In this document: positions 1 through 64,000 of the stretch, one piece after another
How the letters are laid out: each line of letters starts with the position of its first letter
Numbering within the stretch: position 1 is the stretch's first letter
Made by a program: the position numbers and the translations under genes
IMG/VR virus record: IMGVR_UViG_2645727901_000008
Strand: one strand, 5' to 3'
Source: a virus
Lineage: Duplodnaviria; Heunggongvirae; Uroviricota; Caudoviricetes
Length of the DNA stretch: 64,000 nucleotides
Notes under the pieces: generated by a model
What the model was told of the DNA's origin: nothing
The model's database searches: none
Seen by the model: the letters and a program-made list of their open reading frames with translations, nothing else

Positions 1-1280
1 CTCCATGTGTTAGCCGTACTCAACAGGGGGATCTTTTCACCGCTGGTACCGAGTTCTCTTAAACCAAGGTATTGGATAACGGCCAGTGTGCTTGTTTTAG
101 CCAGAATATCGCGACCGACTGACGTTAAATCAGTCTGCGCTACCGTATCCTTATCAATGAAATAAGGCAGTTTGTTTGCACCAGTCGCAAGACCAGCAAG
201 CGCGGTTAAAGTTGCATCCAGAGGCTGTTTGCCTGCCAGCGCATTTGTCATTGTTGTCGCAAAGTTCGGGTCATTGCCCAGTGCTGCTGCAAGCTCATTC
301 AGGGTATCAAGAGCTTCAGGTGATGAGCCGATCAATGCAGAGATAGCAGCTCTTACATAAGCGGTCGTAGCAATCTGCGTGTTATTCGTACCCTGTGCAG
401 CGGTAGGCGCAGTAGGTATTCCCGTTAATGCAGGGCTTGCTAAAGGCGCTTTGAGAGCCAGGGCATTGTTGATAGTTGTGCTGAAATTCGGGTCGTTATT
501 GATCGCAGCCGCTATTTCTTTCAGCGTGTCCATCGTTCCCGGAGCACCATTGATAAGCGCATTTATAGCAGCATAGACAAAGGCCGCATTTGCGATCTGT
601 GTGTTGTTTGTACCGGGTTCAGGTGTTGGCGAAGTCGGCGTACCTGACAGATGCGGACTATCGAGCGGAGCTTTTGTATCAACCAAATCATGGAGAGTTT
701 TGACAGCCAGAGGTGTAGCCGCTTTTCTTTCTTCTGTACTGCTTATTTCATTAGAGAATTCGACACCAACAGCACGGTTAACTCGGTATTTAAGCACAAT
801 CATTTCTTTAGTCACAGCCGTTGCGCCGCTAGGCACGATAACTCGACATAATTCAATTTGATTCTGCCCAATAGTATTGTCCGTACGCACGTAAATTCTT
901 GCAGCGCTGACAGAAGATGCGCTATCTACCTGTGTCGTTTTTACACCATGTTCAAAATTGGCTTCCAGCACAATAATGTTGGTAGCCCCAGCCTTTACCG
1001 AGACAGTCACATCTTCTATTTGCTGAACGGATATCTGAACATTATTTACATCTACTGAAGCAGCCCCTTTACCTTCTGAGTTTTCAGAAGTTATACGGAC
1101 GCTCAACCCTGTGCCGGGAACTGGTTCAAATCCACAGTAAAAGCCAGGCAAAACAATATTTTTAAGTTTTCTGTTAAGAGCCGAACTACTATAGAGTTCG
1201 AAATATTGAACATCAGCAAGCAACGGCTGTGAGACACCAGAGGATAGTGTCATTATGTTGTTCGTTTTATCAGCCCCCAT
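1..1280 (-). CDS. Tail fiber protein, N-terminal (constant) part; partial ORF running off the window start
   Basis: Reverse-strand ATG at 1280-1278 (MGADKTNNIMTLSS...), no stop before position 1; translation contains P2 gpH / P1 S / Mu S-type motifs (APLxSPxLTGxPTAPTAxQGTNNTQIATTAYV, NELAAALGNDPNF, ATLTALAGL). Not in ORF track because no stop lies inside the window. Confidence 0.85.
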   Translation of the reverse strand, partial: MGADKTNNIMTLSSGVSQPLLADVQYFELYSSSALNRKLKNIVLPGFYCGFEPVPGTGLSVRITSENSEGKGAASVDVNNVQISVQQIEDVTVSVKAGATNIIVLEANFEHGVKTTQVDSASSVSAARIYVRTDNTIGQNQIELCRVIVPSGATAVTKEMIVLKYRVNRAVGVEFSNEISSTEERKAATPLAVKTLHDLVDTKAPLDSPHLSGTPTSPTPEPGTNNTQIANAAFVYAAINALINGAPGTMDTLKEIAAAINNDPNFSTTINNALALKAPLASPALTGIPTAPTAAQGTNNTQIATTAYVRAAISALIGSSPEALDTLNELAAALGNDPNFATTMTNALAGKQPLDATLTALAGLATGANKLPYFIDKDTVAQTDLTSVGRDILAKTSTLAVIQYLGLRELGTSGEKIPLLSTANTW

Positions 1281-1282
1281 AA

Positions 1283-1729
1283 TCAACCCTCAACTTGCTC
1301 GATTGTCATGAGAATACTGTAACGTTTACCTTTATAGAGGGTATCTTGCTGGGTGCAAAGCACACCAAAAGCCTGTTCCTCAGCATCAACAAGCACAAGC
1401 GTGTTAAAGTCGTAAGGCGTGTTATCCGGCATTCTTTCTTGAGGGAAGGCTGCATTGATAGTGATAATCCCATCCACACTGGACAATATCAGATCGGACA
1501 CTGCAAACTGTTGAGCATCACTCAATTTAAAATCGAGTGGAATGTCAGCTATATTCCAGCCTCCTGCACCATTAGCAGTTACCAGACTAGATTTGCACCA
1601 ATACGCCTTAGAGATAACAAAACGCGCACCTTTGCCGATCGCCGACTCAGCGCGGCGTGAATAATAGTAGGAAAGCAATTGCGCCTTATACAGGCGGTTA
1701 CCATCTCTTGCCTTTAAATTTTCAGCCAT
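1283..1729 (-). CDS. Hypothetical tail-fiber-associated protein
   Basis: 148-aa ORF immediately upstream of and co-oriented with the tail fiber gene; no recognisable motif. Confidence 0.5.
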   Translation of the reverse strand: MAENLKARDGNRLYKAQLLSYYYSRRAESAIGKGARFVISKAYWCKSSLVTANGAGGWNIADIPLDFKLSDAQQFAVSDLILSSVDGIITINAAFPQERMPDNTPYDFNTLVLVDAEEQAFGVLCTQQDTLYKGKRYSILMTIEQVEG

Positions 1730-1823
1730 ACGAACATAGCCCCTTCATAAGCAATGAACCAAAGGAGAGTATGCTCAGTTTGTGATTTCCGTTGTTCTTC
1801 CCCCAAATGCGGGGGAAGAATTA

Positions 1824-2669
1824 TTAAACAGGTTGAAGGTGGTAATCCAAAGGCCACGCATCGAGTGGGGTTACATCAAGATGTAATTGCTTTTCTGCCG
1901 TTCGGTTCGGTATGGCGTTAAGAGAAATATTGTCTACCTGGCAGGAGGTATCACTACGGGATAGCATATCAGCCATACTCTCAGTAACATAAACACCTTC
2001 AATTACCGAAACATCCGTAGACAAGCAATTTAGTATTTCTGCCACTTCAGGGAATACAGCACTAAGCCGAAACGAGACGCCATCAAAAACAATATGCAAT
2101 GGCAACAAAGGGGCTATTACTGTTTCGAAGTCAGATAACAATTTCTGCACAGCGGCTTCTTTATCCTGCTCTCCATATGAGCGATATAGCTTGTTCTGAT
2201 CAACAACGACCAGCCCCCTTGATGTCAGGAAGAACTCACCGAATTGAGCCTGTGCCGTAGGTATTTCTATTTCGGTCGCAAAATATGAACCATAGGGGTG
2301 TTTTTCTATATTTACAGGTGCATATAGCGGTTCCCAACTAACAGGAATACAACCGAATTCACGCCAGAATGTCTGCTCAATAGGCAAGATAGTGCCTTTA
2401 AAGTGCACTTCATCTAAACGTTGCGCCAGCAGCATTGGCCTACGGGCCTTATCTTTTTCAGTGATAACGAAAAAACGCCCGTATTCAGCAATGCGGGCAT
2501 CCATATCCTCACTGTCCATAGTGAAGAAGGATTTTCTGTTACTTATTCTTGTTAATATTGGTTCTACTGCCTCATTCCAGACATCTTGCAAAGCGTCTAT
2601 AAAGGCACTCCAGAGATGGGAATCCTGTTTTACTTTAGTTAATCGTTCCTTAAGCCAATTATCTTTCAT
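1824..2669 (-). CDS. Hypothetical virion (baseplate/tail) protein
   Basis: 281-aa ORF in the tail/baseplate operon; function from position only. Confidence 0.5.
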   Translation of the reverse strand: MKDNWLKERLTKVKQDSHLWSAFIDALQDVWNEAVEPILTRISNRKSFFTMDSEDMDARIAEYGRFFVITEKDKARRPMLLAQRLDEVHFKGTILPIEQTFWREFGCIPVSWEPLYAPVNIEKHPYGSYFATEIEIPTAQAQFGEFFLTSRGLVVVDQNKLYRSYGEQDKEAAVQKLLSDFETVIAPLLPLHIVFDGVSFRLSAVFPEVAEILNCLSTDVSVIEGVYVTESMADMLSRSDTSCQVDNISLNAIPNRTAEKQLHLDVTPLDAWPLDYHLQPV

Positions 2670-2679
2670 GCTAACCTCA

Positions 2680-4110
2680 TTACGGGTAAGAAATGCTGAA
2701 CGTTGAAGATTTCACGTCAAGATAAATGAAGTCATTAAAGTAAACAGCATCTTTCATATTTTGTATTGTTATGTCGTAAGACAGAAACATGTCCAGAGAC
2801 TCTATTACTCGCCAAATATCTTTAACTTTTACCTGTGCATAACATTGCTGGGAATCATCATCACTCTGTAGTAATAAACTGAATGATGACGAATCACGGC
2901 CAAAATTATCTTCCAACGCTGCTTTAATAGCATTTTGAGCATCGTCTATCAGAACATTTTTACGTGCAATACCTATAAAATTTATAGTAAATGGCTGTTC
3001 ATTTGTATCTACATACTCGAACCGCTTGTTCAACTCATTTGGAACATTCTCTAGAGCTTTCAGTATTTCTGATTTTAGCTGAGCCTGGCTTACACCCGGC
3101 TTATGTCCGCAAAAGAAAATTTTGTTGATGTTTCGAACGTCAAACCCAGTTATTTTCTCTTGTAACGCTTCGCCCCAAACGTTCAACCATGAAGTTCCAT
3201 GAACAACATTCTGAATGAATTGGCGATAATCACCGCCCCATATCACTTGTTCATCGTATGCAACATAATACTGAGCACGATTTCGAGTTTCTTCTGTAGT
3301 TTCCATACCACTACCACCGGTAATGATCGAATCTGTTTTAAACTCTAGTGACTCCACATATTGAGCGATATTTCCAGCCGGTTCTAACTTTTGTCCTTCA
3401 GCCAAAGTATAGTCGCCAAGGCTAGCCATAACATCGATTCGAACCTGACAGCCTGCTGGAGGCATCATACCCATAGAACCATCACCAAACTTGACTCCAA
3501 GTTGTTCTGTAGGTTTATATGCCAATGAATAGTGCTTACTCTTGTCTCTGGACATTCTAAATAATGGGTTATATGTCCATTTTTCTTCTACGCCATCTGT
3601 AATAATATAAACATCCAGGCTAGAGACTTCTTTTGTTAACTCTCTGGAAAGCAACAATGTCAGAAATAAAGTTTCCTTCTCAATATCAAATGTAACGCTA
3701 ACAGCTTCATGCTGTTTAGTTTCTACGCCAGAAACAGTTCCTCCAGCAGGAATTACAACACTGTTAATAATTGCCAAAGGTGTTTGGTCATTGGCAAGCA
3801 ATTCAGCCCCGGCTGGCAACGTAATATCCCGATCAGTTTTATTGGTTATAGACGTTGTTCCGTATGAAGCACTAACAAATCGCCCTACGTAGCTACGGTC
3901 TTCAGCAACCGCTAAAATACTTGAGCGGCGCGTAGCCGTTGAAATAAGTCCCTCAGTGAGGCCGCGGCTTGCAAATGTACGGGCAATATAAATAAGCTGT
4001 GATCCGAATATAGCGTGCATCTGCACAAACTGACTATTTACAAATCGTGACCACCATGTGTTTTCATTTAACTTGGCATTAAATTTGTCCAGTAATTCTG
4101 TAATCGTCAC
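2680..4110 (-). CDS. Putative baseplate protein (J-like?)
   Basis: 476-aa ORF between a gp25/W-like gene and the tail fiber genes; 4-nt overlap with the upstream ORF suggests coupling. Confidence 0.5.
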   Translation of the reverse strand: MTITELLDKFNAKLNENTWWSRFVNSQFVQMHAIFGSQLIYIARTFASRGLTEGLISTATRRSSILAVAEDRSYVGRFVSASYGTTSITNKTDRDITLPAGAELLANDQTPLAIINSVVIPAGGTVSGVETKQHEAVSVTFDIEKETLFLTLLLSRELTKEVSSLDVYIITDGVEEKWTYNPLFRMSRDKSKHYSLAYKPTEQLGVKFGDGSMGMMPPAGCQVRIDVMASLGDYTLAEGQKLEPAGNIAQYVESLEFKTDSIITGGSGMETTEETRNRAQYYVAYDEQVIWGGDYRQFIQNVVHGTSWLNVWGEALQEKITGFDVRNINKIFFCGHKPGVSQAQLKSEILKALENVPNELNKRFEYVDTNEQPFTINFIGIARKNVLIDDAQNAIKAALEDNFGRDSSSFSLLLQSDDDSQQCYAQVKVKDIWRVIESLDMFLSYDITIQNMKDAVYFNDFIYLDVKSSTFSISYP

Positions 4111-4481
4111 GCGCCCACCCCACTTGATTTCTGCATAACAATATCCATGCTCCCACCTTTCGCATAAAAACTAATTAATAAAGAATCTTCAGAAATTGAT
4201 GTGCAACGAATCCCCTGCACATCCAAACCTGGCAAGTCTTGTCGTAGTTTTTTCATCATTCTCCCTTCAATAGCCACTTCAACTATGTGCGAAGTTTCAG
4301 AGCCGAATGGTTCATGCTTAAATTCTTCCATTGGATTCCCCCAAGAGGGTAAACCATAAACACTCCCTTCAGGGGTTCGTAGCCACTCGTCAAGTCGGGC
4401 CATCCATGCTGCGGTACTTCCTTCTGCAATAATGACACCGCTCTCATTCGTTTGAAGTCTTGCGTCTATTTCATAAAGCAT
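4107..4481 (-). CDS. Putative baseplate wedge protein (GPW/gp25-like)
   Basis: 124-aa ORF of the size and position of gp25/W-family proteins, directly downstream of the giant virion protein; assignment tentative. Confidence 0.45.
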   Translation of the reverse strand: MLYEIDARLQTNESGVIIAEGSTAAWMARLDEWLRTPEGSVYGLPSWGNPMEEFKHEPFGSETSHIVEVAIEGRMMKKLRQDLPGLDVQGIRCTSISEDSLLISFYAKGGSMDIVMQKSSGVGA

Positions 4482-4486
4482 CTGTA

Positions 4487-7400
4487 TTAATCCTCAAGCA
4501 GAGCATCCAGCGACGGGTCATTAATAGTTGTGCTAGCACGTGGTCGCGGTTGCGGCTGCGATGTTTTGACAACCTTATCCGGATCGCCTTTTGTATTGTT
4601 CTTGTTCACATTCAGAAGATCGTTCAGGATAGAGCAGATGTTATCCAGCGCCTTCAACATAGCAGGATCGTTATTTATAGTGTCAGTAGTTAATGGTTGT
4701 CTTATTCCGCTTCGTGCGAGATCTGTTACAGTAGGAAGCTGTGGTGGCAAAGCAAGAAAAGGTTCTTGCACGGCTGACGCAGAGCCAAATATGGCATTAT
4801 TGGCTTCGTTTGATATACCTCTAATGCTATCTGCGGTTTGTTGAATACCATTATTCAGCCAACTACCGGCGCTCTTGGTAAGCGGGCTAATAGCCCTGGC
4901 AATTGTTGAGTTCTGCCCAGTAGCCTGATAAACCAAATCATTAACAATACCTGTGCCATCTACCCCACCAATAAGTTGTGAAACGTTATCGCCAATTGCA
5001 GGTAACACAGCAGAGCTAATACGTTTCAGACCTGTTAATGACGAGTCAAACAAAGAGCCAAGCACCCCCTTATCTTCACCATCAATTACCTTGTATCCAT
5101 TGTCATAAACTGGAATCCCCCTTGAGTTTACAGAGATTTTTTCACTCTCACTTGCCGAAGAAACACCGGAGAGAAGATCCACTGAAGGCATATCGCGTTC
5201 AGCTTTTGGTCTTTTTTGTAAAGCGTCTCTTATATCAGTTACCTGGCTTGCTTTTTGAAATCCAAAAGATTTACCGGTTAAGCTGGATATCTTTTCAGTA
5301 AGAGCCTGATCCATTCCTTTCGCTTTTTCGGAAAGCGAAGATATGGAACCAAACGAAGTCGCCGACGCAAAATCCTTAATCAGGCCAAGGTTTGTACCAG
5401 CAAGGCTGGTAGCCGCACCTCCAAATAAATTACCTACCCCGCTGTCATTTATAGCGATTAATCTCTCAAGCAGACTTGATGGCGAGCCAGTATTAACATC
5501 AACAATCTCTGGATTAATCGGTTGCGATTGATTGCCTGTTTTTTGTGGCTTTTTGACTGCCTGGGCATGTTGTGCAACCTCAATTGGCTGTTGTGTTGCT
5601 GTCGGAACGGCATTCAAAACTGGTTGAGCTGGAGATTTTCCATTAGCATATTTTACCTTGCGACCAACACTATATTGCGAATCGCGGGCAATTAGCTGAC
5701 CACCATTTTCTTTCTGAATTTTATTAATCCGCGCCAATGTTTCGTCAGAGAATTGTCCCTCCCATCGACCAGTGTTAGTGTTAAATGCTCCAAGTGCATT
5801 CTTAATGAACTCATTATTAACTGCCGGATTTCCGCCTTCTTTCGTCGCAATTGCACGAACTAATTGCGTCATAACCTCTGGGTTGCTGACATCTATTTTT
5901 TCATTAGGCGATACACCAAGATATTTACTGACGTTATCAATATATTGGTTAGTATTGTTCTCATTTGGCGGTGCCCATTTTGAAATGATGCTGGATACCG
6001 TCTGTAACTTCTGATATCCCGCTGCAGCACTGGTGCCGTTGTAATAGCTGGAAACCTGGTTTGCCAGTGCCCTGATCCCTTCTTCAGGTGTGTTAAATCG
6101 CGCAAAACGTTGTTCACCCTTTGCATTTGGCGATTCCAGCGTCGCCCCTTCCTGGTTGGCAAAAACAAGATTACCGAGATTATTATTTCGGTAATTGCGG
6201 TTTTTAGCGTTGCTGCCGCCAATATTCAGATCCGCTGCAATGGTGTTGTTGGCAGGTGCACTAAATTCAGTTGGAGAAGTATACCCGTGCTCACCAACTC
6301 CATCCTCGCCATTACGCCCACCTTGTAATTGTTCACCTAGAGAATGAATCGCATCGACAGTTTTTTTGGTGCCGTCTTCAACAGCTTTTTTTACTTGTTT
6401 CGTGTTTTCGTCAGTGGATAAAAATGTATCCTTAAGGCTACCAAAAACAGATTTGGTGATATCTACCGCGCCGTTAACACCACGAGCAATATCTCCGGTA
6501 TCAAAATTCTGAAGTTTTTCACCTGCTCTTTCAAATCCTAGCGCAGAAATTCCTTTCCCTATCAAGTTCGTTGCGCCCGACACCAAGCCACCCATATCGA
6601 GCACATTAGCTGTTGCGTAAGCCGTTTTTTGCTGTTCGGATACAGCATCATCGTCACTTAAACCAAAGGCTGCCTTTTGCGCCTCTGTATCTGTGTAACC
6701 ATCTATGGCGTCATATCCAGCCATTGCCAGCGAACCGATGATAGGGACCGCTCTTGCCGCTGTGGATGCTGCTGATTTAACACCTATTTTTGCTGCACTT
6801 TTGAGGGCTACAGATTCAGTTTTTTTCTTTGCAATGACTTCGCCGGTTTTAATGGTGGCATCTTCAGCCACAACACCAGCTGACTTCACGGCCTTAGCAG
6901 TATTTTTTGTTTCCTTTGCAATCCCCTTTGATGTATCGCTGATAGTGCTTACATCTTTGGGTTTGCTGATCTTATTTTTAACTACTTTTGCTGCTCCGAC
7001 ACCAGTGCCAGCCGCAGCGCTACCGGCAGCAACTTTTTCGCCAGCGGAGAGTGCTTTTTTCCCAAGATTGCGGCCTTTCCTTTTCGATTTGTTCCGTTTA
7101 TTTTTTCCCGTCTGATCACCAATATTGATTTTATTTCTTCTGCTTGCTCGATTTTTCCAGAGATCACTTAAGCCGAACTTATTTCCAGAAGACACTGATT
7201 TCCGAAGCTTAACTATCTCGTCAGAAACATTTTCCAGACCATCAATTATTTTGTTGTCATTGGTCTGAAGGATTTTGGTTTGCTCTTCTACTGCTTGTGC
7301 GGATTTTGTCTCAACAGCGTTATTGAATGCTTTTGCAGATGTTGCTTTTTGAGAATTCACCGCCGCCGGATAAGTAATTACTGGTGATATCGCTTTCGAG

Positions 7401-8269
7401 GTTGATGTTTCTTTTTTCCCCTTTTCTACCAATTCTTTAAGAGATTCTGCTTTACCTGTGATCTCTTTAGTTATGTCGTACATGCCACGAGCCGCCATCC
7501 ATAACGGCCCACCAGCACCGACACCAGCTGCATTTGTTAAAGACTCTTCACTGGAAGACTGATTGCCATCTACCCCCATAATGGAACCTAGCTTTCTGAG
7601 AAAGCCAGCTTGTAATTTTGCGTCGGCTTTACGTGCGTTCTGCAATTCTTTTTTTCTGGCTACATCCTCATTGCTTTTTTGGGATACAAAACGTCCATTA
7701 CTATCCCGCAGCGGGCCTTTTAGACTTTGGGGGGATTGTGGTTCAAGAGGGGCTGAATTAGCAGCTACCGGTATAAAACCGTCCGATTTTCGGATGGTCT
7801 GACGTGATTGCACGGAGCGAACACTTTCTTGTGTGTTCGTTGCAACGATAGAGCGGTCCACGGTTTGGTTTATCGGTGCCCTTTCCTTTTTAGCAGGGAG
7901 ACGTTTTTTATATGGGTTAGTTTGGACATCTCTAACGCTATCAGATGTACTTTGCTCGTAGTCTTTACGCCTGCGTGATAGTCTGTTGCTAACTCTGCCT
8001 TGCCTTTCGTCCTGTTGAGTTATGGTGCTTGCCCCAGAAAGAATGGCGTCTTTTACCTCAGCAAGAGCTTTAAGTTCGTTTGTGCTCGCCTCCTGAATAG
8101 CGTCAATTATTGCGATACGGTTTTTATTCTCTTTCAAAATAACCTCTCTTTTACCAGCGCGATCAACGTTTCCCGGCTTGAGCTTTGTATTTTTCTTCCA
8201 GGGCTTTTGACATATGGAGTGCTCGCCATTGCGGTAATTGTTCAACGTCGCTAACGGGCTGATATCCAT
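4487..8269 (-). CDS. Large virion protein, tape-measure-like / P1 Sit-like with a putative peptidoglycan-hydrolase segment
   Basis: 1260-aa ORF, Lys/Ala/Gly-rich low-complexity central region, segment 'FARFNTPEEGIRALANQVSSYY...KWAPPNENNTNQYIDNV' resembling cell-wall hydrolase domains of virion proteins; position between baseplate genes and replicon. Confidence 0.6.
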   Translation of the reverse strand: MDISPLATLNNYRNGEHSICQKPWKKNTKLKPGNVDRAGKREVILKENKNRIAIIDAIQEASTNELKALAEVKDAILSGASTITQQDERQGRVSNRLSRRRKDYEQSTSDSVRDVQTNPYKKRLPAKKERAPINQTVDRSIVATNTQESVRSVQSRQTIRKSDGFIPVAANSAPLEPQSPQSLKGPLRDSNGRFVSQKSNEDVARKKELQNARKADAKLQAGFLRKLGSIMGVDGNQSSSEESLTNAAGVGAGGPLWMAARGMYDITKEITGKAESLKELVEKGKKETSTSKAISPVITYPAAVNSQKATSAKAFNNAVETKSAQAVEEQTKILQTNDNKIIDGLENVSDEIVKLRKSVSSGNKFGLSDLWKNRASRRNKINIGDQTGKNKRNKSKRKGRNLGKKALSAGEKVAAGSAAAGTGVGAAKVVKNKISKPKDVSTISDTSKGIAKETKNTAKAVKSAGVVAEDATIKTGEVIAKKKTESVALKSAAKIGVKSAASTAARAVPIIGSLAMAGYDAIDGYTDTEAQKAAFGLSDDDAVSEQQKTAYATANVLDMGGLVSGATNLIGKGISALGFERAGEKLQNFDTGDIARGVNGAVDITKSVFGSLKDTFLSTDENTKQVKKAVEDGTKKTVDAIHSLGEQLQGGRNGEDGVGEHGYTSPTEFSAPANNTIAADLNIGGSNAKNRNYRNNNLGNLVFANQEGATLESPNAKGEQRFARFNTPEEGIRALANQVSSYYNGTSAAAGYQKLQTVSSIISKWAPPNENNTNQYIDNVSKYLGVSPNEKIDVSNPEVMTQLVRAIATKEGGNPAVNNEFIKNALGAFNTNTGRWEGQFSDETLARINKIQKENGGQLIARDSQYSVGRKVKYANGKSPAQPVLNAVPTATQQPIEVAQHAQAVKKPQKTGNQSQPINPEIVDVNTGSPSSLLERLIAINDSGVGNLFGGAATSLAGTNLGLIKDFASATSFGSISSLSEKAKGMDQALTEKISSLTGKSFGFQKASQVTDIRDALQKRPKAERDMPSVDLLSGVSSASESEKISVNSRGIPVYDNGYKVIDGEDKGVLGSLFDSSLTGLKRISSAVLPAIGDNVSQLIGGVDGTGIVNDLVYQATGQNSTIARAISPLTKSAGSWLNNGIQQTADSIRGISNEANNAIFGSASAVQEPFLALPPQLPTVTDLARSGIRQPLTTDTINNDPAMLKALDNICSILNDLLNVNKNNTKGDPDKVVKTSQPQPRPRASTTINDPSLDALLED

Positions 8270-8283
8270 ATAGAGTCAGGTTG

Positions 8284-9105
8284 TTAATAATGGTTAGCCA
8301 TCCATTCAGATCTAATTGATGGGATAAACTCTCTATTGAGAAAGGGGACGTACAGTGTGGTTGTCACATCTGCACCCTCCTTAGCGTTTTTGCAATGTTG
8401 CGGAGGCAGGATCAGTCGGCTTGTGCCTCTCTCAATAGACATTTTCAGGCCGTGGCGTAGGTCTTTTTGCATAAGCTGTATGCGAGCCACAAGCGGTGTA
8501 AACTCGGTTTCAAGCGCCATGCTTTCAATGATGTCGAAGCGTCGGTTAGCTGCTTGAGTGAAGTCTTCCGGATCGTCGTCCAGTGCTGTGCATAAAGCGA
8601 GTTCTGCAATGCGCATACGGGCCACGCCTGCACTGTATTCAGGGCTTTTCATATCAGGAAGTGACGCACGCATACGTTCAAGGAGTTCCGCGCCTTTCCC
8701 GGTTAATGGTTTAAGTATCCAGTCAGTTGGTACGCCGTTTACCGGTACGTTGGTTTTTACGTAAGGCGGTACAGTGAGTATCTCTACTGTTTGAGCCAGA
8801 TCGCTCAGGTTTATATCGGCGTGATGCGTATTACCGCAGTGACTGCACTCATAGGAGTAGGTCATTACTGCATCGGGGCGCGAATTAACAAATATCCACC
8901 AAAGAGCAGTTCTGCGATCCTGAACTGTCCAGTTAGCACTGTCGTTAATTTCACCATCCTGCATAGAGTTAAGGTACTCTGTAGTAGTTGCCTCATCTTC
9001 TGCCGGGTTCAGGTCAGAATATTTCAGCGCATCCTTCACGGTAGGGGCGTGGAACTGAATTTCTGTCTCAGGACGGGAAGGCAATGGGAATTTTGGAATG
9101 TTCAA
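8284..9105 (-). CDS. Hypothetical protein
   Basis: 273-aa ORF between the Sit-like gene and the replication origin. Confidence 0.5.
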   Translation of the reverse strand: MNIPKFPLPSRPETEIQFHAPTVKDALKYSDLNPAEDEATTTEYLNSMQDGEINDSANWTVQDRRTALWWIFVNSRPDAVMTYSYECSHCGNTHHADINLSDLAQTVEILTVPPYVKTNVPVNGVPTDWILKPLTGKGAELLERMRASLPDMKSPEYSAGVARMRIAELALCTALDDDPEDFTQAANRRFDIIESMALETEFTPLVARIQLMQKDLRHGLKMSIERGTSRLILPPQHCKNAKEGADVTTTLYVPFLNREFIPSIRSEWMANHY

Positions 9106-9210
9106 TTATTCCTCCGAAAAGCAGGTATCTGTTCATTTTCCAGAGGATAGGGAGTGTGTGATTTGCGATGGGGATTGAATGAAGATCTTTGCTAGTCGAG
9201 AAGCGATTAT

Positions 9211-9229
9211 TGAGGGTGATTTTTACACC
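9211..9229. repeat. Inverted-orientation iteron copy (tgagggtgatttttacacc)
   Basis: Reverse complement of the repA iteron consensus ggtgtaaRaTTtgccctcaa. Confidence 0.5.
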
Positions 9230-9246
9230 TTAAGTGACGCTACTCA

Positions 9247-9255
9247 CATATCCAC
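9247..9255. promoter_or_regulatory. DnaA-box-like sequence (ATATCCACA)
   Basis: 8/9 match to TTATCCACA in the AT-rich region upstream of the iterons. Confidence 0.35.
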
Positions 9256-9351
9256 AGAGTATTTTTATAAACCTTTTTCCATTTTTAATCCTTTTTAGAT
9301 CCTTTTTAGGCGTCGCTGGAGCCAGTAGTGGCGCGGGCTGTAGAGGAGGCT

Positions 9352-9469
9352 GGTGTAAGATTTGCCCTCAATTAAATACGATCGGTGTAAGATTCGCCCT
9401 CAAAAGGTGTAAGATTTGCCCTCAAAAGGTGTAGTAATTGCCCTCAAAGTGATGTAAAAATTGCCCTCA
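9352..9469 (+). repeat. Origin iteron array: five direct repeats (ggtgtaagatTtgccctcaa) at about 22-bp spacing
   Basis: Copies start near 9352, 9384, 9406, 9428, 9451, immediately upstream of repA. Confidence 0.8.
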
Positions 9470-9493
9470 CCATTCGAAGGAACACACAGGGTT

Positions 9494-10249
9494 ATGAACA
9501 GAGCGGAATTAACAGCAAAAGCCGTCAGCCTGATTGAGTCAGCGACACCTATTAGTCGTAGTTTGGCACAAGCCAATGAGATCACGGAGGCTGCTTATCA
9601 CCTGACTCGCGACCAAAAGCGACTGTTGTTTATTGTGGTGGGAAGACTTCGCTATGCTTCTAAGGATGGCGTTCTTGGTTCAGGTGCCTGTGAGTTGACG
9701 GTCAACGAATATGCAGAGATGTATAATTTGCCCTCTGCTGAAGCCAGCAAGGATATTCGTAAGGCCATTTCAGGGCTTAGCGAGAAGAAAGTTACGATAT
9801 ATAACCCTGATGAATCGACCGAATCAGAAGACAGTTATGAGTCTTATCCTTGGATGATTAAGGATGCCTATTCACCACGGCGCGGGACTTACATTATTCA
9901 TCTTAATCCATATCTCATGCCGTTTTTTACTCTGCTTGATAAGAGATTCACGAGGCTGAATTTTACCGAAGTATCTCGCCTTACAAATCCTTATTCTATG
10001 CGGCTTTATGAGTCCTTATGCCAGTACAGGAAGGATGATGGAAGCGGCTTTGCCATACTTGGCGTCGAATGGATGCGGGAGCGTTATGGGTTACCAAAAA
10101 GCTATCAGCGGTATGCCGAATTTAAGAGAAGTTTTTTAACGAAGGCTGTAGCAGAGATTGAAAAAAATACAAAAATGAAAATAGTCTTCTCAGAGGTGAC
10201 GGAAGGCGGAAAAGTTACCAGGATAAAATTTACCTATCAGCAGTCTTAA
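9494..10249 (+). CDS. repA: Iteron-binding plasmid replication initiator (Rep_3 family RepA)
   Basis: ATG at 9494 (track ORF starts at TTG 9461 inside the last iteron); C-terminal region (RLYESLCQY..., FKRSFLTKAVAEIEKNTKMKIVF..., KVTRIKFTY) resembles pi/RepE/pSC101-RepA proteins; flanked by iterons. Confidence 0.85.
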   Translation: MNRAELTAKAVSLIESATPISRSLAQANEITEAAYHLTRDQKRLLFIVVGRLRYASKDGVLGSGACELTVNEYAEMYNLPSAEASKDIRKAISGLSEKKVTIYNPDESTESEDSYESYPWMIKDAYSPRRGTYIIHLNPYLMPFFTLLDKRFTRLNFTEVSRLTNPYSMRLYESLCQYRKDDGSGFAILGVEWMRERYGLPKSYQRYAEFKRSFLTKAVAEIEKNTKMKIVFSEVTEGGKVTRIKFTYQQS

Positions 10250-10541
10250 GGGCAATTTTTACACCCTTCTCAAGGTGTAGAATTTGCCCTTAACGATCGG
10301 CAATTGAGGGCAATTTTTACATCTTAATTGCATGTATCTTGTTATTAGCAAGTTGTGTTTTTATATAACGTATTGATATGTAAGGATTATGTAAAAATCA
10401 CCCTCAACCAATATCGTGCGTATCGTGCATTCTTATTGCGCTTTTTTATTATCATTCACTGTGTTAACTGATTGATATTATTGAAATGTGTAAAGAATGC
10501 CTTCATTACAGATGAATTGATGATGTAAAAAATGCCCTCAA
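10249..10541. repeat. Downstream iteron cluster in mixed orientation (possible copy-control locus)
   Basis: Iteron-like copies at about 10249, 10274, 10305, 10391, 10522. Confidence 0.6.
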
Positions 10542-10630
10542 AATTGCGCTACCTTCCCTACCCGCTATCGTTGAGGGCGTGGGTGCTGACGGGAAATGAG
10601 CAACCCTCCAGCACACATAATTAAAGCGCT

Positions 10631-11338
10631 TCAGAATTTAATCACTCCACTCACAGCTCCCTTTAACGCACTTGTAGCCATGCCTGCGGCACCGTTGACC
10701 AAAGCAGAAACACCTGAGCCTGCGGATGTGTATTTCTGGAAAGTGATTGGGTATGACAAGAACTCTGACACCTGATCACGTGAGCGAGTGATTTCCCCAA
10801 GTTGTGTAGGAAATACGCGCATTTCTTCTTCCAGTTCTTTTCCGCCGTCCTGAGTCACCCGGTAGACACGGATTTTCATCAGATATTCAGGAGGAAGGTT
10901 TATTGTTCCATCAGGGTTTGTTACACGAGAACGACGCTCTTTGAACCAGTCCATGATCTTGCCATCTTCGGTATCCCTCACGGTCATAGTGACCGGTCCG
11001 GCGCTAACATAGGTTGGCTTGCTGAATTCTACGCTGCCGATCACCTTGCTTTCTGTCTCAATGTTTCCACTGCTGTAGGTGATATCCTTCACGAACATAT
11101 CGAAGCCGTTCAGGCCATCCACTTCAACGGTCCACTGCCACCCCTGGGCGTAACGGATACGCATAGCGGCAGCAACAATATTTTTCCCGTAGGCAATATC
11201 GCTACTGTAATTCCCGCTTACCCCGCCGCCTGATATGGCTTTATCAAGAATGTCGCTAATGAGGTTGCTGGTGAATGATTTCGTGTTAAATGACAATGCG
11301 GTGGTCAACGTTCTACCAACGCTGCTGAAAATACTCAC
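10631..11338 (-). CDS. Hypothetical virion structural protein
   Basis: 235-aa ORF in a co-directional structural block. Confidence 0.45.
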   Translation of the reverse strand: MSIFSSVGRTLTTALSFNTKSFTSNLISDILDKAISGGGVSGNYSSDIAYGKNIVAAAMRIRYAQGWQWTVEVDGLNGFDMFVKDITYSSGNIETESKVIGSVEFSKPTYVSAGPVTMTVRDTEDGKIMDWFKERRSRVTNPDGTINLPPEYLMKIRVYRVTQDGGKELEEEMRVFPTQLGEITRSRDQVSEFLSYPITFQKYTSAGSGVSALVNGAAGMATSALKGAVSGVIKF

Positions 11339-11353
11339 TCTGCGCCTCCAGCG

Positions 11354-11944
11354 TTAAAAAATGGTAGCCCCCGGAATAATGGCCCGGTTTGAGGACATTT
11401 TTTCCTCTATCTCCTGCACTCGGGCATATAGCGTGGCTTCATCGGGCAGATCGGAGTAGTCAAATTTCCCGTCGATGGACGCTCTACGCTGCCGGGCGAC
11501 ATTTCTGACATTGATAAGCGCCTCCAGATATTCCTCCAGCATTCCAATGATTGCAGGAGGCACTTGCCATTCATCCAGCTTTCTGTCGCGTAGATTAACC
11601 AGATAGAGCATCCGAAAAGGCCAGCGTTCTGAACCTGTTAGCTCTAATTCAATAAAGCCGGATAATTCATCCGAATAGACCAACAGGCCATTGTTGTCGG
11701 TAACATGAACCAGAGAGAGATAATCTTCTGGCAATGGAATTGCAGTACCACCAGCTTTTTCAAGTTTTAACGTTTTCACTACCCCTGCCCTGTCCTGATA
11801 CGTGGTCAGAGCTTTGATCAGGAAGGCTTTCAGCGTTTCTTCTTCACGCACAAGCAGTGGATTAAATCGTGCTTTAACGCTTTCTAATAATTCGGTTGGT
11901 GTCATCGTGCCTACAACTCCAAAACAAAGATGTTCCCGCCACAA
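11354..11944 (-). CDS. Hypothetical virion/assembly protein
   Basis: 196-aa ORF in the structural block. Confidence 0.45.
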   Translation of the reverse strand: MWREHLCFGVVGTMTPTELLESVKARFNPLLVREEETLKAFLIKALTTYQDRAGVVKTLKLEKAGGTAIPLPEDYLSLVHVTDNNGLLVYSDELSGFIELELTGSERWPFRMLYLVNLRDRKLDEWQVPPAIIGMLEEYLEALINVRNVARQRRASIDGKFDYSDLPDEATLYARVQEIEEKMSSNRAIIPGATIF

Positions 11945-11959
11945 GGGCGGGAGCGGGGA

Positions 11960-12451
11960 TTATTCTGCCCAGTTGTAAACAATACGCAGAGAAGGTTTAA
12001 CAACAGCCGTTACGTCTTCGGAAGAGAAGTCCACGGCGTCGGAATACACTTTGCAGTGAGAATATGTGCGGATCAGACCTTTATGGTTACCGCTATTCGA
12101 TTCAGCCGCCGCCTGTAAGGTAATTTCCAGATATTCTTTTCCGTATACCATCTGTTTTACAGCGGCGAGAACTGCGCCTTCGATAGTTTCCGCGCATGTG
12201 ACCTGAAATTCACCAGAGTTGCGTAATGGTCCGTGCTGGTTGAATTTCATGCCACCAGGGGCGTAATCCTCCACATCTTCACGTGTCATTTCTGGTAACT
12301 GAGCTGTACGAACTAGTACAGACAGATGTTCGTAACCCTTAATGGTCATCCAATATTCAGAACCAATAAGTTTTTCGCCTGCAGCCAGGTTTTTATTAAA
12401 CCGGGATTTTAGAAAGGCCATATCGGCTTTTGTATTTGCAAAACCGGACAT
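11960..12451 (-). CDS. Putative tail tube protein
   Basis: 163-aa ORF two genes downstream of the putative sheath gene; assignment from size and position only. Confidence 0.4.
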   Translation of the reverse strand: MSGFANTKADMAFLKSRFNKNLAAGEKLIGSEYWMTIKGYEHLSVLVRTAQLPEMTREDVEDYAPGGMKFNQHGPLRNSGEFQVTCAETIEGAVLAAVKQMVYGKEYLEITLQAAAESNSGNHKGLIRTYSHCKVYSDAVDFSSEDVTAVVKPSLRIVYNWAE

Positions 12452-12459
12452 AAATACTC

Positions 12460-13050
12460 CTACACAAAAACAGATGAGATATTGCTACGGTTGATCGATG
12501 TGTTACCGCTGCATTGCAGGGTTACCGTGTTATGAGTGAAATAGCCTTCCGGTGTGCGCGGGGCGTCCAGTTGGTAACTCACGCTTTTGATAACAACGTC
12601 GGTAAGGGCTATGTTCCTACCTATGTTTAACGTTACTGTCTCCGGGCGACGACCGAATGGCGCTACATTGTTCAGTTCCGGCGATTCCATCTTCAGCAAT
12701 GCTGTAATGGCTGCGTTCACTTCAAGTTGCGCATTCACTGTCGCCATGAAATCAATTACCAGATTAAATTCAGGCGGTTGCTGACCTTCCCAAACAAGCA
12801 TTGAGTTGAAGAGGGTTTTTGTTGTTACGCCGGTTGCGGTCTGAAGCGTATCTGCAAGAGAGCCAGCCGCAGCGCTAATACCGCCAAGCAAACCTCCTAC
12901 TGACTGGTTTTCAAATGGTGATTGCCACATTGATGACAGTTCTGCGGTAGATCCTTCACCGATATAACCGACGACCATATCCTCTGAAGAGAGGATATAA
13001 ACCTTCATTAACGGACTTATTCCGTCAGGCATTATCGCGCCGCAAATCAA
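12460..13050 (-). CDS. Hypothetical tail protein
   Basis: 196-aa ORF in the tail block. Confidence 0.45.
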   Translation of the reverse strand: MICGAIMPDGISPLMKVYILSSEDMVVGYIGEGSTAELSSMWQSPFENQSVGGLLGGISAAAGSLADTLQTATGVTTKTLFNSMLVWEGQQPPEFNLVIDFMATVNAQLEVNAAITALLKMESPELNNVAPFGRRPETVTLNIGRNIALTDVVIKSVSYQLDAPRTPEGYFTHNTVTLQCSGNTSINRSNISSVFV

Positions 13051-13099
13051 ACGCTATTTCTCCCAGGTAGAGGCCACCTTTGCAGGCGGCCTGTGTCAC

Positions 13100-13840
13100 T
13101 TACAAACCGCGTTTTTTGCGAATGCGCATTGATTTTTTGCGGTTAATATTCGCTACGGATGTATGTGCTTTGCGGCGTGCTTTTTTCAGCGCCTGTTTTT
13201 GCAATGACGTCATGCGGCGAGGACGCGGGCGTTTACGGATGATGGTAACCTTGCCATCACGAACCACTTTTTTACGTACCGCTTCCAGCATTGCGCTATC
13301 ACCACCAGCAACGGTGTAAATGGCAATAGCTGTTTCCATCATGTCGGTGTCGCTTTCGGAAAGAGCGTCATAAACACGTTCGGCAGCTGAGTCATCTTCA
13401 TCGTCGATCATTTCGGTTACATCGTCCTGATCAGCGCCAAGCGCAACAGCTGCATCAGCAAGAGCTGCGAGAGCATCGTTATAAGCATCGATTTGCTCAT
13501 CGGTGAAATCGGTGTCTTCATCGATATCAGCCAGGCCAGCCATAGTGATTGCTAATGCATCAAATGAGTCAGCCTCCGGATCACCATCTTCAACCCAACC
13601 AGCAAGCATGGAAGCTGCCAGGCTACGCATATCACCTTGTGCACGGGATTCAACCGCTTCCATCATCGCGGTTTCAATGTCGTCTTTGGGCTTTGGTTGA
13701 GTGTCCTTTCCTTTCTGTCCTGCGCTTTCCAGCATGGCGTTATCATTATTGTCCTGCGTGGATTTATCACCGCTTTCAAAGCAGCCAGAACCGAAAATCG
13801 CACGCATAAAAGGATCAGCAGTATAATTTTTCATATTCAA
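13100..13840 (-). CDS. Acidic protein with basic C-terminal tail (assembly or internal protein?)
   Basis: 246-aa ORF, Asp/Glu-rich centre, Arg/Lys-rich C-terminus. Confidence 0.45.
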   Translation of the reverse strand: MNMKNYTADPFMRAIFGSGCFESGDKSTQDNNDNAMLESAGQKGKDTQPKPKDDIETAMMEAVESRAQGDMRSLAASMLAGWVEDGDPEADSFDALAITMAGLADIDEDTDFTDEQIDAYNDALAALADAAVALGADQDDVTEMIDDEDDSAAERVYDALSESDTDMMETAIAIYTVAGGDSAMLEAVRKKVVRDGKVTIIRKRPRPRRMTSLQKQALKKARRKAHTSVANINRKKSMRIRKKRGL

Positions 13841-13879
13841 ACCTCTCTCCCCCGCATCATTTAGCGGGGGGGTTATAAA

Positions 13880-15538
13880 TCAGCGCATCAGAATTGGCTT
13901 ACCGACGATTCGGCGAGCTGTACCGGTCGGACAAACAGACCAGGACACTTCCCACAGATCGATGTCCTTTTGGACAACCTGAACAACATATGGATCTTCG
14001 CCCTGGGACTTGTCACGTGGAGTAACCAGCGCACCGGCTGCAACGTAACGGTCAAGCAATTCAGTCATTGCTTTCATTAGCGTTTCTTTAGTAATGCCAT
14101 CTGGTTCATGCTTAATTGTCTGAGCAACTTCATAGAAATTGCGGGCAATAGCATTCATCAGAGACGAAACGTGCTGGAATCGCAGGTAGTTGTTTTTACT
14201 GAAAGTAGTTAAAGAGTCGTCGATGTAGACAGAACCATCAGCAGCAACAGAAACTGGATTAATGCGCGCAAGAACGAACGCTTCACGATCAACTGCACCG
14301 ATATTTGGAATTCGGGCAATGTTCTGTCGATCAATAATCGCGCGTGATATACCTGCCGGTGCGTAATGCCAACCACCAACATCCGGTACCAGCGCCACTC
14401 CTTTTGCCTTCGCTACGAATGCGTCGCAGCTAATGCCATAGACGACATTCATTCCAGTGAAAGTATCTCGGCAGGAGAGTGGGAAGTAGTAACGGCTTGG
14501 TTGATGTGAGCCGCCAAAACTATGGCTTTTCGCTTCTGAAATAGCGTTTTCAGGTGTCTGGTTGCCCTTCAGGTCATAGAACATGTCTACGCGAACATCT
14601 TCAGCCAGCTTTTTGATTGCGGCTAAGGCGGATGCGTCATAACAGCCAAGTGACAGCAATGCGGTGTAATTAACCTCTGAAGCTTCGAGAACCTTTAATG
14701 CTTCCAGATAGTCTGCAGCGTTAATTTCGGACAGATTTCCATCAGTACCACCTTCAAAAGCTACATCCTCAAAAATGAGTTGAGCAGCGGATGCTTCTGC
14801 ATTATCTGCCAGTACGGCACCAATGCGAGAGGACTGGCTTTCAAGCAGTGTCGGAATCCATGCTGGTTGGCCCATGTCGTTGGTGCCTTCTGGATTGAAA
14901 GACACTTGGTGACTTTCCAGCACCTCAATGGACCCATCGGTTTGTTTTTCTTTCAGCGTCAGCGTAAAGAGTTCGCTTTCTTCATCATCGCGAGTTAGTG
15001 ATAACGTGCGATTTTGAGATGCATCACCATCTTTGATGAAGAATAATGCCTTCTCTCCACTTTTAATCTGGGGCGTCTCTTTGGGTGTGAAGGTCACTGA
15101 TTGAGTCGTTGCAGTTGAAGCAACACCAACGCTTAATGTGTCACCTGGATTTACTGTGGTTTCAGTAGGTTCAACGGAAAGTTCTTTGCTCGCCTTTGCC
15201 GCTTTTGCTTTGCCCACAACGGAAACAGAAATACCCGGCACCTTCATGTCTTTAGCGCAAACTCGAACGACATATCCAGAGCCGCCTTTTACTGCACGCT
15301 CCACGTGGCGATATGGTTCAAATGCCGCGCCCTGGCGAGGGTGAATCGGTGAACCTAATACGCTTTGATAAGTCGTATCGTCAACTTTCAGTACCTTACC
15401 CGGTGCGCCACGACGCGATATTACAAGCCCAGCAAAGACGGATGCGCCACCGCTGGTATTGGTGAGGGTAGCGTCAGCATTTACTGACATTACAGCAACG
15501 CCAGCTGCCTGCCCTACCGAAAAACTAATCTTATTCAT
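13880..15538 (-). CDS. Putative contractile tail sheath protein
   Basis: 552-aa ORF in the tail block; size and position only. Confidence 0.5.
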   Translation of the reverse strand: MNKISFSVGQAAGVAVMSVNADATLTNTSGGASVFAGLVISRRGAPGKVLKVDDTTYQSVLGSPIHPRQGAAFEPYRHVERAVKGGSGYVVRVCAKDMKVPGISVSVVGKAKAAKASKELSVEPTETTVNPGDTLSVGVASTATTQSVTFTPKETPQIKSGEKALFFIKDGDASQNRTLSLTRDDEESELFTLTLKEKQTDGSIEVLESHQVSFNPEGTNDMGQPAWIPTLLESQSSRIGAVLADNAEASAAQLIFEDVAFEGGTDGNLSEINAADYLEALKVLEASEVNYTALLSLGCYDASALAAIKKLAEDVRVDMFYDLKGNQTPENAISEAKSHSFGGSHQPSRYYFPLSCRDTFTGMNVVYGISCDAFVAKAKGVALVPDVGGWHYAPAGISRAIIDRQNIARIPNIGAVDREAFVLARINPVSVAADGSVYIDDSLTTFSKNNYLRFQHVSSLMNAIARNFYEVAQTIKHEPDGITKETLMKAMTELLDRYVAAGALVTPRDKSQGEDPYVVQVVQKDIDLWEVSWSVCPTGTARRIVGKPILMR

Positions 15539-15605
15539 GCTGGTTCTTATCCTCTAAAGCGAGAGAACGAGGCAAGGCTACCCACGGTTAATGGGCAGCC
15601 TCTGA

Positions 15606-15884
15606 TCAGGATTGGCTTACCGTGAAGTTATCGCCTACGGTTACTTCTTTCGTAGTTGGTTCAACACTGACGGTGCTTACGCTTTTATGTGCCTCCCTAA
15701 CAGTGACTGTGCACTGTGCGGTTTTATTGCCGTCATTTGTTTTGATTGTCAGCACTGCCTGCCCGGCCTTAAGAGCGGTACATGTAGTGCCATCAACCCG
15801 GACAATATCAGGGTGATCTGACTCAACAGTGAAAGATTTGTCTGTTGCGTCAGATGGCGTGATAGTTACTTGAATGTTTGCCAT
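15606..15884 (-). CDS. Ig-like domain protein (possible capsid decoration)
   Basis: 92-aa Thr/Val-rich beta-strand-type sequence immediately downstream of the putative capsid gene. Confidence 0.45.
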   Translation of the reverse strand: MANIQVTITPSDATDKSFTVESDHPDIVRVDGTTCTALKAGQAVLTIKTNDGNKTAQCTVTVREAHKSVSTVSVEPTTKEVTVGDNFTVSQS

Positions 15885-16030
15885 TTTTTCTCCTGAACGC
15901 CCCTTAATCAGGGGCGTGTTTTTGCCTTACTTCTGCTTTGTTTTTTTCTGTGCCTTTGAAGTGTTCGCGGCGATAGTTTCACCTTCATCTACGTCAAGTG
16001 ACGTTGGTGATACCGACACGTTCGCCACCA

Positions 16031-17728
16031 TCACTTTTTTTCGTTAACCTTGCCTGTCAGCATGTCGATAGCACCTTCTTTGGCACGAGTCAGACGCAGG
16101 CGGGTGAAGTAGTTTTCACCGTTGCGAGGATGTACTTCGTTGATGGCACTGCCCCAGAGAGTGGTACGGTTAACGAGAGACGGATTGGTTTCGTGAACGT
16201 AAGGGATTGCTGGGACTGCATCACCAGCAATCAGACCGGCTTTACCAATGCCTTCGCCACGCCCATAGAAGAAGATGTCATCCAGCCCGAAGTCATATCC
16301 CTGTGCCTGGAATTGCTCACAGACAGGTTGCGGCACTTCGTAAATACGAATCGTGCCAAACAGGGTGCCGATGTACTGTACATACGGCGACTGAACGTAA
16401 CCTGGTGCGATCTGGAAGTGCTGTGGAGGCAGAGAGCGCAGGAAGTTCGCGGCGTCACCACCAGCAAAGCCGCCACGAATACCCGTTGTCAGGGTACGAT
16501 TTGCCATTTCTTGAGACAGAGCGTTTACTACGTGACGCAGGAGGCCGACCCAGGACTCATAGTTTTGAGCTTCCGGCAGAGCCACATCAAATTCACGACC
16601 ATAAACGGTATGGAATACCAGGGTGCGCAGACGCATGATGTCGGTTTCATGGGAGATCCAGTTACGCATCGCGGAGAACTGAAGTGCCGCTAATTCAAGG
16701 CCGTGCTCACGGCTTAAATCGGATGCGGACATTACCGTGTGTTCGGAAGCAATTACGTACTGGGACGGACGAACTTCGTACTTACGCATAGCCTGGTTGA
16801 TCACCGGAATCAGGCTTGGATTGCGCTCGATGTTAATTTCGACCTGAACAGCAATTTCAGTCCCTTCTGCTGGCGCTTGAGTGAAGGTAATGTCGATGAC
16901 ACCAGTGTCATAGGCAACTTTGGCAGTCGCTGAGAAAGCATTACCTTTGCTGTCTTTAGCATTGAAATAAAGGTTGCCATCGCCGTCGTCAACTTTGGAC
17001 GGTTTGCGGTTGATCAGCAGTTTGTTATAACCAGCGCGAAGCGGGCAGGATTGTCCCTCAAAATTTTGGATGTCGAACTGGAAGGTTTTGGTGCTGCCAT
17101 CCCCTTTAGTGGAAAGGGTATACAGGCGCTTCATTTGAGAATAAACACCAGCTGACTGCATATTCAGTTCGTCACCTTGTTTGAAGGTGCCGAATTTTGT
17201 GCCTGCTACGTTGACCAGTTCATAAATATTTGACTCGTCACGATCACAAGGAACAAAAGTACAGGCATCACTGGTAGCAGCGCCCAGAGAGGCAGGCAGA
17301 ATTAGAGCAGCATATTGAGCAACTTTCATTACGCCGTCAGAGCTACGCATTGATTGCGCGACAGACTCAAACATTGCCTTACCCGTGCCTTCATGGGTAT
17401 CACTGGCACATTCAGTCATCAGGCGTTCAAGAGCCATGTGTGCGTTCGCCAGGATGTCACTTGCCGGGTAATGACCATGTTGACGTTTATACTCATGCAG
17501 AGACATAGCCCACCCACCAGTGATCTGACGAGCGACCTCTGGATTTACGCCTTCAAACATAGGCACTTTCTGGATTGCTTTATCCAGGTTTTCCATCATT
17601 ACTGCCTGGTCAGCAATCATGTTGCCTGCTGCATCGGTGGTCGGATCGACGGTCATAGCCATGACGCTTGCCGCCCGATTCATAATCTCGCGCTCGCGAT
17701 CACGAGCTGGCTGAATGTTTTTATTCAC
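16031..17728 (-). CDS. Putative major capsid protein
   Basis: 565-aa ORF; size and position only. Confidence 0.45.
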   Translation of the reverse strand: MNKNIQPARDREREIMNRAASVMAMTVDPTTDAAGNMIADQAVMMENLDKAIQKVPMFEGVNPEVARQITGGWAMSLHEYKRQHGHYPASDILANAHMALERLMTECASDTHEGTGKAMFESVAQSMRSSDGVMKVAQYAALILPASLGAATSDACTFVPCDRDESNIYELVNVAGTKFGTFKQGDELNMQSAGVYSQMKRLYTLSTKGDGSTKTFQFDIQNFEGQSCPLRAGYNKLLINRKPSKVDDGDGNLYFNAKDSKGNAFSATAKVAYDTGVIDITFTQAPAEGTEIAVQVEINIERNPSLIPVINQAMRKYEVRPSQYVIASEHTVMSASDLSREHGLELAALQFSAMRNWISHETDIMRLRTLVFHTVYGREFDVALPEAQNYESWVGLLRHVVNALSQEMANRTLTTGIRGGFAGGDAANFLRSLPPQHFQIAPGYVQSPYVQYIGTLFGTIRIYEVPQPVCEQFQAQGYDFGLDDIFFYGRGEGIGKAGLIAGDAVPAIPYVHETNPSLVNRTTLWGSAINEVHPRNGENYFTRLRLTRAKEGAIDMLTGKVNEKK

Positions 17729-17854
17729 GGTTAAGCCCTAAATTCGGGCGCGGCGTGAAGGTTCTTTTGACGGGCTAACAATACCTACTTTGTGATTTAG
17801 TCAATAGGTTTAGTAAAATAAAATCTATTAACACTCATGTTGTTATGTGGTTTA

Positions 17855-17875
17855 ATTTTAGTTTTCTAACACAAA
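17855..17875 (+). promoter_or_regulatory. Operator-like motif (attttagTTTTCTAACAcaaa)
   Basis: Member of a motif family recurring in intergenic regions; lies 12 bp upstream of the ATG at 17887. Confidence 0.45.
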
Positions 17876-17886
17876 TCATTAGAGTT

Positions 17887-18279
17887 ATGGCGTATCGAAT
17901 CTTTGTTTCGTATAAAAATGGCGCTAAGAGCCACTCTCTGAACACAACAAGTCGCTTTCTTGTTGAGGCGCAGTTGGCATCAATTCTTGCCGAAAGTGAG
18001 ATACTCTCGCTCGCTGAACGGATCGTTATCCAGTTTTCTGGTAGAGATATACTCAATGTCCCCGCCCTCACCCCGGCCTCCGAAGTTATGGAATCAATTA
18101 AATGGCCTGTATGCGGATGTCCTGCCAGGGTTGAAGAGCCGGTAACAGCAACGCTCTACATGCCGAAAGCAGTAAGAGATTGGCTTGCTATGGTTGGTAA
18201 TGGGAAAGTCAGTGCTGGACTTCGCAAGTTAATTGAAATGGCAGATATTCCTGAGTTAAAAAACGCATGGCGACAATGA
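17887..18279 (+). CDS. Hypothetical protein
   Basis: ATG at 17887 (track starts at an upstream alternative start); 131 aa. Confidence 0.5.
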   Translation: MAYRIFVSYKNGAKSHSLNTTSRFLVEAQLASILAESEILSLAERIVIQFSGRDILNVPALTPASEVMESIKWPVCGCPARVEEPVTATLYMPKAVRDWLAMVGNGKVSAGLRKLIEMADIPELKNAWRQ

Positions 18280-18295
18280 GTAAACAAGGGACAAA

Positions 18296-18754
18296 ATGAG
18301 CCACGTTAACCCATCAAAAACACAATATCGCTTAATGCTGGCGATCGCGTCAGCTATACCAACCAGCCTGAATCCCCCGGCAGGCTATCCCGCTGTTGTT
18401 GATGATTGTTTTCAGTATTACGGAGAAGACATCCTGAGCCAGTCCAAAGCGCTCAAGCAGTTATGTAAGGCAGGTATTCTTCACTGTATCGGAGATCCGG
18501 ACGATTTTGTTGTTATGCTGGCGGATCGTGACTCTTTTCTACTGTCCTGGAAAGCCGGTGCGCGCGAAGCACGTTTGGGGAATGGTATTGGTTACATAGA
18601 CTATAGTGATTGTCCGCTGGCATTTGCTGGTGGATATATGCATTGGCATGAGCGAAATAGAGGCCGTCAGCGTCAGTATCGCTTGAGTGACTTTAACGTC
18701 TGTCACGGTTTCGAAGAAGCTGACAGCCAGGACATCTGGCTTCAGGAGCCTTGA
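18296..18754 (+). CDS. Hypothetical protein
   Basis: 152-aa ORF with RBS. Confidence 0.5.
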   Translation: MSHVNPSKTQYRLMLAIASAIPTSLNPPAGYPAVVDDCFQYYGEDILSQSKALKQLCKAGILHCIGDPDDFVVMLADRDSFLLSWKAGAREARLGNGIGYIDYSDCPLAFAGGYMHWHERNRGRQRQYRLSDFNVCHGFEEADSQDIWLQEP

Positions 18755-19074
18755 TCCCCCTTCCCTTCCCAAATCTCCCTGTTTCTTTGGTTATTCAGTG
18801 CGTTTCGTTGGTTGCATTCGTCGATCGTGCTGAATAACTGTTCAGCGTATGTCGGATACTTGTTTAACAGCACTGGCGTGTCCTCTGGCACTAAACAAGG
18901 GGAGTAATCAATCAGATTTGCCTGCGGCTTGCTGGTGGCTTCTACGGTAATTTTCACTGGCACGCTGGTTGATGGCTTTTGCCCGTTCCCGCTGCATCCT
19001 GATAACGTCATCAGGCACACGCACATCGTTAATCCCAGCACGGCGTAACGCATTTTCAAGGCGAGTGATTTCAT
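18742..19074 (-). CDS. Putative o-spanin (Rz1-like outer-membrane lipoprotein)
   Basis: N-terminal signal peptide with lipobox-like LSGC; ORF overlaps the 3' end of the i-spanin candidate in another frame. Confidence 0.5.
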   Translation of the reverse strand: MKSLALKMRYAVLGLTMCVCLMTLSGCSGNGQKPSTSVPVKITVEATSKPQANLIDYSPCLVPEDTPVLLNKYPTYAEQLFSTIDECNQRNALNNQRNREIWEGKGDQGS

Positions 19075-19381
19075 TCTGGCTTTCCTCTCGTTGTTTGATT
19101 AGGTTGGCATTCAGTTCTGCTGTTTTGCGCTGGTACTCCTTTTCCAGTGCTTTAATTCTTTCGTTTTCGGTCAGCATGGCTGAGCGAGCGTTCTCACTTA
19201 ACTGTAATGCGGTAGAAAGCGTGTTGTTCGTGCTTTCCAGTTGTGATTTTGAGTCTTCAAGCGATCGGACATACCTGATGTGTTCGATAACTGCCGTCGT
19301 TGTTCGGTAAATTCCAGAAATGGCTAAAAGCGCAATTACAATCAAAATTATCTTTTTCAAAACCATCCTCTCCAGGTTCAT
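18908..19381 (-). CDS. Putative i-spanin (Rz-like)
   Basis: N-terminal TM helix (KKIILIVIALLAISGIY) followed by a long charged coiled-coil region. Confidence 0.55.
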   Translation of the reverse strand: MNLERMVLKKIILIVIALLAISGIYRTTTAVIEHIRYVRSLEDSKSQLESTNNTLSTALQLSENARSAMLTENERIKALEKEYQRKTAELNANLIKQREESQNEITRLENALRRAGINDVRVPDDVIRMQRERAKAINQRASENYRRSHQQAAGKSD

Positions 19382-19436
19382 TTTTGGTGTTAAACATGTA
19401 CCAATTTACATCCTTTTGTGTGCCTAAGTGGTGTTT

Positions 19437-20243
19437 CTATGGTTCCTTTTTGGTGTTCTTTTGGAGCGCATCGATAACGCCTTGTGGCATGATTAAACTG
19501 ATTGCCGGACTCATTACTGCATCATCCAGTAGAGAACCAGTTAACGTGATGGCGACAGCGTTCTCTAAACCTCTGGTTGCCTGAGTGGTTGACGTTTTAA
19601 TGCGACCTGTAAGGGCTACGACACCCTCACTTGCTGAGTTAATTTCGGAGAGTAAAACTTCGGCGGCTGTCACTGCTTCCCGTAAAGCATCAATTTCATC
19701 CTGAGTAATGACTGGAGCCTGAGCGCCCCCAGCACCACCCTGTCCACCATTGCTTTCACCACCACCAGCACTTCCGGTAGCTTCAATTTTTGCGTTAATG
19801 GCGTTCATGGCGGTTTTCAGAGCATCAAGTTTTAGCGCCGTCAATGCGTCCGTCAGAGATTGCGGAATGGAAACATTCCCCATTCCCTCAACAAGGGCGA
19901 AAGCAGGTATGGGGGTCAGCTCGTTACCTTTTGCGTAGCATTCCCAGCCAATCTTCATCTGTAACAGCTCTGATGGTTTGGTGTATGGGGAAAGAGAATC
20001 AGCCAGTAATGAAGACGCTTTGCTGGCCTCATTGAGCTGTTCAGAAAAGCCAAGCAATTGAGTAGTCCAGGCCGAAACAGAATCAGGATAGGTTTTATCG
20101 GCGTGAACTATTCCCTGTATGGCGCTGGCGAGCGATGAGGCTTTTACAGAAGCTGCCCGGCTTATGGTTATAGATTCTGGTGTAGAGATACCGGCATCTG
20201 ACAGAATTTTGAAGGCTTTAACTTCACCTATTGAATCAAGCAT
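19437..20243 (-). CDS. Hypothetical protein coupled to the PAAR-like gene
   Basis: Probable start MLDSIGEVKAF at 20243, overlapping the PAAR stop (TAATG); Gly-rich linker GGGESNGGQGGAGGAQ. Confidence 0.5.
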   Translation of the reverse strand: MLDSIGEVKAFKILSDAGISTPESITISRAASVKASSLASAIQGIVHADKTYPDSVSAWTTQLLGFSEQLNEASKASSLLADSLSPYTKPSELLQMKIGWECYAKGNELTPIPAFALVEGMGNVSIPQSLTDALTALKLDALKTAMNAINAKIEATGSAGGGESNGGQGGAGGAQAPVITQDEIDALREAVTAAEVLLSEINSASEGVVALTGRIKTSTTQATRGLENAVAITLTGSLLDDAVMSPAISLIMPQGVIDALQKNTKKEP

Positions 20244-20527
20244 TATGCAACCTGAAAAATATCCTCGCCGTTGGCGATAACAGAACCACAAGAAAGCGGA
20301 TCGCCTACACAGACAACTCCCTTTCCACCTATCGAAAACCATACTCGCGTCGATACAGCTGCCCCTGGATGTGCACTGTTACCGTCAGTGTGACTGGGAA
20401 ACATGGCACCATCTACAACAACTGGCTTACCGTTAACGGTGAACCAGGGAACGGTTTCAGCTACCAGTCGCGGCGGAAATCCTCCGTGACCAGAACAAAG
20501 GGTGTCGCTGGTGGCTATTGCGCTCAT
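20243..20527 (-). CDS. PAAR-like spike-tip protein
   Basis: 94 aa with three PAAR-like elements (CSGHGG, NGKPVVVDG...H, GGKGVVCVGDPLSCGS). Confidence 0.55.
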   Translation of the reverse strand: MSAIATSDTLCSGHGGFPPRLVAETVPWFTVNGKPVVVDGAMFPSHTDGNSAHPGAAVSTRVWFSIGGKGVVCVGDPLSCGSVIANGEDIFQVA

Positions 20528-20599
20528 TCTTCACCTCCTGGTTATCCTCCTATTGTCATCACTTTGTTATTTCGTCATTCAAACGGAGAGTTAAATTTC

Positions 20600-20790
20600 G
20601 GAATATTTTTGTATTCTCAATTCGTTCTCAAATAAATCTCACTGTCAGACCATCATTCGGTGGGTGATTAAGATATTCTCAAAATAAACTCAACAATCGC
20701 TCTTTTTATCTCGTTTGGTGTGGATTTTTGGGTGCTTCTCTTTTAAAATTACATTTTGGTTCTCAAATGTGTCTCAGAAGTGGAGCAAGA
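20600..20790. repeat. parC-like centromere: repeated TTCTCAA(A) elements upstream of parM
   Basis: At least five copies of (a/g)ttctcaa within about 190 bp preceding parM. Confidence 0.5.
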
Positions 20791-20792
20791 AG

Positions 20793-21749
20793 ATGCGCAT
20801 TTTTATCGATGATGGTTCAACCAATATCAAAATGCTGTGGGAGCACGACGGGGAAACTCGCACTCACATCAGCCCTAACAGCTTTAAGCGCGGATGGTCA
20901 GCAACATTTGGTGCTGGCAAGCCATTTAACTATGTCATTGACGACGAAAAGTATTCGTATGATTTGATCTCGCCAGATGTTCTGCCGACGAATAACGTGG
21001 AATGGCAATACAGCCCGCTTAACGTCCTGGCTGTTCACCATGCCCTGCTGACAAGTGGCATTGAGCCGCAGGAAGTAGAAATTGTGGTTACGCTGCCACT
21101 GGCGGAGTTTTACGACGACGACGCGCAATACAATCTCGATAACATCGAGCGCAAGAAAGCCAGCCTTATGCGCCCCGTCACGCTGAATAAAGGCAATGTA
21201 TTCACGATTAAGAAAGTTACGGTACGCCCGGAGTCTATTCCGGCAGGAATTGGTCTGTGCGACAATCTGAACCCTGCCCACTCTGTTCTTATCGTCGATT
21301 TGGGTGGAACTACCCTTGATGTTTCAATGGTCGCCGGGCAAATGACGGCAGTTTCCCGTGTTTTTGGCGATTCGAATCTTGGTGTATCACTGGTCACCAG
21401 GGAAGTAAGGCAAGCACTTGCCAGAGCCAATACCGAAACGTCAAATTACAATGTCGATCAGCTCATTATTAACCGCCACGATGAAGATTATCTGAACGAC
21501 AATATCAATGACCCATCAGCGGTTGGTGATGTGAAAAAGGCCATTGCCGCAAGCATTGACCGTCTGCGTACCCGCGTTCTTGATGTGATTGGCGACTTTA
21601 AAGGATATACGCATGTCATGGTGATCGGTGGTGGCGCACCGCTGGTGGCAGATGCAATTCGCGAGCAAGTTAATATTCGTGATGACCGTTTCTTCGTGGC
21701 GGATGACCCGCAACTTGCTCTTGTTCATGGCCTGAAAGCAATCGGTTAA
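20793..21749 (+). CDS. parM: Actin-like segregation ATPase ParM/StbA
   Basis: MRIFIDDGSTNIK..., HISPNSFKRGW, VDLGGTTLD, MVIGGGA motifs matching R1 ParM; ATG at 20793. Confidence 0.9.
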   Translation: MRIFIDDGSTNIKMLWEHDGETRTHISPNSFKRGWSATFGAGKPFNYVIDDEKYSYDLISPDVLPTNNVEWQYSPLNVLAVHHALLTSGIEPQEVEIVVTLPLAEFYDDDAQYNLDNIERKKASLMRPVTLNKGNVFTIKKVTVRPESIPAGIGLCDNLNPAHSVLIVDLGGTTLDVSMVAGQMTAVSRVFGDSNLGVSLVTREVRQALARANTETSNYNVDQLIINRHDEDYLNDNINDPSAVGDVKKAIAASIDRLRTRVLDVIGDFKGYTHVMVIGGGAPLVADAIREQVNIRDDRFFVADDPQLALVHGLKAIG

Positions 21750-21756
21750 CGAGGTA

Positions 21757-22101
21757 ATGTCCATGTCTCAGGAACGTAAGAAAGTGATGATTTATCTTCG
21801 CCCAGAGGCTTATGCCAATGAAAAGGCGGCGAGCGAGAAGATAAAAAAACATAGCGATATGGCAAGAACCGCATTGTTGGCAGGGCTTGCGCTGGGAGAA
21901 GTCGATAGCAGGCTTCCAGGATTACTGGCTTCCCTGCTGACCGAAGACAATAACCCGGAGCTGATCCGAAAAATGCTGGCATCCTTCCTGGAACTACCAG
22001 CTGCGGTTGAGGAGCGCCCTGCCTCCATTGAGCCAGTGAAGGAGCAAGTTGTTGCCAAAAGCGCGTCGGCGCGTAATCTTGCTGATTCTCTACCTGATTG
22101 A
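21757..22101 (+). CDS. parR: ParR/StbB-like centromere-binding adaptor
   Basis: 114-aa ORF immediately downstream of parM. Confidence 0.65.
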   Translation: MSMSQERKKVMIYLRPEAYANEKAASEKIKKHSDMARTALLAGLALGEVDSRLPGLLASLLTEDNNPELIRKMLASFLELPAAVEERPASIEPVKEQVVAKSASARNLADSLPD

Positions 22102-22119
22102 TGGTCAAAACTCTATTTT

Positions 22120-22147
22120 AAGGCTGCAAATTGCAGCCTTTTTTGTT
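22120..22147 (+). terminator. Rho-independent terminator (aaggctgcaaattgcagcctt + T-tract)
   Basis: GC-rich hairpin followed by TTTTGTT directly after parR. Confidence 0.7.
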
Positions 22148-22370
22148 CCTTTTTGGTGTTAAAATGGCATCAAAGCGACACCAAATGGGAGTCGTTAATG
22201 TACTGGTGCATACTTGGTGCTAATTTAGTGCTATTCAGGCGCAAAACGTGTACCAGTATCCATCGGATTTGATGTTATACTTCCGGCATTAAGAATGGTG
22301 CTATTGCTGTACCGTTGATGTGTAAATGTGGTGCTGTTTTAGTGTAAAAATAGAGCCAAAATAAAGCCGA
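22148..22370. repeat. Repeated TGGTGCT / TGTACCAGT elements upstream of parA (candidate centromere or operator)
   Basis: Multiple tggtgct(a/g)t and gtgtaccag copies; similar elements recur at 23320-23380 and 19385-19460. Confidence 0.4.
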
Positions 22371-22373
22371 GGT

Positions 22374-23021
22374 ATGGACATGATTATCCTGGTAGCAAGT
22401 CAAAAGGGAGGCTGTGGCAAGTCAACCACCAGCGTCAATATTTGTGCCGAGCTGGCCCGAAAAAACAAAGATGTCGTCTTGATTGATGCTGATAAGCAGG
22501 GAACGGCAGCTCGATGGGCGTCAGACCGTAATTCGTCCGAAGTGACACCAGTTATTCATTGCGTCCAGAAGTTTGGAAATATTCGAGAAACTCTGCTCGA
22601 TCTTAACAATCGATATGAATACGTGGTTGTTGATACCGCAGGTCGTGATAGTAAAGAGATGCGCACAGGTATAACGGCGGCGGATATTCTATTGGTTCCA
22701 TTCAGGCCGTCTCAGCCAGATTTGGACACGCTGGCACACTTTGTTGAGGTGTTTGAAGAGGCTTTGGATCTGATGCCTAATCCCAATATTAAGGCGTGCG
22801 CAGTCTTAACTATGGCCCCGTCAAATCCGGTTGTGAATGAAGCAAATGAGGCCAAAGAGTATCTGGCAGAATATCCGCAACTGAAATTGCTGAAAACCAT
22901 TATTCGCGATCGCAAGGTTTACCGCGACTGCATGGCTGAAGGAAAGGGTGTTGTTGAGATGGATAACGGTAAGGCGAAAGGTGAAATTCAGATGTTAGTT
23001 AAGGAGTTGCTAAGTGATTAA
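22374..23021 (+). CDS. parA: ParA-family partition ATPase (small, type Ib-like)
   Basis: Deviant Walker A KGGCGKST near the N-terminus; 215 aa. Confidence 0.85.
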   Translation: MDMIILVASQKGGCGKSTTSVNICAELARKNKDVVLIDADKQGTAARWASDRNSSEVTPVIHCVQKFGNIRETLLDLNNRYEYVVVDTAGRDSKEMRTGITAADILLVPFRPSQPDLDTLAHFVEVFEEALDLMPNPNIKACAVLTMAPSNPVVNEANEAKEYLAEYPQLKLLKTIIRDRKVYRDCMAEGKGVVEMDNGKAKGEIQMLVKELLSD

Positions 23022-23298
23022 ACGTCGAGAACCAGCTAAAGCGCCTAAGGCTACTGATCCGGAACTTGAGCGAAGAATTGAAGAGTTCGCCAGCAAAGCG
23101 GATTTAATCCCGGATGAAATTACAACGGGGAAGGTGCTTGATAAAGATGCGCCGCGCGACTTTAAATCCATACGCGTGAGCTTTAATGAATATGAGTACG
23201 GGGTGCTCGATGCGTTAAGCAAAAAGCTTAACCGCAGCAAATTGAACCTGATTCGACATGCCATCCTCATGCTTGCTGAGTCAGAGGATGCTAAATGA
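23014..23298 (+). CDS. Small DNA-binding partition partner (ParG/RHH-like)
   Basis: 94-aa ORF overlapping parA stop; basic N-terminus and RHH-like C-terminus. Confidence 0.55.
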   Translation: MIKRREPAKAPKATDPELERRIEEFASKADLIPDEITTGKVLDKDAPRDFKSIRVSFNEYEYGVLDALSKKLNRSKLNLIRHAILMLAESEDAK

Positions 23299-23418
23299 TA
23301 CCGATTTGATGCCTTATTGGCGTCTATCGTGTACCAGTGCAATAATGTGTCAAAGTGGTGCCATAATGGTGTTAATATACAGCCATATTGATATCAAATT
23401 GACACTGTATCGGCATCA

Positions 23419-23442
23419 AAAAGCCCCAGGCGGGGCTTTTTC
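23419..23442 (+). terminator. Rho-independent terminator (gccccaggcggggc + TTTTT)
   Basis: Hairpin flanked by A-tract and T-tract after the parA operon. Confidence 0.7.
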
Positions 23443-24350
23443 TATTTGAGCGTTGCAATGATATCGTTAGCGACTATTCGCGTGGATGCTTTGCATGACA
23501 CGGACCGTCTGGCTGGCATGTGGTACAGCTTAAAACCGTTTCTTTCGTACAATTCGCGAATTTTTGGCGCGCCACTGTTTGTTATTACTATCTTTGCACC
23601 GCGCTGGTGGGCCGCCACCAACAGTGATACAAGCCGTTTTTGTTCATCGAAAAGGAAGCTATTTCCTGAATAGCTGGTAAATCCCTCTGTATCTGGCAGC
23701 GGCTCATACGGCGGGTCACAAAAAATCACATCGTCTTTACCAGCCGCCTCGATGACACCAGCAAAGTCACCTGATACAAAGGAAGTGTTTTTGAGTACGT
23801 CATCAGCCAAAAATGCCTTCATCTCTGCATGTGGGAAGTAGGGCGCTTTGTATTTGCCATACCCCACGTTGAACTCGCCATTTTGGTTGTACCGCGTTAC
23901 GCCATTAAAACAGTGACGATTAAGGTACAAAAATGCGGCAGCATGATGTAGTTGGTCATACTTTCCTCTGTTAAATGCCTCACGCACTTCGAGGTAAGCG
24001 TCAGCGTTGTTGTAATTTTTGAAAAAACTATATGACAGCGTGACGAGCGAATGTCCTTCTCGCTGCAATGTCTGATAGAAGTTAATCAGGTCACCGTTAA
24101 TATCATTAAGCAGGTTGTGGCGAAATCCTGCATTCGTAAATACGGAACCGCCACCAACGAATGGTTCTATTAACCGCTTACCGTGTGGTAGATGCTCAAG
24201 CACTGTAGGCAATTCTGAGAATTTACCACCTACCCATTTGAATATCGGACGCTCATATTCATCCGGAGTCCGAATGGTGCGCATATAGCTAATTTCAGCC
24301 ATCGTATCCTGTTTTTCTATGGCTATGCTTGCTATAGATTTACTCATAGA
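23442..24350 (-). CDS. dam: Dam-like N6-adenine DNA methyltransferase
   Basis: FKWVGGK and DPPY motifs; likely start MSKSIASIA near 24350 (track ORF 23442..24443 overlaps the upstream MTase). Confidence 0.8.
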   Translation of the reverse strand, partial: SMSKSIASIAIEKQDTMAEISYMRTIRTPDEYERPIFKWVGGKFSELPTVLEHLPHGKRLIEPFVGGGSVFTNAGFRHNLLNDINGDLINFYQTLQREGHSLVTLSYSFFKNYNNADAYLEVREAFNRGKYDQLHHAAAFLYLNRHCFNGVTRYNQNGEFNVGYGKYKAPYFPHAEMKAFLADDVLKNTSFVSGDFAGVIEAAGKDDVIFCDPPYEPLPDTEGFTSYSGNSFLFDEQKRLVSLLVAAHQRGAKIVITNSGAPKIRELYERNGFKLYHMPARRSVSCKASTRIVANDIIATLK

Positions 24351-25018
24351 GCACCCCCTTATTCGCTTCGAAAACTGCCTTTGCGAATCCATGTGGAGTA
24401 GCACTTCGAAAATTAGCCCTGTCAGGCCCTGGTGGCGCGGCATGGATTCTGTTATCTGGCTTGCCTAATGATTCGTCCATTAGGGCATCAGGCATGACAA
24501 AGCCCTGGCCGCTCCAGAGGCATGTTTTTTTTGTGTAGTTATCTTCCTGACAATATGCAGTGAAGAAGTAAGGGTGAAAGATGTGATCTGGCTTACGCCA
24601 GAATGTCGATATTTTGCTGACCGGATTTTCAATCATGTACGGACAACCGATCATCTTTGCAATGTCATAACACTGCCAGACAACCTGCATTGCTTTGAAC
24701 TGGAAAACCGGATCTTTATTAGCCTTGTCCGAAAACCAGCGCGCGCCGGAAACAGCCAGGTCAGTACACGGTGGGAACCCGGCCAGAAACACGATGCGCT
24801 GCAAATTCTTACGGAGAAAAGCGTATACTTCATCGCTATCGATGATCGCACTAATACGCGTCAGAACGGCACCTGATTGCATCCGCTCGTCACTGGTCGA
24901 TAAGTGCTGTGGATCGACGATAGCGGCATCGACACCGTATTCCAGCCAGGGGGCAACCATTGCCCCCGTAAAATCACAAAGACTCACAACAAGCTGTCGG
25001 TTATTATCGTTCTGCTTC
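24340..25018 (-). CDS. dcm: C5-cytosine DNA methyltransferase (Dcm-like)
   Basis: Motif I ([16 protein letters not shown]), PC motif (FPPCTDLA), ENP motif (MIENP); probable GTG start near 25018. Confidence 0.7.
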
Positions 25019-25909
25019 ACCGCCAATGGCCTCCACCAGCGCGTTAAACAGTGCAGATAATTCGCCCGTAAAGAGCACGAAATCAGCATCAAATCGTTGT
25101 GCTACATCCTCCCGGTCGATATCGTCGTTCTGGTCATAGAGATCATCACAGAATGTCAGGGCTTTGATACTCATATCATCGTTGACTCTGAACGACGCAC
25201 GGTCCATCCAGTTAATTGCAACGGTCGTAGCTACTTTCCCCGCCTCAATGTGAGACATAATCTCGTCGGACTGTAGATCAACTTTGTTGCAGCGAACGGC
25301 ACCACCATTATCGAGCAGACCCTTTAATGTGGCGTCTTCACCTGCTGTAAATCCGGCAGGGAAGCCGCTTTTAAACCACTCGGTCATTGTAATTTCCAGC
25401 GGTTCGCGTGGTGTGAATGGAATGACAGGCAGGCTGCCGAGCGACTTTCGCAATAAAGCCAGCTGGTCCTCTGCCTTTTTGGCGCTGCTTGCCTCAACGA
25501 ATACCAGATGGTTGCTGCGGTCGATCAGGATTTTGGCGAGTGATTTTCTCGTGAACGCGCGAGGCAAAAGTGAATGCAGGACTTCATCTTTAAGACTGTC
25601 TCTTTCCGTTTTCTTCAGCTTGCGGGCTTGCTCTTCTTCGAGTTTCAGGACTTTTTTCTGCAACTCTTCCTTGAGCACCTGCGAGGGGAGAATTTTTTCT
25701 TCTCGCTTATGCTGTATTAGCAGAAAACCCTGGTATTCATGGGTGAGGTTGTCACCAAGAACAGGTGTCCAACCGACTTTAGCTGTGTCCTGAGAACCGC
25801 AAGGAGTAAACACGAATTTGCTAAGAGCATCGGATACTTCTGCGGCACTCCAGTTAACTTCACGTGAAAGACGATAGATGAAGATGTTTTTGAAAGCGAC
25901 TGATCTCAT
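25004..25909 (-). CDS. rdgC: Recombination-associated protein RdgC
   Basis: Conserved blocks shared with E. coli RdgC ([45 protein letters not shown]...GGEA). Confidence 0.9.
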
Positions 25910-25920
25910 GTTTCACCAAT

Positions 25921-25955
25921 TGTGTTAGAAAATTCTATTCAATTATCTAACACAA
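25921..25955. promoter_or_regulatory. Two operator-like motif copies (inverted tgtgttagaaaa and direct ttatctaacaca) upstream of rdgC
   Basis: Core TTTTCTAACA family; 12 bp upstream of the rdgC start. Confidence 0.45.
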
Positions 25956-25968
25956 TTGGATGTGTTTT

Positions 25969-26622
25969 CTATCCCTTCTTGAAATCAAAGTTGCTTGCGA
26001 TGGCCTGGAAGGTGCCTCCAGCCTTGAAATCAATATTTTCGTCGGCTGTCACAGTAATGTTTTTGCCATTAACGCTGATGTTATCGGCTGATTTGACGTT
26101 AACACTCCCTCCCGCATTCACTACTACATCAGCCGGACCAATGATGTATATCTGCCCTGATTCATTCATTCCAATCCTTGAGCCTGCTGCCGTATTCGCT
26201 ATTTCATATCCACCGCCAGCCGTTCGCACTTCGAGCACATTGTTGCGGTGAATCACGAAATCTTTTGTCGCCGAAAATTGCGGGCGGGGAGGCGCTCCGT
26301 CTACTTCTGGTGGCGTCCAGCCGCTACCATTGCCTGACGCCTCCGGCGCGACGTTTGGTACTCCTCCAGGCGCATCCTGAGCTGCGCCAACTATCATTGG
26401 GCGTCTGGTATCAATTCGACCATTAACATCCAGATAAGGAAACTCTACCCATACCAGGTCGCCTTTTACTGTAGGTACAAACGCGTTACCTATGGGTAAC
26501 AGGTATTCTGCCCAGGGTAGATCGTCATCAGGAACGCCATTCCAGTCTGGTAAAACACGGACCTGAGCACGCATAAGCCCTGCCGGGTGCACAGTTCCAA
26601 CAATTTGCGCTCTACGCTTCAT
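25969..26622 (-). CDS. Baseplate central spike (gpV-like)
   Basis: 217-aa ORF with C-terminal Gly/Asn/Val-rich short repeats typical of spike beta-helices. Confidence 0.6.
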   Translation of the reverse strand: MKRRAQIVGTVHPAGLMRAQVRVLPDWNGVPDDDLPWAEYLLPIGNAFVPTVKGDLVWVEFPYLDVNGRIDTRRPMIVGAAQDAPGGVPNVAPEASGNGSGWTPPEVDGAPPRPQFSATKDFVIHRNNVLEVRTAGGGYEIANTAAGSRIGMNESGQIYIIGPADVVVNAGGSVNVKSADNISVNGKNITVTADENIDFKAGGTFQAIASNFDFKKG

Positions 26623-27599
26623 TTGTTCGGCACTCCTAATATCATTCGTGTTGTGTAGCCTACGCGGTCTTCAAAGTGCGCAACATTTTTTACTATCAGC
26701 TTGCGGGGCATTGATTCATCAATGCGGTTTTCCTGGTCATAGCGGTATACGATAATCTCTATTACCATTCCCGGTTTTATATCCGGATTGCCTGCGACTT
26801 CTATATCCATTTTGGGGACGAGAGACAGCTGCATATTGCGAAGAGTTTCCATATCAGAATCGGATATATAACGCACTGGGAGTGAGCTATCGCCATATTC
26901 GACGTAGCCATCGGTCATGGAATACCCAACAAAACGATATTGATTCTTTGCTGTTGTCGCATGTTCCTGTTGGAGTAGGCGCATTTTGGACAAAGTGTAT
27001 TCTGCTTTAGGGTTATTCCCCTCGTAGGTAAATGATGGCGTTTGCTTCATCAGATCAGCCAGGGTGTAAAAGTTAAATTCCCCACGGCATACCCAACATA
27101 ATGCACCTTTGTCTCGCGCTATCTGCGAGAGCATTTTTGACGGTTTGTCACCGGCATTCAGATGATATGTAACTGCGCGTTTTAGCACGCTGCTGGTAAT
27201 TTTAAGCTTGCCGGAATATGCCTTGAATATAGCGTCTGGTGTTTTGTTGGTATGTAAATTTGTGCGCGGGGAGGGGATCTTAAACCTGCGCACGTCTTCA
27301 CTGACAGCAATAACGGTAACAACATCACCAGCCAGCATTGCAGACGTAACAAAGAAGTCTGTTTTAAAAGTGCCTGCATTACCGTTTGGATCGCCCATTT
27401 CAGCCACCAGCGATGCACCGTATTTGGCTTTCCAGTCATCAATTACGGTGCCGGTAGCGTCATGAATTTCCAGTTTTAGCAAAGGGGCTTTGAGGCTGGT
27501 TTTTTCTACATATACTGCGGTAAAAATCCAGTCTCGTGGCACTTTGTTATCGTTAATGAGCACTGACTGTAGAAAATATTGTTGTAACTCCTGGGCCAC
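26619..27599 (-). CDS. Putative baseplate/tail protein
   Basis: 326-aa ORF coupled (4-nt overlap) to the spike gene. Confidence 0.45.
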   Translation of the reverse strand: MAQELQQYFLQSVLINDNKVPRDWIFTAVYVEKTSLKAPLLKLEIHDATGTVIDDWKAKYGASLVAEMGDPNGNAGTFKTDFFVTSAMLAGDVVTVIAVSEDVRRFKIPSPRTNLHTNKTPDAIFKAYSGKLKITSSVLKRAVTYHLNAGDKPSKMLSQIARDKGALCWVCRGEFNFYTLADLMKQTPSFTYEGNNPKAEYTLSKMRLLQQEHATTAKNQYRFVGYSMTDGYVEYGDSSLPVRYISDSDMETLRNMQLSLVPKMDIEVAGNPDIKPGMVIEIIVYRYDQENRIDESMPRKLIVKNVAHFEDRVGYTTRMILGVPNK

Positions 27600-27602
27600 T
27601 TA

Positions 27603-28370
27603 TCACCCCATAGATATCGAGGTTTCGGTAATAATACGTTTTGCGTCCAACTCCCATGCTGTGATCACGTCTGCAATCACACTTATCGGCGCTTGTGTGG
27701 CATAAATACGCTCTTCTCCAATTGGTGCCGAAACATCCGTAAATCCGACTTCTTTGGCATCCTGTATCGAGCAAATCAGCGGGACCGGGACACGAACAAG
27801 GTGAGTGGTTGCTTCAAATTGTGTACCTGTCATCAGGCGAAGCCGTGCGCCCAGCGAATTACACATCAGACTCATGGTCGCTTTATCAGTTGACATTAAC
27901 GTAACGTCATACGTCAGAATGGCCTGGGTGTATTCCAGTTCTGCTAAAGGCATTCCGGTATCCGGTTCGCAAAAACTGGCTACTTTTTTGCGGTCAATCT
28001 GCTGATCATCGTTGATATAATTGATATCCATAGTGCGTGAGATATTGACCAGGGGGAGAGCATCCCGGTTAATGTTCTGGTTTTCAGGTTTTCTCCCTTG
28101 CCCGGCATTTGCGCGACGAACTGCTTTAAGAAACTCGATCGCATTGTCGAAACGGGCCACATAGACACGCTCTGCTGGTGGACGATTCAGGAATGACGCA
28201 AAGCGTTTTTCTTCCGGCGCGGGGGCCACCAGTAAGATATCAGAAAAGATATTGCTGATTAGCGTAGCAAACGCGTTATCCACGTTTTCAAAGCCCGTGG
28301 TCTGGAATTTCCCTGTGCGTGAGGTTTGCCATTCACCTGTTCGCGCCAGGAGGGTTTTATTTGAAGTCAT
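27603..28370 (-). CDS. Hypothetical baseplate/tail protein
   Basis: 255-aa ORF in the same operon. Confidence 0.45.
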   Translation of the reverse strand: MTSNKTLLARTGEWQTSRTGKFQTTGFENVDNAFATLISNIFSDILLVAPAPEEKRFASFLNRPPAERVYVARFDNAIEFLKAVRRANAGQGRKPENQNINRDALPLVNISRTMDINYINDDQQIDRKKVASFCEPDTGMPLAELEYTQAILTYDVTLMSTDKATMSLMCNSLGARLRLMTGTQFEATTHLVRVPVPLICSIQDAKEVGFTDVSAPIGEERIYATQAPISVIADVITAWELDAKRIITETSISMG

Positions 28371-29200
28371 TCGATCACTCCGTTTTGAGTCGTATCAAAA
28401 TTCCTGGCAGGTATGCAGTAGTAAAGCGAACCAACATGCTGTGTGCCGTAGCTAAAAATACGGTGCACGTACCACCAGCGGCGGGCTACGCCGTTTACCA
28501 TCTCTTCATTCCATTCAAGAATTGATCCGACGGGGACGTTATTTGCTGCAATACGCAGAATCAGAACATCATCGGTTAAGCCATCCTGCTCACCGTCTGC
28601 GTCAATCGCATGGAAAGAGTCACGCCCGTCCGGGTTATCCAGCACATAAACGATTTCAGGTTCCTGGTAAGTCAGTTCGCGCTGGTTGTTATCCAGTTCA
28701 GTGAATGACTCTTCTCCTGTTTCGTCGCTGACTACCCCATATGTGCCAACATCTGGTCGATATAAGAGAGCCTGAAACGCGTCTGGGCTGGATTCAATAA
28801 TCAGCATCCAGTCTGCGCGGATTTGGTCGTTAAAGGCTTTATGCCCGTTATAGCGTGCTTTTAGCTGTGGAGTTGGTTCTCTGCCAGCCAGGGAAGGTGG
28901 AAGTATGGCTATATCTGATTCGGCAGCATCCGGAGTAAGGCCAGCGTTGCTATCAGCAAAATTATCATGGCTATCAGCTTTGGCGGCGGGTTGCTCTTCC
29001 AGAATGCTGAATGAATCCGAACCGGTATTGCCATGTTCCGGCGCGCCTCCTGCATTCGCTTCAATCGGCGCTGGCGTTTCTCTCTGCGTGCTGTCATGTT
29101 CTGACTCATTACTTGCCAGGTTTGCATCGTCAGCAAACCATTCGTCAAAACGGCCCATAAGCATCCTCAAAGGTCGATTTATCAGGTATCGAGGGTGCAT
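28367..29200 (-). CDS. Hypothetical acidic tail-assembly protein
   Basis: 277-aa ORF, acidic N-terminal half; first gene of the operon. Confidence 0.45.
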   Translation of the reverse strand: MHPRYLINRPLRMLMGRFDEWFADDANLASNESEHDSTQRETPAPIEANAGGAPEHGNTGSDSFSILEEQPAAKADSHDNFADSNAGLTPDAAESDIAILPPSLAGREPTPQLKARYNGHKAFNDQIRADWMLIIESSPDAFQALLYRPDVGTYGVVSDETGEESFTELDNNQRELTYQEPEIVYVLDNPDGRDSFHAIDADGEQDGLTDDVLILRIAANNVPVGSILEWNEEMVNGVARRWWYVHRIFSYGTQHVGSLYYCIPARNFDTTQNGVIE

Positions 29201-29228
29201 TGTCTGGAGATTGTGATTTCAATTCATA

Positions 29229-29273
29229 TCCCAACATGGGACTAAAGTGCTTTACATTGTCCCATATTGGGAC
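29229..29273. promoter_or_regulatory. higBA promoter with two palindromic operators (tccca-N3-tggga; gtccca-tat-tgggac)
   Basis: -35 TTTACA (29251) and -10 TACTAT (29274) with a palindrome in the 17-bp spacer. Confidence 0.5.
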
Positions 29274-29303
29274 TACTATACTTTCAGAGAGAAGGAATCT
29301 GTG

Positions 29304-29606
29304 ATGAAAATAATTTCGGTAAAAACACTAAGGGATTTCTGGGCGAAGAATCCCGATGCAGAACAGCCATTAAAGGCATGGGTTGATGAAGCAACAAAGG
29401 CTGACTGGAAAAATCCGGCTGAGATCAAAGAACAGTACCGGACAGCCAGCATCCTTAAAAACAGGCGCGTGGTGTTCAATATTAAGGGAAATGATTACAG
29501 GTTAATTGTCGCAATTGCTTATCAGCGAGGATGGATGTTCGTTAAGTTTATTGGAACACATAAGGAATACGATGCCATTGAAGCGGATACAATAGAACTG
29601 GAGTAA
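29304..29606 (+). CDS. higB: HigB-family toxin (RelE/ParE superfamily)
   Basis: MKIISVKTLRDFWAK...; about 100 aa, upstream of an XRE-HTH antitoxin (toxin-first order); ATG at 29304. Confidence 0.8.
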   Translation: MKIISVKTLRDFWAKNPDAEQPLKAWVDEATKADWKNPAEIKEQYRTASILKNRRVVFNIKGNDYRLIVAIAYQRGWMFVKFIGTHKEYDAIEADTIELE

Positions 29607-29609
29607 ATC

Positions 29610-29969
29610 ATGAACATTAAACCTATCCGTACAGAACAAGATTATGAGGCCGCACTGCGTGCGGTCGAACCGATGTTCGATAACGAACCGGAAATGAACA
29701 CACCGGAAGGCGATTTCTTTGAAGTAATGTGCCTGCTCATTGAAGAGTACGAGAAAAAGCATTACCCAATTGAGCCACCATCACCTATTGAAGCCATTAA
29801 ATTCCGTATGGAACAGCAAGGGCTGACCGTGAAGGATCTGGAACCGGCGATTGGTAAGTCAAATCGAGTTTACGAAGTGCTTAATGGGACACGAAATTTG
29901 ACGTTACCTATGATTCGTCGTTTACATGCCCAGTTTGGTATTCCACTGGAAAGTCTGGTTGGTGTTTAA
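29610..29969 (+). CDS. higA: HigA-family antitoxin (XRE helix-turn-helix)
   Basis: 119 aa; 4-bp gap after higB; C-terminal HTH-like region. Confidence 0.8.
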   Translation: MNIKPIRTEQDYEAALRAVEPMFDNEPEMNTPEGDFFEVMCLLIEEYEKKHYPIEPPSPIEAIKFRMEQQGLTVKDLEPAIGKSNRVYEVLNGTRNLTLPMIRRLHAQFGIPLESLVGV

Positions 29970-30031
29970 GTTTGGCGGTCTGGAGGACCGCTTTTTATCT
30001 AAAATAAAAATTAGAAGGTTTGATAGCTTGT

Positions 30032-30769
30032 ATGGGCAAAAATTCATCAACAGAAAACACATCTACAATTGACTCAATCAAGGGCACAATGGATGAAGCC
30101 ATAAAAGATAAATTATTTAATAAATTATTTGCATATGTGGTGGTTTCATTTTTTGTCGTTAATTGGCAAGAAATACTAATTTTGTTTAAATCTAAATATG
30201 ATATATACACAACACTGTCTATAGTATGGGTAGGGGATAAATATCAAATCCCTTATTTTGGAACCTTCATTGTATCTCCGTTTTTAGCTCACTTTGTGAT
30301 GCCGTTTATATATGGCACTATTGCGTCCATAGTGATGCCTTATATTACTATGCGTATATCAAAACTCACTGGTAGAAATTATGCGCAAATAAGATACATT
30401 GACCATGAATTTGACTCAGAAGAGAAAGCAAGAGTAAAGGCGTTGCTGAGAAACCTAAAGAAAAAAGAGGAAGAGCTTTTAAAATTAGAGGAACAAATAG
30501 AAGGTCAACAAAAAATACTGAATACAATCGAAGAAAAGAAGAGAGAGATTGAGAGTGCCAGAGTGGCTCTGTATCACGGTATAAAAGTAATTGTTGATAT
30601 ATATAAAGCAAAAGATAAAAGGATTTCCACCAAAGAAGATTTTGCCGATTTATTAAAAGCAATTGAAGAAAGTGATTTTTATAAAGACACTGGGTTGTGG
30701 GGTATTAATAAATTAATAGATGACGTGGAGACAATATATGAGTCTCAATCGACATCAAAGGACAAGTAA
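30032..30769 (+). CDS. Membrane protein with C-terminal coiled-coil (candidate abortive-infection/exclusion protein)
   Basis: AT-rich gene; hydrophobic helices followed by a Lys/Glu-rich coiled-coil; ATG at 30032. Confidence 0.55.
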   Translation: MGKNSSTENTSTIDSIKGTMDEAIKDKLFNKLFAYVVVSFFVVNWQEILILFKSKYDIYTTLSIVWVGDKYQIPYFGTFIVSPFLAHFVMPFIYGTIASIVMPYITMRISKLTGRNYAQIRYIDHEFDSEEKARVKALLRNLKKKEEELLKLEEQIEGQQKILNTIEEKKREIESARVALYHGIKVIVDIYKAKDKRISTKEDFADLLKAIEESDFYKDTGLWGINKLIDDVETIYESQSTSKDK

Positions 30770-30802
30770 TATAAAAGGCGGGATAACCGCCTTTGTTGTA
30801 AA

Positions 30803-31999
30803 TTAAGAACCTTTCTTCACATACTCCATGAACATTTTTTCAGCTTGTGCAGGTGGTGTTCCTGCCATGACCAGCGCATCAATGAACGCCTGCTTCTTCA
30901 GTGCGAACTGATCGGCCAGGCGTTGCTGAAGCTCCTTGTTTTTCTGTTTCTCACGTTGCAACGCCGCTTCTTTTGCTGCCGCCCGTTTTTTCTGTGCGTC
31001 TGACAACTTTCTGGCCTTGGTCAGTTGGTCACGTAGCTTGTCAATCTTGCCGTTGTCCTTTGCCAGTTTTGTGCTTAAAGCGGCCTGGCGCTTCTGATAG
31101 AGCCTCCATTCGCGCTTGGCAGCGTCAACGTTTGTTTTACTGTTGCGATTGCGATTAAACTCCCTCTCGTCTTCTTTTGAGAAGTGTTTGGTTGTACGGC
31201 GGCGATCGTCACCAAATGCAATTTGCGTTGCGGCCTTTTGTAACGCACGAGCAATACTCATTTGCCAACTAGCGGACTGTAACCGCGTCATTGAGTGGAT
31301 CACGTGTTTACAGGCGACGCCTTGTAGCTTAGGGTTACGAACTTTTGGATAGGCGTATTCTTTTGGCGGGGCCAGGGCAAAGTTACCCGCAGTAGCGATG
31401 TAACGATACCAGTATTGATGACGACCACAGTCACAATCGAAAGACACCCGCCCGGCGCACAGTGATTTAGTGATTTTCAGAGCTGATTTATCGTCTTCTG
31501 CGATGTCATCGACCATCTGATCCCATTCTTCAAAGCGTATCCGGACGATATGGTGCTGGTGGACGGATATATCCGATGCTTCTACGCGGATATGAATCAC
31601 GTTGTGGCGAAGAGATACGGGTGTAGCTCTTTTGATACCAGATCCGTCATCCACGGCGTTATTTGCACGCTTAATATCGATTGCCTGGCTGGATGCCACC
31701 AGCTGGGCGTATGTGATGCCAGCCGTCTTGCTGTCATATTTTTCGCGTGTTTTACTCCGTAGCTTTTCGAAACCTTTCAGGTCGTCTCGCGTGAAGAACG
31801 TGCCGCCTTTTTTCTTCCCTAACTTGAGAATATCTTCGGCGGATTTGTTCCTCAGTCTACCTGGCGTCAGCGTCCGGTGAGCTTGTCGGCGCTTACGGGT
31901 TTGTTCTTTCCTGATAAGGTCGAATAAACGCGTGAAGTCCTTAGAGGACAGGCCGTCAGTGATATAGCGCCCGTCCTGGTTTTTCAGGAAATCAGGCAT
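30803..31999 (-). CDS. SWIM-type zinc-finger protein with basic coiled-coil C-terminus
   Basis: CxC-N29-CxH pattern (FDCDCGRHQ...ACKHVIH); highly basic C-terminal region. Confidence 0.5.
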   Translation of the reverse strand: MPDFLKNQDGRYITDGLSSKDFTRLFDLIRKEQTRKRRQAHRTLTPGRLRNKSAEDILKLGKKKGGTFFTRDDLKGFEKLRSKTREKYDSKTAGITYAQLVASSQAIDIKRANNAVDDGSGIKRATPVSLRHNVIHIRVEASDISVHQHHIVRIRFEEWDQMVDDIAEDDKSALKITKSLCAGRVSFDCDCGRHQYWYRYIATAGNFALAPPKEYAYPKVRNPKLQGVACKHVIHSMTRLQSASWQMSIARALQKAATQIAFGDDRRRTTKHFSKEDEREFNRNRNSKTNVDAAKREWRLYQKRQAALSTKLAKDNGKIDKLRDQLTKARKLSDAQKKRAAAKEAALQREKQKNKELQQRLADQFALKKQAFIDALVMAGTPPAQAEKMFMEYVKKGS

Positions 32000-32321
32000 T
32001 TTCTATCTCCGGTTCCGCGCTCGCGTAATCACGGATCTTGTTCCTCAGCCATGCCACATCAGGAAGAGTTAACGTGGTCCCGGCGGGCATTTCTTCCATT
32101 TCTGACTCATGGCCCACCAGCACCCGGAATACCCAGCGCAAATCTGCATTGCCATACGCCCTGTAGGCTGCAAGGTCTGAACGATATACTTCATCAATCT
32201 TTATCGTGTACTGGAAATTATCAGAGTGATACTCCGATACCCGCTTAATCATTTCCTGGTGAAACAGCGCACGAAAAATATCGTCTTCAATGTACCTATC
32301 GTCGAGTCTGCTATAGCCCAT
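31992..32321 (-). CDS. Hypothetical protein (coupled to the SWIM gene)
   Basis: 109-aa ORF overlapping the downstream gene start by 8 nt. Confidence 0.5.
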   Translation of the reverse strand: MGYSRLDDRYIEDDIFRALFHQEMIKRVSEYHSDNFQYTIKIDEVYRSDLAAYRAYGNADLRWVFRVLVGHESEMEEMPAGTTLTLPDVAWLRNKIRDYASAEPEIENA

Positions 32322-32514
32322 AACAAAGCCTCTCAGTCATAACATGGGGGAAACTGTATGCAGGGTGTGAAATGCGAGAAACAGACAGGCCACCAGTTCA
32401 GGGGGATGTGGTTCATAAATCCCCTCACTGGTGACAAGTGACTTTCATTAATCTTTATGCGGGGGCCAGCTTCATTTGCTGGCATTAGATTAAAAATTAA
32501 ACGGAGTGAATGAC

Positions 32515-32649
32515 ATGGATGTTATTCTAGAATTGTTAAAGCTTATTGATCTGTTTATGAACGCCTCATTGACCACTCAAATACTGGCGTCAATATTTTT
32601 GTTACTCTTCTACCTGGTATTGAGGGAGTTAACAAAGCTACTAATGTGA
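32515..32649 (+). CDS. Possible small hydrophobic peptide (44 aa)
   Basis: ATG at 32515 preceded by GGAG; single predicted TM helix; below ORF-track size cutoff. Confidence 0.3.
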   Translation: MDVILELLKLIDLFMNASLTTQILASIFLLLFYLVLRELTKLLM

Positions 32650-33345
32650 TCAAAGTATCACGGTATCTTCATCAACTTCTTTCCCAGCCAGTGACTTTGG
32701 CTGGGAGGTGCCTGCTTTAACTTTTTCATGCCCAATAATGGAAAGGAACGAAGCGAGTATGCCTGTTTTTTGCTCTTTCTCGACTGTACCGGTCATCTGC
32801 TCTACATAATCTGCACTGGCAACGTTGTGGTATACGGTCGCGTAGCAACACAGGATCATCAGAATATGCTCCGGCCTGATATCCTGCCAGTTCACCCTGT
32901 AGACTTCTTCTCCGTTACCGTTGTATTCGGTATCAACGATAGAGTCGGGGATTTCGAAAGCACCTTTGTTATTTTGCGGCAGGGATAATAGTTTCTGGAG
33001 TTTTAACTCTCTGTATCTTTCCATCCCGACGATGATTGCTGCTCTTCCATCGGCATGACGGGTCTTGAGAGTCACCTGACTTGCTCCGGTGCCAGCGGAG
33101 ATCGTTGGCGTAATTTCGTCTACCAGTACCTTAAATTTGCTTTTCCGCAGGGCTGCTATAGCTGGAGGAATTTTTTGCTTTTGCTCCAATGCTGACGCGG
33201 GAAGGGGTTTTACTTCGTTAATAATGAGAGCACCGTCTTTCAGTATTGCAGTGAGCATTTGAGGCTTGCTGGTGGTCAGGCTGAATATTGCGATCTTTTC
33301 CATTGTCCTTCCTCCACGGATGACGGATACAAAAAAAGGCCGCAC
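32650..33345 (-). CDS. Hypothetical protein
   Basis: 231-aa ORF; likely true start MEKIAIF near 33303. Confidence 0.5.
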   Translation of the reverse strand: MRPFFVSVIRGGRTMEKIAIFSLTTSKPQMLTAILKDGALIINEVKPLPASALEQKQKIPPAIAALRKSKFKVLVDEITPTISAGTGASQVTLKTRHADGRAAIIVGMERYRELKLQKLLSLPQNNKGAFEIPDSIVDTEYNGNGEEVYRVNWQDIRPEHILMILCCYATVYHNVASADYVEQMTGTVEKEQKTGILASFLSIIGHEKVKAGTSQPKSLAGKEVDEDTVIL

Positions 33346-33354
33346 ATGGCGGCC
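33331..33354 (-). terminator. Terminator-like hairpin (ggccgcacatggcggcc flanked by A7)
   Basis: On the minus strand the hairpin is followed by U7; function uncertain given position. Confidence 0.4.
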
Positions 33355-33586
33355 TGCTTTGGCGTTATGACTCCCTACCGCGCTTCGGCTGAAAGTTAAT
33401 CGTCAAAAGAACCTTCAACGGGAGCCGTTAGCGCGATGGATTATGTGCAGTTTGTGATTTCCAAAATAGTGTCAACCACTTTTTGTGGATTTTATTTTTT
33501 GACCGAAATTTGGCCTAAATCATGTTGATGTAGTTAATTGTTTTTATAACATAAAACTTCATTTTGTTTACATGAAGGATGGTGTA

Positions 33587-34195
33587 GTGAAGTTAAGGGT
33601 TTTAGGGGCCGCGCTCGCGGCTATGTTGGGATGCGTATCTGCTAATACTGCCAATGCAACTGCGTTACCTGCACAATTCAGGGCAGGGCAGCAGGTTATG
33701 AATAATGCTGGTGGGGATCATTCACAAGCGGCCATTATGGACTTTTGCAAGAGGGAGGGCATTCCATTACGGCCTGTTGGAACTCAGTTTATTGGTAAAA
33801 CTGACTTTTGCGTTTTTGCATATACAGCATATCTGACGGACAAAGCTATAACAAAAACAGGTTATTCAACCAAAGATACTCTTTCCAGATTAAGTCAGGG
33901 ATGGCAGCAATTCGAAGTGTATCGCCAGCAAGGATTAGGTGAGTTATTGCAACCACTTTTTATGCTTGCGTTGGTGCCCGAGGGGCAGCAATTTTTGGTT
34001 AAAAAGGGAATGCTTCGCCAAAGTGATATTGCCGGGTTCGATAGCATGATGGCTTATGAGCGCAAACTAACCGAGCAGCGAAATAAAAAACCATCTGCTT
34101 CATGTGTGCAAAGTAAAACAGCAGAATACAGTGCAGTAGCCGGGCCTTTAGCCAAACAAATGGCAGAGCAATGGTGTAAAAAATACGGGCAATAA
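33587..34195 (+). CDS. Secreted/periplasmic protein (signal peptide)
   Basis: GTG start at 33587 gives MKLRVLGAALAAMLGCVSANTANA; no known domain. Confidence 0.55.
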   Translation: MKLRVLGAALAAMLGCVSANTANATALPAQFRAGQQVMNNAGGDHSQAAIMDFCKREGIPLRPVGTQFIGKTDFCVFAYTAYLTDKAITKTGYSTKDTLSRLSQGWQQFEVYRQQGLGELLQPLFMLALVPEGQQFLVKKGMLRQSDIAGFDSMMAYERKLTEQRNKKPSASCVQSKTAEYSAVAGPLAKQMAEQWCKKYGQ

Positions 34196-34215
34196 GTTAC
34201 GCAGCGGAGGCAGAA

Positions 34216-34608
34216 TTGAAAAGATTGACTATTGCTTTACTGGCGTCTTTCCCTTTGATCGCGAGCGCCGGAAATTTACAAGTTAAGTGCGGTCGGTTTG
34301 ATATAAAAATCTATCCAGATGCCATATTTCTGAATGGGAATAAGGTTGATAACGTACACCGAAAAACTAAATCTGACGTAATGAGCTATGTGTTCCAGGA
34401 GTATGCGGAGATGGGGGGAACTTACACGCTGTACTCGCTGGATGTTCCTTCTCGCGGTGATATGACATTATCCCATCAATGGCAGAACGCCGATGGCGAA
34501 GCTCTGCGCGAAGTTAAAACAGAAAAATGCGGCACTTTCCATTCTTTTAAAGGGAAAGTGCCAAATGTTAAATCTGTGCTTGAAAAACAGCGCGCAGGTG
34601 ATTTTTAA
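34216..34608 (+). CDS. Secreted protein (signal peptide)
   Basis: MKRLTIALLASFPLIASA signal peptide; 130 aa. Confidence 0.55.
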   Translation: MKRLTIALLASFPLIASAGNLQVKCGRFDIKIYPDAIFLNGNKVDNVHRKTKSDVMSYVFQEYAEMGGTYTLYSLDVPSRGDMTLSHQWQNADGEALREVKTEKCGTFHSFKGKVPNVKSVLEKQRAGDF

Positions 34609-34696
34609 ACTGCGTTAGCACTTTGAACATGGCGACAACACATCTTGGTGGCTGCGTTGTCGCTGTATGTTTTTATAATATAAAGCATTAAAGTTT

Positions 34697-35326
34697 TCAT
34701 TTTTGTCGGATCTTTTCCAGCATATTTAATTCATTATCACTTTCTGCTGCTGAGACGGTTGGCCTCACATTTCCGAAATATTTCCTGTGAGACTCATGAC
34801 TTATGTATTCACCGACAGTTTCATTCTTGAATATACGAATTTGACATATGCGAGATCCAACAATAAGTTCTACAGGGCTATTCCCATGATTAAATAACTC
34901 TAAAGATATACAGCCTCTGTACCCTGGTTGTATCATGGTATTTAATGAAAGACCAAGCCTTGTATAGCTGCTTCTGGACAATACATCAGCGTAGCAATCT
35001 GGTGGCAAACAAACATATTCTAATGTTGTTGCCAGTACCACTTGATTCGGGTAAACAATGAATCTATCCCCAAGATCTCTCCTTGTTTCCTGGAAAAATG
35101 TTCTGATTGGTTGATGAGTATCATTGTTTTTTGATGGAATTAACTCTATTGACGGCTTCCTTGTCATAATAGACACTAAAAAATCGTAACCAAGTCTAAG
35201 GTCTATGGTGAAGTTCCCAATTTGGTTTTTATTTAGAAGAGGTTCAATGAACAACGACTCAGGTTCTTCTGATTCATAATATTGCAGCAATTCAGCTTTG
35301 CTTAGGAGATTCATTGTGCACTCCAT
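34697..35326 (-). CDS. dCTP deaminase (Dcd)/dUTPase-superfamily protein
   Basis: Blocks parallel to E. coli Dcd (IDLRLGYDF; VLATTLEYVCLPPD; SRSSYTRLGLSL; GYRGCISLELFNHGNSPVELIVGSRICQI); AT-rich. Confidence 0.7.
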   Translation of the reverse strand: MECTMNLLSKAELLQYYESEEPESLFIEPLLNKNQIGNFTIDLRLGYDFLVSIMTRKPSIELIPSKNNDTHQPIRTFFQETRRDLGDRFIVYPNQVVLATTLEYVCLPPDCYADVLSRSSYTRLGLSLNTMIQPGYRGCISLELFNHGNSPVELIVGSRICQIRIFKNETVGEYISHESHRKYFGNVRPTVSAAESDNELNMLEKIRQK

Positions 35327-36384
35327 TTTTCAAGAATCATTACGTTTCGAATCGATTTTTCAACCAAATCATTTATAGTTTTTTCTATGGCTTCTTGTGA
35401 CAACCCAGACCATATACCCGTAGGTTTTTCCCATTCAGAGCATAAGTACTGCCAGCTGCTGTTAATAAAAGCATGCATTTCATTGTGGTCGCGAATAACA
35501 AAAGGACGCACATTATCAAAAGCTGATTTCACATCAAGCAAAGGTGTCGGCAATGTCAAACAAGGAGAAATAATCTGCCCACCATTATGTAAGGCTGATA
35601 TCACAGCATTGAACATGCCAACAACTGGATTTTCCACTTTGTTCAAAAAGTCGCTTACAATTTTAACTCTATCTTCTGTGGATGGGTGAGTATAGCTTGC
35701 AGGATGAGAGCCAGCTAATTTGTATAAGAAATCTACCCCACTTTTTCCAATAAATTGGGCACTAAATAGATCTGCAAAATATTCTCTGCAATGATTTATC
35801 CAAATAACATCAGGTAGATTACTCCATTCTGGTCCAGGAAGTGTGCCTTTGTCCTTGGAACGATAGTTAAGACAGGCAAGCTCAGAAATACCTTTGCTAA
35901 TATCAACGAAATGTCCCAATTCGTGATATAAAGGTATAGAGCATAATGGTCGTCTTCTGTACATTTCAGGTAATGAAATCTGAATTAATTCGACATCGAA
36001 TTTGACATTTAAAACTTCGTCAAATAAAGAATACAAATTCTTGTTTACAGACTTAAAATAAAACCCATGCATATCTGGAGATAGGGCTGTGGTTATAAGT
36101 GTTTTTTCACTTATCCATTTTTTACAGGCATCATTTAAGCAATAGACAATCTCGTAGGGAATTTTCTTTGTAGTACTGCCAGTGAAAAAATTAACTGCAT
36201 CGGTGATAAAAAAAGTACAATCCGCAATTATTTTATCAGCAACATTCACATGGTTTTCATAGAGCTTATCCACCGCTTCTTGTAGAACAGCAAGATATTC
36301 ATGCATGTCTTTAGAAAAATAGGGAGATTCTGATATCTCCCTTAGCTTATTTCGAACTAATGTAAGTTGTGTAAATGCAAGCAT
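35311..36384 (-). CDS. HExxH zinc-metallopeptidase-like protein
   Basis: HELGH motif (YHELGHFVD) with downstream Glu (REYFAD); 357 aa; overlaps the downstream Dcd-like gene by 16 nt. Confidence 0.55.
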   Translation of the reverse strand: MLAFTQLTLVRNKLREISESPYFSKDMHEYLAVLQEAVDKLYENHVNVADKIIADCTFFITDAVNFFTGSTTKKIPYEIVYCLNDACKKWISEKTLITTALSPDMHGFYFKSVNKNLYSLFDEVLNVKFDVELIQISLPEMYRRRPLCSIPLYHELGHFVDISKGISELACLNYRSKDKGTLPGPEWSNLPDVIWINHCREYFADLFSAQFIGKSGVDFLYKLAGSHPASYTHPSTEDRVKIVSDFLNKVENPVVGMFNAVISALHNGGQIISPCLTLPTPLLDVKSAFDNVRPFVIRDHNEMHAFINSSWQYLCSEWEKPTGIWSGLSQEAIEKTINDLVEKSIRNVMILEKWSAQ

Positions 36385-36689
36385 TAAATGTACTCTAATA
36401 CATTCCGGGCCATTACGGGTTCTAACATATCTTCGCTAGTTACTTTGGTTAGCACCTGGGCGAGCGCCTTAGTGTGGCGTATCTCTACCGCGAGCGAGAT
36501 GGACTCTCTGTGAGAAGGAATCTGTAATTGATCACCTTTATCTACACTTAAGTTTGAGGCTTCTCTGATCACCTCATAAACCCGTAACTTTAACTGCTGT
36601 GACACTTCTTGTTGAGATGCTATAAGCTGAAGTACAGTCTTGATCAACTTCAAAGAATCAGAAGCTTGCTGAGGAACCGCATAGAGCAT
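36384..36689 (-). CDS. Small hypothetical protein, first gene of the three-gene operon
   Basis: 101-aa ORF ending exactly where the HExxH gene starts. Confidence 0.5.
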   Translation of the reverse strand: MLYAVPQQASDSLKLIKTVLQLIASQQEVSQQLKLRVYEVIREASNLSVDKGDQLQIPSHRESISLAVEIRHTKALAQVLTKVTSEDMLEPVMARNVLEYI

Positions 36690-36826
36690 AACCCCTCCTT
36701 TCCCTTATCTATAACCGCTTTCTTTTTTCTGTGTATGTTAAAAGTAGAAGCGGTTTTTACCTTTTGTAATATATATAGTGTCTAAAACTAACTTTGGCAC
36801 TATATATGGCATGATATCTATGTTTT

Positions 36827-36868
36827 AAAGACACAAAAGCTCTGTTAAAACAGAGCTTTTGTGTCTTT
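36827..36868. repeat. Near-perfect 18-bp inverted repeat (aaagacacaaaagctctg...cagagcttttgtgtcttt)
   Basis: Read directly from sequence; lies about 140 bp upstream of the three-gene operon start. Confidence 0.6.
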
Positions 36869-37014
36869 AACTTGATCATTTTCTCGCTGAAGTGTATGTC
36901 AGGCTTAGCTCATAATCAAGTTGCTTCCAAGCTAAAAATGAGCTAGCTCCCTGAAACACTAAGAGCGGGGTGTTTCATTTATTAGCGTTGGGCCTGACGG
37001 TGTGTAGGTGAATT

Positions 37015-37302
37015 TTAGCTCATTACTCGATAACGACGGGGAATGGAATTCTCCATCAGGCCACGAATTACTCCCGCCTCACGTAGTTCCTCTGTCTCCC
37101 AGTATCTGTTTGTCACCAGATCGAGGCTGGCTATGACCTTGTGCCGGTCATTCGGCATAGCTAATTTTTCTGCTATAACCATCAGTGAAAACTCTTCATC
37201 CAGTAGAATTTGATAGCAGTTTTTTGATAGTTCCACTTCCCTTATGAGACTGAAACGTCGCTGGATTGTGGCAGTAGAGTAAGTGAAATCTATTTTCTTC
37301 AT
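37015..37302 (-). CDS. Hypothetical protein
   Basis: 95-aa ORF downstream of the antirepressor-like gene. Confidence 0.45.
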   Translation of the reverse strand: MKKIDFTYSTATIQRRFSLIREVELSKNCYQILLDEEFSLMVIAEKLAMPNDRHKVIASLDLVTNRYWETEELREAGVIRGLMENSIPRRYRVMS

Positions 37303-37361
37303 CGTGCGGAGAATCCGATTATTTAGCAGTTAAAGCCCCGGACAGGCCGGGGCAACAGTAA

Positions 37362-38288
37362 TTAACTAACAATCCAGTCCATAGCAACCATATCCTCTGG
37401 CGCTAAATCAATAGCATGGATTTTCCCATCCCGGATAGTGCGCCAGTGCTTCCTTGATCCGCCTTCGGGCCATACCCATACACCTTCAGACCATGAGGCG
37501 CGACGGCATACCGTTGCATATCCACTTCTGATCTTCTCTCTGGCGGTATGCAGTGACAGATTATCTTTTGGGATTTCCGGTAAAGGATGATGGATTGCCT
37601 GAAACAGCCCCATCTTGGGATGATACCAGCGTTTGTTGCGTGGTTCTGCCTCCGACATAACCTGCTTGAAGGCTTTCTGGAAGGGGGCCAGGGCCACAAT
37701 GGAGCGTCGCGCAAGCAAACCATCTGGAGTTAAAAACTCATGCGTATCGGTGGGAATCCGGAAAGCGTTAACCAGGTTGCGACATTTGGCTTCGGTCAGG
37801 CCACATTTCGCCGCCAGCTGGCGGTAGCCAATGTAGCCTTCCGGAATATTGCCTTTCTTTATTTGCTCGAGTGTTTCAGCGACCATCGATACTTGTGCTG
37901 ATACCTCGGCTACCTGGGCATTTACGGCGTTGATCCGGCGTTCATGCTCAAGATGCATTTGCGCCATTTCAGCCAGGATTTCGGCTTTTGATTTTAACTG
38001 TACCCGGGCATTCTCCAGTTCGCGCCAGCGGTCCACCAGCCGGGCGGTGAATTCGGGAGAGAGCTGCGCGACGACGACAATACTATCGCGCTTGCCTTGC
38101 TCGCCTTCGAAGACGTAATAGCTCGCCGGGCGGCCTGCGGTGGGCTTTTCCTCAATTTGAGGAAAAGATATTACGCCCCGTTCCGCCAGGTGTTCAATGG
38201 TGCGTTTAACGTTATCAGGGCGCTTACCTACCAGTTCCGCGATCTCAATGCTGGTCATTGTCGCTTTTTGAGAGATGGACAGATTCAT
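37362..38288 (-). CDS. Antirepressor-like protein (Rha/Ant family N-terminal domain)
   Basis: N-terminus TSIEIAELVGKRPDNVKRTIEHL...GRPASYYVFEGEQ resembles phage Rha/antirepressor domains; 308 aa. Confidence 0.6.
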   Translation of the reverse strand: MNLSISQKATMTSIEIAELVGKRPDNVKRTIEHLAERGVISFPQIEEKPTAGRPASYYVFEGEQGKRDSIVVVAQLSPEFTARLVDRWRELENARVQLKSKAEILAEMAQMHLEHERRINAVNAQVAEVSAQVSMVAETLEQIKKGNIPEGYIGYRQLAAKCGLTEAKCRNLVNAFRIPTDTHEFLTPDGLLARRSIVALAPFQKAFKQVMSEAEPRNKRWYHPKMGLFQAIHHPLPEIPKDNLSLHTAREKIRSGYATVCRRASWSEGVWVWPEGGSRKHWRTIRDGKIHAIDLAPEDMVAMDWIVS

Positions 38289-38503
38289 CAGTGCGCCTCC
38301 ACGCAGTTCATCGGCAGATTCCAGTAATTGAGGATCTCCATCGCATCAAGAGTGAAGCGAGCAGCAAAAATGCAGGGTTCTTCGGGAAGGTATGAGCGCG
38401 CCTCTGCTTCGGTAGCAGCCATGACGCAGATATACAGGTGTTTTTGGCAGGAATAGAAACGCCAGATAAATTCAGAATGAGTTGGGGTAGGGATAGTAGC
38501 CAT
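38288..38503 (-). CDS. Small protein upstream of the antirepressor (Icd-like position)
   Basis: 71-aa ORF overlapping the ant-like start; P1 immI analogy only. Confidence 0.35.
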   Translation of the reverse strand: MATIPTPTHSEFIWRFYSCQKHLYICVMAATEAEARSYLPEEPCIFAARFTLDAMEILNYWNLPMNCVEAH

Positions 38504-38509
38504 ATTGGC

Positions 38510-38688
38510 AGCCTCCTTTGACTAAGTTAAGGAGCTACCGCGTGAGGTTCCAATCTCAATGGCGGTAGCACTGACTGGGTTGGAACTACCGGCGTCAAAG
38601 GGAACCGGCCTGCCTTTCGGCAGCCCAGCCAGCACTACCATTGATCTCTGAGCTAAACGCTACGTATGGCTGTGCGATGGCATGACAC
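38510..38688 (-). ncRNA. Candidate structured leader / antisense-RNA region (c4-like position)
   Basis: Non-coding stretch with several stems (gctaccgc...gcggtagc; ggaaccggcctgcctttcggcagcc) between a terminator and the icd/ant-like genes; speculative. Confidence 0.25.
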
Positions 38689-38710
38689 AAAAAAAGACGC
38701 TTTCGGCGTC
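38689..38710 (-). terminator. Rho-independent terminator on the minus strand (gacgccgaaagcgtc + U7)
   Basis: Hairpin followed by T7 on the minus strand, downstream of ref. Confidence 0.65.
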
Positions 38711-38815
38711 TGTGTCGCCTTTGACATTATCCGGGGTTCCAATCCCGGCACCCGTTTTTCTAAGGTGCCGTAGAAATATACCCCACGATAATGCCAGGGC
38801 GCAACAGTCAGTATT

Positions 38816-38983
38816 TTATGCTTTGGCGGATTTCTTCCGGGCTTGCTTGCAGGCGTAGGCCATTGCTTTAGCTTTCACTTCATCCAGCTTCCCGGTGATC
38901 GCTTCTTTTCCGAGAGTGACAAACCAGTCATAGCAACCGCCAGTGATGTTCTGGATTTGAAAGTTGAGGTAGCGAACGGTCAT
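38816..38983 (-). CDS. Possible small protein (55 aa)
   Basis: Minus-strand ORF MTVRYLNFQIQNITGGCYDWFVTLGKE...; preferred over the opposing track ORF 38843..39061. Confidence 0.3.
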   Translation of the reverse strand: MTVRYLNFQIQNITGGCYDWFVTLGKEAITGKLDEVKAKAMAYACKQARKKSAKA

Positions 38984-39314
38984 TTTGACACCCCCAGCGC
39001 GAGTAAAGAATGCAGATTATCGCGTGAGTGGCGGACAACGAGTGATGGGAAAAGACAGTAGCTGTTCATAGTGTAGTGACTCCTTGCTTTCGGAGCCGCC
39101 ATCGACTGTTCCACGGTCTGGTGGCGGCGCAATAAAGGCTGGAACACCGTGAGTCAACGGGGGCTTTTCAGCCACCTATATTGCACCGCCATAGGTATAG
39201 CGGCGGCAATAATACGAAAAACTAAACAGTTTGTCTCAAAAAGTTGACCGGTGTGCCAATCGGTAGTGAATGTACATCGGAGAAATTTACAATTCAACTT
39301 AAAATGTTAGAAAA

Positions 39315-39893
39315 CTAATTTATCAATTCAATCGCCATCTGATACAACGTCATTTCATCGGCATTGTGCCGCATGAAATCTGCTTTTCCGCCTATTTTTC
39401 CGTCAGCATGAACAGGGACCAGCCAGGGATATTGTTCTCGGACCTCGGCTGGCGCTGCGTACTGGTGGTGCCATTTACACAAAGGGAGGACATATTTATG
39501 CGCGTTCTCTGCCGTTCTCCCGAAGATATGGTGCAGGGATACTACTGGGCTATGTTGTCCGTGAATATGGCAGGCAATGCAGGGGAGAGTACCGATAGCG
39601 GTCTGTATCCGGCGTTCATCAGCTGTGAGTGATCTGCCCTTCAGGCCGCGTGACGTGCGTGTTTTTTTGGGCGGAGCGGATACAGCTTTATCTTTTCTCC
39701 GCTGTTCATATTGCTTTGCTTTTTCAATTTTCTTTTGCCGATATTCAGGCGATGCGGCTTTTTCTCTCGCTCGCTGCTGCTGGCGTTGAGCTTGTTGAAG
39801 GCGCTTTGCCCTTTGTTCCTCTCGCCAGGCCGGGTCAGCCAATTTTTGCATGGCTTTTTGTCTCTGTTTCTCCCAATAGCTCTGTTTCTGCAT
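39315..39893 (-). CDS. ref: Ref-like HNH endonuclease (recombination enhancement function)
   Basis: Basic disordered N-terminus plus SRGLKGRSLTADERRIQTAIGTLPCIACHIHG...SLHHIFGRTA...LPLCKWHHQYAAPAEVREQYPWLVPVHADG, matching P1 Ref as recalled. Confidence 0.9.
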   Translation of the reverse strand: MQKQSYWEKQRQKAMQKLADPAWREEQRAKRLQQAQRQQQRAREKAASPEYRQKKIEKAKQYEQRRKDKAVSAPPKKTRTSRGLKGRSLTADERRIQTAIGTLPCIACHIHGQHSPVVSLHHIFGRTAENAHKYVLPLCKWHHQYAAPAEVREQYPWLVPVHADGKIGGKADFMRHNADEMTLYQMAIELIN

Positions 39894-39937
39894 GATGGCA
39901 GTCTCTTACTTTTCAATGATTTTTCTATGATTGATCA

Positions 39938-39975
39938 AAACTGTTAGATATTCAAAATTGATTTTCTAACACAAA
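39938..39975. promoter_or_regulatory. Operator-like motifs between divergent ref and early-operon promoters (ctgttagatattc; attgaTTTTCTAACAcaaaac)
   Basis: TTTTCTAACA family; about 45-80 bp upstream of the ref start. Confidence 0.5.
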
Positions 39976-40010
39976 ACATTAATATCATTCCTGATAACTG
40001 TTTGGAGGAC

Positions 40011-40166
40011 ATGATGCTTATAGCTTTAAGTGCGATCCACCAGCCATCTGTGAATGAAATTGGCCTGTTCTATGTGTTGTTTTTCGGGGCGTTGGCGCTA
40101 CTTGAGCTTGGTATTGAGCTTTTCGCAGTGCTTATGTTTTGCGTCACGATTTTGGGGAAATTTTGA
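40011..40166 (+). CDS. Small hydrophobic peptide (54 aa)
   Basis: GGAGGA RBS then ATG at 40011; stop overlaps the next ATG (TGATG); one or two TM helices. Confidence 0.4.
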   Translation: MMLIALSAIHQPSVNEIGLFYVLFFGALALLELGIELFAVLMFCVTILGKF

Positions 40167-40789
40167 TGGTGAAACGAGTTTTGAAAATTTACATCGCGGG
40201 GCCGATGACTGGTTATCCAGATTACAACCGTGCTGCGTTTAATGCGAAAGCGAGCGAGCTGATGGCTGAAGGGCATATCGTTCTGAATCCAGCTGTGTTA
40301 CCTGGTGGCCTTTGTCAGAGTGAATACATGGATATTTGCCTGGCAATGGTGCGTTCTGCTGATGCGATCTACTTGCTCAATCGATGGGAGGAATCGATTG
40401 GTGCTCGTGCAGAGCACGCGCTGGCTGAAAAGCTGGGGCTGACTGTAATTTATGAATCACCAACCAACATTGAATGCCAGGTTGCTCCGCATATTTACCG
40501 GGAACTGGTCAATGCGTTACGTGATGTTGCTATTGAATGTCACGGCACGGATCAGCTTCGCGCTCGCTTAAGCCAAACCCTTTCCAGTTACCTGTCTTTG
40601 GCTGAAGGATACAACCTCCGACAGCGAAGAATGGTCAAATTAATCACTCTTTTATCGCAATCCCTTGCAAATGCTGAACCAACCAATCCGCTACCTGGTG
40701 ACGCAATGAATTATCTGAAGTCATGCGGTGTTGTTTCTGAAGATGCAGTTCGTTTTGTGGAGTTTATGTCTCGGAGGATGTCGGCGTGA
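40166..40789 (+). CDS. DUF4406-like (nucleoside 2-deoxyribosyltransferase-like fold) protein
   Basis: N-terminus KIYIAGPMTGYPDYNRAAFNAKASELMAEGHIVLNPA typical of DUF4406; C-terminal module shared with the ORF at 48882. Confidence 0.55.
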   Translation: MVKRVLKIYIAGPMTGYPDYNRAAFNAKASELMAEGHIVLNPAVLPGGLCQSEYMDICLAMVRSADAIYLLNRWEESIGARAEHALAEKLGLTVIYESPTNIECQVAPHIYRELVNALRDVAIECHGTDQLRARLSQTLSSYLSLAEGYNLRQRRMVKLITLLSQSLANAEPTNPLPGDAMNYLKSCGVVSEDAVRFVEFMSRRMSA

Positions 40790-41103
40790 GCTGGCGGGGA
40801 TGGGGAAGGGCAGAAATCATGATACTCCGCCAGTGCGCCGGAACTATGACGGTAGAGAGTATTGGGAAGCTGATCGGTCGTACCGGTGATGCCGTCAGGA
40901 CTAAAGCGCGGGAGCTGGGGATCAGCATGATTCTGAAAGGAGACTTTCATCCGTCAGCCAAATACCGGCAGAGCGATATAGAACTGGCACGGCAGCTTCA
41001 TCAGTGTGGTGTTCCCCGCCGTGAGATCGCGGAAAAACTCGAAATGCCCCTGGGCATGATTAATCAGTACGTTTATTTCGAAAGGAGAGTACATGAAGTC
41101 TGA
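40786..41103 (+). CDS. Hypothetical early protein
   Basis: 105-aa ORF, 4-nt overlap with upstream gene. Confidence 0.5.
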   Translation: MSWRGWGRAEIMILRQCAGTMTVESIGKLIGRTGDAVRTKARELGISMILKGDFHPSAKYRQSDIELARQLHQCGVPRREIAEKLEMPLGMINQYVYFERRVHEV

Positions 41104-41518
41104 AGGTTTAACGCCAGAGCAACTGGCGGAGCGTAACGCTCAGTATGTGACGGAAATTTCCCGTCTTGAGAAAGAGCGCGCGGCGCTGGCGGCGGAGAAT
41201 GCAGGGCTAAAGGCGATATGTGATGACTGTCGCAGGTTCATCATGAATGGTGTGCAGATGGGTTATATCAAGGTGCCAACAGCGGAAACAGATCCAGACC
41301 TTGAGACAATACGTATTGCTATATCACCACAAAAGCCCATTCCAGCCACCGATGCTTTTCTGGCTGAAGTCCGGGCACAGGGATTGGAGATGTTTGCTCA
41401 GAAATGTAACTCAAAATCAGAACAGTCGATTGCATCTGATATACGCGATAACTGGAAACTACTCGGTGAACATGCCACTGACTTTGCCGCAGAGCTTCGC
41501 AAGGGAGGGAAACAGTGA
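41093..41518 (+). CDS. Hypothetical early protein
   Basis: 141-aa ORF; segment ERAALAAENAGLK resembles the Ead/Ea22-like paralogs downstream. Confidence 0.5.
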   Translation: MKSEGLTPEQLAERNAQYVTEISRLEKERAALAAENAGLKAICDDCRRFIMNGVQMGYIKVPTAETDPDLETIRIAISPQKPIPATDAFLAEVRAQGLEMFAQKCNSKSEQSIASDIRDNWKLLGEHATDFAAELRKGGKQ

Positions 41519-41763
41519 GTAATTCAGCACGACTACAGCTTGGTTTTTCACCGCTATCAAAAACCATCGTGTTGGCAAAAATGCGTGACTTAGGGGATGG
41601 AACAAAACGTCGTGTTGGCAATGATCGCGGTCGTGATGTAACCAACGAGGCCGCTCAACTCGTCTGGCATCTGGTCATGGCAGAAGGCGGTGAAATTAAT
41701 TGGGAGCTGGATGATGGTTCGCGCATGGTATTGAAGGCAGAAAAGCAGGAGCCACCACAGTGA
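41515..41763 (+). CDS. Hypothetical early protein
   Basis: 82-aa ORF, coupled. Confidence 0.45.
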   Translation: MSNSARLQLGFSPLSKTIVLAKMRDLGDGTKRRVGNDRGRDVTNEAAQLVWHLVMAEGGEINWELDDGSRMVLKAEKQEPPQ

Positions 41764-42053
41764 ATATCGACACCACGATAACGATCGATACGGCCCTCAA
41801 CACAGGTTTGGCCCTGCTCGGTTGGTTTTACATCATGTTCAGTGCGGGGAAGTGGGCGGCCTCTGTTTTTCTAAAGCAGTGGGGAAAGCGCCGCAAACAG
41901 GAGATACGCCAGAAAGCGTTAGAGGCGTTCTATGACGCCTTTGAACTTAGCCGCATTGAGCCTGGCACAACAGCCAGGGTAGCAACAAAAGATGACCTGA
42001 TGATCGTGATGTTCCGACAGGAGAAAGCAAATGGCAGCAAAGCGAATGACTAA
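41760..42053 (+). CDS. Hypothetical membrane protein
   Basis: 97-aa ORF with N-terminal hydrophobic helix. Confidence 0.45.
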   Translation: MNIDTTITIDTALNTGLALLGWFYIMFSAGKWAASVFLKQWGKRRKQEIRQKALEAFYDAFELSRIEPGTTARVATKDDLMIVMFRQEKANGSKAND

Positions 42054-42255
42054 TCGCGAACTTGTTGATGCCGCGATTGAACTTGCTGGCGATTTTTATT
42101 CCATGATGGGGTACACGCATCGCCCAGGCTTCAAATATTGGGAGTCTCCGCACCCGCAAGAGCAACGGGTATTTCAAATGGCCTGTCGCGCTTTTGAAGT
42201 TATTCGCGGTTCTGATGTGATGGACGCGATTGCTGATTTGGAGGATGAAGAGTGA
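42031..42255 (+). CDS. Hypothetical early protein
   Basis: 74-aa ORF. Confidence 0.45.
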   Translation: MAAKRMTNRELVDAAIELAGDFYSMMGYTHRPGFKYWESPHPQEQRVFQMACRAFEVIRGSDVMDAIADLEDEE

Positions 42256-42563
42256 ACACAATTAAAGAAATGCCGGTAGAACGTGATGAATATGGCTGCT
42301 GGACACATCCGGAGTATGAGAAGTTTTGCGCAGGTCGTGAATATATTTCCACTGAGGAATTTGACGCCTGGATGAAGGAAAATAATCTTCAGTGGACTAT
42401 TCGCAGTATGGATGAAGATGATTTTGATCTGGACGCAGCTGGTCCCGATATTGCCGCCTGGGAACCGGAGCGACCAGAAGGTGAAGGCTGGTTTGTTGGC
42501 TCTATTCATGACACTGAAGATGGTCCAGTTTGTATCTGGCTGCGGGAGAAGGTTGCCGCATGA
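42252..42563 (+). CDS. Hypothetical early protein
   Basis: 103-aa ORF, coupled to the phosphatase gene. Confidence 0.45.
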
Positions 42564-43252
42564 TCCAAGCTATGCATGAAGTGAATTTATATAGCCGTAT
42601 TGATGGTTCTGGCTACAGAAACATATGGGTAGTTGGTGATCTGCATGGTTGCTACACCAGACTGATGTCCGAACTCCATCGTGTGGATTTTGACCCGGCG
42701 CAGGATTTACTGATATCGGTTGGCGACCTTATCGATCGCGGTACTGAAAATGTCGAATGTCTGGAACTATTACAGATGCCCTGGTTCAGGGCAGTAATGG
42801 GGAACCATGAGCGGTTGATGCTTGATGCGTTAAGTCCTGATGGCAACGTGAATAACTGGCTAATGAATGGCGGACAATGGTTCTTCATGCTGGACACTGA
42901 TCAGGAAATATTAGCCAAGGCGCTGGTGGAGCTGGTAAAGCGTCTGCCATATATCATTGAGTTGAACACCGGACATGAAACTATCGTTATAGCCCATGCC
43001 GACTATCCAGGTGGAGAGTACCAGTTCGGTAAGGATGTATCGCTTTTTGATGTTGTCTGGTCGCGCAGTCGCGTCGGTGATTCGATAGATGGCATTGGTG
43101 GAGAAATCACAGGCGCAGATCGCTTTATCTTTGGGCACACACCGGTACGAAGACCAAAAGCATACTGGAATCAGCACTACATAGACACGGGCGCGGTTTT
43201 TTGTGGAAATCTGACGCTAATGCAGGTGAAGGGAGGGCAGCTTAAAGTCTGA
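42560..43252 (+). CDS. Ser/Thr protein phosphatase (lambda-PPase / PrpA-like metallophosphoesterase)
   Basis: GDLHG, GDLIDRG, GNHE motifs; ATG at 42560. Confidence 0.85.
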
Positions 43253-43276
43253 TCAAATCATTTACGCACTCAAAAT

Positions 43277-43310
43277 GCGTTAGAACATTGATTTTAGTTT
43301 TCTAACATAT
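43277..43310 (+). promoter_or_regulatory. Operator-like motifs (gcgttagaacattg; attttagTTTTCTAACAtat)
   Basis: TTTTCTAACA family, about 40 bp upstream of the ATG at 43350. Confidence 0.45.
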
Positions 43311-43349
43311 TATTTTACCACTCGGAACAAAACAGAGTCGGTATGCATT

Positions 43350-44345
43350 ATGAGTGCAATAATCACCCCATATGTCGTAAATGAAACTGGTGTGGCTGTC
43401 TTTCCGGTAGACAAGCCCACCAGCAACTACATCGGCGCAGGTCGCCGTTTCATTATCTCACCACTTCCGCGAGAACAGGCTGAAAACACTCCAGATGGCG
43501 TAGTGGATCTGAATTATTCGCTGGTTGCCAACCAGTCGCTGAAACCATTTTTTCAAAGCGAGCGCGTATTTAACGCGTTAGGCGGTGAAGATTCGCTTGT
43601 TCATTGGGTAAGTTCCAATATCCACGATTGCCAGGCGCACGATAAGCGCGATTGCAGCCACCAGCTAACCACTCATTTCTATAACGGCTCTGCCGTTCGC
43701 CTGTGCTGGAAGCATGATGCGGAATACATGATGAAGGGGTACAGCAAGCTGGACGACCAGTTATCCCTGAATCGCGCCAACTGGGTTATGAACTGGGCTG
43801 CGAGCGAGTTAAAACTACCGCCAGAACGCGATCTGAGCATGGTTGAACTCACTTTTTGGGCCATTCGCCGGAATCTGAAAGATGAGCTGCCAGATGAAGC
43901 CGGGCGCATTGCATTTTGTCAGCCAAAAACTGAAATCCCTACCGGTACGCTGAAAGAATCAGATATCACCTGGGAGCACAGTACCCGCGAGCTGGTGGAC
44001 ATAACCGCAGAGCAGATCGTCAACCTGTCTGTAGATGAGGATTCCGGCCTGCTTTATATGCGCCGACCAAAAGCGGTCCTCGGTAAAAGCCCAGCTTATC
44101 TCCGGTTTGTGGTTTCTCGTCCGTGCATCGGATGCGGTGGCAAAGTTAACCACCCGTTCATGTACCGCGCCCGCTCGTTAAACGAACACGACCGCTGGGC
44201 TGTTCCTCTTTGTGATGACTGCGCCAGAAGCGCAGAACACGATGTCCGGGCATGGGAAAAAGCACATGGCATACGCCTTTATGTAGCCGCTAACCAGCTT
44301 TTCGACTTCGCCATCGAGCGCGGAGTGATCACGTTCAATAACTGA
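43350..44345 (+). CDS. Hypothetical protein with C-terminal Cys-rich (zinc-binding-like) region
   Basis: 331 aa; CIGCGG...PLCDDCA pattern near the C-terminus. Confidence 0.5.
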   Translation: MSAIITPYVVNETGVAVFPVDKPTSNYIGAGRRFIISPLPREQAENTPDGVVDLNYSLVANQSLKPFFQSERVFNALGGEDSLVHWVSSNIHDCQAHDKRDCSHQLTTHFYNGSAVRLCWKHDAEYMMKGYSKLDDQLSLNRANWVMNWAASELKLPPERDLSMVELTFWAIRRNLKDELPDEAGRIAFCQPKTEIPTGTLKESDITWEHSTRELVDITAEQIVNLSVDEDSGLLYMRRPKAVLGKSPAYLRFVVSRPCIGCGGKVNHPFMYRARSLNEHDRWAVPLCDDCARSAEHDVRAWEKAHGIRLYVAANQLFDFAIERGVITFNN

Positions 44346-44358
44346 TGGGAACAACGCA

Positions 44359-44658
44359 ATGAGTCAAGGTAACGGTGGTGGAGCTGCAAAGTGCAGAATC
44401 TCCACTTGTTTGATTAATGGCAGAAAAATAGAACCGTGCGCGGCGCTGGCACAATCTCTGGAGCAGGATGCTGAATACACGACGCGAAAAGGCCTGCTGA
44501 AATACAAAGTCTATAACCATGAATTAATTCATTCACAGGACCTGATCATGCTGCGGTCTGGTGAATTTTCTAAATCGCCTATTCGAGTTTCATTTTGCCC
44601 ATTCTGTGGTGAAAGTCTGAAAACGTGGGAAGCGGAGGCAACCAGTGAGCAAAATTAA
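44359..44658 (+). CDS. Small zinc-ribbon-like protein (paralog of 46151..46414)
   Basis: Shared C-terminus SFCPFCGESLKTWEAEATSE. Confidence 0.5.
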   Translation: MSQGNGGGAAKCRISTCLINGRKIEPCAALAQSLEQDAEYTTRKGLLKYKVYNHELIHSQDLIMLRSGEFSKSPIRVSFCPFCGESLKTWEAEATSEQN

Positions 44659-45103
44659 CTATCAAGAACTGCGCGAGGCGGCGGAACAGGCAACGCAAGA
44701 TGAATGGGTAGCATATATTTTGCCGGGTCATAACGGCATTTATCCTGCGCGCACGTCTGAAGGTAGGCATTGCGGATACTTTATTGACTGGCCTGGCATT
44801 GATGGACAAAGGAATGCTGGTGCTAATGCCCGTTATATCGCGGCTATCCCACCAAAAGTTGCACTGTCACTCCTAGGCGAAATTAAGCGCCTGGAGGACA
44901 AAAATATTGATGCCATGTGCCAAATTGCAGAGCTGGAGAGCAATCGCGCGGCGCTGGCGGCGGAGCATGGTATTCAGATTGCAATAAATGAACTGCTTGC
45001 TCTGGCCCCGCGTCTGGATAAACGAGCGATGGATGCACTCTCTGTGGCTGTGGAGCACCTGTGTAAACTGATTAAGAAGGAGGCAGTCAGTGAGCAAAAT
45101 TAA
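44645..45103 (+). CDS. Ead/Ea22-like protein (paralog 1)
   Basis: N-terminus MSKINYQELREAAEQATQDEW characteristic of prophage Ead/Ea22-like family. Confidence 0.6.
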   Translation: MSKINYQELREAAEQATQDEWVAYILPGHNGIYPARTSEGRHCGYFIDWPGIDGQRNAGANARYIAAIPPKVALSLLGEIKRLEDKNIDAMCQIAELESNRAALAAEHGIQIAINELLALAPRLDKRAMDALSVAVEHLCKLIKKEAVSEQN

Positions 45104-45770
45104 TTACCAGGCACTGCGTGAGGCGGCAGAAAAAGCACTACATGGTGAATGGGGTTACGAGGCAGGGGCAATCTGGAATACCTGTGATAGCGGCTATGTT
45201 CAGCACATGGCAGCGGTCGAGACTGGCGATGATGTTAGCGATGAAGAGCATATGAGCAATATGCGTTTTATCACGCTCGCCACGCCAACTGTTGTTCTTG
45301 GATTGCTTGATGAGCTTTCTGAAGCTAAAGCTGCCGAAGAGAATGAGTCCAGTTGTGCTAACAGCGTTATCGACATCGCTATCAACTGGCAGATGCGAGC
45401 CAAAGATGCAGAAGCCAAGCTGGAAGCCGCAGAGAAGCGCATTGCGGAACTGGAAACAAAAGCGAACCAGCAAACCAGAATAAGCGATAAGAATCTGACC
45501 AGGCTGATTGCCGATGCTGACAAAATGCTGGGTATGCGTTCGCCGGTTATAGACAGCGAGTGGTGGACGCTTTTACGGCAGTTCCTGATTGAACTTCAGG
45601 ATCGCCGCAGAAACAGCATTTCTGAATCTGGAATCCGTGCTGAAACCCTGAATGATTTAATCCGACATATTGACAGAAACCTGGATATTGACGCGATGAA
45701 ATCGCCGTTTGAACTGTCATCTGAAATTGTGGATTACGTTAATAGGCAACTGCACAAGGAGAATTCGTAA
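45090..45770 (+). CDS. Ead/Ea22-like protein (paralog 2)
   Basis: N-terminus MSKINYQALREAAEKALHGEW; C-terminal segment duplicated at 45990-46153. Confidence 0.6.
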   Translation: MSKINYQALREAAEKALHGEWGYEAGAIWNTCDSGYVQHMAAVETGDDVSDEEHMSNMRFITLATPTVVLGLLDELSEAKAAEENESSCANSVIDIAINWQMRAKDAEAKLEAAEKRIAELETKANQQTRISDKNLTRLIADADKMLGMRSPVIDSEWWTLLRQFLIELQDRRRNSISESGIRAETLNDLIRHIDRNLDIDAMKSPFELSSEIVDYVNRQLHKENS

Positions 45771-46150
45771 TGCAGGTGGCATTTGTTGGCCTGTTACCGC
45801 ATCCGATCCGCCTTTGGGCGGATATGTCACTCATAAAAACGCATTTTTTTACTACTGATGGCGGCATTCCGGCACCAAAGCGCCGTCATACCGGTATTGC
45901 AGCGGCACGACGAGCAGCAAAGAGACGCAGGAGAGCAAAGCGATGAAAAACCGTAAAGCAAATAAAGTGGCAAAACAGGAGGCGGCGCAGTGAACCAGCA
46001 AACCAGAATAAGCGATAAGAGCCTGACCAGACTGATTGCCGATGCGGACAAGGTGCTGGAGCGGAACACACCCGTTGCCGATGAGGAATGGTGGCAGGAT
46101 TTCCGGGCTGCAATGCTGGAACTTCAGGAACGTCGTCGGGAGGAGTTGAA

Positions 46151-46414
46151 GTGAGTGAATTAAAGTGTCGAATTAATGGCAATCAGATAGAACCGTGTGC
46201 GGTACTGGCAAAAGCACTCGAATATGGAAATCCAGCCTTTAAGAGTAAAGGCATATTTATCCCGGAACGCGTGAATATAAATACCGGCGAGCCAGGCTTA
46301 GACATTGCTCAAATTCACTCCGGCCAATATGTCGGTCGTGGTGTTGCCATGTGTTTTTGCCCGTTCTGTGGTGAAAGTCTGAAAACATGGAAAAAGGAGG
46401 CAACCAGTGAGTGA
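46151..46414 (+). CDS. Small zinc-ribbon-like protein (paralog of 44359..44658)
   Basis: GTG start at 46151 (MSELKCRINGNQIEPCAVLA...); ends CFCPFCGESLKTWKKEATSE. Confidence 0.5.
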   Translation: MSELKCRINGNQIEPCAVLAKALEYGNPAFKSKGIFIPERVNINTGEPGLDIAQIHSGQYVGRGVAMCFCPFCGESLKTWKKEATSE

Positions 46415-46961
46415 AGTTAACTATCAGGCACTGCGTGAGGTGGCAGAGGCCGCGAAGGGGGATACGACGTGGCAGAACCTACAGGCTTTTCATGCTGCGG
46501 CAACGCTGGAGGTTGTGCAGGCGTTGCTGGATGAAAACGAAAGACTGTGTCGCGATCTGATAGCTCGTAATGGTGAGATTGAAGGGCTTCGGGAGTGGGC
46601 AGAAGAACTGGAGGCACGGGAAGTGGCTTTGCCAGTAGCGTCATGCATTGTTGAAGATGGATGCATGTGTGTTGATGGGTTCAGTGAGTATGTAGGTCAC
46701 TCGCTACCTGATGGAATGCATGAGCTTTATGCTGCCCCACCAGCGTCGGTAGTGCCGGAAGGACTAGTTAAAGCAGTGCGTTTCTATGAACAGGTAAAGT
46801 GTGAGAATCCGCCAGTCGAAACCGGAGCATGGAAAGACGCTATTGACTGGGTGCTCAAAGAGGCTTGCCAGGCTGTAAACATTGGCATCAAAGGAGAGAG
46901 ATATGGCAACTTTAACAAAAAAAGAACAAGCATGGTTGAACGAATTACAGGACGTTCTTGA
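46407..46961 (+). CDS. Ead/Ea22-like protein (paralog 3)
   Basis: N-terminus MSEVNYQALREVAEAAKGD. Confidence 0.55.
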   Translation: MSEVNYQALREVAEAAKGDTTWQNLQAFHAAATLEVVQALLDENERLCRDLIARNGEIEGLREWAEELEAREVALPVASCIVEDGCMCVDGFSEYVGHSLPDGMHELYAAPPASVVPEGLVKAVRFYEQVKCENPPVETGAWKDAIDWVLKEACQAVNIGIKGERYGNFNKKRTSMVERITGRS

Positions 46962-47166
46962 TCGCTGTCCGTCACCGAAAAAAATAGGCTTTTACACCAT
47001 TGGCGATAAAAACATTTACCTGTATGACCTACGCCGCATGGATGTAATCATGGAGGCTCTTGATAATCGTTCGTCGATGGATTGGTGTGCTGCTGTCCAT
47101 GATATGAATGCCGGATTTGATGAAACGATTTTGTTCCCCTCATCAGTTGAAAGCACTGCGGGTTAA
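46903..47166 (+). CDS. Hypothetical protein
   Basis: Likely start MATLTKKEQAW within track ORF 46882..47166. Confidence 0.4.
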   Translation: MATLTKKEQAWLNELQDVLDRCPSPKKIGFYTIGDKNIYLYDLRRMDVIMEALDNRSSMDWCAAVHDMNAGFDETILFPSSVESTAG

Positions 47167-47176
47167 GGAGTAACAC

Positions 47177-47560
47177 ATGACCACTATTACCAAAGAACGT
47201 ATTGAATTGTTCATTAAAAATCCGCTTGAAAACGGACTTACCCGTGGCGAACAAATGGAACTGGCACGAATTGCACTGGCCTCGCTTGAGGCAGAGCCAG
47301 TTGGTGCATTCCACATTGCTGAACAGCAAGTTGACGGCACAAGTGACTACATCAAGGATGGGGAGTGGCCTATTGATAATGGGACAATTGAAGTCTACGC
47401 CGCCCCGCCAGTACCGGTAGTACCTGCTGCATTACCTGAGAACGACGATGAGGACGGGCAGGACATTGATTATCTTGAGCCATCTGAAGTTTACGCGCTT
47501 GGGCGAACAGCTGGCTGGAACGCCTGCCGTGCTGCCATGCTTAAGGGAGATAAATCATGA
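47177..47560 (+). CDS. Hypothetical protein
   Basis: 127-aa ORF. Confidence 0.5.
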   Translation: MTTITKERIELFIKNPLENGLTRGEQMELARIALASLEAEPVGAFHIAEQQVDGTSDYIKDGEWPIDNGTIEVYAAPPVPVVPAALPENDDEDGQDIDYLEPSEVYALGRTAGWNACRAAMLKGDKS

Positions 47561-47928
47561 TTAATCGTACCAAGCTGGAGCACATCCTCGAATATGCCAG
47601 ACAGCAGAAGCGCTTTGGTCAGCATTGCAAAATTCCGCCAGGAGATATGGTTGAAATCGTGGAGATTGCCATGCGTAAGGCTGGCAACTATCCGGTAACT
47701 CCGGATAGTTGGATAAGCTGTAGTGATCGAATGCCTGAAAAGGGCCAGAACGTGCTTATTTCGGTGAATTTCGATAGCTCTCTGGTTGAACCGCTAATAT
47801 GCTCCGCACGCTATACCGGAAGCACCTTTCGGCGCGGAGATGCAACGATTAAGCCGGGTAATGGTATTGAGCAAGCAACTCACTGGATTCCGCTACCGGA
47901 ACCGCCGCAGGAGGTTAACCGTGGCTAA
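47557..47928 (+). CDS. DUF551-like protein
   Basis: C-terminal HWIPLPEPP motif typical of prophage DUF551 proteins. Confidence 0.5.
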   Translation: MINRTKLEHILEYARQQKRFGQHCKIPPGDMVEIVEIAMRKAGNYPVTPDSWISCSDRMPEKGQNVLISVNFDSSLVEPLICSARYTGSTFRRGDATIKPGNGIEQATHWIPLPEPPQEVNRG

Positions 47929-48202
47929 CCTGCAACTTGCCGTCAAAGGTGAATACTTCGATGCCATGATTCGCGGGGAGAAAACAGAAGAATATCGCCT
48001 GTGTAATGACTACTGGAATAAGCGAATTATGTTCCGGGAATATGACCGCCTGATTATCACAAAGGGATATCCGAAGCGCGACGATTCCAGTCGCAGAATA
48101 GACGTCCCGTATAACGGATATGAAATCAAGACAATCACACATCCGCACTTCGGTGATAAACCGGTAAAGGTGTTCGCGATAAAAGTGAAGATTAATAGCT
48201 AA
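47921..48202 (+). CDS. ASCH-domain-like protein
   Basis: MANLQLAVKGEYFDAMIRGEKTEEYR... pattern of ASCH domains; start assumed at GTG 47921. Confidence 0.5.
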   Translation: MANLQLAVKGEYFDAMIRGEKTEEYRLCNDYWNKRIMFREYDRLIITKGYPKRDDSSRRIDVPYNGYEIKTITHPHFGDKPVKVFAIKVKINS

Positions 48203-48225
48203 ATTTCAATTAACACGGAGTAATT

Positions 48226-48519
48226 ATGTGGCGCGGTAATAATCATGGCGGAAGCCAGATGATACTTACCGAATATACGTTCGACCCCAAAACCTATAAA
48301 TCACGTTCAGTATATTTGCTTCGGCACAATAGCCGCGTAAGGAATACCGTGCTGGAGCAAAATCTGACCGTTGAAATGGATAATTTTGGGAACTTCAAGC
48401 CAACAATTGCGCTTGATGATTTTCCGCGTGGTTTAAGCGAAAGAGAAGCAATGCTGAAATTAGCAGAATGGCTACAAAGATTAAGCATTGCTATTGAAGA
48501 TAACTGGTCTGAACCTTAA
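48226..48519 (+). CDS. Hypothetical protein
   Basis: 97-aa ORF. Confidence 0.45.
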   Translation: MWRGNNHGGSQMILTEYTFDPKTYKSRSVYLLRHNSRVRNTVLEQNLTVEMDNFGNFKPTIALDDFPRGLSEREAMLKLAEWLQRLSIAIEDNWSEP

Positions 48520-48525
48520 ATTTAT

Positions 48526-48900
48526 ATGATGACACTAAAACATTTTCTTGACCGCCCATTATGGGCGGCAGCCGCAGGCTATGATTTTAATTATATGGAT
48601 TGCATGTCTTATACTGCCAATGCATACGACCATTCGTTCAGCCTGCTGTTTAATTCTTTAAGAATATTGCCGGAAACAGAAGTTGGAGAGCTTCATTTAT
48701 GGCTATTGGGTTTTATCGCGGCTGTCGTTGGTATTGCTGTATGGCCTTTTATTTTCTGGCTGGTGGCTGTTGTAGTGTGGTTTAAGTGCAAGACATACCG
48801 GAAAAAGTATTTCTTAGGTGATGGAATGACTGATATTGCCAAAATGAACATTGAAAAATGGACTAAGGAATGTGAAAAGAAATGGCGCAAAAAGAAATGA
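48526..48900 (+). CDS. Hypothetical membrane protein
   Basis: Two predicted TM helices (LWLLGFIAAVVGIAVWPFIFWLVAVVVWF). Confidence 0.5.
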   Translation: MMTLKHFLDRPLWAAAAGYDFNYMDCMSYTANAYDHSFSLLFNSLRILPETEVGELHLWLLGFIAAVVGIAVWPFIFWLVAVVVWFKCKTYRKKYFLGDGMTDIAKMNIEKWTKECEKKWRKKK

Positions 48901-49505
48901 CCAGAATCACTGAAGAGCGTATATCAGAGATTATTTCCCGTATCGAAATGTATGGTCACGGAGCTGGATATACGGCAGATGAAGTATTGGAAATAGCCCA
49001 GCAGATGCTGGCCTTGAGACAAAAAGAGCAACATGAAAGTAATACGTGTAGATTGAATTTTGAGCAGTGGCTGGAACAGCAACGCGGGAAAATCGATGTG
49101 GACTGTGGTTGTGTGTCCACTGAAACATTCATGCACTGGCTGCGGGTAGCTTACGAGGCTGGCAACTATCCGGATATTCCGGATAGTTCGGCGCAAGCAC
49201 CAGGGAAGGGGGGGTTCCCCGGAGAGCGGATCCGAATTAAGCCGCATGTTTACCGTGAACTGGTTAACCGCCTCCACGATACAGCGATCAAGTGTGCTGG
49301 CACCCAGCAATTACGGGAAAGAATTAGCCGCGTTTTGGGCGAAGTTATTACACCAGATCGTCATAAACAAGCCGAGAAAAGCGGCCTGGAAAGGAGTCAT
49401 CTTGAGGCGGCATTAAACATTAAACCGGGGCATACGCTAGGTGTCATTGATGCCATGTTGGTTCATGAAATGGCTAAGGCGTTATTGCCACTGGAGGCTG
49501 ATTAA
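48882..49505 (+). CDS. Hypothetical mosaic protein
   Basis: Shares PHVYRELVNRLHDTAIKCAGTQQLRERIS with the 40166 ORF and AGNYPDIPDS with the DUF551-like ORF. Confidence 0.5.
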   Translation: MAQKEMTRITEERISEIISRIEMYGHGAGYTADEVLEIAQQMLALRQKEQHESNTCRLNFEQWLEQQRGKIDVDCGCVSTETFMHWLRVAYEAGNYPDIPDSSAQAPGKGGFPGERIRIKPHVYRELVNRLHDTAIKCAGTQQLRERISRVLGEVITPDRHKQAEKSGLERSHLEAALNIKPGHTLGVIDAMLVHEMAKALLPLEAD

Positions 49506-49542
49506 ATTCCGGATAAAGCTGATATCTGATCACCATGCTAAA

Positions 49543-49571
49543 ATCCCCTCAATTCACAGAGGGGATTTTTG
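49543..49571 (+). terminator. Rho-independent terminator (atcccctc...gaggggat + TTTTT)
   Basis: Hairpin plus T-tract immediately after the long plus-strand early operon. Confidence 0.7.
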
Positions 49572-49574
49572 TAT

Positions 49575-49841
49575 ATGTTGCGTAGATTTTTAGGTAAAAG
49601 CGTTATTGTCGGTGCGATGTTGGCTATGTCTGGGTGTGCTATGGTGCAATACAATGACGGAGAAAAGGTTAGCATCCAGTCAGATGGTTGGTATGGCCTG
49701 GATAGCCTGCAAAAAACAGCGGATAAAGCCTGCCAGCAATACGGAAAGTCTAAAGCCGTATATCAGCATAGCGCGAACGCTAACCCTCATCTTGCGCCCG
49801 GTTCGGGTGTTCAGAATACCATCTGGAAATGTGAGCCTTAA
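49575..49841 (+). CDS. Small lipoprotein
   Basis: [21 protein letters not shown] signal peptide with lipobox. Confidence 0.55.
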
Positions 49842-49843
49842 AC

Positions 49844-50092
49844 ATGAGCGACTGGAATATTGCAGCCAAAAGTCAGGAAGAACGGGATAAGGTTAACGTA
49901 GATCTGGCTGCCAGCGGTGTGGCGTACAAAGAGCGATTGAACATACCAGTCATAGCGGAACAGGTGGCCAGGGAACAACCTGAGCACTTGCGTGCATATT
50001 TCATGGAAAGACTACGTTATTACCGCGAGCAGAGCGTGAAACTACCAAAAGGAAGTGATCCGGTATATCAAAAGGCAGATCCACAAAAATAA
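49844..50092 (+). CDS. Hypothetical protein
   Basis: 82-aa ORF coupled to the lipoprotein gene. Confidence 0.45.
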
Positions 50093-50167
50093 GCCTTTTC
50101 AATAAGCTATATCACCACCAGCTAAAAAATACATTCTGACTTGCATGAAATGCGCCCTTTAGCGATA

Positions 50168-50187
50168 TACTGTATATAAACACAGTA
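50168..50187. promoter_or_regulatory. LexA (SOS) box TACTGTATATAAACACAGTA
   Basis: CTGT-N8-ACAG with AT-rich centre, 17 bp upstream of humD. Confidence 0.8.
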
Positions 50188-50203
50188 TTTAGGAGGGCGT
50201 ATA

Positions 50204-50596
50204 ATGGGATTCCCATCACCAGCAGCCGATTTTGCTGAAAGCAGAATTTCGCTTGACGCACAATTCATCAAACGACCAACCGCAACATATTTCATGCGGG
50301 CCGCCTGCTCACATCTCCGTGAGGGGATTTTGCAAGGTGCAATGCTGGTGGTTGATTCATCTCTTCCACCACTGGATGGTTCTCTACTCATATGTGCCGT
50401 AGAGGGAGAATTTCGCGTAAAGCGATACCGCAAGCATCCTCGCCCACACCTTGAGGATCTGGAAAGCGGAAGACGTGAGTCACTGCCAGATGATGATGAC
50501 AGCAGCTATTCCGGGAGTCAGGCCATATTCGGGGTAATCACATACATCATTAACGATGCCAGGAGTGGGGAATTTGATGATTGCCCGGTGATTTAA
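50204..50596 (+). CDS. humD: UmuD'-like protein HumD
   Basis: MGFPSPAADFAESRISLD... UmuD'-type sequence; preceded by a LexA box. Confidence 0.85.
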   Translation: MGFPSPAADFAESRISLDAQFIKRPTATYFMRAACSHLREGILQGAMLVVDSSLPPLDGSLLICAVEGEFRVKRYRKHPRPHLEDLESGRRESLPDDDDSSYSGSQAIFGVITYIINDARSGEFDDCPVI

Positions 50597-50668
50597 GCTG
50601 CAAAGAGCTGGTGCTTTATGCTTGTGAAGTTTATACTTGTGTACACATAACGAGTACACGAGGTGTTT

Positions 50669-50890
50669 ATGCAATCCATTAACTTCCGTACCGCGCGTGG
50701 CAACCTTTCTGAAGTGCTCAACAATGTTGAAGCCGGGGAAGAGGTTGAAATCACCCGCAGAGGCCGTGAGCCAGCAGTAATTGTCAGCAAGGCTACTTTC
50801 GAAGCCTACAAAAAAGCGGCGCTGGATGCTGAATTTGCATCCCTGTTTGACACCCTGGACTCCACCAACAAGGAACTGGTTAACCGATAA
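50669..50890 (+). CDS. phd: Phd antitoxin
   Basis: [73 protein letters not shown] matches P1 Phd as recalled; ATG at 50669. Confidence 0.95.
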
Positions 50891-51270
50891 TGAGGCATAT
50901 ATCACCGGAAGAACTTATTGCGCTTCATGATGCGAATATAAGCCGCTACGGCGGCCTGCCGGGAATGTCAGATCCGGGTAGGGCAGAGGCCATTATCGGG
51001 AGAGTTCAGGCCAGAGTTGCCTACGACGAGATCACCGACCTTTTCGAAGTCTCCGCCACCTACCTGGTGGCTACGGCGAGAGGGCATATATTCAATGATG
51101 CCAATAAGCGTACCGCGCTAAACAGTGCGCTGCTATTTCTACGCCGTAACGGTATACAGGTATATGATTCTCCCGTGCTGGTGGAACTTGCGGTGGGGGC
51201 CGCAACTGGTGAAATCCCCGTATCTTCAGTAGCGGAAAAACTACGTGAATTATTTGGTTCCAATATTTGA
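50890..51270 (+). CDS. doc: Doc toxin (Fic-fold)
   Basis: [45 protein letters not shown]...[23 protein letters not shown] close to P1 Doc as recalled, divergent at the C-terminus. Confidence 0.95.
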
Positions 51271-51273
51271 AAA

Positions 51274-51299
51274 GAAGCCCGCTCAACCAGGCGGGCTTC
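51274..51299. terminator. Bidirectional terminator-like hairpin (gaagcccgc...gcgggcttc)
   Basis: Hairpin between convergent doc and the minus-strand operon. Confidence 0.6.
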
Positions 51300-51353
51300 C
51301 TACTATCACTCAATGATTTTTTCTGCTGTCAGCCAGCTAATTCGGTGATGTTT

Positions 51354-52160
51354 TTAGGCGTCAGCATCAGCATCCTCCGCTACCTCTGCTTCCACATCAG
51401 CCACGGCTTCATCGGACGGTTCTTCTTTGGCCTGATCTGCAATCGCCGCACGGCATTTCGCCCTGGCTGTAGCGATTGCTTCAGCTCGCACATCATCAGG
51501 AATCGTTGACGTGATATACATATCCACTTCTTCGGCGCGGAACACTGTTTGGTCCAGATATTCGCGTAGCATCCAGGTAAATTCGAAATCACACGCGATA
51601 ATCTCTGCGCTACCTTCTGCACCATTTGAGAAATGAATAAATGCCTGTTTAGCCAAACCGATAACACGACATGCGGTTGCCAAAACAGCGACAACTAGGT
51701 TTACATTTTCACACGCTACGGGCTGATTAACGCCGGAGATTACTCCATTTAACTGTCGGTTATATGGAAGGTAGTTTGAGATGCGTTCTACGCGCCATGT
51801 GCCAGTCAGGCTGCCATTTTTAAATATAATTGGTGTAACGGATAGCCCAAGCTCGCGTATAAGTCGTTGCGCTATAGCAGGATCATTAAACAGGTCTAAT
51901 GCTATACATTCGAAAGACTGCGCAAGGGCAAACAGTTCTTCCAGAGAGTAGTCTTTGCCCCTGGCGGTGATGTAACGACGAACGCCGCTGTCTGCATCAC
52001 TCCATATAGCTACGCCATGCTCTTCATTCAGCACTTCATTAAAGCCGAGATACGTCATGATAGTGCGTTCAATCGTGTCAAACGGCAGTGACATGTCGGC
52101 GTTAACAGCCACCAGCAGGCCATTACGCAAGCGGTATTGAATTGTTTTGGTGCTTTCCAT
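51354..52160 (-). CDS. Hypothetical protein with acidic C-terminus
   Basis: 268-aa ORF, last gene of a minus-strand operon. Confidence 0.5.
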   Translation of the reverse strand: MESTKTIQYRLRNGLLVAVNADMSLPFDTIERTIMTYLGFNEVLNEEHGVAIWSDADSGVRRYITARGKDYSLEELFALAQSFECIALDLFNDPAIAQRLIRELGLSVTPIIFKNGSLTGTWRVERISNYLPYNRQLNGVISGVNQPVACENVNLVVAVLATACRVIGLAKQAFIHFSNGAEGSAEIIACDFEFTWMLREYLDQTVFRAEEVDMYITSTIPDDVRAEAIATARAKCRAAIADQAKEEPSDEAVADVEAEVAEDADADA

Positions 52161-52166
52161 GTCAAA

Positions 52167-52844
52167 TCACTCCACTACAAACCAGTCACATGCCAGTAAG
52201 TCGCCTACAGAAGGAACCCACGGAACAACTACACCTTGTGCATTTTTTAAGGCGAAATAAGCACCATACGGAACGAGGTCGCCGGGGAAATATCCCTTAA
52301 TGGGTTCCATTCGTGCCGGGTACTGTCCTTCAGGAACCAGCCAGCAGAATTGGTTTTCGCCGTTCCACCCGCGTCGAGCAACTTTCTTGCCATCCTTCAG
52401 CCACATCAGCGCGTCAGAAAAGTCGGCTGCTTCAAGGTCGATTTCTTCTTGCTGGGTGGTGATGCCACCAGCAGAAATAGTTACGCTCCCGGTAAGATTA
52501 ATCATCACGCCGTTGTCATCCGTAATGATGACCGTGGTTCCATTTTTGGCGGCGTCGTTAACCAGGCCATAGCGTTCCTCAAATGGTTTCTCCGGGGCAT
52601 AGAACAAATAACCGTTTTCATAAACGATCAGATACCCGCCAGTTTTTGGTCGGTGTTTTTGTAAAAACATTGCGTCAACACAAACTGTTGCCCCTTTTGG
52701 CTCAACGAGTTCGATGCAGCCCCAAAGTGGGGCATCAGTTACTCCGAAAATAACAACATTTTTGATTTTCGATGCACTAACGTTTTTGTGAGCTTTGTAT
52801 TTGGGAAGGAACTTAAAAAGCTCTTTCGTTGCCATGTTATTCAT
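52167..52844 (-). CDS. Protein with C-terminal DUF2829-like domain (Tad2-like anti-Thoeris family fold?)
   Basis: C-terminal DFSDALMWLKDGKKVARRGWNGENQF...VVPWVPSVGDLLACDWFVVE resembles DUF2829 as recalled. Confidence 0.5.
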   Translation of the reverse strand: MNNMATKELFKFLPKYKAHKNVSASKIKNVVIFGVTDAPLWGCIELVEPKGATVCVDAMFLQKHRPKTGGYLIVYENGYLFYAPEKPFEERYGLVNDAAKNGTTVIITDDNGVMINLTGSVTISAGGITTQQEEIDLEAADFSDALMWLKDGKKVARRGWNGENQFCWLVPEGQYPARMEPIKGYFPGDLVPYGAYFALKNAQGVVVPWVPSVGDLLACDWFVVE

Positions 52845-52858
52845 AGTCTTTTCTCTGC

Positions 52859-53353
52859 TTATAACTTTTCGTACTGAAGCGGTGAACGCTTAATTTCAAA
52901 GTGGCCTTCCGATGTGCTACCAAAGCCACCAGCACCACGTTCCGTTTCGTTGAGTTCCTCAACCTCGACTAGTGAGACTTGTTCAACACGCTCAAAAATG
53001 CCTTGCATGACAGCCATTCCTGGCTTGAGACAAACGCCTTCCCCGCCGGGATCAGTAATCAGTTTTGCCATGATTTCACCGCGATAATCGGAGTCGATAA
53101 TTCCTACGCAGTTAGCCAGGCGAGTATGTTTTTTGCAGCCCAATCCGGATCGCGGATAGAGTTTCAGACACCAGCCGGGCGGGATCTCCATAGCCAGTCC
53201 GGTATACACCCACCAGCTTGAGGAAATTGCACCATTGCTATCGACGCATGTTTTTATTTCAACAGCCTCAAAATCCATCGCCGCCGATCCGGAGGTGGCA
53301 TAAGCTGGAAGTTTTGCTGCCGGATGTAGGCGTTTCACTTTTACGTAAATCAT
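52859..53353 (-). CDS. dut: dUTP diphosphatase (Dut)
   Basis: GIIDSDYRGE motif and overall similarity to trimeric dUTPases. Confidence 0.85.
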   Translation of the reverse strand: MIYVKVKRLHPAAKLPAYATSGSAAMDFEAVEIKTCVDSNGAISSSWWVYTGLAMEIPPGWCLKLYPRSGLGCKKHTRLANCVGIIDSDYRGEIMAKLITDPGGEGVCLKPGMAVMQGIFERVEQVSLVEVEELNETERGAGGFGSTSEGHFEIKRSPLQYEKL

Positions 53354-53826
53354 TGTTTTTTAGCTCTCTGCGTGAAGGTGTAAACCCGACGTTTGATATG
53401 TGGAACGGTAGGAACAGGAAGACAGGAACTTTCAATAACCCCTTGCTCCTCCAGCGATCGCACCGCCCGCAAGAACTGCGACGTGTCGCCGCCAAACTGG
53501 CGGGCATAGGTGCTGCCGTTAAGAAGTATTTGAGCTATTACCCGAGCTTTTGTCTGGCTGTCACGATATGCGAATAGCCGCACGGCCTCTTCTGGCGCAA
53601 TCGCTAACTGATAGCCTTTACCGGCACGGTGTCGAATGAATCCATGCGCCAGTAGGTTTTTGAGTTCGTTACGAGTGCGAACAGATCCGTAATCCAGGAA
53701 GTGCGGATTAATAACGACTGGCTTAAACCATTCCGTAGGTGCTTTAGCTAATAGAGCTAACAGCTTTCCGGACAATTCTGGATAGGAAGACGGGTAACAA
53801 TTCAGAGATGGGTAATAAGTTTTCAC
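53350..53826 (-). CDS. Hypothetical protein
   Basis: 158-aa ORF coupled to dut. Confidence 0.5.
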   Translation of the reverse strand: MKTYYPSLNCYPSSYPELSGKLLALLAKAPTEWFKPVVINPHFLDYGSVRTRNELKNLLAHGFIRHRAGKGYQLAIAPEEAVRLFAYRDSQTKARVIAQILLNGSTYARQFGGDTSQFLRAVRSLEEQGVIESSCLPVPTVPHIKRRVYTFTQRAKKQ

Positions 53827-54167
53827 CGACGCCCCCTTGCAGGATATCGACCTGCATCAGTATCCGGTGCGATAAAGCCGGTAGTGGGGCGAGTGAAAGC
53901 GAGATTAATCTTCTCGACCATAGTGCGATAATTTTCCTGATAGTGGGCCAGGAGTTTTTCGGCGGCAATGATGGTTACTTTCCGGACGTAGCTTTCTGCT
54001 TCCTCCAGATTTCGCCAGTTTTTTTCGAGGGTAAACACAGGGACGGCCTCAAGCCCGGTCATGATGCCGAATACAACGACAGCATGACTGTTCTTAACAC
54101 CAGCAGCGAAGGTTACGGTGTAACCATCCACCTTAAAGCGTCTTGATTCCGTGATTTGACTCTGCAA
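53823..54167 (-). CDS. Hypothetical protein, first gene of the minus-strand operon
   Basis: 114-aa ORF; operator-like motif about 57 bp upstream. Confidence 0.5.
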   Translation of the reverse strand: MQSQITESRRFKVDGYTVTFAAGVKNSHAVVVFGIMTGLEAVPVFTLEKNWRNLEEAESYVRKVTIIAAEKLLAHYQENYRTMVEKINLAFTRPTTGFIAPDTDAGRYPARGRR

Positions 54168-54223
54168 AGCACCCTCCGAAATAGGCGAGGGTACTTTACA
54201 GCAAAGATAACAATCTAAAAAGA

Positions 54224-54240
54224 TGTGTTAGAAATTTAAT
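54224..54240. promoter_or_regulatory. Operator-like motif (gtgttagaaatttaat)
   Basis: TTTCTAACA family between cre stop and the start at 54167. Confidence 0.45.
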
Positions 54241-55269
54241 TTATGAATCCATCAGGCGGCTATTAGCCCCCACAGACACGCCGCCACGGCGCAGATACCG
54301 CATAAGTGTTTCCGGTTTCTTCCAGGTTCCTTCCTGCATGATCTCCACCATAGACACCTGCTTTTCAGCCATATCGATAGCGGCCCCGACACGAGCACTA
54401 TGCCCGGTCCACGTCCGGTATCTCCCTTTGTTTGGCGTGGCATCTCTTTTATTCAGCAACACCCAGGCGTCGCTGAATATTTTCTCCATTGCAGGTGCAG
54501 TAAGGGGAGTTGTCGTAATCCTGGCCTTATTGCTACGGTGTATCGGCGGGAACAGCACCGCGTCAGGATGTTCACGAAGCCCGGAAACATCCAGCCAGTC
54601 ATTCAGCACTGCGGTAGTGCGACGGGAAAGCACCTTATCAAGCCCGGCGGCGGTCGTTATTGTCTTCGTGTGTGAAATATGTAGCGTGACAGTGTCACCT
54701 GTTTGGTCCAGATCTCCTACACGAATACGCGAGATTTCAGACATTCGCATCAGCGTATTGTATGCAACGAAGAGGAAAGCCCGGTTACGCAGGTCCACCA
54801 GCCGTTCTGACCTGGACAACAGGACGTCGAGCAGTTTCAGATCGTCCCACCGCAGCGGTATAGCCTGGCCTGTTCGTTCGCCTTTTTCCGTTGCCGCTTC
54901 GCGCCGGATGCGCCGCATAGCCAGAGAAACACTTTTATCATCCGAAAGTGGCGGAAGGCCACAATGCGAAAGCAGCATGTTAAGCATGGCGTAGTGCTTA
55001 TCAATGGTGGTCGAAGCCAGATCAGCATCATGCAGCTGAAGAAAATACTCGCGGGCCATCTCTGGTGAGATCGGGAACCAAGCGAGCTGGCGAGCGTGGC
55101 ACCATCGCGCCCAGGAGTGAAACACTAACCGGAGATCGCGCAAAGTATTCGGCGCGTAAGCCCCCTGGTCATTCATGAACCGCATAAAGTTTTCTGCGGC
55201 CTCCTGGTACTCTTTGCCAATGTTGCGCAGAAAACCACCGGAGCTGCCAGAGATAATTAATTCACTCAT
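54241..55269 (-). CDS. cre: Cre-family tyrosine recombinase (divergent Cre homolog)
   Basis: Collinear with P1 Cre with many substitutions (WARWC, LAMRRIRRE, NRAFLFVAYNTLMRMSEISRIRVGDL, WTGHSARVGAAIDMA); active-site R/H/R/W/Y-containing blocks present. Confidence 0.9.
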   Translation of the reverse strand: MSELIISGSSGGFLRNIGKEYQEAAENFMRFMNDQGAYAPNTLRDLRLVFHSWARWCHARQLAWFPISPEMAREYFLQLHDADLASTTIDKHYAMLNMLLSHCGLPPLSDDKSVSLAMRRIRREAATEKGERTGQAIPLRWDDLKLLDVLLSRSERLVDLRNRAFLFVAYNTLMRMSEISRIRVGDLDQTGDTVTLHISHTKTITTAAGLDKVLSRRTTAVLNDWLDVSGLREHPDAVLFPPIHRSNKARITTTPLTAPAMEKIFSDAWVLLNKRDATPNKGRYRTWTGHSARVGAAIDMAEKQVSMVEIMQEGTWKKPETLMRYLRRGGVSVGANSRLMDS

Positions 55270-55418
55270 GAAACTATTTAACCTCTATATACAGATGACG
55301 CTACGCAAAAATATAAAAATGACAGGGTAGCTATAAGTTAATTTTCAAAATTCAAGCCTTTGATTCGAGGCACGTATTTTTAGTGATGTCAACACTGATC
55401 ATCTACCCATGATTATAG

Positions 55419-55454
55419 TCTAACTTTAAATAATGCCAATTATCTAAAGTTAGA
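55419..55454. other. lox-like recombination site: 13/14-bp inverted arms around an 8-bp spacer (CTAACTTTAAATA-ATGCCAAT-TATCTAAAGTTAG)
   Basis: Same architecture as loxP with shared arm positions (TAACTT...ATA) and spacer starting ATG; about 150 bp upstream of cre. Confidence 0.7.
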
Positions 55455-55624
55455 AACTTAGGAATTTTTTTCCTTTCCCCGTAGATGGGCAATGCATTGC
55501 TGGCGTGGGCTTTAAGTTATGCCTGGCAGTTTTTAAGCAGAATTTTCTAAATTGGATGACAAAAAAATGCATCTTGATCCTTTACTCACCCTGTTATTCG
55601 GCATAGATTTGTCATAGTAATTTT

Positions 55625-55641
55625 ATGTTAGAAAACTAAAT
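55625..55641. promoter_or_regulatory. Operator-like motif (atgttagaaaactaaat)
   Basis: TTTTCTAACA family, 13 bp upstream of the ATG at 55654. Confidence 0.45.
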
Positions 55642-55653
55642 CGAGTAGGAATA

Positions 55654-56691
55654 ATGAGTAAGAAGTCGATCGAGAAAGAGTACAAACGGTTCCTGCAAAC
55701 CGCTGAACGGTGGAAAGAGCTGGTGGTCGCAAACTCTGTTTTCCATGATACCAGTTATGCCGGCGAGGAATTCCGCCACGTTGCACTAACACATGATCAG
55801 AATGTACTAGAAGAAGCTGAAAAGTGCCTCACAGAATGGAAAGCCTTTGTTGACTTGTGCCGTAACGCTGACGGCAAAGCGTCCAACATTGTTGAGTCTG
55901 TATATTCTCCGATCCCATTCATTATTGAGGACACAAATCAAAGCACGCATATTGTTGTGCAAAGCGCGACCACCACCCGCTCATTTACGCGCGAAAATCT
56001 GCTCAAAAAATATGATGCAATTATAAAGAAAAGCCTGAAAAACAAGATATTTTCGCAGATTGTTGGTGCACTTGAAGAAGAGCGCCGTTTTTTCGCATCA
56101 GAACCTGAAGGGGAAGTTTACCGGGCGCGCAAAGATGGATACACAGATGTAGTGCTTACAACAAACATTGAAGGCAGCAATGCTCTGTCACGATTCAGGG
56201 TAGGCGCACACGGAGCCTTAGTGTTCGCAAAACTTCCGAACACCACAGTGCCCGTTGTTAATAATGTCGGCGAACGTCGCAGCATTACTATTTATTCTGG
56301 GGTTGAGTCGATACCTTGCGGCCTGCTTGGTGACTTTAGCCTCTATCGCGTTCGCGATCTGGAGAAACACCAACCAAGCTATGTTGCGAAGTCATATATC
56401 TTGCGAAACATCGACATCCGCAATGAGAGCTTAAAGAACAAATCAGCCAAAATGCTTGAGGAAGCCGATCCGGCTATTCGCCATATCATTGAGCGTAAAA
56501 TACAGACAGCACGCGAAGCGATGGCGAGACTGAATAAAATGGATCTGGAGTTGTTAGACGTAATGATGACATCCGGAGATGACCTGACAGGCATAAAACT
56601 GACAGACGCGCGGAAAAGATACGGTAAAACCATAGAAGAACGTTACGGGTTCACTTTCTCCCAAACACAGCACGCCGCTAAACTCTGGTAA
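55654..56691 (+). CDS. Hypothetical protein adjacent to lox (candidate regulator)
   Basis: 345-aa ORF with RBS; no recognisable motif. Confidence 0.55.
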   Translation: MSKKSIEKEYKRFLQTAERWKELVVANSVFHDTSYAGEEFRHVALTHDQNVLEEAEKCLTEWKAFVDLCRNADGKASNIVESVYSPIPFIIEDTNQSTHIVVQSATTTRSFTRENLLKKYDAIIKKSLKNKIFSQIVGALEEERRFFASEPEGEVYRARKDGYTDVVLTTNIEGSNALSRFRVGAHGALVFAKLPNTTVPVVNNVGERRSITIYSGVESIPCGLLGDFSLYRVRDLEKHQPSYVAKSYILRNIDIRNESLKNKSAKMLEEADPAIRHIIERKIQTAREAMARLNKMDLELLDVMMTSGDDLTGIKLTDARKRYGKTIEERYGFTFSQTQHAAKLW

Positions 56692-56696
56692 TCACA

Positions 56697-56725
56697 AGCC
56701 CCGCATTGCCGGGGCTTTATATATC
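56697..56725 (+). terminator. Terminator hairpin (agccccgcattgccggggct + TTATATAT)
   Basis: Between convergent 55654..56691 and pacB. Confidence 0.6.
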
Positions 56726-58225
56726 CAGATCTGGCATTTCCACATCTGCAAGAACCTGATCGCGGAAGGTAGCCATTTCAGCGCCGATATCTTCATTAGC
56801 AGGAACATAGTCCACCAGCATTGTAAAGCAGTAGGTATCCCATCGGTCAGGTGATTTGATGTTCAGCTTTTGCCGCATGTGCTCCTTGCGCATCATCGCC
56901 ATCTTCCCTTCTTCATTAAGTAAAAAGGGGATTTTTGACGCTTGCTCTGCCGTTTTAGGGTCACTGTCTATTCGCATACGACCTGACTTTATGGCATCAC
57001 GAGCCATAATATTTGCGTAGGCACGTTGGTTAACAAAACGCTCCTTGTCTTTGTTCGAAAACATGGGTTTCCCCCACCGAATACGTACCGGATTAGCCCC
57101 ACGGCGCACCAGCTGCGCACAGGTATCTGAACCAAAACCGTCTGCGTCAACCGCGATTGTAATATTCGGGTATTTATCCGGCGTGCATTCGTTGTATATA
57201 AAGTCAGCAAAAGCCAGCGGGTCCATAGTCCCTGGCATTTCCATTATCTTAAAGTTAACAACGCGCCGCTTATTCCTGTGACCTGACACCTTGCAGATGT
57301 TAAGGACCGACTTGTCTCGCCCGTTCCCAACGTCAGCTGTCGCTACCCACCCCCAATTTTTCTCCAACAACACCTTGCGCCGCGCAGCGCGATCGCATTC
57401 ATCACGACCAAGCAAATAGCCGTTAATCTCCCGAGGGAACTGACCAAGCACCTTAACCATATACTCAATAGAATCGCGCCCGCCATATTCCAGGAGTTTC
57501 TGCCTGATGAATTGTGGTGTGACGAACGGTGATTCTTCTGAGTTAAGAACAATTGCTGTCCAGATCCCTTTCGGGTTGTCTGGGGTTTTAGCTTGAGAAT
57601 GGTGCGAATCGTAGAAATAACCACTTGGCCTTGTTGGCTGGGATAGCATCAACATTCGGTTATCTTCTTCAGTAAGAGCACCGGTCATTACGCCGATCGC
57701 CTTATCAGATATACCAGATGCTTCATCCAGAATTAGAAGCAAATGTGCCGCGTGTTCCCCCGCCAGCGCTTCTTCGTTGCCGAGTCGATAACCTTTGCAG
57801 AGAACTTCCCAAATCCCCTTACGGGAGCGCTCATAAAACATGGTGTCAGAGAGGACAAAATAGGTCTGCAACCACCCATGACGCTTAACTGCATTCGCCC
57901 AATACTGTTTAACGTATTTGAATACGCCTGTTTTTACCTGGCCTATCTTGTTAGCAACAATGATGACACGGGCATCGGGGAACAGGATCATAAAAATCAA
58001 CAGCAACATCGCGGTAAGGGACGACTTCCCCGTTCCGTGTCCGGACGTGACGGTAGTCCTACTCCCCGTTTCCTGCACTGACTGAATGATCTGCTGCTGC
58101 TGGTGGGAGGGGAACATCCCAAAAATATCGACAACAGCCTGGGTAAAGTTGTAGCGGTATTTGATTACCATATCGCGCCAGCGTGGATCGCTGGTGACGC
58201 ATTTAATCTTGCGCCCGCCAGCCAT
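56717..58225 (-). CDS. pacB: Terminase large subunit (PacB-like)
   Basis: 502 aa, Walker A-like GHGTGKS, downstream of and overlapping the PacA-like gene. Confidence 0.75.
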   Translation of the reverse strand: MAGGRKIKCVTSDPRWRDMVIKYRYNFTQAVVDIFGMFPSHQQQQIIQSVQETGSRTTVTSGHGTGKSSLTAMLLLIFMILFPDARVIIVANKIGQVKTGVFKYVKQYWANAVKRHGWLQTYFVLSDTMFYERSRKGIWEVLCKGYRLGNEEALAGEHAAHLLLILDEASGISDKAIGVMTGALTEEDNRMLMLSQPTRPSGYFYDSHHSQAKTPDNPKGIWTAIVLNSEESPFVTPQFIRQKLLEYGGRDSIEYMVKVLGQFPREINGYLLGRDECDRAARRKVLLEKNWGWVATADVGNGRDKSVLNICKVSGHRNKRRVVNFKIMEMPGTMDPLAFADFIYNECTPDKYPNITIAVDADGFGSDTCAQLVRRGANPVRIRWGKPMFSNKDKERFVNQRAYANIMARDAIKSGRMRIDSDPKTAEQASKIPFLLNEEGKMAMMRKEHMRQKLNIKSPDRWDTYCFTMLVDYVPANEDIGAEMATFRDQVLADVEMPDLDI

Positions 58226-59589
58226 TAATCATCCTCCGGCGGTTCTATCGCGATATCATCATCTCCGGCGTCATACCCTGCATCAGATACATCATAATCA
58301 CCGTAAATTTCAGCCGTTGCCGAAGGGTCAATATCCAGCTCTTCGTCGTTGGCCTCGAATTCTCCAGCTTTACGCTCGCCATTGCGGTCGTAATCTCCGC
58401 ACCCCAATTCTTCAACAATGGTTGCCACATCCGCCCGGCGCTCTGCCAGCCATTGCGGATGGTTAGCCTGAAGCGTTGCAAACTCCCTTGCCTCTTTGTC
58501 CAGCTGTTCATCATCAACATCATTGACGTCAGAAACAGGTGGTTCGAGAAGAGTGATAGCTTTCGCCGCGCGCGCCGCGAGGATAGCCGGGACGCTGACC
58601 CCCTGGCGCTCGATGTATTCAGCAACACCGATATCATCCAGTTCCTCGCGCTCACGCATACGTATAGCGGCGGCGATAACTCTGGCTGCGCGTGCGTCAG
58701 CGCCAATGCGATATTCAATCTCTTTGCCACGCTGTTCGGCCTGTAGGCGTGCTAATTCGAGTTTTTCTCTGGCCTCAGCCTCTTTGAATGCTTGCTGGCG
58801 AGCGCTCTGACGAAGCTTTTCATCCCCCTGTCGCAGCTTTTGTTCGGACTGATATATAGCTGCCAACCTACTGATAAAATCATTCATGTAGTAGGCCGCG
58901 TCACTGATTAGACCGAGAAGACGCTGCCCAGGGTGCATTCCTTCTGGCTCTTTATCGCCCAAGGCGTCTATTTCCGCCTGTAGGCGTTCGGCCTCCTGAT
59001 CAACAATGCTTTGATACTGAAGTGCGCGCTCTTGCGCCATTTGAATTGCTAACCGCAGGTGTTCTTCTGCGCCGTTCTTCATCATATCGCGAGCCACATT
59101 CGTAGTGGGCAATGTGGCACGCTGCACAGCACCGTCAGGGATCATTGCAGAAGATCCCTCAATTTTTGGGGCGCTTTTATCTTCTTCGGGGATCATTTTC
59201 GCCATTTTTTCGCGCAATGATCTCCTGACAGATTCTTTTATCTCATTGTTATTATTTGCATTATTTTCATGATCCGAAGTTTTCTTTCTCGGCATACTTC
59301 GGAAAGAACCTGCGCCCTGCGAATTGTCAATTTCTGTAAATTTTGTTTTTTCTGCACCCTCTTCCAGCTTTTTTGTTGCTCTTCCCGCCCGTTTTTTTTC
59401 AGGTGATTTGGTGCTTTTTTTTGTTGTCTTTACCTGCGACCGCACCTCATTTTTTTTCATATTGAGATGCTTTCTGGCTGTATTGAAGCTAAGGCCATGC
59501 TCCTCACAGTATTCCTTTACAGTGATCCCTTTTTCTTCACGCAACGCTATAAAGCGGGCGCGGTGCTCCTCCCAATTAACCAGACTCAT
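58225..59589 (-). CDS. pacA: Terminase small/pac-recognition subunit (PacA-like)
   Basis: 454 aa, N-terminal HTH-like region, charged coiled-coil middle, acidic C-terminus; contains a GATC cluster. Confidence 0.7.
   Translation of the reverse strand: MSLVNWEEHRARFIALREEKGITVKEYCEEHGLSFNTARKHLNMKKNEVRSQVKTTKKSTKSPEKKRAGRATKKLEEGAEKTKFTEIDNSQGAGSFRSMPRKKTSDHENNANNNNEIKESVRRSLREKMAKMIPEEDKSAPKIEGSSAMIPDGAVQRATLPTTNVARDMMKNGAEEHLRLAIQMAQERALQYQSIVDQEAERLQAEIDALGDKEPEGMHPGQRLLGLISDAAYYMNDFISRLAAIYQSEQKLRQGDEKLRQSARQQAFKEAEAREKLELARLQAEQRGKEIEYRIGADARAARVIAAAIRMREREELDDIGVAEYIERQGVSVPAILAARAAKAITLLEPPVSDVNDVDDEQLDKEAREFATLQANHPQWLAERRADVATIVEELGCGDYDRNGERKAGEFEANDEELDIDPSATAEIYGDYDVSDAGYDAGDDDIAIEPPEDD
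59139..59275. other. Candidate pac site: cluster of five GATC-containing hexamers inside pacA
   Basis: GATC at 59140, 59153, 59191, 59219, 59271 within about 135 bp; P1 pac is a Dam-methylated hexamer cluster inside pacA. Confidence 0.35.
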
Positions 59590-59978
59590 AAAGCAACACC
59601 ACGCTTTTTAACGGCGGCATTCCACAGCTTATTCGCCATGTCCACCAGCTCTCGTTGCTCTTTTCGCGCCTGTTCGACTGATTTCCTGCTACAGTTTTTA
59701 ACCAGTAAGCTACCGTATTCAGGCGTGCGCCCGCGCACCTTGAACTGATATCCGTTCAGACCATGTAGCCAATATTTTCGTGGATACACACGATCATCCA
59801 GCTCACAGATTGCCCTGCTTGAACGAACAAAATGACGAATGATGTTAGTTACACTTACTCGTGAAACATGGAGATGAGGGTATTTTTCTTTGGCGAGAGT
59901 GGTAATTTCAGTGACTGTCAGATAGCAGTCAGCCCTGATCATGATATCCGCAATTTCTGCGCTGCTGATTTGTTCCAT
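59586..59978 (-). CDS. Small protein upstream of pacA (Lpa-like position)
   Basis: 130-aa ORF overlapping pacA start; operator-like motif upstream; product from position only. Confidence 0.35.
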   Translation of the reverse strand: MEQISSAEIADIMIRADCYLTVTEITTLAKEKYPHLHVSRVSVTNIIRHFVRSSRAICELDDRVYPRKYWLHGLNGYQFKVRGRTPEYGSLLVKNCSRKSVEQARKEQRELVDMANKLWNAAVKKRGVAL

Positions 59979-60054
59979 TAATCCCCCGGGCAGGAAATGA
60001 CCGAGGGGATGATAATGAGAATGTTAAAACTGTATAGACTGGTAAAAAGATGAT

Positions 60055-60071
60055 TATATTAGAAAATTAAT
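60055..60071. promoter_or_regulatory. Operator-like motif, weaker copy (tattagaaaattaat)
   Basis: Partial TTTTCTAA family member between 59978 and 60087. Confidence 0.3.
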
Positions 60072-60086
60072 ATTAAATACCTAACG

Positions 60087-60479
60087 CTACCAGCGAGACA
60101 AACGAACAACATGTTTCACTTTTGCGATCCACTTTCCGCGATAACTATTGATTACGGCCTGTGCCAGCTTCAAATTGGCTTCAAAATCAGCCTTACTACC
60201 ATCAGACTCCACCAGCATTCCTCCATCTATTTCTGGTAAACATAGATAATCCTGCTCAACCTGCAGCGGCATTGATGGCTCTCTGAATGGCGTTACTTGC
60301 TCTGCTTTCCAGCGAAATCTAACCCTCATCCCCCTGGTGGTCATTACTAGATAGCCTGTTATAGTGCTTTTATGGCCCACATCAGTACGCGTGGCATTGC
60401 ATGACACGATCTTACAGTTAGCGATAGACCACTCCATATTGGTGGCCTGTTGAGTGCTTAATTTGGTAGTCCCGTACAT
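60087..60479 (-). CDS. Hypothetical protein
   Basis: 130-aa ORF. Confidence 0.5.
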   Translation of the reverse strand: MYGTTKLSTQQATNMEWSIANCKIVSCNATRTDVGHKSTITGYLVMTTRGMRVRFRWKAEQVTPFREPSMPLQVEQDYLCLPEIDGGMLVESDGSKADFEANLKLAQAVINSYRGKWIAKVKHVVRLSRW

Positions 60480-61054
60480 CAGAAAGCCTCCCAGTCAGTC
60501 GCGATAATATCCACACCAGTTGCAAACCAGTCTGTCTGCGCCTGTAAATCACCATTCATCATTACCAGGCGAGGCATCACCATCACATCGCACCCTTCCA
60601 CAATATCGAATGCCTCTTCCGGCAAGAATTCGAAGAGCTTTTCTTTGCTGCCAATGCTGCCACGGAACATCGATATATAGCTCCCTTTAGGCCATGATGT
60701 CCGCCGGGCATCAAGCCCTTTCATCATCCAGTAAAAAGCCGAGGAAAAAGGGATATTCTTTTTGCCAATGATTACATTATTCGCTTCTGTGTACTTCAGG
60801 AACTTAACTAACCTTACCATTGACTCGGATAACGCAACGTATGGCTCATGATTGATTGCTGACACGCTTACACCGTGCAATCCAACGCTTACCACTGTCA
60901 TATCGCCGCTTTGTGCGGTTTCGATATTGACGCCTTTGCGAACTAATGAGGCGTAAAGTTCCTCTCGCTTTTGGGTCCAGCGTTCACGCTTCCCTATGAA
61001 GTCACTCAAAATGAGATCTTCTTCTGCATATGCGTTATCGTTCGCCATTAACAT
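60479..61054 (-). CDS. Protein with C-terminal DUF2829-like domain (second copy)
   Basis: FSSAFYWMMKGLDARRTSWPKGSYISM...VDIIATDWEAF parallels the DUF2829-like region of 52167..52844. Confidence 0.45.
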   Translation of the reverse strand: MLMANDNAYAEEDLILSDFIGKRERWTQKREELYASLVRKGVNIETAQSGDMTVVSVGLHGVSVSAINHEPYVALSESMVRLVKFLKYTEANNVIIGKKNIPFSSAFYWMMKGLDARRTSWPKGSYISMFRGSIGSKEKLFEFLPEEAFDIVEGCDVMVMPRLVMMNGDLQAQTDWFATGVDIIATDWEAF

Positions 61055-61508
61055 AACGTCTCCTTTTTTACACGCGCGACTATCCCCCGGAAGTACCGGT
61101 AGTGATGTCGTAACTTCGTATTAATTAAGGGGTACAGCCTGAGCGGCTATATGATGAATTGAAAGGAGTTGTGGCGGTGGTGCCTCCACCTGCCAGGTTA
61201 GCCACTCCCGGCGACGTCACTTATCAGAACGTAGTGAATGAAAATGGCTTCGTCACGAGCGCATAGCCGCAATTACCACAACGGAAACGGCGCTCACGCT
61301 AATTAAACGCCTTTTCCTGTTGTGCGCCGTACTCTTCCGGCTGTCACACCGAATCGCCAGGATGGTGAGTCCTCGGTCCGACGATATGAACGGGGCTTGC
61401 ACATTCCGGCTACCTGGTTTGTTGCCTGAGCTAGGGGAAAAGGTAACCCCTTTAACGTCACCAGACCGCTAACGACGCATGTGCCATACGCCGTGTTACA
61501 ACCAAATA

Positions 61509-61584
61509 TGGTGGCCCCTACCGGACTTGAACCGGTGACCGTGCGATTATGAGTCGCCAGCTCTAACCACTGAGCTAAAGGGCC
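61509..61584 (-). tRNA. tRNA with CAU anticodon (tRNA-Ile2-like; Met not excluded)
   Basis: Minus-strand GGCCCTTTAGCTCAGTGGTTAGAGC...CTCATAA...GGTTCAAGTCC...GGGGCCACCA; close to E. coli ileX as recalled; CCA encoded. Confidence 0.85.
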
Positions 61585-61594
61585 AATTAGTGTT

Positions 61595-61705
61595 TTATTT
61601 TCGACGCCTGAGATTCTTCGCGACTTGTTCTACGCCGTATACGATCACAAGTAGAAACAGCAAAAACCATCCAGGGTTCTTATCGATATACGTCCAAAAA
61701 TCCAT
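61595..61705 (-). CDS. Possible 36-aa membrane peptide
   Basis: MDFWTYIDKNPGWFLLFLLVIVYGVEQVAKNLRRRK; start overlaps upstream stop (TGATG). Confidence 0.3.
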   Translation of the reverse strand: MDFWTYIDKNPGWFLLFLLVIVYGVEQVAKNLRRRK

Positions 61706-61869
61706 CATGAGTTCCTGAACGCACCTTCAATAATCGGCAATAGCAATACCACAGCTACTGAAACTAATGCCCCATCAGCCAACACCGACATCACTTTGCT
61801 GGTGAAATCCACCAGTACGGACAAAACGAGAAAGCCAATGGCGCCCGCAATACGCGCCTTGCCAATCAT
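61705..61869 (-). CDS. Possible 54-aa membrane peptide
   Basis: MIGKARIAGAIGFLVLSVLVDF...; ATG overlaps the TerB-like stop (TAATG). Confidence 0.35.
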   Translation of the reverse strand: MIGKARIAGAIGFLVLSVLVDFTSKVMSVLADGALVSVAVVLLLPIIEGAFRNS

Positions 61870-62303
61870 TACAGATAATCTTCCACACGAAGGCCAAGAC
61901 GGCGACCAACCTCTTCCAGAACCTTATGCTCCGCAGGTTCGATTTCACCATCTGCTTCAGCGATCGTGAGCATGTTCACGAAGACTTCTTCCGCTTCTTT
62001 GGGATCGTTTTTGATATCTTCAATTTCGCGGAGGATATTCATGCGACCAACACGGAAACCAGCTTCCAGTTGCTCAGTAAAACGGGTGATTGTTGCGGTA
62101 ATTTCGTTGCCAAAATGACTTAAGCGAGGATTAGAGCGGACAAGCTGATCAAGTTTCGCTGTTTCTTCCTTTTCGATTTCACCATCTGCGGCAGACACCA
62201 GCAAACAGCCACCGATGATGGCCTCCATCAGATCGCGATTCTCAACCCTTTTCAGCTCTACTTTTGCTGAAGCGACTTTCTTACCGAAAAATTTACCGAA
62301 CAT
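61869..62303 (-). CDS. TerB-like (tellurite-resistance family) protein
   Basis: Repeated ADGEIE-type motifs (SAADGEIEKEE; AEADGEIEPAE); likely start MFGKFFGKK at 62303. Confidence 0.6.
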   Translation of the reverse strand: MFGKFFGKKVASAKVELKRVENRDLMEAIIGGCLLVSAADGEIEKEETAKLDQLVRSNPRLSHFGNEITATITRFTEQLEAGFRVGRMNILREIEDIKNDPKEAEEVFVNMLTIAEADGEIEPAEHKVLEEVGRRLGLRVEDYL

Positions 62304-62570
62304 TGGTTTTCCCTCAATAAACATGACGTATTTATTAGGTTGCGGTGCCTGGTGCCTCCAGGTGACGTTAACCAGTTAACAATTAACGCCGGGATTTTTG
62401 TCTTCACAATTAAGGAGGATTGTTTTAACTGTTCCGCGTGCGCTTAGCCGCATTCACCGCAATGGTAAGAGCACTTGGCTGGCTGGGCGGCGATGACGCC
62501 TGTACGCATTTGGTGAACCGGTTCTGCTTCCGGCATTCGCTTAATTAGCCAAATACTCTTAACGTTGCAC

Positions 62571-62657
62571 TGGCGGAGAGTAATGGAATCGAACCATCAT
62601 CGCTTGCGCAATGGGACGGTTTTCAAGACCGCTTGAGCACCATGCTCCCTACTCTCC
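62571..62657 (-). tRNA. Class-II tRNA-like gene, anticodon UGA (tRNA-Ser-like), atypical D-arm
   Basis: 7-bp acceptor stem (GGAGAGT/ACTCTCC) + G + CCA, anticodon arm GGTCTTGAAAACCG as in E. coli tRNA-Ser(UGA), T-loop TTCGATT, long variable region. Confidence 0.5.
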
Positions 62658-62793
62658 CGTTATTGTGGCGACCGGTGCTGATCTCCGGCTTGCGGTTATT
62701 TCAGACTCTCACGGGCGTTTAATTGCCCCGCCGAACAGCTCTTTTCCGCAATAGCTGCAATGTCTTTCGCGCATCAGCCTGCGCATTCACCAC

Positions 62794-62881
62794 AATGTTG
62801 AGAACACTGGTTGTCACGCTGCAACGCAACATTTATTCGTAGATTGGGATATGACCCCGTTACGCCAGTGTTCTCAACGTT
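62794..62881. repeat. Inverted repeat (aatgttgagaacactgg ... ccagtgttctcaacgtt), 16/17 match, about 55-bp spacer
   Basis: Read directly from sequence. Confidence 0.5.
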
Positions 62882-63030
62882 GTAGTGCCGGTTACGGTTC
62901 CGGCCAGGCCTCTTCCTCAACGGGTTGTTCTCCATACGGACTACCGTTTATTGGTCGTTCCTGCGGTTTATGTTGTGAAGCCAGATGCTTATCTTCTGGT
63001 TGCTTCAAAGAGCTGCACTTCATCACAACG

Positions 63031-63100
63031 GTAAGGGTACTTCGTAGGGATTCGAACCCTCTGCCAAGCACGGCGATCTCCGACGTCGCAAAATACCCTT
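63031..63100 (-). ncRNA. Truncated tRNA-like element flanked by a 10-bp inverted repeat
   Basis: Canonical T-arm (GGGTTCGAATCCC) and acceptor-like stem, D-arm-like hairpin, no anticodon arm of normal length; ggtaagggta/tacccttacc terminal inverted repeat. Confidence 0.3.
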
Positions 63101-63111
63101 ACCTGTTGCGT

Positions 63112-63187
63112 TGGTGCCGATTAACGGGATCGAACCGCTGACCATTCGCTTACAAAGCGACTGCTCTACCAACTGAGCTAAACCGGC
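63112..63187 (-). tRNA. tRNA-Thr (anticodon UGU)
   Basis: Minus-strand GCCGGTT-TA-GCTCAGTTGGTAGAGC-...TTTGTAA...GGTTCGATCC...AATCGGC-A-CCA cloverleaf. Confidence 0.85.
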
Positions 63188-63191
63188 AATT

Positions 63192-63278
63192 TGGTGGGGA
63201 GTGATGGAGTCGAACCACCCGAGTCGCAATGACAGTAGATTTACAGTCTACCCCGCTACCCCTACGGACTAACTCCCC
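63192..63278 (-). tRNA. tRNA-Tyr-like (anticodon GUA, class II)
   Basis: Acceptor GGGGAGT/ACTCCCC + A + CCA; anticodon arm TAGACTGTAAATCTACTGTCAT nearly identical to E. coli tRNA-Tyr; D-arm irregular. Confidence 0.6.
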
Positions 63279-63283
63279 TAAAG

Positions 63284-63360
63284 TGGCGATGGTGGGTGGA
63301 TTCGAACCACCGACCGACAGCTTAGAAGGCTGCTGCTCTATCCTACTGAGCTACACCATC
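63284..63360 (-). tRNA. tRNA-Arg (anticodon UCU)
   Basis: GATGGTG-TA-GCTC-AGTAGGATA-GAGC-A-GCAGC-CTTCTAA-GCTGT-CGGTC-GGTGG-TTCGAAT-CCACC-CACCATC-G-CCA. Confidence 0.85.
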
Positions 63361-63863
63361 ACTTGCCGGGTACGTCTCCGGCGAGGGCTTCCACCTCCGT
63401 ATGCTTTTCGGCGCACCGCGCCCTGGCTGCAATTCAGTAACAGGGGATGCATAACCCTGGCTTCCAGCGTGATTAGCGCCTTCAGCATGACGGGATATAC
63501 CCGTAACCAACAAACTTTCCCATATACCATCAAACAATGGCTGTTACGCGGGAGGGACGTAACAGGTAAGGGCGCTGACCAGAAAGACCTGACCCTTCTC
63601 ATTCATCTGGTTAATCACACCAGCGCCCTTGCCTGTTATGTCTCCCCGTTCCCTAATACACAGACGGGGACACTCTGCGGTCGATTTTTTGACGGGGGAC
63701 GACTCATACCCCGTGGCGTCTGGCTTCTTAGGCCGCTACCATCATCAGATCATCGTTTGCATTTACTTTAATGGTCGGTTTCTAAACCGCCGCAAAGCCG
63801 CTAACCATGACGAAAACCCTAAAAAAGCCCACCCGAAGATGGGCAAATACGCTACATCTCACA

Positions 63864-63942
63864 CAAGAAAGAAGCCGACTGCCTGAGCTGGATTCACTTT
63901 CAAATGCCCGCAGAAAGGGAACACAAGTCGGCTTCTTTCTTG
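63864..63942. repeat. Perfect 17-bp inverted repeat (caagaaagaagccgact ... agtcggcttctttcttg) enclosing 45 bp
   Basis: Read directly from sequence; non-coding region near window end. Confidence 0.5.
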
Positions 63943-64000
63943 ATGCGGCACTCTCTCCGCCCGTCACCGTTCTGTCTCGGTTGTCGCGTTTGCCACGCCA

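Follow-up and report, generated by a model that had tools for sequence, protein, structure and literature searches.

The stretch of DNA analyzed here (the window, 64,000 nt) is a P1-related plasmid prophage resembling phage D6, to which it is 94 to 96% identical over the shared parts and with which it has an identical arrangement of c1, dre/rox, pacAB, and lpa. Prophages of this D6-like plasmid type are common in E. coli, Salmonella, and Shigella. An asymmetric repeat of about 17 to 20 nt (aatTtAaTTT-TCTAA-CAcA) recurs along the window; a 20-nt matrix recovers 9 strong and 4 weak sites at nine loci, all of them outside genes or overlapping nothing but a stop codon, and every one has a D6 counterpart. 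The same matrix finds 13 strong sites in full phage D6, and outside the window D6 has equivalent sites ahead of repL and pmgR/pmgS. GenBank records of D6 (AY753669, MF356679) annotate c1 and no operators, and in the literature searched, which left two D6 papers outside its reach, no paper pairs "D6-like" with "operator" and none has the motif in a phage context.

Sites and neighboring genes

The first site, AATTTTAGTTTTCTAACACA (17854-17873, plus strand, score 29.3), is the same in D6 (54200-54219) and lies in the gap beside the capsid gene, 14 nt before the ATG at 17887 of a homologue of D6 orf52 (function unassigned). It is followed by a paired putative operator of inverted, overlapping halves at 25921-25940 (minus) and 25935-25954 (plus), with scores of 24.9 and 22.4 and a D6 pair at 64114 and 64128. 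The hrdC-methylase operon opens with hrdC/rdgC (start 25909), 12 nt downstream of this pair, whose position matches that of P1 Odmt, which controls uhr-hrdC-dmt. A weak candidate, TTAATTGTTTTTATAACATA (33534-33553, plus, score 14.3), whose core is kept in D6 at 72194, lies between the divergent mat and simB-like genes.

Three further loci surround ref and the early genes. The single putative operator TAAATTAGTTTTCTAACATT (39303-39322, minus, score 26.2) has an exact core and overlies the ref stop codon, with the next small open reading frame (ORF) about 200 nt downstream. It faces a minus-strand isrK-like/C4 RNA-icd-antirepressor (immI) region; the best predicted promoter nearby, TTGAAT-17-TACATT, begins 6 nt downstream of the site. 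In P1, too, the ref stop codon is covered by an operator (Omat), and another (Oc4) stands ahead of c4. Rfam matches and D6 gene names delimit the immI-like module at 37362-38768 (minus strand throughout), with an isrK-like RNA (38690-38768, Rfam isrK, 62.7 bits), a C4 antisense RNA (38558-38645, Rfam C4, 77.1 bits), icd (38288-38503), and the antirepressor gene (37362-38288), the last two named from the D6 annotation. The pair at 39940-39959 (minus, weak, 14.2) and 39954-39973 (plus, strong, 27.5) occupies the space from which ref (start 39893) and the early operon (orf88, ATG 40011/40014) diverge, contains the −35 hexamers of predicted promoters in both directions, and has P1 Oref and Oppp as counterparts. 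Another pair, at 43276-43295 (minus, 17.4) and 43290-43309 (plus, 28.4), is kept in D6 and in the related locus L007 and lies between ppp and a pdcB-like gene (start 43350), spanned by a predicted promoter, TTGATT-17-TATTTT.

The remaining sites adjoin dre, c1, and lpa. A single putative operator at 54224-54243 (minus, 26.8) overlies the dre stop codon (dre is the homologue of cre), with the orf117-dut operon 57 nt downstream; a site is present at this dre/orf117 junction in eight related loci (L006, L007, L008, L009, L010, L013, L014, and L015). The putative operator at 55624-55643 (minus, 27.0) is in reverse orientation to c1 and ends 11 nt upstream of its start. Farther upstream, about 100 nt before c1, lies the degenerate site TTTTCTAAAT (55543-55552, plus), which is kept in four D6-like elements, is a full TTTTCTAACA in the relatives L013, L014, and L015, and has as neighbors a possible −35, ATGACA (55556-55561), and a conserved −10-like TTTACT (55581-55586). 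The last putative operator combines a strong minus-strand half at 60055-60074 (core TTTTCTAATA, 25.7) with a weak plus-strand half at 60069-60088 (10.7) before lpa (59586-59978, minus, start 59978), the late promoter activator gene, so named in the D6 annotation and with Pfam BPP1_LPA recorded for the gene of relatives at that position. In L007 both halves of this operator are good sites, and its P1 counterpart is Olpa.

An earlier sequence-only reading of the window had described most of this series, and each of its coordinates does hold a site, including the copy at 60055; it missed 39303-39322, in spite of the exact core there, and the weak 33534-33553. Its gene labels need revision, since 17854 precedes the orf52 homologue rather than ref, and the genes it called lox-adjacent and pacA-upstream are c1 itself and lpa. 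The spacing it gave, with sites 10 to 80 bp ahead of gene starts, is right for most of them, at 11 to 14 nt (c1, hrdC, orf52), 38 to 57 nt (early operon, pdcB, ref, orf117), or 77 nt (lpa), and fails at 39303.

Recurrence and conservation of the motif

The core TTTTCTAACA occurs in 6 exact copies, compared with 0.19 expected from dinucleotide shuffles, none of which reached 6, and the matrix returns 9 matches with a score of at least 20, compared with 0.02 in shuffles. Leave-one-out matrix scores of the sites range from 14.4 to 27.6. The motif can also be found without prior choice: when 8-mers that recur between intergenic segments are counted without bias, TTTTCTAA/TTCTAACA rank first, and the same procedure run on P1 recovers the proven C1 operator of that phage. 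Seven copies of TTTCTAACA are present, six of them in ORF-defined intergenic DNA, where about 0.10 would be expected in 7.2 kb under a Markov model. The seventh (17863) falls in the 5′ extension of an ORF at 17845, upstream of the D6-annotated start at ATG 17887, and there are no further copies in approximately 57 kb of coding DNA. The motif is in this sense excluded from coding DNA, apart from two sites that overlap stop codons.

At four loci the sites form overlapping inverted pairs with a constant offset of 14 nt, which places the TCTAA cores 21 bp apart and is invariant in the window, D6, and L007. Among four D6-like elements, the site over the dre stop codon has 17 of 20 positions invariant, compared with 38 of 61 in its flanks, and the site before c1 has 18 of 20, compared with 63 of 185 in the rest of its intergenic region. 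Footprinting over all loci gives a modest difference (84% versus 76% invariant positions, p = 0.013); the close relatedness of the elements accounts for this. A search of related loci found no conserved stretch with a nine-sequence alignment and, with four sequences, only one new locus.

TTTTCTAACA is kept at the same junctions in elements whose C1 is 90, 81, and 72% identical to that of the window (D6, L006, and L007) and in those at 52, 50, and 45% (L013 to L015). Where C1 identity falls to 22 to 29%, the same junctions carry TCTAAGG (Citrobacter), TCTAAA (Pantoea), or TCTAATT (Serratia), and P1 operators carry GCTCTAAT, so that a TCTAA core is common to all; an Enterobacter kobei relative (L011) has no clear operator motif. 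Window C1 and D6 C1 differ at 10% of residues, and their operators are the same.

The resident C1 repressor and its predicted fold

The repressor gene, which the sequence-only reading did not identify in the window, is c1 (55654-56691, plus, 345 aa), adjoining one of the sites and located between pacB and rox/dre, as in D6 and P1. Its product is 90% identical to D6 C1 and 20% identical to P1 C1 (283 aa). In a reciprocal tblastn, P1 C1 matches the window with an E value of 8e-6, a profile built from non-P1 relatives matches P1 C1 at 77.5 bits, both proteins belong to phrog_1678, and relatives carry Pfam PF27008 (Phage_P7_repressor_C1). By the NCBIfam equivalog NF041318 (cutoff, 500 bits), P1 C1 scores 607.5 bits and window C1 23.1 bits, below the cutoff; a local Pfam-A search and PDB sequence searches with window C1 gave no match. 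By these sequence comparisons, window C1 is a remote but secure homologue of P1 C1, a distant member of the family and a different protein from P1 C1.

An AF2 model of C1 (pLDDT 85, pTM 0.56) has as its only significant structural neighbors four Tus-DNA structures, at a TM score of about 0.4; a viral fold library gave no match to the model. Neither the PDB sequence search nor a comparison of the C1-family profile with Tus (probability, 0.3%) revealed sequence similarity between the two proteins. Tus recognizes a long asymmetric site as a monomer, it represses its own gene through TerB, and TerB ends 11 nt before the tus ATG. In E. coli, Tus-Ter is a replication fork trap, whereas C1 is a transcriptional repressor. 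The c1-proximal site looks TerB-like by eye (TATGTT..AACTAAA), but local alignment is no better than with shuffles (p = 0.05 to 0.9), and we rejected the idea that the operators are Ter-like. We tentatively propose, at somewhat less than even odds, that the C1 repressors of P1-like plasmid prophages adopt the Tus fold and, as monomers, grip a long asymmetric site, and that their operators have an invariant TCTAA core in common, with the flanking bases determining which immunity applies: CA for the D6 group, T(A) for P1, and GG, A(A), and TT for the Citrobacter, Pantoea, and Serratia groups, respectively. On that view, any such plasmid could be assigned to a C1 immunity group from sequence, and the long-unexplained asymmetry of the operators and the monomer binding of P1 C1 would have a structural basis. 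Confirmation of the predicted Tus-like fold would give the C1 family its first structural account of asymmetric-site reading.

Proposed C1 regulon and comparison with P1

We consider it very likely that the repeats are operators of the resident C1-type repressor encoded at 55654-56691. The sequence-only reading had taken them for dispersed operators of a repressor of this kind, and the D6-like nature of the element, the C1 homologue, the P1-like positions, and the single and paired forms all fit that proposal. In the plasmid-prophage state, C1 would bind each asymmetric site of about 17 to 20 bp, as a monomer by analogy with P1, and at four loci two molecules would occupy the inverted sites. 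A site would overlap, or stand directly after, each of the promoters of ref, the hrdC-methylase operon, the long early operon (with its internal pdcB promoter), the dre-proximal operon, and the C4-icd-antirepressor module, and a site also precedes lpa. With the D6 sites before repL and pmgR/pmgS included, one repressor could shut off lytic replication, early genes, and, via lpa, all late genes. The operator at 55624-55643 probably mediates autoregulation of c1; together with the degenerate site at 55543-55552, which may serve as its partner, it would provide two convergent sites about 82 bp apart flanking the probable c1 promoter. Induction or superinfection would act through the antirepressor under C4 RNA control.

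The strongest competing explanation, which we nevertheless regard as improbable, is that the motif is a promoter element or activator site (for an early-gene activator or a modified polymerase) and not a repressor site. Most strong sites are co-oriented with the downstream gene, and the AT-rich arm often contains TTGATT or TTGAAT, the best predicted −35. At four loci the best sigma-70-like predictions, under a permissive model, place the −35 hexamer in this arm and the core in the spacer, which fits operators that overlap promoters; a strict sigma-70 consensus scan around the sites finds fewer matches than in shuffles and is uninformative, so the overlap with promoters rests on the permissive model. 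Against a promoter or activator role, the c1-adjacent site points away from c1, the D6 sites at 9065, 10314, and 21259 are opposite to their neighboring genes, exact inverted overlapping pairs occur, the distance to the start codon varies from 11 to about 200 nt, and the positions mirror proven repressor sites of P1. Late promoters, moreover, have a different sequence: AAATCACAA followed by 7 nt and a −10, found before mat, the gene 7 operon, capsid gene 23, pmgB, and R. P1 late promoters, which drive morphogenesis and lysis operons, have a −22 box, AAGTGACTT, at a fixed distance from the −10, of which the window, with its own variant, has one poor match only. We also rejected the TTTTCTAACA sites as late promoters driven by Lpa, as they precede early and regulatory genes.

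Binding by some other protein of the element or host (antirepressor-type, DnaA, IHF, or H-NS), with C1 acting elsewhere, is a shade less probable still. Covariation across lineages does not distinguish C1 from other proteins, all of which diverge along the same lineages, and TTATCTAACA bears a loose likeness to a DnaA box (TTWTNCACA; no more than 7 of 9 positions, by inspection). Yet the only other recurrent intergenic motif fits the late promoters, leaving none for C1; a host-factor site would not vary at constant positions across Escherichia, Citrobacter, Pantoea, and Serratia elements; and the TCTAA core ties the sites to operators known to bind P1 C1. We give little credence to the repeats being conserved module-boundary junctions for recombination in mosaic phages, with no regulatory role: several do lie exactly at gene or module junctions (the ref and dre stop codons and the ppp/pdcB gap), but that view gives no account of why the cores of the inverted pairs are always 21 bp apart, why the sites are confined to regulatory genes, why one stands in the c1 leader, and why the sequence changes by lineage while the positions stay constant. 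Chance recurrence of an AT-rich word in intergenic DNA of only 43.7% G+C, where the 10-mer with one mismatch is only about twofold enriched, can practically be dismissed in view of the counts (6 exact copies versus 0.19, 7 of the 9-mer versus 0.10, and 9 strong matrix matches versus 0.02) and the conservation of the sites across elements.

As C1 operators, the sites have their closest parallel in P1 and P7, in which a homologous repressor acts at many asymmetric sites dispersed over a plasmid-prophage genome of about 90 kb. P1 has dispersed 17-bp asymmetric operators and places repL and lpa under C1 control (PMC8546580). We compared the sites with the operators annotated in P1 from experimental work: in both systems, sites lie at ref, hrdC-dmt, c4-icd-ant, the early ppp operon, lpa, and c1, full D6 adds positional matches to P1 OrepL and OpmgR, and both systems have single sites as well as overlapping inverted pairs. 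They would also share the logic by which C1 blocks lpa and Lpa drives late promoters. The recognition sequences differ, as had been suspected from the sequence at the outset: D6-type sites have TTTTCTAACA with a 5′ AT-rich arm, P1 sites have ATTGCTCTAATAAATTT, the P1 consensus has no match in the window at up to 4 mismatches (22 in P1), and P1 lacks strong matches to the D6-type matrix. In the pairs, D6-type TCTAA cores are divergent and 21 bp apart, whereas those of P1 Oban are convergent and 13 bp apart. Direct alignment of P1 and D6 operators is ambiguous: anchoring on TCTAA keeps the orientation to genes and inverts the pair geometry, and the reverse alignment does the opposite.

The two circuits do not appear to be copies of each other. 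Since ssb and ban are absent from the D6 annotation, nothing corresponds to P1 Ossb and Oban. Among accessory regulators, the window has genes for C4 RNA, icd, and the antirepressor, and tblastn detected no homologue of Coi or Lxc in the window or D6, although small, fast-evolving proteins could escape such a search; this apparent lack suggests a lysis-lysogeny decision wired differently from that of P1. A more distant likeness is to mycobacteriophages L5 and L1, whose repressor recognizes many asymmetric "stoperator" sites across the genome (PMC1934351). The protein families, hosts, and sequences of those phages are unrelated to the D6-type ones. Many stoperators lie between genes of a single operon, and most share one orientation relative to transcription; four D6-type sites (25921, 39303, 43290, and 54224) resemble them in lying between co-directional genes.

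On the available sequence evidence, the repeats are in all likelihood an ordinary feature, the expected control system of P1-related phages with a recognition sequence other than that of P1. The operator sequence would define the C1 regulon of D6-like prophages and make their promoters and early genes annotatable. It would also provide a second, orthogonal repressor/operator pair beside the Dre/rox recombinase already taken from D6. We predict a single C1 specificity, unlike that of P1 and P7, for all D6-type elements whose C1 is at least 45% identical, which would matter for superinfection immunity and for whether P1-like plasmids can coexist in a cell; about 150 plasmid-collection records encode a C1 repressor of the window type.

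Recurrent intergenic sites and their P1 counterparts

The window carries six copies of TTTTCTAACA, where 0.19 would be expected, and the surrounding sites, aligned in one orientation, share roughly 17 to 20 nt (aatTtAaTTT-TCTAA-CAcA). A 20-column matrix trained on nine sites (leave-one-out scores, 14.4 to 27.6) returned nine matches scoring at least 20, compared to 0.02 in dinucleotide shuffles, and four weaker matches, for a total of 13. Three of the four weak matches are offset by exactly 14 nt from a strong match on the opposite strand, forming overlapping inverted pairs; the scan places such pairs, with sites on both strands, at 25921-25954, 39940-39973, 43276-43309, and 60055-60088. The sequence-only reading had located its sites correctly but overlooked two, of which that at 39303-39322 has the exact core and that at 33534-33553 is weak. 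It had also held that equal motif frequency in coding DNA would count against operators; the motif is instead excluded from genes, because all 13 matrix matches lie outside them (two overlap a stop codon only, those of ref and dre) and no copies of TTTCTAACA occur in the ∼57 kb of coding DNA beyond one at 17863, upstream of the orf52 start as annotated in D6. The other six of its seven copies are in ORF-defined intergenic DNA, which totals 7.2 kb and would be expected to hold about 0.10. When 8-mers shared between intergenic segments were counted without regard to the motif, TTTTCTAA/TTCTAACA came out on top; the same count run on P1 as a positive control recovered the known C1 operator.

Site positions were compared with a richly annotated P1 record that lists C1 operators and the genes they control. 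The pair at 39940-39973, between ref and the early operon ending in ppp, is equivalent to P1 Oref and Oppp, and the site at 39303-39322, which lies over the ref stop codon like P1 Omat and faces the immI genes, is equivalent to Oc4. Further equivalents are Odmt for the pair at 25921-25954 (before hrdC and methylase genes), Olpa for the pair at 60055-60088 (before lpa), and the Oc1/coi group for the site at 55624-55643 (before c1). Full-length D6 has additional strong sites before repL and around pmgR/pmgS (P1 OrepL and OpmgR), and one between repL and a second icd-antirepressor module; that second gene pair is annotated in D6, outside the window. Three window positions lack a P1 counterpart: 17854 (before orf52), 43276-43309 (before pdcB), and 54224 (before the dut operon). 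Pair geometry also differs, with TCTAA cores separated by 21 bp and facing outward in the window but separated by 13 bp and facing inward in P1 Oban. The D6-type matrix found no strong match in P1, and the P1 operator consensus found no match in the window. A C4 antisense RNA (38558-38645, minus strand, 77 bits in Rfam) and an isrK-like RNA (38690-38768, minus strand, 63 bits in Rfam) immediately precede icd and the antirepressor gene, and the set constitutes an immI-type module, as in P1. Enrichment, P1-matching positions, mutually absent motifs, and a c1 homologue support the initial proposal of dispersed operators for a P1 C1-type repressor of different specificity. We infer binding from these sequence features, and the sites are very probably operators of the resident C1.

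A strict sigma-70 consensus scan around the sites was uninformative, and the promoters described here are the best predictions of a weighted sigma-70 model rather than mapped promoters. For the early operon (predicted −35 at 39958-39963), ref (39955-39950), and pdcB (43288-43293), the predicted −35 falls inside the AT-rich operator arm, with the TTTTCTAACA core in the spacer. The best predicted promoter for the immI transcript begins 6 nt downstream of the 39303-39322 site, a placement resembling that of P1 Oc4, which abuts its −35.

The c1 gene, its control region, and probable operators across lineages

The repressor gene, which the sequence-only reading had not identified, lies in the window as an ORF at 55654-56691 (345 amino acids) whose product is 90% identical to D6 C1. 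Identity to P1 C1 is only 20% (reciprocal tblastn with P1 C1 against the window, E = 8e-6); a Pfam search with a local copy gave no match to window C1, and the NCBIfam equivalog model of P1 C1 scored it at 23 bits, far below the cutoff of 500. Homology to P1 C1 is nevertheless secure, because P1 C1 reaches 77.5 bits with a profile restricted to D6-type, Pantoea, Citrobacter, and Serratia relatives, P1 C1 and all relatives belong to phrog_1678, and database relatives of window C1 carry PF27008 (Phage_P7_repressor_C1).

The interval between c1 and rox, the site of the recombinase Dre, is highly diverged among four D6-like elements, but two blocks are conserved. The first consists of the operator and a ribosome-binding site adjoining the c1 ATG (18 of 20 positions invariant, compared to 63 of 185 elsewhere), and the second, TTTTCTAAA(T), lies ∼100 nt upstream of c1. 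Relatives whose C1 is 52, 50, and 45% identical have a full TTTTCTAACA as the upstream block, which converges on the downstream site across 82 to 95 bp, with a conserved CTTTACT between them that is likely a −10. Two conserved sites flanking a likely −10 suggest that c1 is autoregulated from both. Autoregulation of P1 c1 is reported to use several operators and DNA looping. The window rox (55420-55451) differs from that of D6 by a single arm substitution (ATTATCTAAAGTTA versus ATTATTTAAAGTTA), in common with the D6-type relative L006, and contains a near-consensus promoter (TTGGCA-16-TATAAT) facing dre.

No homologue of the P1 antirepressor Coi or corepressor Lxc was found by tblastn in the window or in whole D6, and the rox-c1 interval leaves no room for coi; Lxc was likewise not detected in a population study of D6-like plasmids (PMC6799933). 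Since the P1 lysogeny decision is set by C1 together with both of these proteins (PMC8546580), whereas homologues were not found here, the D6-type decision circuit is probably wired differently.

Sorted by identity, the C1 homologues of the plasmid collection form classes of 100, 90, 81, ∼71, and <30%. TTTTCTAACA is kept with C1 from 90% to 45% identity (D6, L006, L007, L013, L014, and L015), at the same junctions: the recombinase gene 3′ end, c1, lpa, pdcB, and pmgS/R. In a Citrobacter plasmid (C1, 29%) the top intergenic 8-mer is TTCTAAGG, with sites upstream of rdgC and c1, in the gap separating ref from the early genes, and at the recombinase gene 3′ end; a second Citrobacter contig, with C1 93% identical to the first, has the identical motif. 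Equivalent junctions carry TTCTAAA(A/T) in a Pantoea plasmid (C1, 29%) and TGTC..(N7)..TCTAATTA in a Serratia plasmid (C1, 22%). No clear operator motif was found in one Enterobacter lineage. TCTAA is common to five lineages including P1 (ATTGC-TCTAA-T), with differing flanks, and the top motif-blind 8-mer contains it in four of five (P1, the window, Citrobacter, and Pantoea; ∼0.8% of all 8-mers do). This comparison shows a lineage-specific factor at conserved positions and does not single out C1, because all proteins diverge along these lineages; the presumed assignment to C1 rests on P1 precedent. The Pantoea and Citrobacter loci are very strongly enriched in the Chi sequence GCTGGTGG, with single 9-mers that include it reaching up to 16 copies in 41 kb (0.3 expected).

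Predicted fold of C1

An AlphaFold2 model of C1 from 11 family members (mean pLDDT, 85; pTM, 0.56) was compared with the PDB by Foldseek, and the only significant matches were four Escherichia coli Tus-Ter complexes (E = 1.4e-7 to 3.3e-6, probability 1.00, ∼305 aligned columns, TM 0.37 to 0.43); the next-best match had E = 0.07. A viral structure library gave no match, sequence and profile comparison of C1 with Tus gave no signal, and no connection between the two appeared in the papers searched. Tus binds a long asymmetric site as a monomer and acts at TerB, which ends 11 nt before the tus ATG, to repress its own gene. P1 C1 is likewise a monomer binding asymmetric operators, which a Tus-like mode would fit. 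The apparent similarity of the operators themselves to TerB was not significant. We regard a Tus-like fold, predicted from the model, as a lead with about even prospects; the joint proposal, a TCTAA core with specificity-setting flanks read by a repressor of Tus-like fold, is somewhat less likely than not.

Probable late promoters and relation to D6

The possibility that the TTTTCTAACA sites are themselves late promoters was rejected, as a separate motif precedes the morphogenesis genes and TTTTCTAACA the early and regulatory ones. P1 late promoters have AAGTGACTT upstream of the −10, a pattern absent from the window, where a second recurrent motif consists of AAATCACAA, exactly 7 nt, and a −10-like hexamer. 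All copies are on the minus strand, 12 to 108 nt upstream of genes: at 33453 before mat, 17791 before capsid gene 23, and 1781 before R (positions matching P1 LPmat, LP23, and LPs, respectively), and at 29212 before the gene 7 operon and 9157 before pmgB. TGTGATTT recurs in 11 intergenic segments of full D6. The AAATCACAA sites are probably Lpa-dependent late promoters of D6-type phages. Like P1, the element keeps two signal sets apart: repressor sites accompany the early and regulatory genes, lpa included, and Lpa-type promoters accompany those for morphogenesis. In relative L015 (C1, 45%), AAGTGTGAAG/CTTCACACTT leads the recurrent intergenic words and resembles the P1 late-promoter box more closely than the D6-type box does.

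Megablast groups the window with D6-like plasmid prophages of E. coli, Salmonella, and Shigella and with phage D6 itself, at 94 to 96% identity over common parts. D6 is a distant P1 relative with its packaging and immunity region in identical gene order; AY753669 (D6) names pacB, pacA, lpa, c1, the recombinase gene dre, and its site rox, and MF356679 (full D6) gives P1 homologues for most genes. Window position 55654 corresponds to D6 coordinate 227, the c1 start. This kind of system is already known from textbook P1 biology, and annotation of D6 c1 dates from 2004. Neither record annotates the D6-type operator sequence, which is also absent from the literature searched, though a prior description is possible because the two likeliest papers lay outside that search.

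Four tRNA genes lie on the minus strand of the window (61512-61584, 63115-63187, 63195-63278, and 63287-63360), where the matching D6 region is annotated with three on the plus strand; the window differs from D6 here. Iteron-like repeats, ATTGAGGG(c/t)(a/g)ATTTTTACA(c/t)C, at 9209 (plus strand), 9365 (minus), and 10303 (plus) sit either side of a repA-like ORF (9461-10249) and probably mark the plasmid replication origin and control region.

What the first reader, a model, noticed from the sequence alone, without database searches (positions are those of the whole stretch)
19437..20527. PAAR-like gene coupled to a Gly-rich 269-aa protein, away from the baseplate spike cluster
A PAAR-like ORF (20243..20527) overlaps the start of the downstream ORF (TAATG), which has a Gly-rich linker. 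The pair sits between the spanin genes and parMR, about 5.5 kb from the gpV-like spike (25969..26622). A PAAR tip with a coupled partner could be a tip-associated accessory or effector protein.
Basis: inference. Interest (0 to 1): 0.45.

Follow-up and report, generated by a model that had tools for sequence, protein, structure and literature searches.

The report
Phage spike tip and its partner
These two coupled genes of a D6-like (P1-related) E. coli plasmid prophage encode the small cap that sharpens the tail spike and a helical protein that sits on that cap; both are counterparts of phage P1 UpfC and UpfB, placed at the tail tip by cryo-EM in 2026, so the finding is correct but already known.

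Summary
A 94-aa PAAR ORF (20243..20527, minus strand) ends in TAATG. The pair lies between the spanin genes and parMR, 5.4 kb from the gp5-like spike gene.

The window is about 98.8% identical to phage D6, whose record already calls these genes "similar to P1 upfC" and "upfB". The PAAR protein matches the solved P1 UpfC spike tip (PDB 9vyi, E 1.4e-35). The partner is a full-length homologue of UpfB (hhalign 99.9%, E 6e-33). A 2026 cryo-EM paper places UpfB as a "tripod" on the UpfC tip.

New here:
- The PAAR gene lies directly upstream of the partner in all 34 D6/P1-like loci read.
- In two distant relatives the order is hub, spike, PAAR, partner with no gaps. The separation in D6 and P1 is therefore inserted cargo.
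- The partner is under purifying selection (dN/dS about 0.2) but evolves faster than PAAR, spike or hub (0.03-0.07).
- It is an acidic, all-helical protein with no membrane segment and no toxin domain.

"Tip-associated accessory" is supported by homology. "Effector" is not. What the tripod does remains open. Novelty: already known. Interest: low.

The parts
20243..20527 (-). PAAR / gp5.4-like spike-tip protein, 94 aa (orthologue of P1 UpfC and D6 orf57)
   Evidence: Pfam PAAR_motif 27.2 bits against cut-off 27. PHROG 281 E 8e-29. PDB 9vyi_A UpfC E 1.4e-35, T4 gp5.4 5iv5 E 1.4e-5, PAAR 4jiv E 0.017. 57% identical to P7 UpfC. H14, H46, H53 and C80 are invariant in 19 distinct homologues. dN/dS 0.04-0.05.
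20534..20539 (-). Shine-Dalgarno sequence AGGAGG, 6 nt upstream of the PAAR ATG
   Evidence: Read directly from the sequence.
19437..20243 (-). UpfB-like all-helical partner, 268 aa (the 'tripod' protein of P1; D6 orf56). Its start overlaps the PAAR stop by 1 nt (TAATG).
   Evidence: PHROG 1559 E 4.9e-110. hhalign against P7 UpfB: 99.9%, E 6e-33, 259 columns. tblastn against P1/P7/SJ46 UpfB: about 27% identity over 98% of the length. AF2 model: pLDDT 86, pTM 0.77, all alpha. dN/dS 0.16-0.26. The PAAR gene lies directly upstream in all 34 D6/P1-like loci.
19722..19775 (-). Gly-rich low-complexity linker of the partner (residues 157-174). It is predicted disordered and varies in length and composition among homologues.
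   Evidence: pLDDT below 50 for residues 159-173. 66% gaps in alignment columns 161-170. The linker is Gly/Ser-rich in P1 and P7 and Pro/Ala-rich in others. Alleles 94-97% identical are 260-269 aa long.
25969..26622 (-). gp5-like trimeric tail spike without a lysozyme domain (P1 gene 5 homologue). This is the structure the PAAR protein is inferred to cap.
   Evidence: PHROG 430 E 7.5e-42. D6 annotation 'similar to P1 gene 5'. 32% identical to the spike gene that directly precedes PAAR in L006.
26619..27599 (-). gp6-like baseplate hub (P1 gene 6 homologue), directly upstream of the spike gene
   Evidence: PHROG 1390 E 2.6e-144. D6 annotation. 30% identical to the L006 gene preceding the spike.
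18742..19381 (-). Context: i-spanin (18908..19381) and overlapping o-spanin (18742..19074). They are co-oriented and lie 55 nt downstream of the partner, probably in the same transcript.
   Evidence: PHROG Rz-like spanin hits. The terminator scan gave two weak hits inside the PAAR coding sequence and none between the partner and the spanins, no more than chance. The same order occurs in P1/P7: upfC, upfB, ppfA, mlp.

Best explanation

The 94-aa PAAR protein is a single-copy cone. It caps the blunt end of the trimeric gp5-like beta-helical spike (25969..26622) and sharpens it, as T4 gp5.4 and P1 UpfC do. It is probably stabilised by a metal site made of the invariant H14, H46, H53 and C80.

The 268-aa partner is translated by termination-reinitiation at TAATG. 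It is an acidic, soluble, elongated helical-bundle protein with a floppy Gly-rich linker. It attaches to the faces of the PAAR cone and forms the three-legged 'tripod' seen below the P1 spike.

The tripod would therefore be the first part of the tail to meet the outer membrane on sheath contraction. It most likely assists or tunes envelope penetration, or protects and positions the tip. It is not required for plaque formation under laboratory conditions.

Shown here: gene structure, homology, conserved linkage, selection and fold class. Shown by others for P1: the position of UpfC at atomic resolution, and of UpfB at medium resolution by fitting an AlphaFold3 model. Inferred: the same placement in the D6-like phage, the metal site, translational coupling, and any role in penetration.
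For: - The window is 98.8% identical to phage D6 across the pair. The D6 record calls the genes similar to P1 upfC and upfB.
- PAAR: 9vyi_A UpfC E 1.4e-35, T4 gp5.4 E 1.4e-5, Pfam and PHROG hits, and invariant His3-Cys.
- Partner: hhalign 99.9%, E 6e-33, full length against P7 UpfB, and PHROG 1559 E 4.9e-110.
- P1 literature: UpfC is the spike tip by HHpred (PMC9024508) and by cryo-EM (PMC12810830; bioRxiv 10.1101/2025.07.21.665459). UpfB is a tripod anchored on the tip. PMC13611949 modelled an UpfB-UpfC complex independently with AlphaFold3.
- Linkage: the PAAR gene is directly upstream in all 34 loci. The order hub, spike, PAAR, partner is contiguous in the distant relatives L006 and L038.
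- The family is small and has one architecture: 77 representatives in 1.84 billion proteins, with the full-length members 240-265 aa and the rest shorter fragments.
- Purifying selection on the partner, dN/dS 0.16-0.26.
- AF2 model all alpha, pLDDT 86. No membrane segment, pI 4.65.
Against: - UpfB is not mentioned in the main text of the P1 virion LC-MS/MS study. That text includes Table 1, but only the passages matching the search terms were read, not the table itself.
- The cryo-EM assignment of UpfB rests on a medium-resolution map and an AlphaFold3 fit, with no built atomic model.
- Copy number is disputed: three trimers (PMC12810830) or three copies (PMC13611949).
- upfB and upfC are dispensable for P1 plaque formation. 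For upfC this comes from the deletion mutant. For both it comes from CRISPRi. A DeltaupfB strain is listed in the PMC9024508 supplement, but its result was not read.
- Nothing was measured on D6 itself.
Confidence: 0.78

Rival explanations
1. The partner is not a virion component. It is a cytoplasmic assembly chaperone or adaptor that loads or folds the PAAR cap onto the spike and is then released, like the Eag/DUF1795 or DUF4123 adaptors of type VI secretion PAAR and VgrG cargo.
For: - Tight coupling to the PAAR gene.
- UpfB is not mentioned in the main text of the P1 virion proteome paper.
- The P1 tripod assignment relies on a medium-resolution map and an AlphaFold3 fit.
- The gene is non-essential.
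Against: - Extra three-legged density is present below UpfC in P1 virions, and the predicted UpfB structure fits it.
- UpfC, gp5 and gp26 were also missed by the same LC-MS/MS although they are in the virion, so absence there is weak evidence.
- There is no sequence or fold match to the known T6SS adaptor families.
Confidence: 0.12
2. The partner is a PAAR-loaded effector. It is delivered into the host periplasm or cytoplasm on tail contraction to damage or reprogramme the cell, analogous to T6SS PAAR-associated toxins.
For: - Its position on the tip would deliver it first.
- It evolves faster than the other tail proteins.
Against: - No enzymatic or toxin domain in Pfam.
- No immunity gene, since the downstream genes are spanins.
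- No hydrophobic segment: the highest 19-residue Kyte-Doolittle mean is 1.39.
- A single uniform architecture with no domain swapping, unlike effector families.
Confidence: 0.05
3. The partner belongs to the lysis cassette as a regulator or accessory of the spanins, and sits next to the PAAR gene only by operon history.
For: - It is co-oriented with and immediately upstream of the spanin genes in D6, P1 and P7.
- Lysis genes also follow it in L006.
Against: - In L038 no gene with a recognisable lysis domain follows it, and in L039 and L040 the next genes encode large proteins. None of these downstream genes was examined further.
- A PAAR gene lies within 1.6 kb upstream in every locus read.
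- It has no signal peptide or membrane segment.
- The P1 density assignment places it at the tail tip.
Confidence: 0.03

Closest known systems
Phage P1 UpfC (PDB 9vyi; baseplate 9VZK) and T4 gp5.4, the PAAR-repeat spike-tip proteins
   Same: The length is 94 aa, as in P1 and P7 UpfC. Identity to P1/P7 UpfC is 56-57%, and the protein is clearly homologous to T4 gp5.4. It is a single domain with no extension. The His3-Cys pattern is conserved. A gp5-like spike lacking the lysozyme domain is encoded in the same genome.
   Different: Its position on the D6-like virion has not been seen directly. The gene lies 5.4 kb from the spike gene. In T4 and in distant relatives such as L006 and L038 it lies within the spike cluster.
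Phage P1 UpfB 'tripod' (PMC12810830), PHROG 1559
   Same: Full-length homology. Same length class and same position directly after the PAAR gene and before the spanins. Same all-helical architecture with a low-complexity linker at the same place.
   Different: Only about 27% identical to P1 UpfB, against 56-57% for the PAAR protein. The linker is Gly-rich here, Ser/Gly-rich in P1 and Pro/Ala-rich in other lineages. In P1 and P7 the two genes are separated by 8 nt rather than overlapping.
T4 gp5.1, a proposed gp5.4-binding protein (AlphaFold3 model in PMC13611949)
   Same: A small protein encoded beside the PAAR gene and proposed to bind a lateral face of the PAAR pyramid.
   Different: I found no homology to it. 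The proposal rests on a model only and gp5.1 has not been seen in T4 reconstructions. I did not compare the two proteins directly.
T6SS PAAR proteins with cargo effectors and adaptors (for example VCA0105-type PAAR, PDB 4jiv)
   Same: A PAAR cone on a trimeric beta-helical spike that serves as a platform for an additional protein (4jiv E 0.017).
   Different: The partner has no toxin domain, no immunity partner and no adaptor-family match. It is a structural appendage of a phage tail rather than a secreted toxin.

Membership tests
PAAR / gp5.4-like spike-tip proteins (Pfam PF05488, PHROG 281) | Match to the PAAR_motif profile above the curated cut-off | tested here: met
   27.2 bits against a cut-off of 27.0, E 4.5e-6, which is marginal. 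PHROG 281 at E 8.4e-29.
PAAR / gp5.4-like spike-tip proteins (Pfam PF05488, PHROG 281) | Sequence homology to structurally solved spike tips | tested here: met
   9vyi_A P1 UpfC E 1.4e-35. 5iv5/4ku0 T4 gp5.4 E 1.4e-5 and 2.7e-5. 4jiv PAAR E 0.017.
PAAR / gp5.4-like spike-tip proteins (Pfam PF05488, PHROG 281) | Conserved metal-binding residues near the cone apex. The three-His-plus-one-Cys site of PAAR proteins is taken from my own knowledge of Shneider et al. 2013. | tested here: inconclusive
   H14, H46, H53 and C80 are invariant in 19 distinct homologues, including one only 33% identical. Their role as metal ligands is inferred and was not tested.
PAAR / gp5.4-like spike-tip proteins (Pfam PF05488, PHROG 281) | A cognate trimeric beta-helical spike (gp5, gpV or VgrG type) encoded by the same element | tested here: met
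   25969..26622, PHROG 430 E 7.5e-42. P1 gene 5 homologue.
PAAR / gp5.4-like spike-tip proteins (Pfam PF05488, PHROG 281) | Physical location as a single copy on the spike tip in the virion | not testable with these tools
   Shown for the P1 orthologue only.
UpfB-like tripod proteins (PHROG 1559) | Full-length homology to P1/P7 UpfB | tested here: met
   hhalign 99.9%, E 6e-33, 259 aligned columns. tblastn about 27% identity over 98% of the length. PHROG 1559 E 4.9e-110.
UpfB-like tripod proteins (PHROG 1559) | Encoded immediately downstream of, or within the same cluster as, a PAAR gene | tested here: met
   Directly adjacent in all 34 D6/P1-like loci and in L006 and L038. Separated by four small ORFs, about 1.5 kb, in L039 and L040.
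UpfB-like tripod proteins (PHROG 1559) | All-alpha elongated fold with a flexible internal linker | tested here: met
   AF2 model with pLDDT 86 and pTM 0.77, ten helices, residues 159-173 disordered.
UpfB-like tripod proteins (PHROG 1559) | Oligomer bound to the PAAR cone at the tail tip | not testable with these tools
For P1 there is a medium-resolution density and an AlphaFold3 fit. Copy number is disputed.
T6SS-type PAAR-associated effector or adaptor | A recognisable toxin or enzymatic domain, or an adaptor family (DUF4123, DUF1795, DUF2169), in the partner | tested here: not met
T6SS-type PAAR-associated effector or adaptor | An adjacent immunity gene | tested here: not met
   The downstream genes are the i- and o-spanins.
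DUF7217 (Pfam PF23854; proteins of Ackermannviridae and Arnovirus phages) | Profile match to, or profile-profile homology with, a DUF7217 member | tested here: not met
   Foldseek against BFVD gave probability 1.00 but E only 1e-3 and TM 0.45-0.57. No Pfam hit. hhalign against CBA120 orf171, a bona fide DUF7217 protein, gave probability 0.4%. No gene annotated as PAAR lies beside orf171.

The most novel reading that the evidence does not exclude
The tripod partner is more than passive decoration. It may be the first-contact, fast-evolving module of the puncturing device. It could sense or engage the outer-membrane surface, or transiently remodel the envelope as the spike strikes. That would tune penetration efficiency or host range under conditions that laboratory plaque assays miss. 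If so, P1/D6-like phages carry an exchangeable adaptor on the PAAR cone, functionally parallel to T6SS PAAR cargo.

Three observations are compatible with this reading. The partner diverges much faster than its PAAR protein (59% against 89%, and 38% against 75% identity in the same loci). It is nevertheless under purifying selection (dN/dS about 0.2). Its linkage to the PAAR gene is strictly conserved.
Probability: 0.15. Interest if true: 0.6.

Novelty: already known. Interest (0 to 1): 0.2.

Why it matters
The result confirms that a tool-free reading correctly picked out a spike-tip cap and its attached accessory from raw sequence. The biology is already recorded. D6 was annotated against P1 upfC and upfB in 2018, UpfC was predicted to be the spike tip in 2022, and both proteins were placed in the P1 baseplate in 2026.

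[quoted passage not shown] It is dispensable for plaque formation, and published copy numbers disagree (3 or 9). This work adds three things to that question:
- The PAAR-partner linkage holds across the whole family, about 77 clusters at 50% identity.
- The ancestral gene order is hub, spike, PAAR, partner.
- The partner evolves about four times faster than the other tip proteins.

D6-like plasmid prophages are common in E. coli and Salmonella. More than 100 PLSDB plasmids carry this region, so allele-swap experiments would be easy to source.

Tried and rejected
1. DUF7217 lead. Foldseek against BFVD put DUF7217 proteins of phages Wc4, vB_SmaA_3M and FEC14 on top. I located the CBA120 member, orf171. 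hhalign to the UpfB family gave 0.4% probability, and no gene annotated as PAAR lies beside it. I rejected the match as generic helical similarity.

2. Complex prediction.

4. Sequence search of the partner against the PDB matched only the Gly-rich linker to artificial GGGGS linkers.

5. Promoter and terminator scan: no more sites than chance. An operator-like 16-mer upstream of the PAAR gene is not significantly repeated in the window. The P1 and P7 records annotate no late promoter upstream of upfC, so the timing of expression is not established.

6. The search for related loci with the broad alignment A3 failed because no stretch was conserved enough. A2 worked.

7. tblastn of a distant family member (P0104) against the phage collection found nothing. 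The distant branches are known only from metagenomes.

8. The Lobocka 2004 P1 genome paper is not held in the library.

9. No PAAR-partner fusion protein exists among the 77 family representatives.

Full report
**Observation.**
- A 94-aa ORF runs from ATG 20527 to TAA 20245-20243 on the minus strand. An AGGAGG lies 6 nt upstream.
- The last A of the stop is the first base of the next ATG (20243-20241). That ATG opens an ORF ending at 19437.
- Residues 157-174 read GSAGGGESNGGQGGAGGA (19722-19775).
- Downstream lie an Rz-like i-spanin and an overlapping lipoprotein o-spanin (18742-19381).
- Upstream and divergent lie parM and parR.
- The gp5-like spike gene is at 25969..26622 (PHROG 430, E 7.5e-42), 5442 bp away on the same strand. 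The gp6-like hub gene directly precedes it (PHROG 1390, E 2.6e-144).

**What the element is.** The region is 98.8% identical to Escherichia phage D6, a P1-related plasmid prophage. More than 100 plasmids of E. coli, Salmonella and Shigella carry it. The D6 record already labels the two genes "similar to P1 gene upfC" (PAAR) and "similar to P1 gene upfB".

**The PAAR protein.**
- It passes the Pfam PAAR_motif cut-off narrowly (27.2 against 27.0 bits) and matches PHROG 281 at E 8e-29.
- It matches the solved P1 spike-tip chain 9vyi_A (UpfC) at E 1.4e-35, T4 gp5.4 at E 1.4e-5 and a T6SS-type PAAR (4jiv) at E 0.017.
- It is 57% identical to P7 UpfC.
- Across 19 distinct homologues, including one only 33% identical, H14, H46, H53 and C80 are invariant. 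That fits the three-His-plus-one-Cys metal site known for PAAR proteins. This last point rests on my own knowledge and was not tested.

**The partner.**
- It has no Pfam family but matches PHROG 1559 (unknown function) at E 4.9e-110.
- tblastn finds UpfB of P1, P7, SJ46 and relatives at about 27% identity over the full length.
- A profile of 26 relatives aligns to P7 UpfB over 259 columns with 99.9% probability, E 6e-33.
- An exhaustive profile search of 1.84 billion cluster representatives finds only 77 proteins. The full-length ones are 240-265 aa with the same architecture, and the rest are shorter fragments. There are no fusions; the single long hit is a low-complexity artefact.
- The AlphaFold2 model is confident (pLDDT 86, pTM 0.77). 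It is entirely helical, with ten helices including one of 58 residues. Only the Gly-rich linker (159-173) and the last four residues are disordered.
- The linker is the most indel-rich part of the family and changes composition between lineages: Gly-rich, Ser/Gly-rich or Pro/Ala-rich.
- The protein is acidic (pI 4.65) and has no membrane-spanning segment.
- Fold searches return only generic helical bundles.

**Literature.**
- UpfC was predicted to be the gp5.4-like tip in 2022, and its deletion did not affect plaque formation (PMC9024508).
- Two cryo-EM studies place UpfC on the gp5 needle (10.1101/2025.07.21.665459; PMC12810830).
[quoted passage not shown] This was seen only at medium resolution and fitted with an AlphaFold3 model. 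[quoted passage not shown]
- PMC13611949 models the tripod as three UpfB copies on UpfC, calls its role unclear, and draws a parallel with T4 gp5.1.
- CRISPRi scores both upfB and upfC as non-essential (PMC10695390).
- UpfB does not appear in the main text of the P1 virion proteome paper. UpfC, gp5 and gp26 were also missed there.

- In all 34 D6/P1-like loci read, the PAAR gene lies immediately upstream of the partner and the i-spanin follows. The set comprises D6, P7, 29 IMG/VR loci and 3 other metagenome loci.
- In two distant relatives, L006 and L038, the order hub, spike, PAAR, partner is contiguous. In L006 the tail genes are 30-50% identical to and collinear with the window.
- In two further lineages four small ORFs, about 1.5 kb, separate PAAR from the partner.
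- In D6-like elements the spike-to-PAAR interval varies from 3.4 to 7.3 kb while strand and order are kept. In this window it holds hrdC, two methyltransferase ORFs, a parA-like gene and parMR.
It does not indicate a separate function.

**Selection.** Against relatives at moderate synonymous divergence (L019, L020, L021), the partner has dN/dS 0.16-0.19, and 0.16-0.26 when two closer relatives are included. PAAR, spike and hub are at 0.03-0.07. At the protein level the partner is always the most diverged tail component. Examples are 59% against 89% for PAAR, and 38% against 75%. It is a functional gene that evolves quickly.

**Mechanism.** The best-supported reading is a one-copy PAAR cap on the spike carrying a helical tripod made of the partner. 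The two are made in coupled fashion from one transcript that probably continues into the spanins.
- Directly supported for this window: gene structure, homology, linkage, selection and fold class.
- Transferred from P1: the position in the virion.
- Inferred: any role in penetration.

Rivals are ranked lower:
- Assembly chaperone (0.12). UpfB is absent from the main text of the P1 virion proteome paper and its density assignment is only a fit, which favours this. Against it, the tip density exists and other real virion proteins were also missed by the proteomics.
- Injected effector (0.05). No toxin domain, immunity gene or membrane segment supports it.
- Lysis accessory (0.03). The partner always lies near a PAAR gene, but lysis genes follow it only in some loci.

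**Comparison and verdict.** The pair belongs to the UpfC/gp5.4 PAAR tip family and the UpfB (PHROG 1559) family. Every defining feature that can be tested by sequence was met. It is not a T6SS-type effector pair and not DUF7217. Novelty: already known. Interest is low (0.2). The remaining value lies in the unresolved function and copy number of the tripod.

Noticed in passing
window 23298-23442 (compare L001 13880-15541): The window lacks the glutaminyl-tRNA synthetase gene (glnS) that D6 and many D6-like plasmids carry between orf61 and dmt. This accounts for most of the difference in spike-to-PAAR distance, 5.4 kb here against 7.3 kb in D6. Both variants occur in PLSDB.
   Followed up: partly
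window 25969-26622: The spike gene is mosaic relative to D6. Residues 1-87 are identical, and 17 substitutions fall in residues 88-209, the beta-helix part. dS is 0.66, while the flanking hub (dS 0.04) and the PAAR gene (dS 0) are nearly identical. This suggests a recombination breakpoint inside the spike gene.
   Followed up: partly
window 19722-19775: The GGT-rich DNA encoding the partner's linker is length-polymorphic. Alleles 94-97% identical are 260-269 aa long, which is consistent with slippage in a tolerant linker.
   Followed up: no
window 18742-20527; L006 5707-8188: The tip genes are followed directly by lysis genes in D6, P1 and P7 (spanins). In the distant relative L006 a GH108 endolysin and small membrane-type proteins follow. 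The tip-gene/lysis-gene junction therefore appears old.
   Followed up: partly
L038 6899-8278: An IS605 OrfB/TnpB (Cas12f-like) gene lies 1.1 kb downstream of the partner gene in a distant metagenomic relative.
   Followed up: no
L039 3168-5765 and L040 3394-5753: In one distant lineage four small ORFs of unknown function (58-168 aa) are inserted between the PAAR gene and the partner gene. In L040 the PAAR gene is called as only 58 aa.
   Followed up: no
L041 45169-45897 (phage CBA120 orf171): The DUF7217 protein of CBA120 also matches the C-terminal half of PHROG 289, 'GTP-binding domain'. It lies beside the gp3 tail-completion gene. It is the closest predicted viral fold to the partner but shows no detectable sequence relationship to it.
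   Followed up: yes

What the first reader, a model, noticed from the sequence alone, without database searches (positions are those of the whole stretch)
20600..23442. Two different partition cassettes side by side, about 10 kb from the replicon
A type II parMR system (20793..22101) with a TTCTCAA-repeat centromere is followed immediately by a type Ib-like small ParA plus RHH partner (22374..23298) with its own TGGTGCT/GTACCAG repeats. Each has its own terminator. The Rep_3 iteron replicon is about 10 kb away, separated by structural genes. This differs from the P1 repA-parA-parB arrangement as I recall it.
Basis: partly seen in the sequence, partly recalled or inferred. Interest (0 to 1): 0.4.

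Follow-up and report, generated by a model that had tools for sequence, protein, structure and literature searches.

The report
Tandem ParMRC plus ParA/RHH partition loci
The layout is standard in phage D6 and about 120 sequenced relatives, and the same pairing of system types is common on plasmids, so the finding is real but ordinary.

Summary

- **First cassette (20614-22140):** an R1/pB171-type ParM/ParR system, preceded by 11-bp-phased TCTCA iterons and followed by a terminator.
- **Second cassette (22154-23441):** a 213-aa type Ib ParA, 43% identical to the pB171-type par2 ParA. It is translationally coupled to a 94-aa probable ribbon-helix-helix (RHH) protein. TGGTRY hexamer arrays lie upstream (over the promoter) and downstream, and a bidirectional terminator closes the cassette.
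- **Replicon:** the Rep_3 iteron replicon lies 10.5 kb upstream, beyond the tail, sheath and capsid genes.

The arrangement is not unusual. Phage D6 (GenBank MF356679) has the same order and annotation. About 119 of 121 D6-like plasmids in PLSDB carry the second cassette. A 2026 survey counted type II plus type I-RHH on 971 PLSDB plasmids, with the pB171 double par locus as the classic case.

Both cassettes are under strong purifying selection. Two details appear new:
- The 94-aa protein belongs to an unnamed RHH family whose TGGTRY centromere pattern recurs on Aeromonas, Serratia and Marinobacter plasmids.
- In this window the ParA cassette is a deeply diverged allele (dS about 1.25, against 0.1 for parM) set in a backbone 97-99% identical to D6.

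Function has not been tested.

The parts
20614..20781 (+). parC-like centromere and promoter region of the type II system. It holds at least seven 11-bp units with core TCTCA/ACTCA in three groups: 20614/20625/20636, 20676/20687 and 20760/20771.
   Evidence: TCTCA occurs 6 times in 233 bp against 1.39 per kb background, the maximum in the window. The region is about 97% identical in D6. ParR binding is inferred, not shown.
20793..21749 (+). parM, an actin-like segregation ATPase of 318 aa.
   Evidence: Pfam StbA_N 1.7e-69 and ParM C-terminal domain 6.6e-55. PDB R1 ParM E about 1e-111. 43% identical to the pB171-type ParM. dN/dS 0.026 against D6.
21763..22101 (+). parR/stbB, the centromere-binding adaptor.
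   Evidence: Pfam Plasmid_stab_B 3.5e-11. PDB 2jd3 (pB171 StbB) 1.1e-6. PHROG 8671 partition protein 1.7e-60. The D6 annotation starts at the MSQ codon.
22120..22140 (+). Intrinsic terminator that ends the parMR operon.
   Evidence: 9-bp stem followed by a T-run. The hairpin is nearly invariant across six relatives, with a single loop-position change (A3).
22154..22345 (.). Upstream (parC1-like) array of TGGTRY/RYACCA hexamers. Exact copies are at 22154(+), 22178(-), 22204(+), 22215(+), 22250(-), 22296(+) and 22329(+). Near-copies are TAGTGC at 22226 and TAGTGT at 22340. The array brackets the putative promoter.
   Evidence: 7 copies against 0.56 expected, 0 of 2000 shuffles. 11-bp phasing is seen. 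Hexamers persist in six relatives while the surrounding sequence diverges and some sites flip strand. The same motif and layout occur in Aeromonas, Serratia and Marinobacter cassettes.
22273..22281 (+). Putative extended -10 element (TGtTATACT) of the parA operon promoter.
   Evidence: Read directly from the sequence. The TG-N-TATACT positions are invariant in all six aligned relatives. The promoter scan did not report it, so this is an inference.
22380..23021 (+). parA, a small type Ib Walker-type partition ATPase of 213 aa. It carries the deviant Walker A motif KGGCGKS.
   Evidence: PDB ParF 4dzz 1.3e-17 over the full length. NCBIfam ParA_partition 1.3e-47, at 162 bits against a cutoff of 180. 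43% identity, E 1e-58, to the pB171-type par2 ParA. 93% amino-acid identity to D6 orf60. dS 1.25, dN 0.029.
23014..23298 (+). Partner gene encoding a 94-aa probable RHH centromere-binding and autoregulatory protein. Its GTG start overlaps the parA stop by 8 nt. It has a conserved N-terminal M-I/V-K-R-R motif and an IExFAxxAD helix.
   Evidence: PHROG 9169 3.8e-49, function unknown; Arc-like repressor 0.0049. The family has 124 clusters at 50% identity. Members hit only RHH-type Pfam families: NikA-like 11/60, RHH_1 7/60, RHH_7, TraY. The profile's best PDB hits are the RHH proteins HP0222 and CopG, aligned over the beta-alpha-alpha segment, at E 0.1-0.2. pN is 0.06 in the RHH part against a saturated pS.
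23331..23372 (.). Downstream (parC2-like) hexamer array: GTACCA at 23331, TGGTGC at 23356, TGGTGT at 23367.
   Evidence: 3 copies against 0.26 expected, p about 0.0005. A 41-nt block at 23345-23385 is 76% identical to 22318-22358 upstream. Downstream arrays are also present in D6 and four other D6-like plasmids and in the three distant cassettes.
23418..23441 (.). Hairpin AAAAAGCCCC-aggc-GGGGCTTTTT between the partner gene and the convergent dam gene. It is a likely bidirectional terminator.
   Evidence: I2: 10/10 complementary arms, 4-nt loop. The terminator scan missed it, probably because the A/T arms absorb the T-run.
9343..10541 (+). Context only: the Rep_3 iteron replicon. The initiator gene is 9461-10249. 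Five 22-bp iterons lie at 9343-9470 and further copies at 10246-10541.
   Evidence: Pfam Rep3_N 3.4e-29 and Rep3_C 9.8e-16. Iterons. Equivalent to D6 orf42.

Best explanation
The region is the plasmid-maintenance (partition) module of a D6-like (P1g2 group) phage-plasmid. It holds two independent, complete, head-to-tail segregation systems of different mechanistic classes.

System 1 is type II ParMRC.
- ParR (N-terminal RHH) would bind the 11-bp TCTCA iterons of parC upstream of parM.
- ParM-ATP filaments captured by two ParR/parC complexes would then push sister prophage plasmids apart.
- ParR binding over the promoter would autoregulate the operon.

System 2 is a type Ib ParA system of the pB171-par2/TP228-ParF class.
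- Dimers of the 94-aa RHH protein would coat the TGGTRY hexamer arrays on both sides of the operon.
- The upstream array overlaps the promoter, so it would also autoregulate.
- The basic N-terminal tail (MIKRR...) would stimulate nucleoid-bound ParA-ATP. That would give ratchet-type equipositioning of plasmid copies over the nucleoid.

Together the two would give redundant or additive stability to a low-copy prophage whose Rep_3 replicon sits elsewhere in the genome.

What is shown: the gene identities, the repeat arrays and their enrichment, conservation across relatives, and purifying selection. What is inferred: DNA binding, autoregulation, ATPase stimulation, and that both systems are active.
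For: Protein identities:
- ParM and ParR.
- ParA aligns over its full length with the experimentally studied family: 43% to the pB171-type par2 ParA at E 1e-58 and ParF at 1.3e-17. Walker A KGGCGKS is intact (alignment).
- The partner shows RHH signals and its coding frame overlaps parA.

Repeats:
- Both repeat clusters are the densest in the 64 kb and are 11-bp phased.
- TGGTRY arrays lie upstream and downstream in 6 of 6 D6-like elements, although the intergenic sequence is otherwise unalignable.
- The same layout is seen in homologous two-gene cassettes on Aeromonas, Serratia and Marinobacter plasmids. This mirrors parC1-parA-parB-parC2 of pB171 par2 (PMC4270457).

Selection:
- parA dN/dS is 0.023 at dS 1.25.
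- parM dN/dS is 0.026.
- The RHH part of the partner has pN 0.06 against saturated pS.

Precedent: both cassettes are present in about 119-121 D6-like plasmids. The combination type II plus type I-RHH was counted on 971 PLSDB plasmids (PMC13245405).
Against: - No experiment on D6 or any relative was found for either cassette. The D6 genome paper (PMC5800970) could not be read.
- ParA scores below NCBIfam's curated cutoff (162 against 180 bits).
- The partner has no significant match to any solved structure or to the pB171-type ParB. Its AlphaFold models are low confidence, with pLDDT 52-55.
- Only about 7 parC iterons are evident.
- Promoter positions are read by eye and were not found by the scan.
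Confidence: 0.8

Rival explanations
1. Only one of the two cassettes does the work. The other is a redundant passenger with little or no contribution to stability under normal conditions, as reported for parABS2 of SCP1.
For: In the dual-system plasmid SCP1 only one system was critical under laboratory conditions (PMC13245405). The ParA cassette is exchanged as a module: it is 84% (parA) and 72% (partner) identical at the nucleotide level to D6, inside a backbone 97-99% identical. That shows it behaves as a replaceable unit.
Against: Both cassettes are intact in essentially all D6-like elements. Both show dN/dS of about 0.02-0.03. The centromere-like arrays are maintained despite intergenic turnover. 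A useless cassette would be expected to decay or be lost in some lineages.
Confidence: 0.12
2. The ParA/RHH pair is not a DNA-segregation system. It would instead be a ParA-like positioning or regulatory module with another role: a CopG-like copy-number or transcription regulator paired with a MinD/MipZ/VirC1-like ATPase, or a module that positions some other cargo.
For: RefSeq names homologues 'division plane positioning ATPase MipZ' or 'AAA family ATPase'. Pfam also matches MipZ and VirC1. The partner was called 'cop' in PMC6799933. ParA is below the NCBIfam ParA_partition cutoff.
Against: The best full-length matches are bona fide plasmid partition ATPases: ParF, and the pB171-type ParA at 43%. 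The MipZ and MinD matches cover only the N-terminal P-loop. The architecture is the type Ib partition signature: a small RHH gene coupled downstream, with repeat arrays over the promoter and after the operon. The cassette travels on unrelated plasmids.
Confidence: 0.06

Closest known systems
Partition region of Escherichia phage D6 (MF356679; orf58 StbA, orf59 StbB, orf60 'possible ParA', orf61) and other D6-like/P1g2 phage-plasmids such as pYU39_89
   Same: The gene order is identical, as are the flanks (upfB, then the upfC/PAAR gene on one side; dam, dcm and rdgC on the other). The Rep_3 replicon is also about 10.5 kb away. parC-parMR is 97.4% identical at the nucleotide level. ParA is 93% and the partner 78% identical at the amino-acid level.
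   Different: The ParA/partner cassette here is a deeply diverged allele: 84% and 72% nucleotide identity, dS 1.25, and intergenic regions that cannot be aligned. By partner identity it is the minority type, with 9-11 of about 119 plasmids at 90% or more. The glnS gene that follows the cassette in D6 and in L008-L011 is absent.
Double par locus of pB171-type plasmids (par1 = parMRC type II; par2 = parC1-parA-parB-parC2 type Ib), seen here in E. coli 55989p
   Same: The same two system classes lie adjacent. ParM is 43%, ParA 43% (E 1e-58) identical, and ParR is related (2jd3, 1e-6). In both, the ParA partner is about 91-94 aa and centromere repeats lie both upstream and downstream of the type Ib operon (PMC4270457).
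   Different: In the pB171 type the two operons are divergent and share one central control region. Here they are in tandem and separated by a terminator. The partner protein shows no detectable homology to the pB171-type ParB. The repeat motif also differs: TGGTRY here, TCACA/TCATAC-like there.
TP228 ParF/ParG (type Ib, RHH centromere-binding protein)
   Same: ParF is the best solved-structure match to ParA, over the full length. Both systems pair a small RHH partner carrying a flexible basic N-terminal tail with repeats that overlap the promoter (established knowledge of ParG).
   Different: No sequence match to ParG was found, whether against Pfam or against PDB sequences. The repeats differ, and here there is a second array downstream of the operon.
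P1 repA-parA-parB-parS (type Ia)
   Same: Both serve a related myovirus plasmid prophage. Neighbouring phage genes (capsid gene 23, upfB, upfC, dmt, hrdC) are syntenic.
   Different: P1 has a large ParA, an HTH ParB and an IHF-dependent parS, and these are contiguous with repA/oriR between gene 23 and upfA. Here there is no type Ia system. The partition cassettes sit between the upfC/PAAR gene and dam, and the replicon is a Rep_3 gene next to the tail tube gene.

Membership tests
Type II ParMRC partition system | Actin-fold ParM ATPase | tested here: met
   Pfam StbA_N 1.7e-69 and ParM C-terminal domain 6.6e-55. R1 ParM structures match at E about 1e-111 over the full length.
Type II ParMRC partition system | ParR adaptor gene immediately downstream of parM | tested here: met
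   Pfam Plasmid_stab_B 3.5e-11. PDB 2jd3 (pB171 StbB/ParR) 1.1e-6. The gene starts 8-14 nt after the parM stop.
Type II ParMRC partition system | Array of phased iterons (parC) upstream of parM, around the promoter | tested here: met
   At least seven 11-bp-phased TCTCA/ACTCA units at 20614-20781. TCTCA density is the maximum in the 64 kb. ParR binding itself cannot be tested with these tools.
Type Ib (small ParA + RHH ParB) partition system | Small (about 200-220 aa) deviant-Walker-A ParA without an N-terminal HTH domain | tested here: met
   213 aa with KGGCGKS. End-to-end alignments to ParF (206 aa) and to the pB171-type ParA (214 aa, 43%). The score is below the NCBIfam ParA_partition cutoff (162 against 180 bits).
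Type Ib (small ParA + RHH ParB) partition system | Small centromere-binding protein with a ribbon-helix-helix fold encoded downstream of parA | tested here: inconclusive
   The position and overlapping start are met. Support for the fold is weak but consistent. Family members hit only RHH-type Pfam families. The profile's best PDB hits are HP0222 and CopG over the beta-alpha-alpha segment at E 0.1-0.2. PHROG Arc-like repressor scores 0.0049. AlphaFold gives helices at 59-71 and 74-91, but at pLDDT 52-55.
Type Ib (small ParA + RHH ParB) partition system | Repeat array (centromere/operator) overlapping the par promoter | tested here: met
   Seven TGGTRY hexamers against 0.56 expected bracket an invariant TGnTATACT element. 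They are conserved as a motif in relatives.
Type Ib (small ParA + RHH ParB) partition system | Stabilises a plasmid in cis; the centromere-binding protein stimulates ParA ATPase | not testable with these tools
   Needs stability assays and biochemistry.
pB171-type double par locus | Divergent par1 and par2 operons sharing a central parC1 control region | tested here: not met
   Here both operons are on the + strand and a terminator lies between them. The pB171-type locus in 55989p is divergent.
pB171-type double par locus | ParB homologous to pB171 ParB | tested here: not met
   BLASTP E 0.12. hhalign probability 1.2%.
P1-type (Ia) partition module | Large ParA, HTH ParB and parS, contiguous with repA | tested here: not met
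   No such genes lie in the region. P1 layout.
D6-like (P1g2) phage-plasmids | Synteny and high identity with the phage D6 backbone around the locus | tested here: met
   97-99.7% nucleotide identity in the flanks and in parMR. Same gene order. The capsid gene matches 121 such plasmids.

The most novel reading that the evidence does not exclude
The 94-aa partner may define an uncharacterised family of RHH centromere-binding proteins. The family has no Pfam model and about 124 clusters at 50% identity. Its TGGTRY-hexamer centromeres flank the operon on both sides on plasmids from Enterobacterales to Aeromonas and Marinobacter. Within D6-like phage-plasmids this cassette is swapped as anciently diverged alleles (dS above 1, against 0.1 for the neighbouring parMR). 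The swapping might alter partition specificity or incompatibility between co-resident phage-plasmids, while the ParMRC cassette stays constant.
Probability: 0.2. Interest if true: 0.35.

Novelty: already known. Interest (0 to 1): 0.15.

Why it matters
As stated, the finding matters little. It re-identifies the annotated partition module of D6-like phage-plasmids, and the pairing of system classes is already catalogued as common.

It does have modest practical value. The two cassettes and their centromere repeats are candidate incompatibility determinants for D6-like phage-plasmids, which are widespread in clinical E. coli, Shigella and Salmonella and which standard plasmid-typing schemes miss. 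The tandem arrangement, insulated by a terminator, would also be a clean natural system for asking whether a pushing (ParM) and a positioning (ParA) machine cooperate or interfere on one replicon.

Tried and rejected
- **Partner structure.** Sequence and profile searches against PDB sequences gave nothing significant. Two AlphaFold runs, one on the single sequence and one on a shallow 13-sequence alignment, gave pLDDT 52-55. I therefore ran no fold search, because the matches would be meaningless.
- **Literature.** The D6 genome paper (PMC5800970) and the pB171 papers (PMC64986, PMC2775997) are not held. The pB171 record itself is not in the collections. I reached a pB171-type locus indirectly, through the 2jd3 ParR fragment.
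- **Survey supplement.** The supplement of the 2026 dual-partition survey did not list the D6-like accessions I tried.
- **Apparent 43%-identity partner variant in pMUB-MIN14-1 (L007).** This turned out to be a frameshift-ridden assembly and was discarded.
- **Is the cassette the sole partition system on a small Aeromonas plasmid?** That plasmid carries a second small ATPase plus a 94-aa gene pair, so the test was uninformative.
- **Rfam scan.** No known RNA lies in 20-24 kb.
- **Promoter scan.** It found nothing convincing upstream of either operon. The promoter assignments are by eye and by conservation only.
Full report
**What the window is**

The window is a D6-like phage-plasmid, the P1g2 group of PMC10879196.
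- The region 20600-22162 is 96.5% identical to Escherichia phage D6.
- 123 PLSDB plasmids match it. Almost all are non-mobilizable elements of about 90 kb from E. coli, Salmonella and Shigella.
- The capsid gene of the window matches 121 such plasmids.

**The first cassette (type II)**

The genes:
- ORF 20793-21749 is ParM (Pfam StbA_N 1.7e-69 and ParM C-terminal domain 6.6e-55; R1 ParM structures at E about 1e-111).
- The next ORF is ParR/StbB (Pfam Plasmid_stab_B 3.5e-11; PDB 2jd3, the pB171 ParR, 1.1e-6). It probably starts at ATG 21763, as annotated in D6, rather than at 21757.

The repeats and terminator:
- Upstream, TTCTCAA occurs four times and the core TCTCA six times in 233 bp, against 1.39 per kb in the window. 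This is the densest cluster anywhere in the 64 kb.
- The copies fall in three groups with 11-bp phasing: 20614/25/36, 20676/87 and 20760/71. This is the expected form of a parC centromere.
- A clean terminator follows at 22120-22140.

**The second cassette (type Ib)**

The ParA gene:
- The ATPase ORF very probably starts at ATG 22380. That gives MIILV, as in D6, and a proper spacing from GAGG. The protein is then 213 aa.
- Its best solved relative is the TP228 partition ATPase ParF, aligned end to end at 1.3e-17.
- NCBIfam ParA_partition scores 1.3e-47, slightly under the curated cutoff.
- I recovered a pB171-type double par locus on E. coli 55989p by searching with the 2jd3 ParR fragment. The window ParA is 43% identical over its full length (E 1e-58) to that par2 ParA.

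The partner gene:
- The 94-aa downstream gene starts at GTG 23014 and overlaps the parA stop by 8 nt. It has no Pfam family and is PHROG 9169, function unknown.
- An exhaustive profile search found a family of 124 clusters of proteins of about 65-100 aa.
- Conserved features of the family are an N-terminal M-V/I-K-R-R, an IExFAxxAD helix, and a C-terminal K-x-I-x-V-P-F-N-E-Y-E-Y...G-R-S-K-L-N-x-I-R-x-A-I segment.
- Members hit only RHH-type Pfam families: NikA-like 11/60, RHH_1 7/60, DUF6290, TacA1, RHH_7, TraY.
- The family profile's best PDB matches are the RHH proteins HP0222 and CopG, aligned exactly over the strand-helix-helix segment, but only at E 0.1-0.2.
- AlphaFold places helices at 59-71 and 74-91 at low confidence.
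- RHH is therefore probable but not proven. The protein is not detectably related to the pB171-type ParB and has no match to ParG.

**Repeats of the second cassette**

- Upstream of parA there are 7 copies against 0.56 expected, and none of 2000 shuffles reaches this.
- Downstream of the partner there are 3 copies against 0.26 expected. 11-bp phasing is seen at 22204/15/26, 22329/40 and 23356/67.
- A 41-nt block is shared between the upstream and downstream regions.
- Across D6 and four other D6-like plasmids the intergenic sequences are largely unalignable, yet hexamers persist both upstream and downstream. Some have flipped in orientation.
- A TGnTATACT extended -10 element is invariant across the same set.
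- Homologous two-gene cassettes on Aeromonas, Serratia and Marinobacter plasmids show the same RYACCA/TGGTRY arrays on both sides of the operon.
- This layout parallels parC1-parA-parB-parC2 of pB171 par2 (PMC4270457), although the pB171-type repeats are a different motif.
- The hairpin at 23418-23441 sits between the partner gene and the convergent dam gene and looks like a bidirectional terminator.

**Replicon and comparison with P1**

- The Rep_3 initiator is at 9461-10249, with 22-bp iterons on both sides.
- Tail tube, baseplate, sheath and capsid genes lie between it and parM (D6 annotation).
- In P1, parS-parB-parA-incA-repA-oriR are contiguous between capsid gene 23 and upfA.

**Is it unusual? 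No.**

- D6 has exactly this order and distance. Its GenBank record already labels the genes StbA, StbB and 'possible ParA partitioning function'.
- Four further D6-like plasmids show the same order.
- The partner gene is found in 119 E. coli, Salmonella and Shigella plasmids, against 121 that carry the D6-type capsid gene.
- PMC6799933 lists 'cop, parA, stbB and parM' as the partition system of a D6-like Salmonella plasmid.
- More generally, a 2026 survey of PLSDB counted 971 plasmids that combine a type I RHH-ParB system with a type II system, and calls that combination previously reported (PMC13245405).
- The pB171-type ParR alone is on 1036 PLSDB plasmids.
- The differences from the pB171 locus are organisational. 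The operons here are in tandem and insulated by a terminator rather than divergent with a shared control region, and the centromere-binding protein is unrelated.

**Are both cassettes functional?**

Between the window and D6:
- parM has dS 0.105 and dN 0.003.
- parR has pS 0.062 and pN 0.004.
- parA has dS 1.25 and dN 0.029 (ratio 0.023).
- The partner has saturated synonymous sites (pS 0.84) and pN 0.12, falling to 0.06 in the RHH part.

Both cassettes are thus under strong purifying selection, which argues against a decaying remnant.

The figures also show a mosaic. The flanks and parMR are 97-99.7% identical to D6. parA is 84% and the partner 72% identical, and the surrounding intergenic DNA does not align. 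The ParA cassette of this window is therefore an old allele brought in by recombination, and by partner identity it is the minority type. Whether that changes partition specificity is unknown. The hexamer core and the predicted DNA-contacting strand (KSIRV) are the same in both alleles, which argues against a simple specificity switch.

**Mechanism**

By homology, the ParR/parC complexes would seed ParM filaments that push plasmid copies apart. The RHH protein bound to the two TGGTRY arrays would stimulate nucleoid-bound ParA-ATP and distribute copies over the nucleoid, while repressing its own promoter. The two together would give redundant or additive stability. No step has been tested for D6-like elements in the literature available to me.

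**Verdict**

The feature is already known and typical of its family. Residual interest lies in the uncharacterised RHH protein family, its conserved centromere pattern, and the allelic exchange of the cassette.

Noticed in passing
window 23299-23445, compared with L001 10712-12690 (D6) and L008-L011: D6 and four other D6-like plasmids carry a phage-borne glutaminyl-tRNA synthetase gene (glnS) between the partner gene and dam. This window lacks it. The partner gene is followed directly by a bidirectional terminator and the convergent dam gene.
   Followed up: partly
window 22102-23441 against the flanks 19437-22101 and 24340-25092: There is a sharp mosaic boundary. The flanks are 97-99.7% identical to D6, but parA is 84% and the partner 72% identical, and the intergenic DNA cannot be aligned. 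parA has dS 1.25 against 0.105 for parM. The type Ib cassette appears to have been replaced by a deeply diverged allele.
   Followed up: yes
window 20243-20527 (-) and 19437-20342 (-): A PAAR-motif protein (the P1 upfC homologue) and the upfB homologue lie immediately upstream of parC. In P1 the same genes lie on the far side of the rep-par module, so the maintenance genes occupy a different slot in the shared phage backbone.
   Followed up: partly
window 23442-25092 (-): Separate Dam-type (D12 class) and putative cytosine methyltransferase genes, followed by rdgC/hrdC. These correspond to the single fused dmt gene of P1.
   Followed up: no
window 38558-38768 (-): C4 antisense RNA (Rfam RF01695, 77 bits) and an isrK-like RNA (RF01394, 63 bits). 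This is presumably the immI-type immunity region of the prophage.
   Followed up: no
window 61512-63360 (-): Four tRNA genes in a cluster (Rfam tRNA hits).
   Followed up: no
L013 (Aeromonas caviae p3_SCLZS52) 10303-11195 and 34199-35163: This 45-kb plasmid carries two separate pairs of a small ParA-like ATPase gene and a gene of about 90 aa. It may be an example of two type I-RHH systems on one plasmid.
   Followed up: no
L007 (E. coli pMUB-MIN14-1) 3600-6300: parM, parA and other genes are broken by many frameshifts. This looks like an uncorrected long-read assembly rather than biology, and it produced a spurious 'divergent' partner hit.
   Followed up: yes
alignment A5 (partner family), residues 1-5 and 22-30 of the window protein: The N-terminal M-V/I-K-R-R motif and the IExFAxxAD helix are conserved across 60 distant family members. 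They are candidates for the ParA-stimulating peptide (an arginine or lysine finger) of this uncharacterised centromere-binding family.
   Followed up: partly
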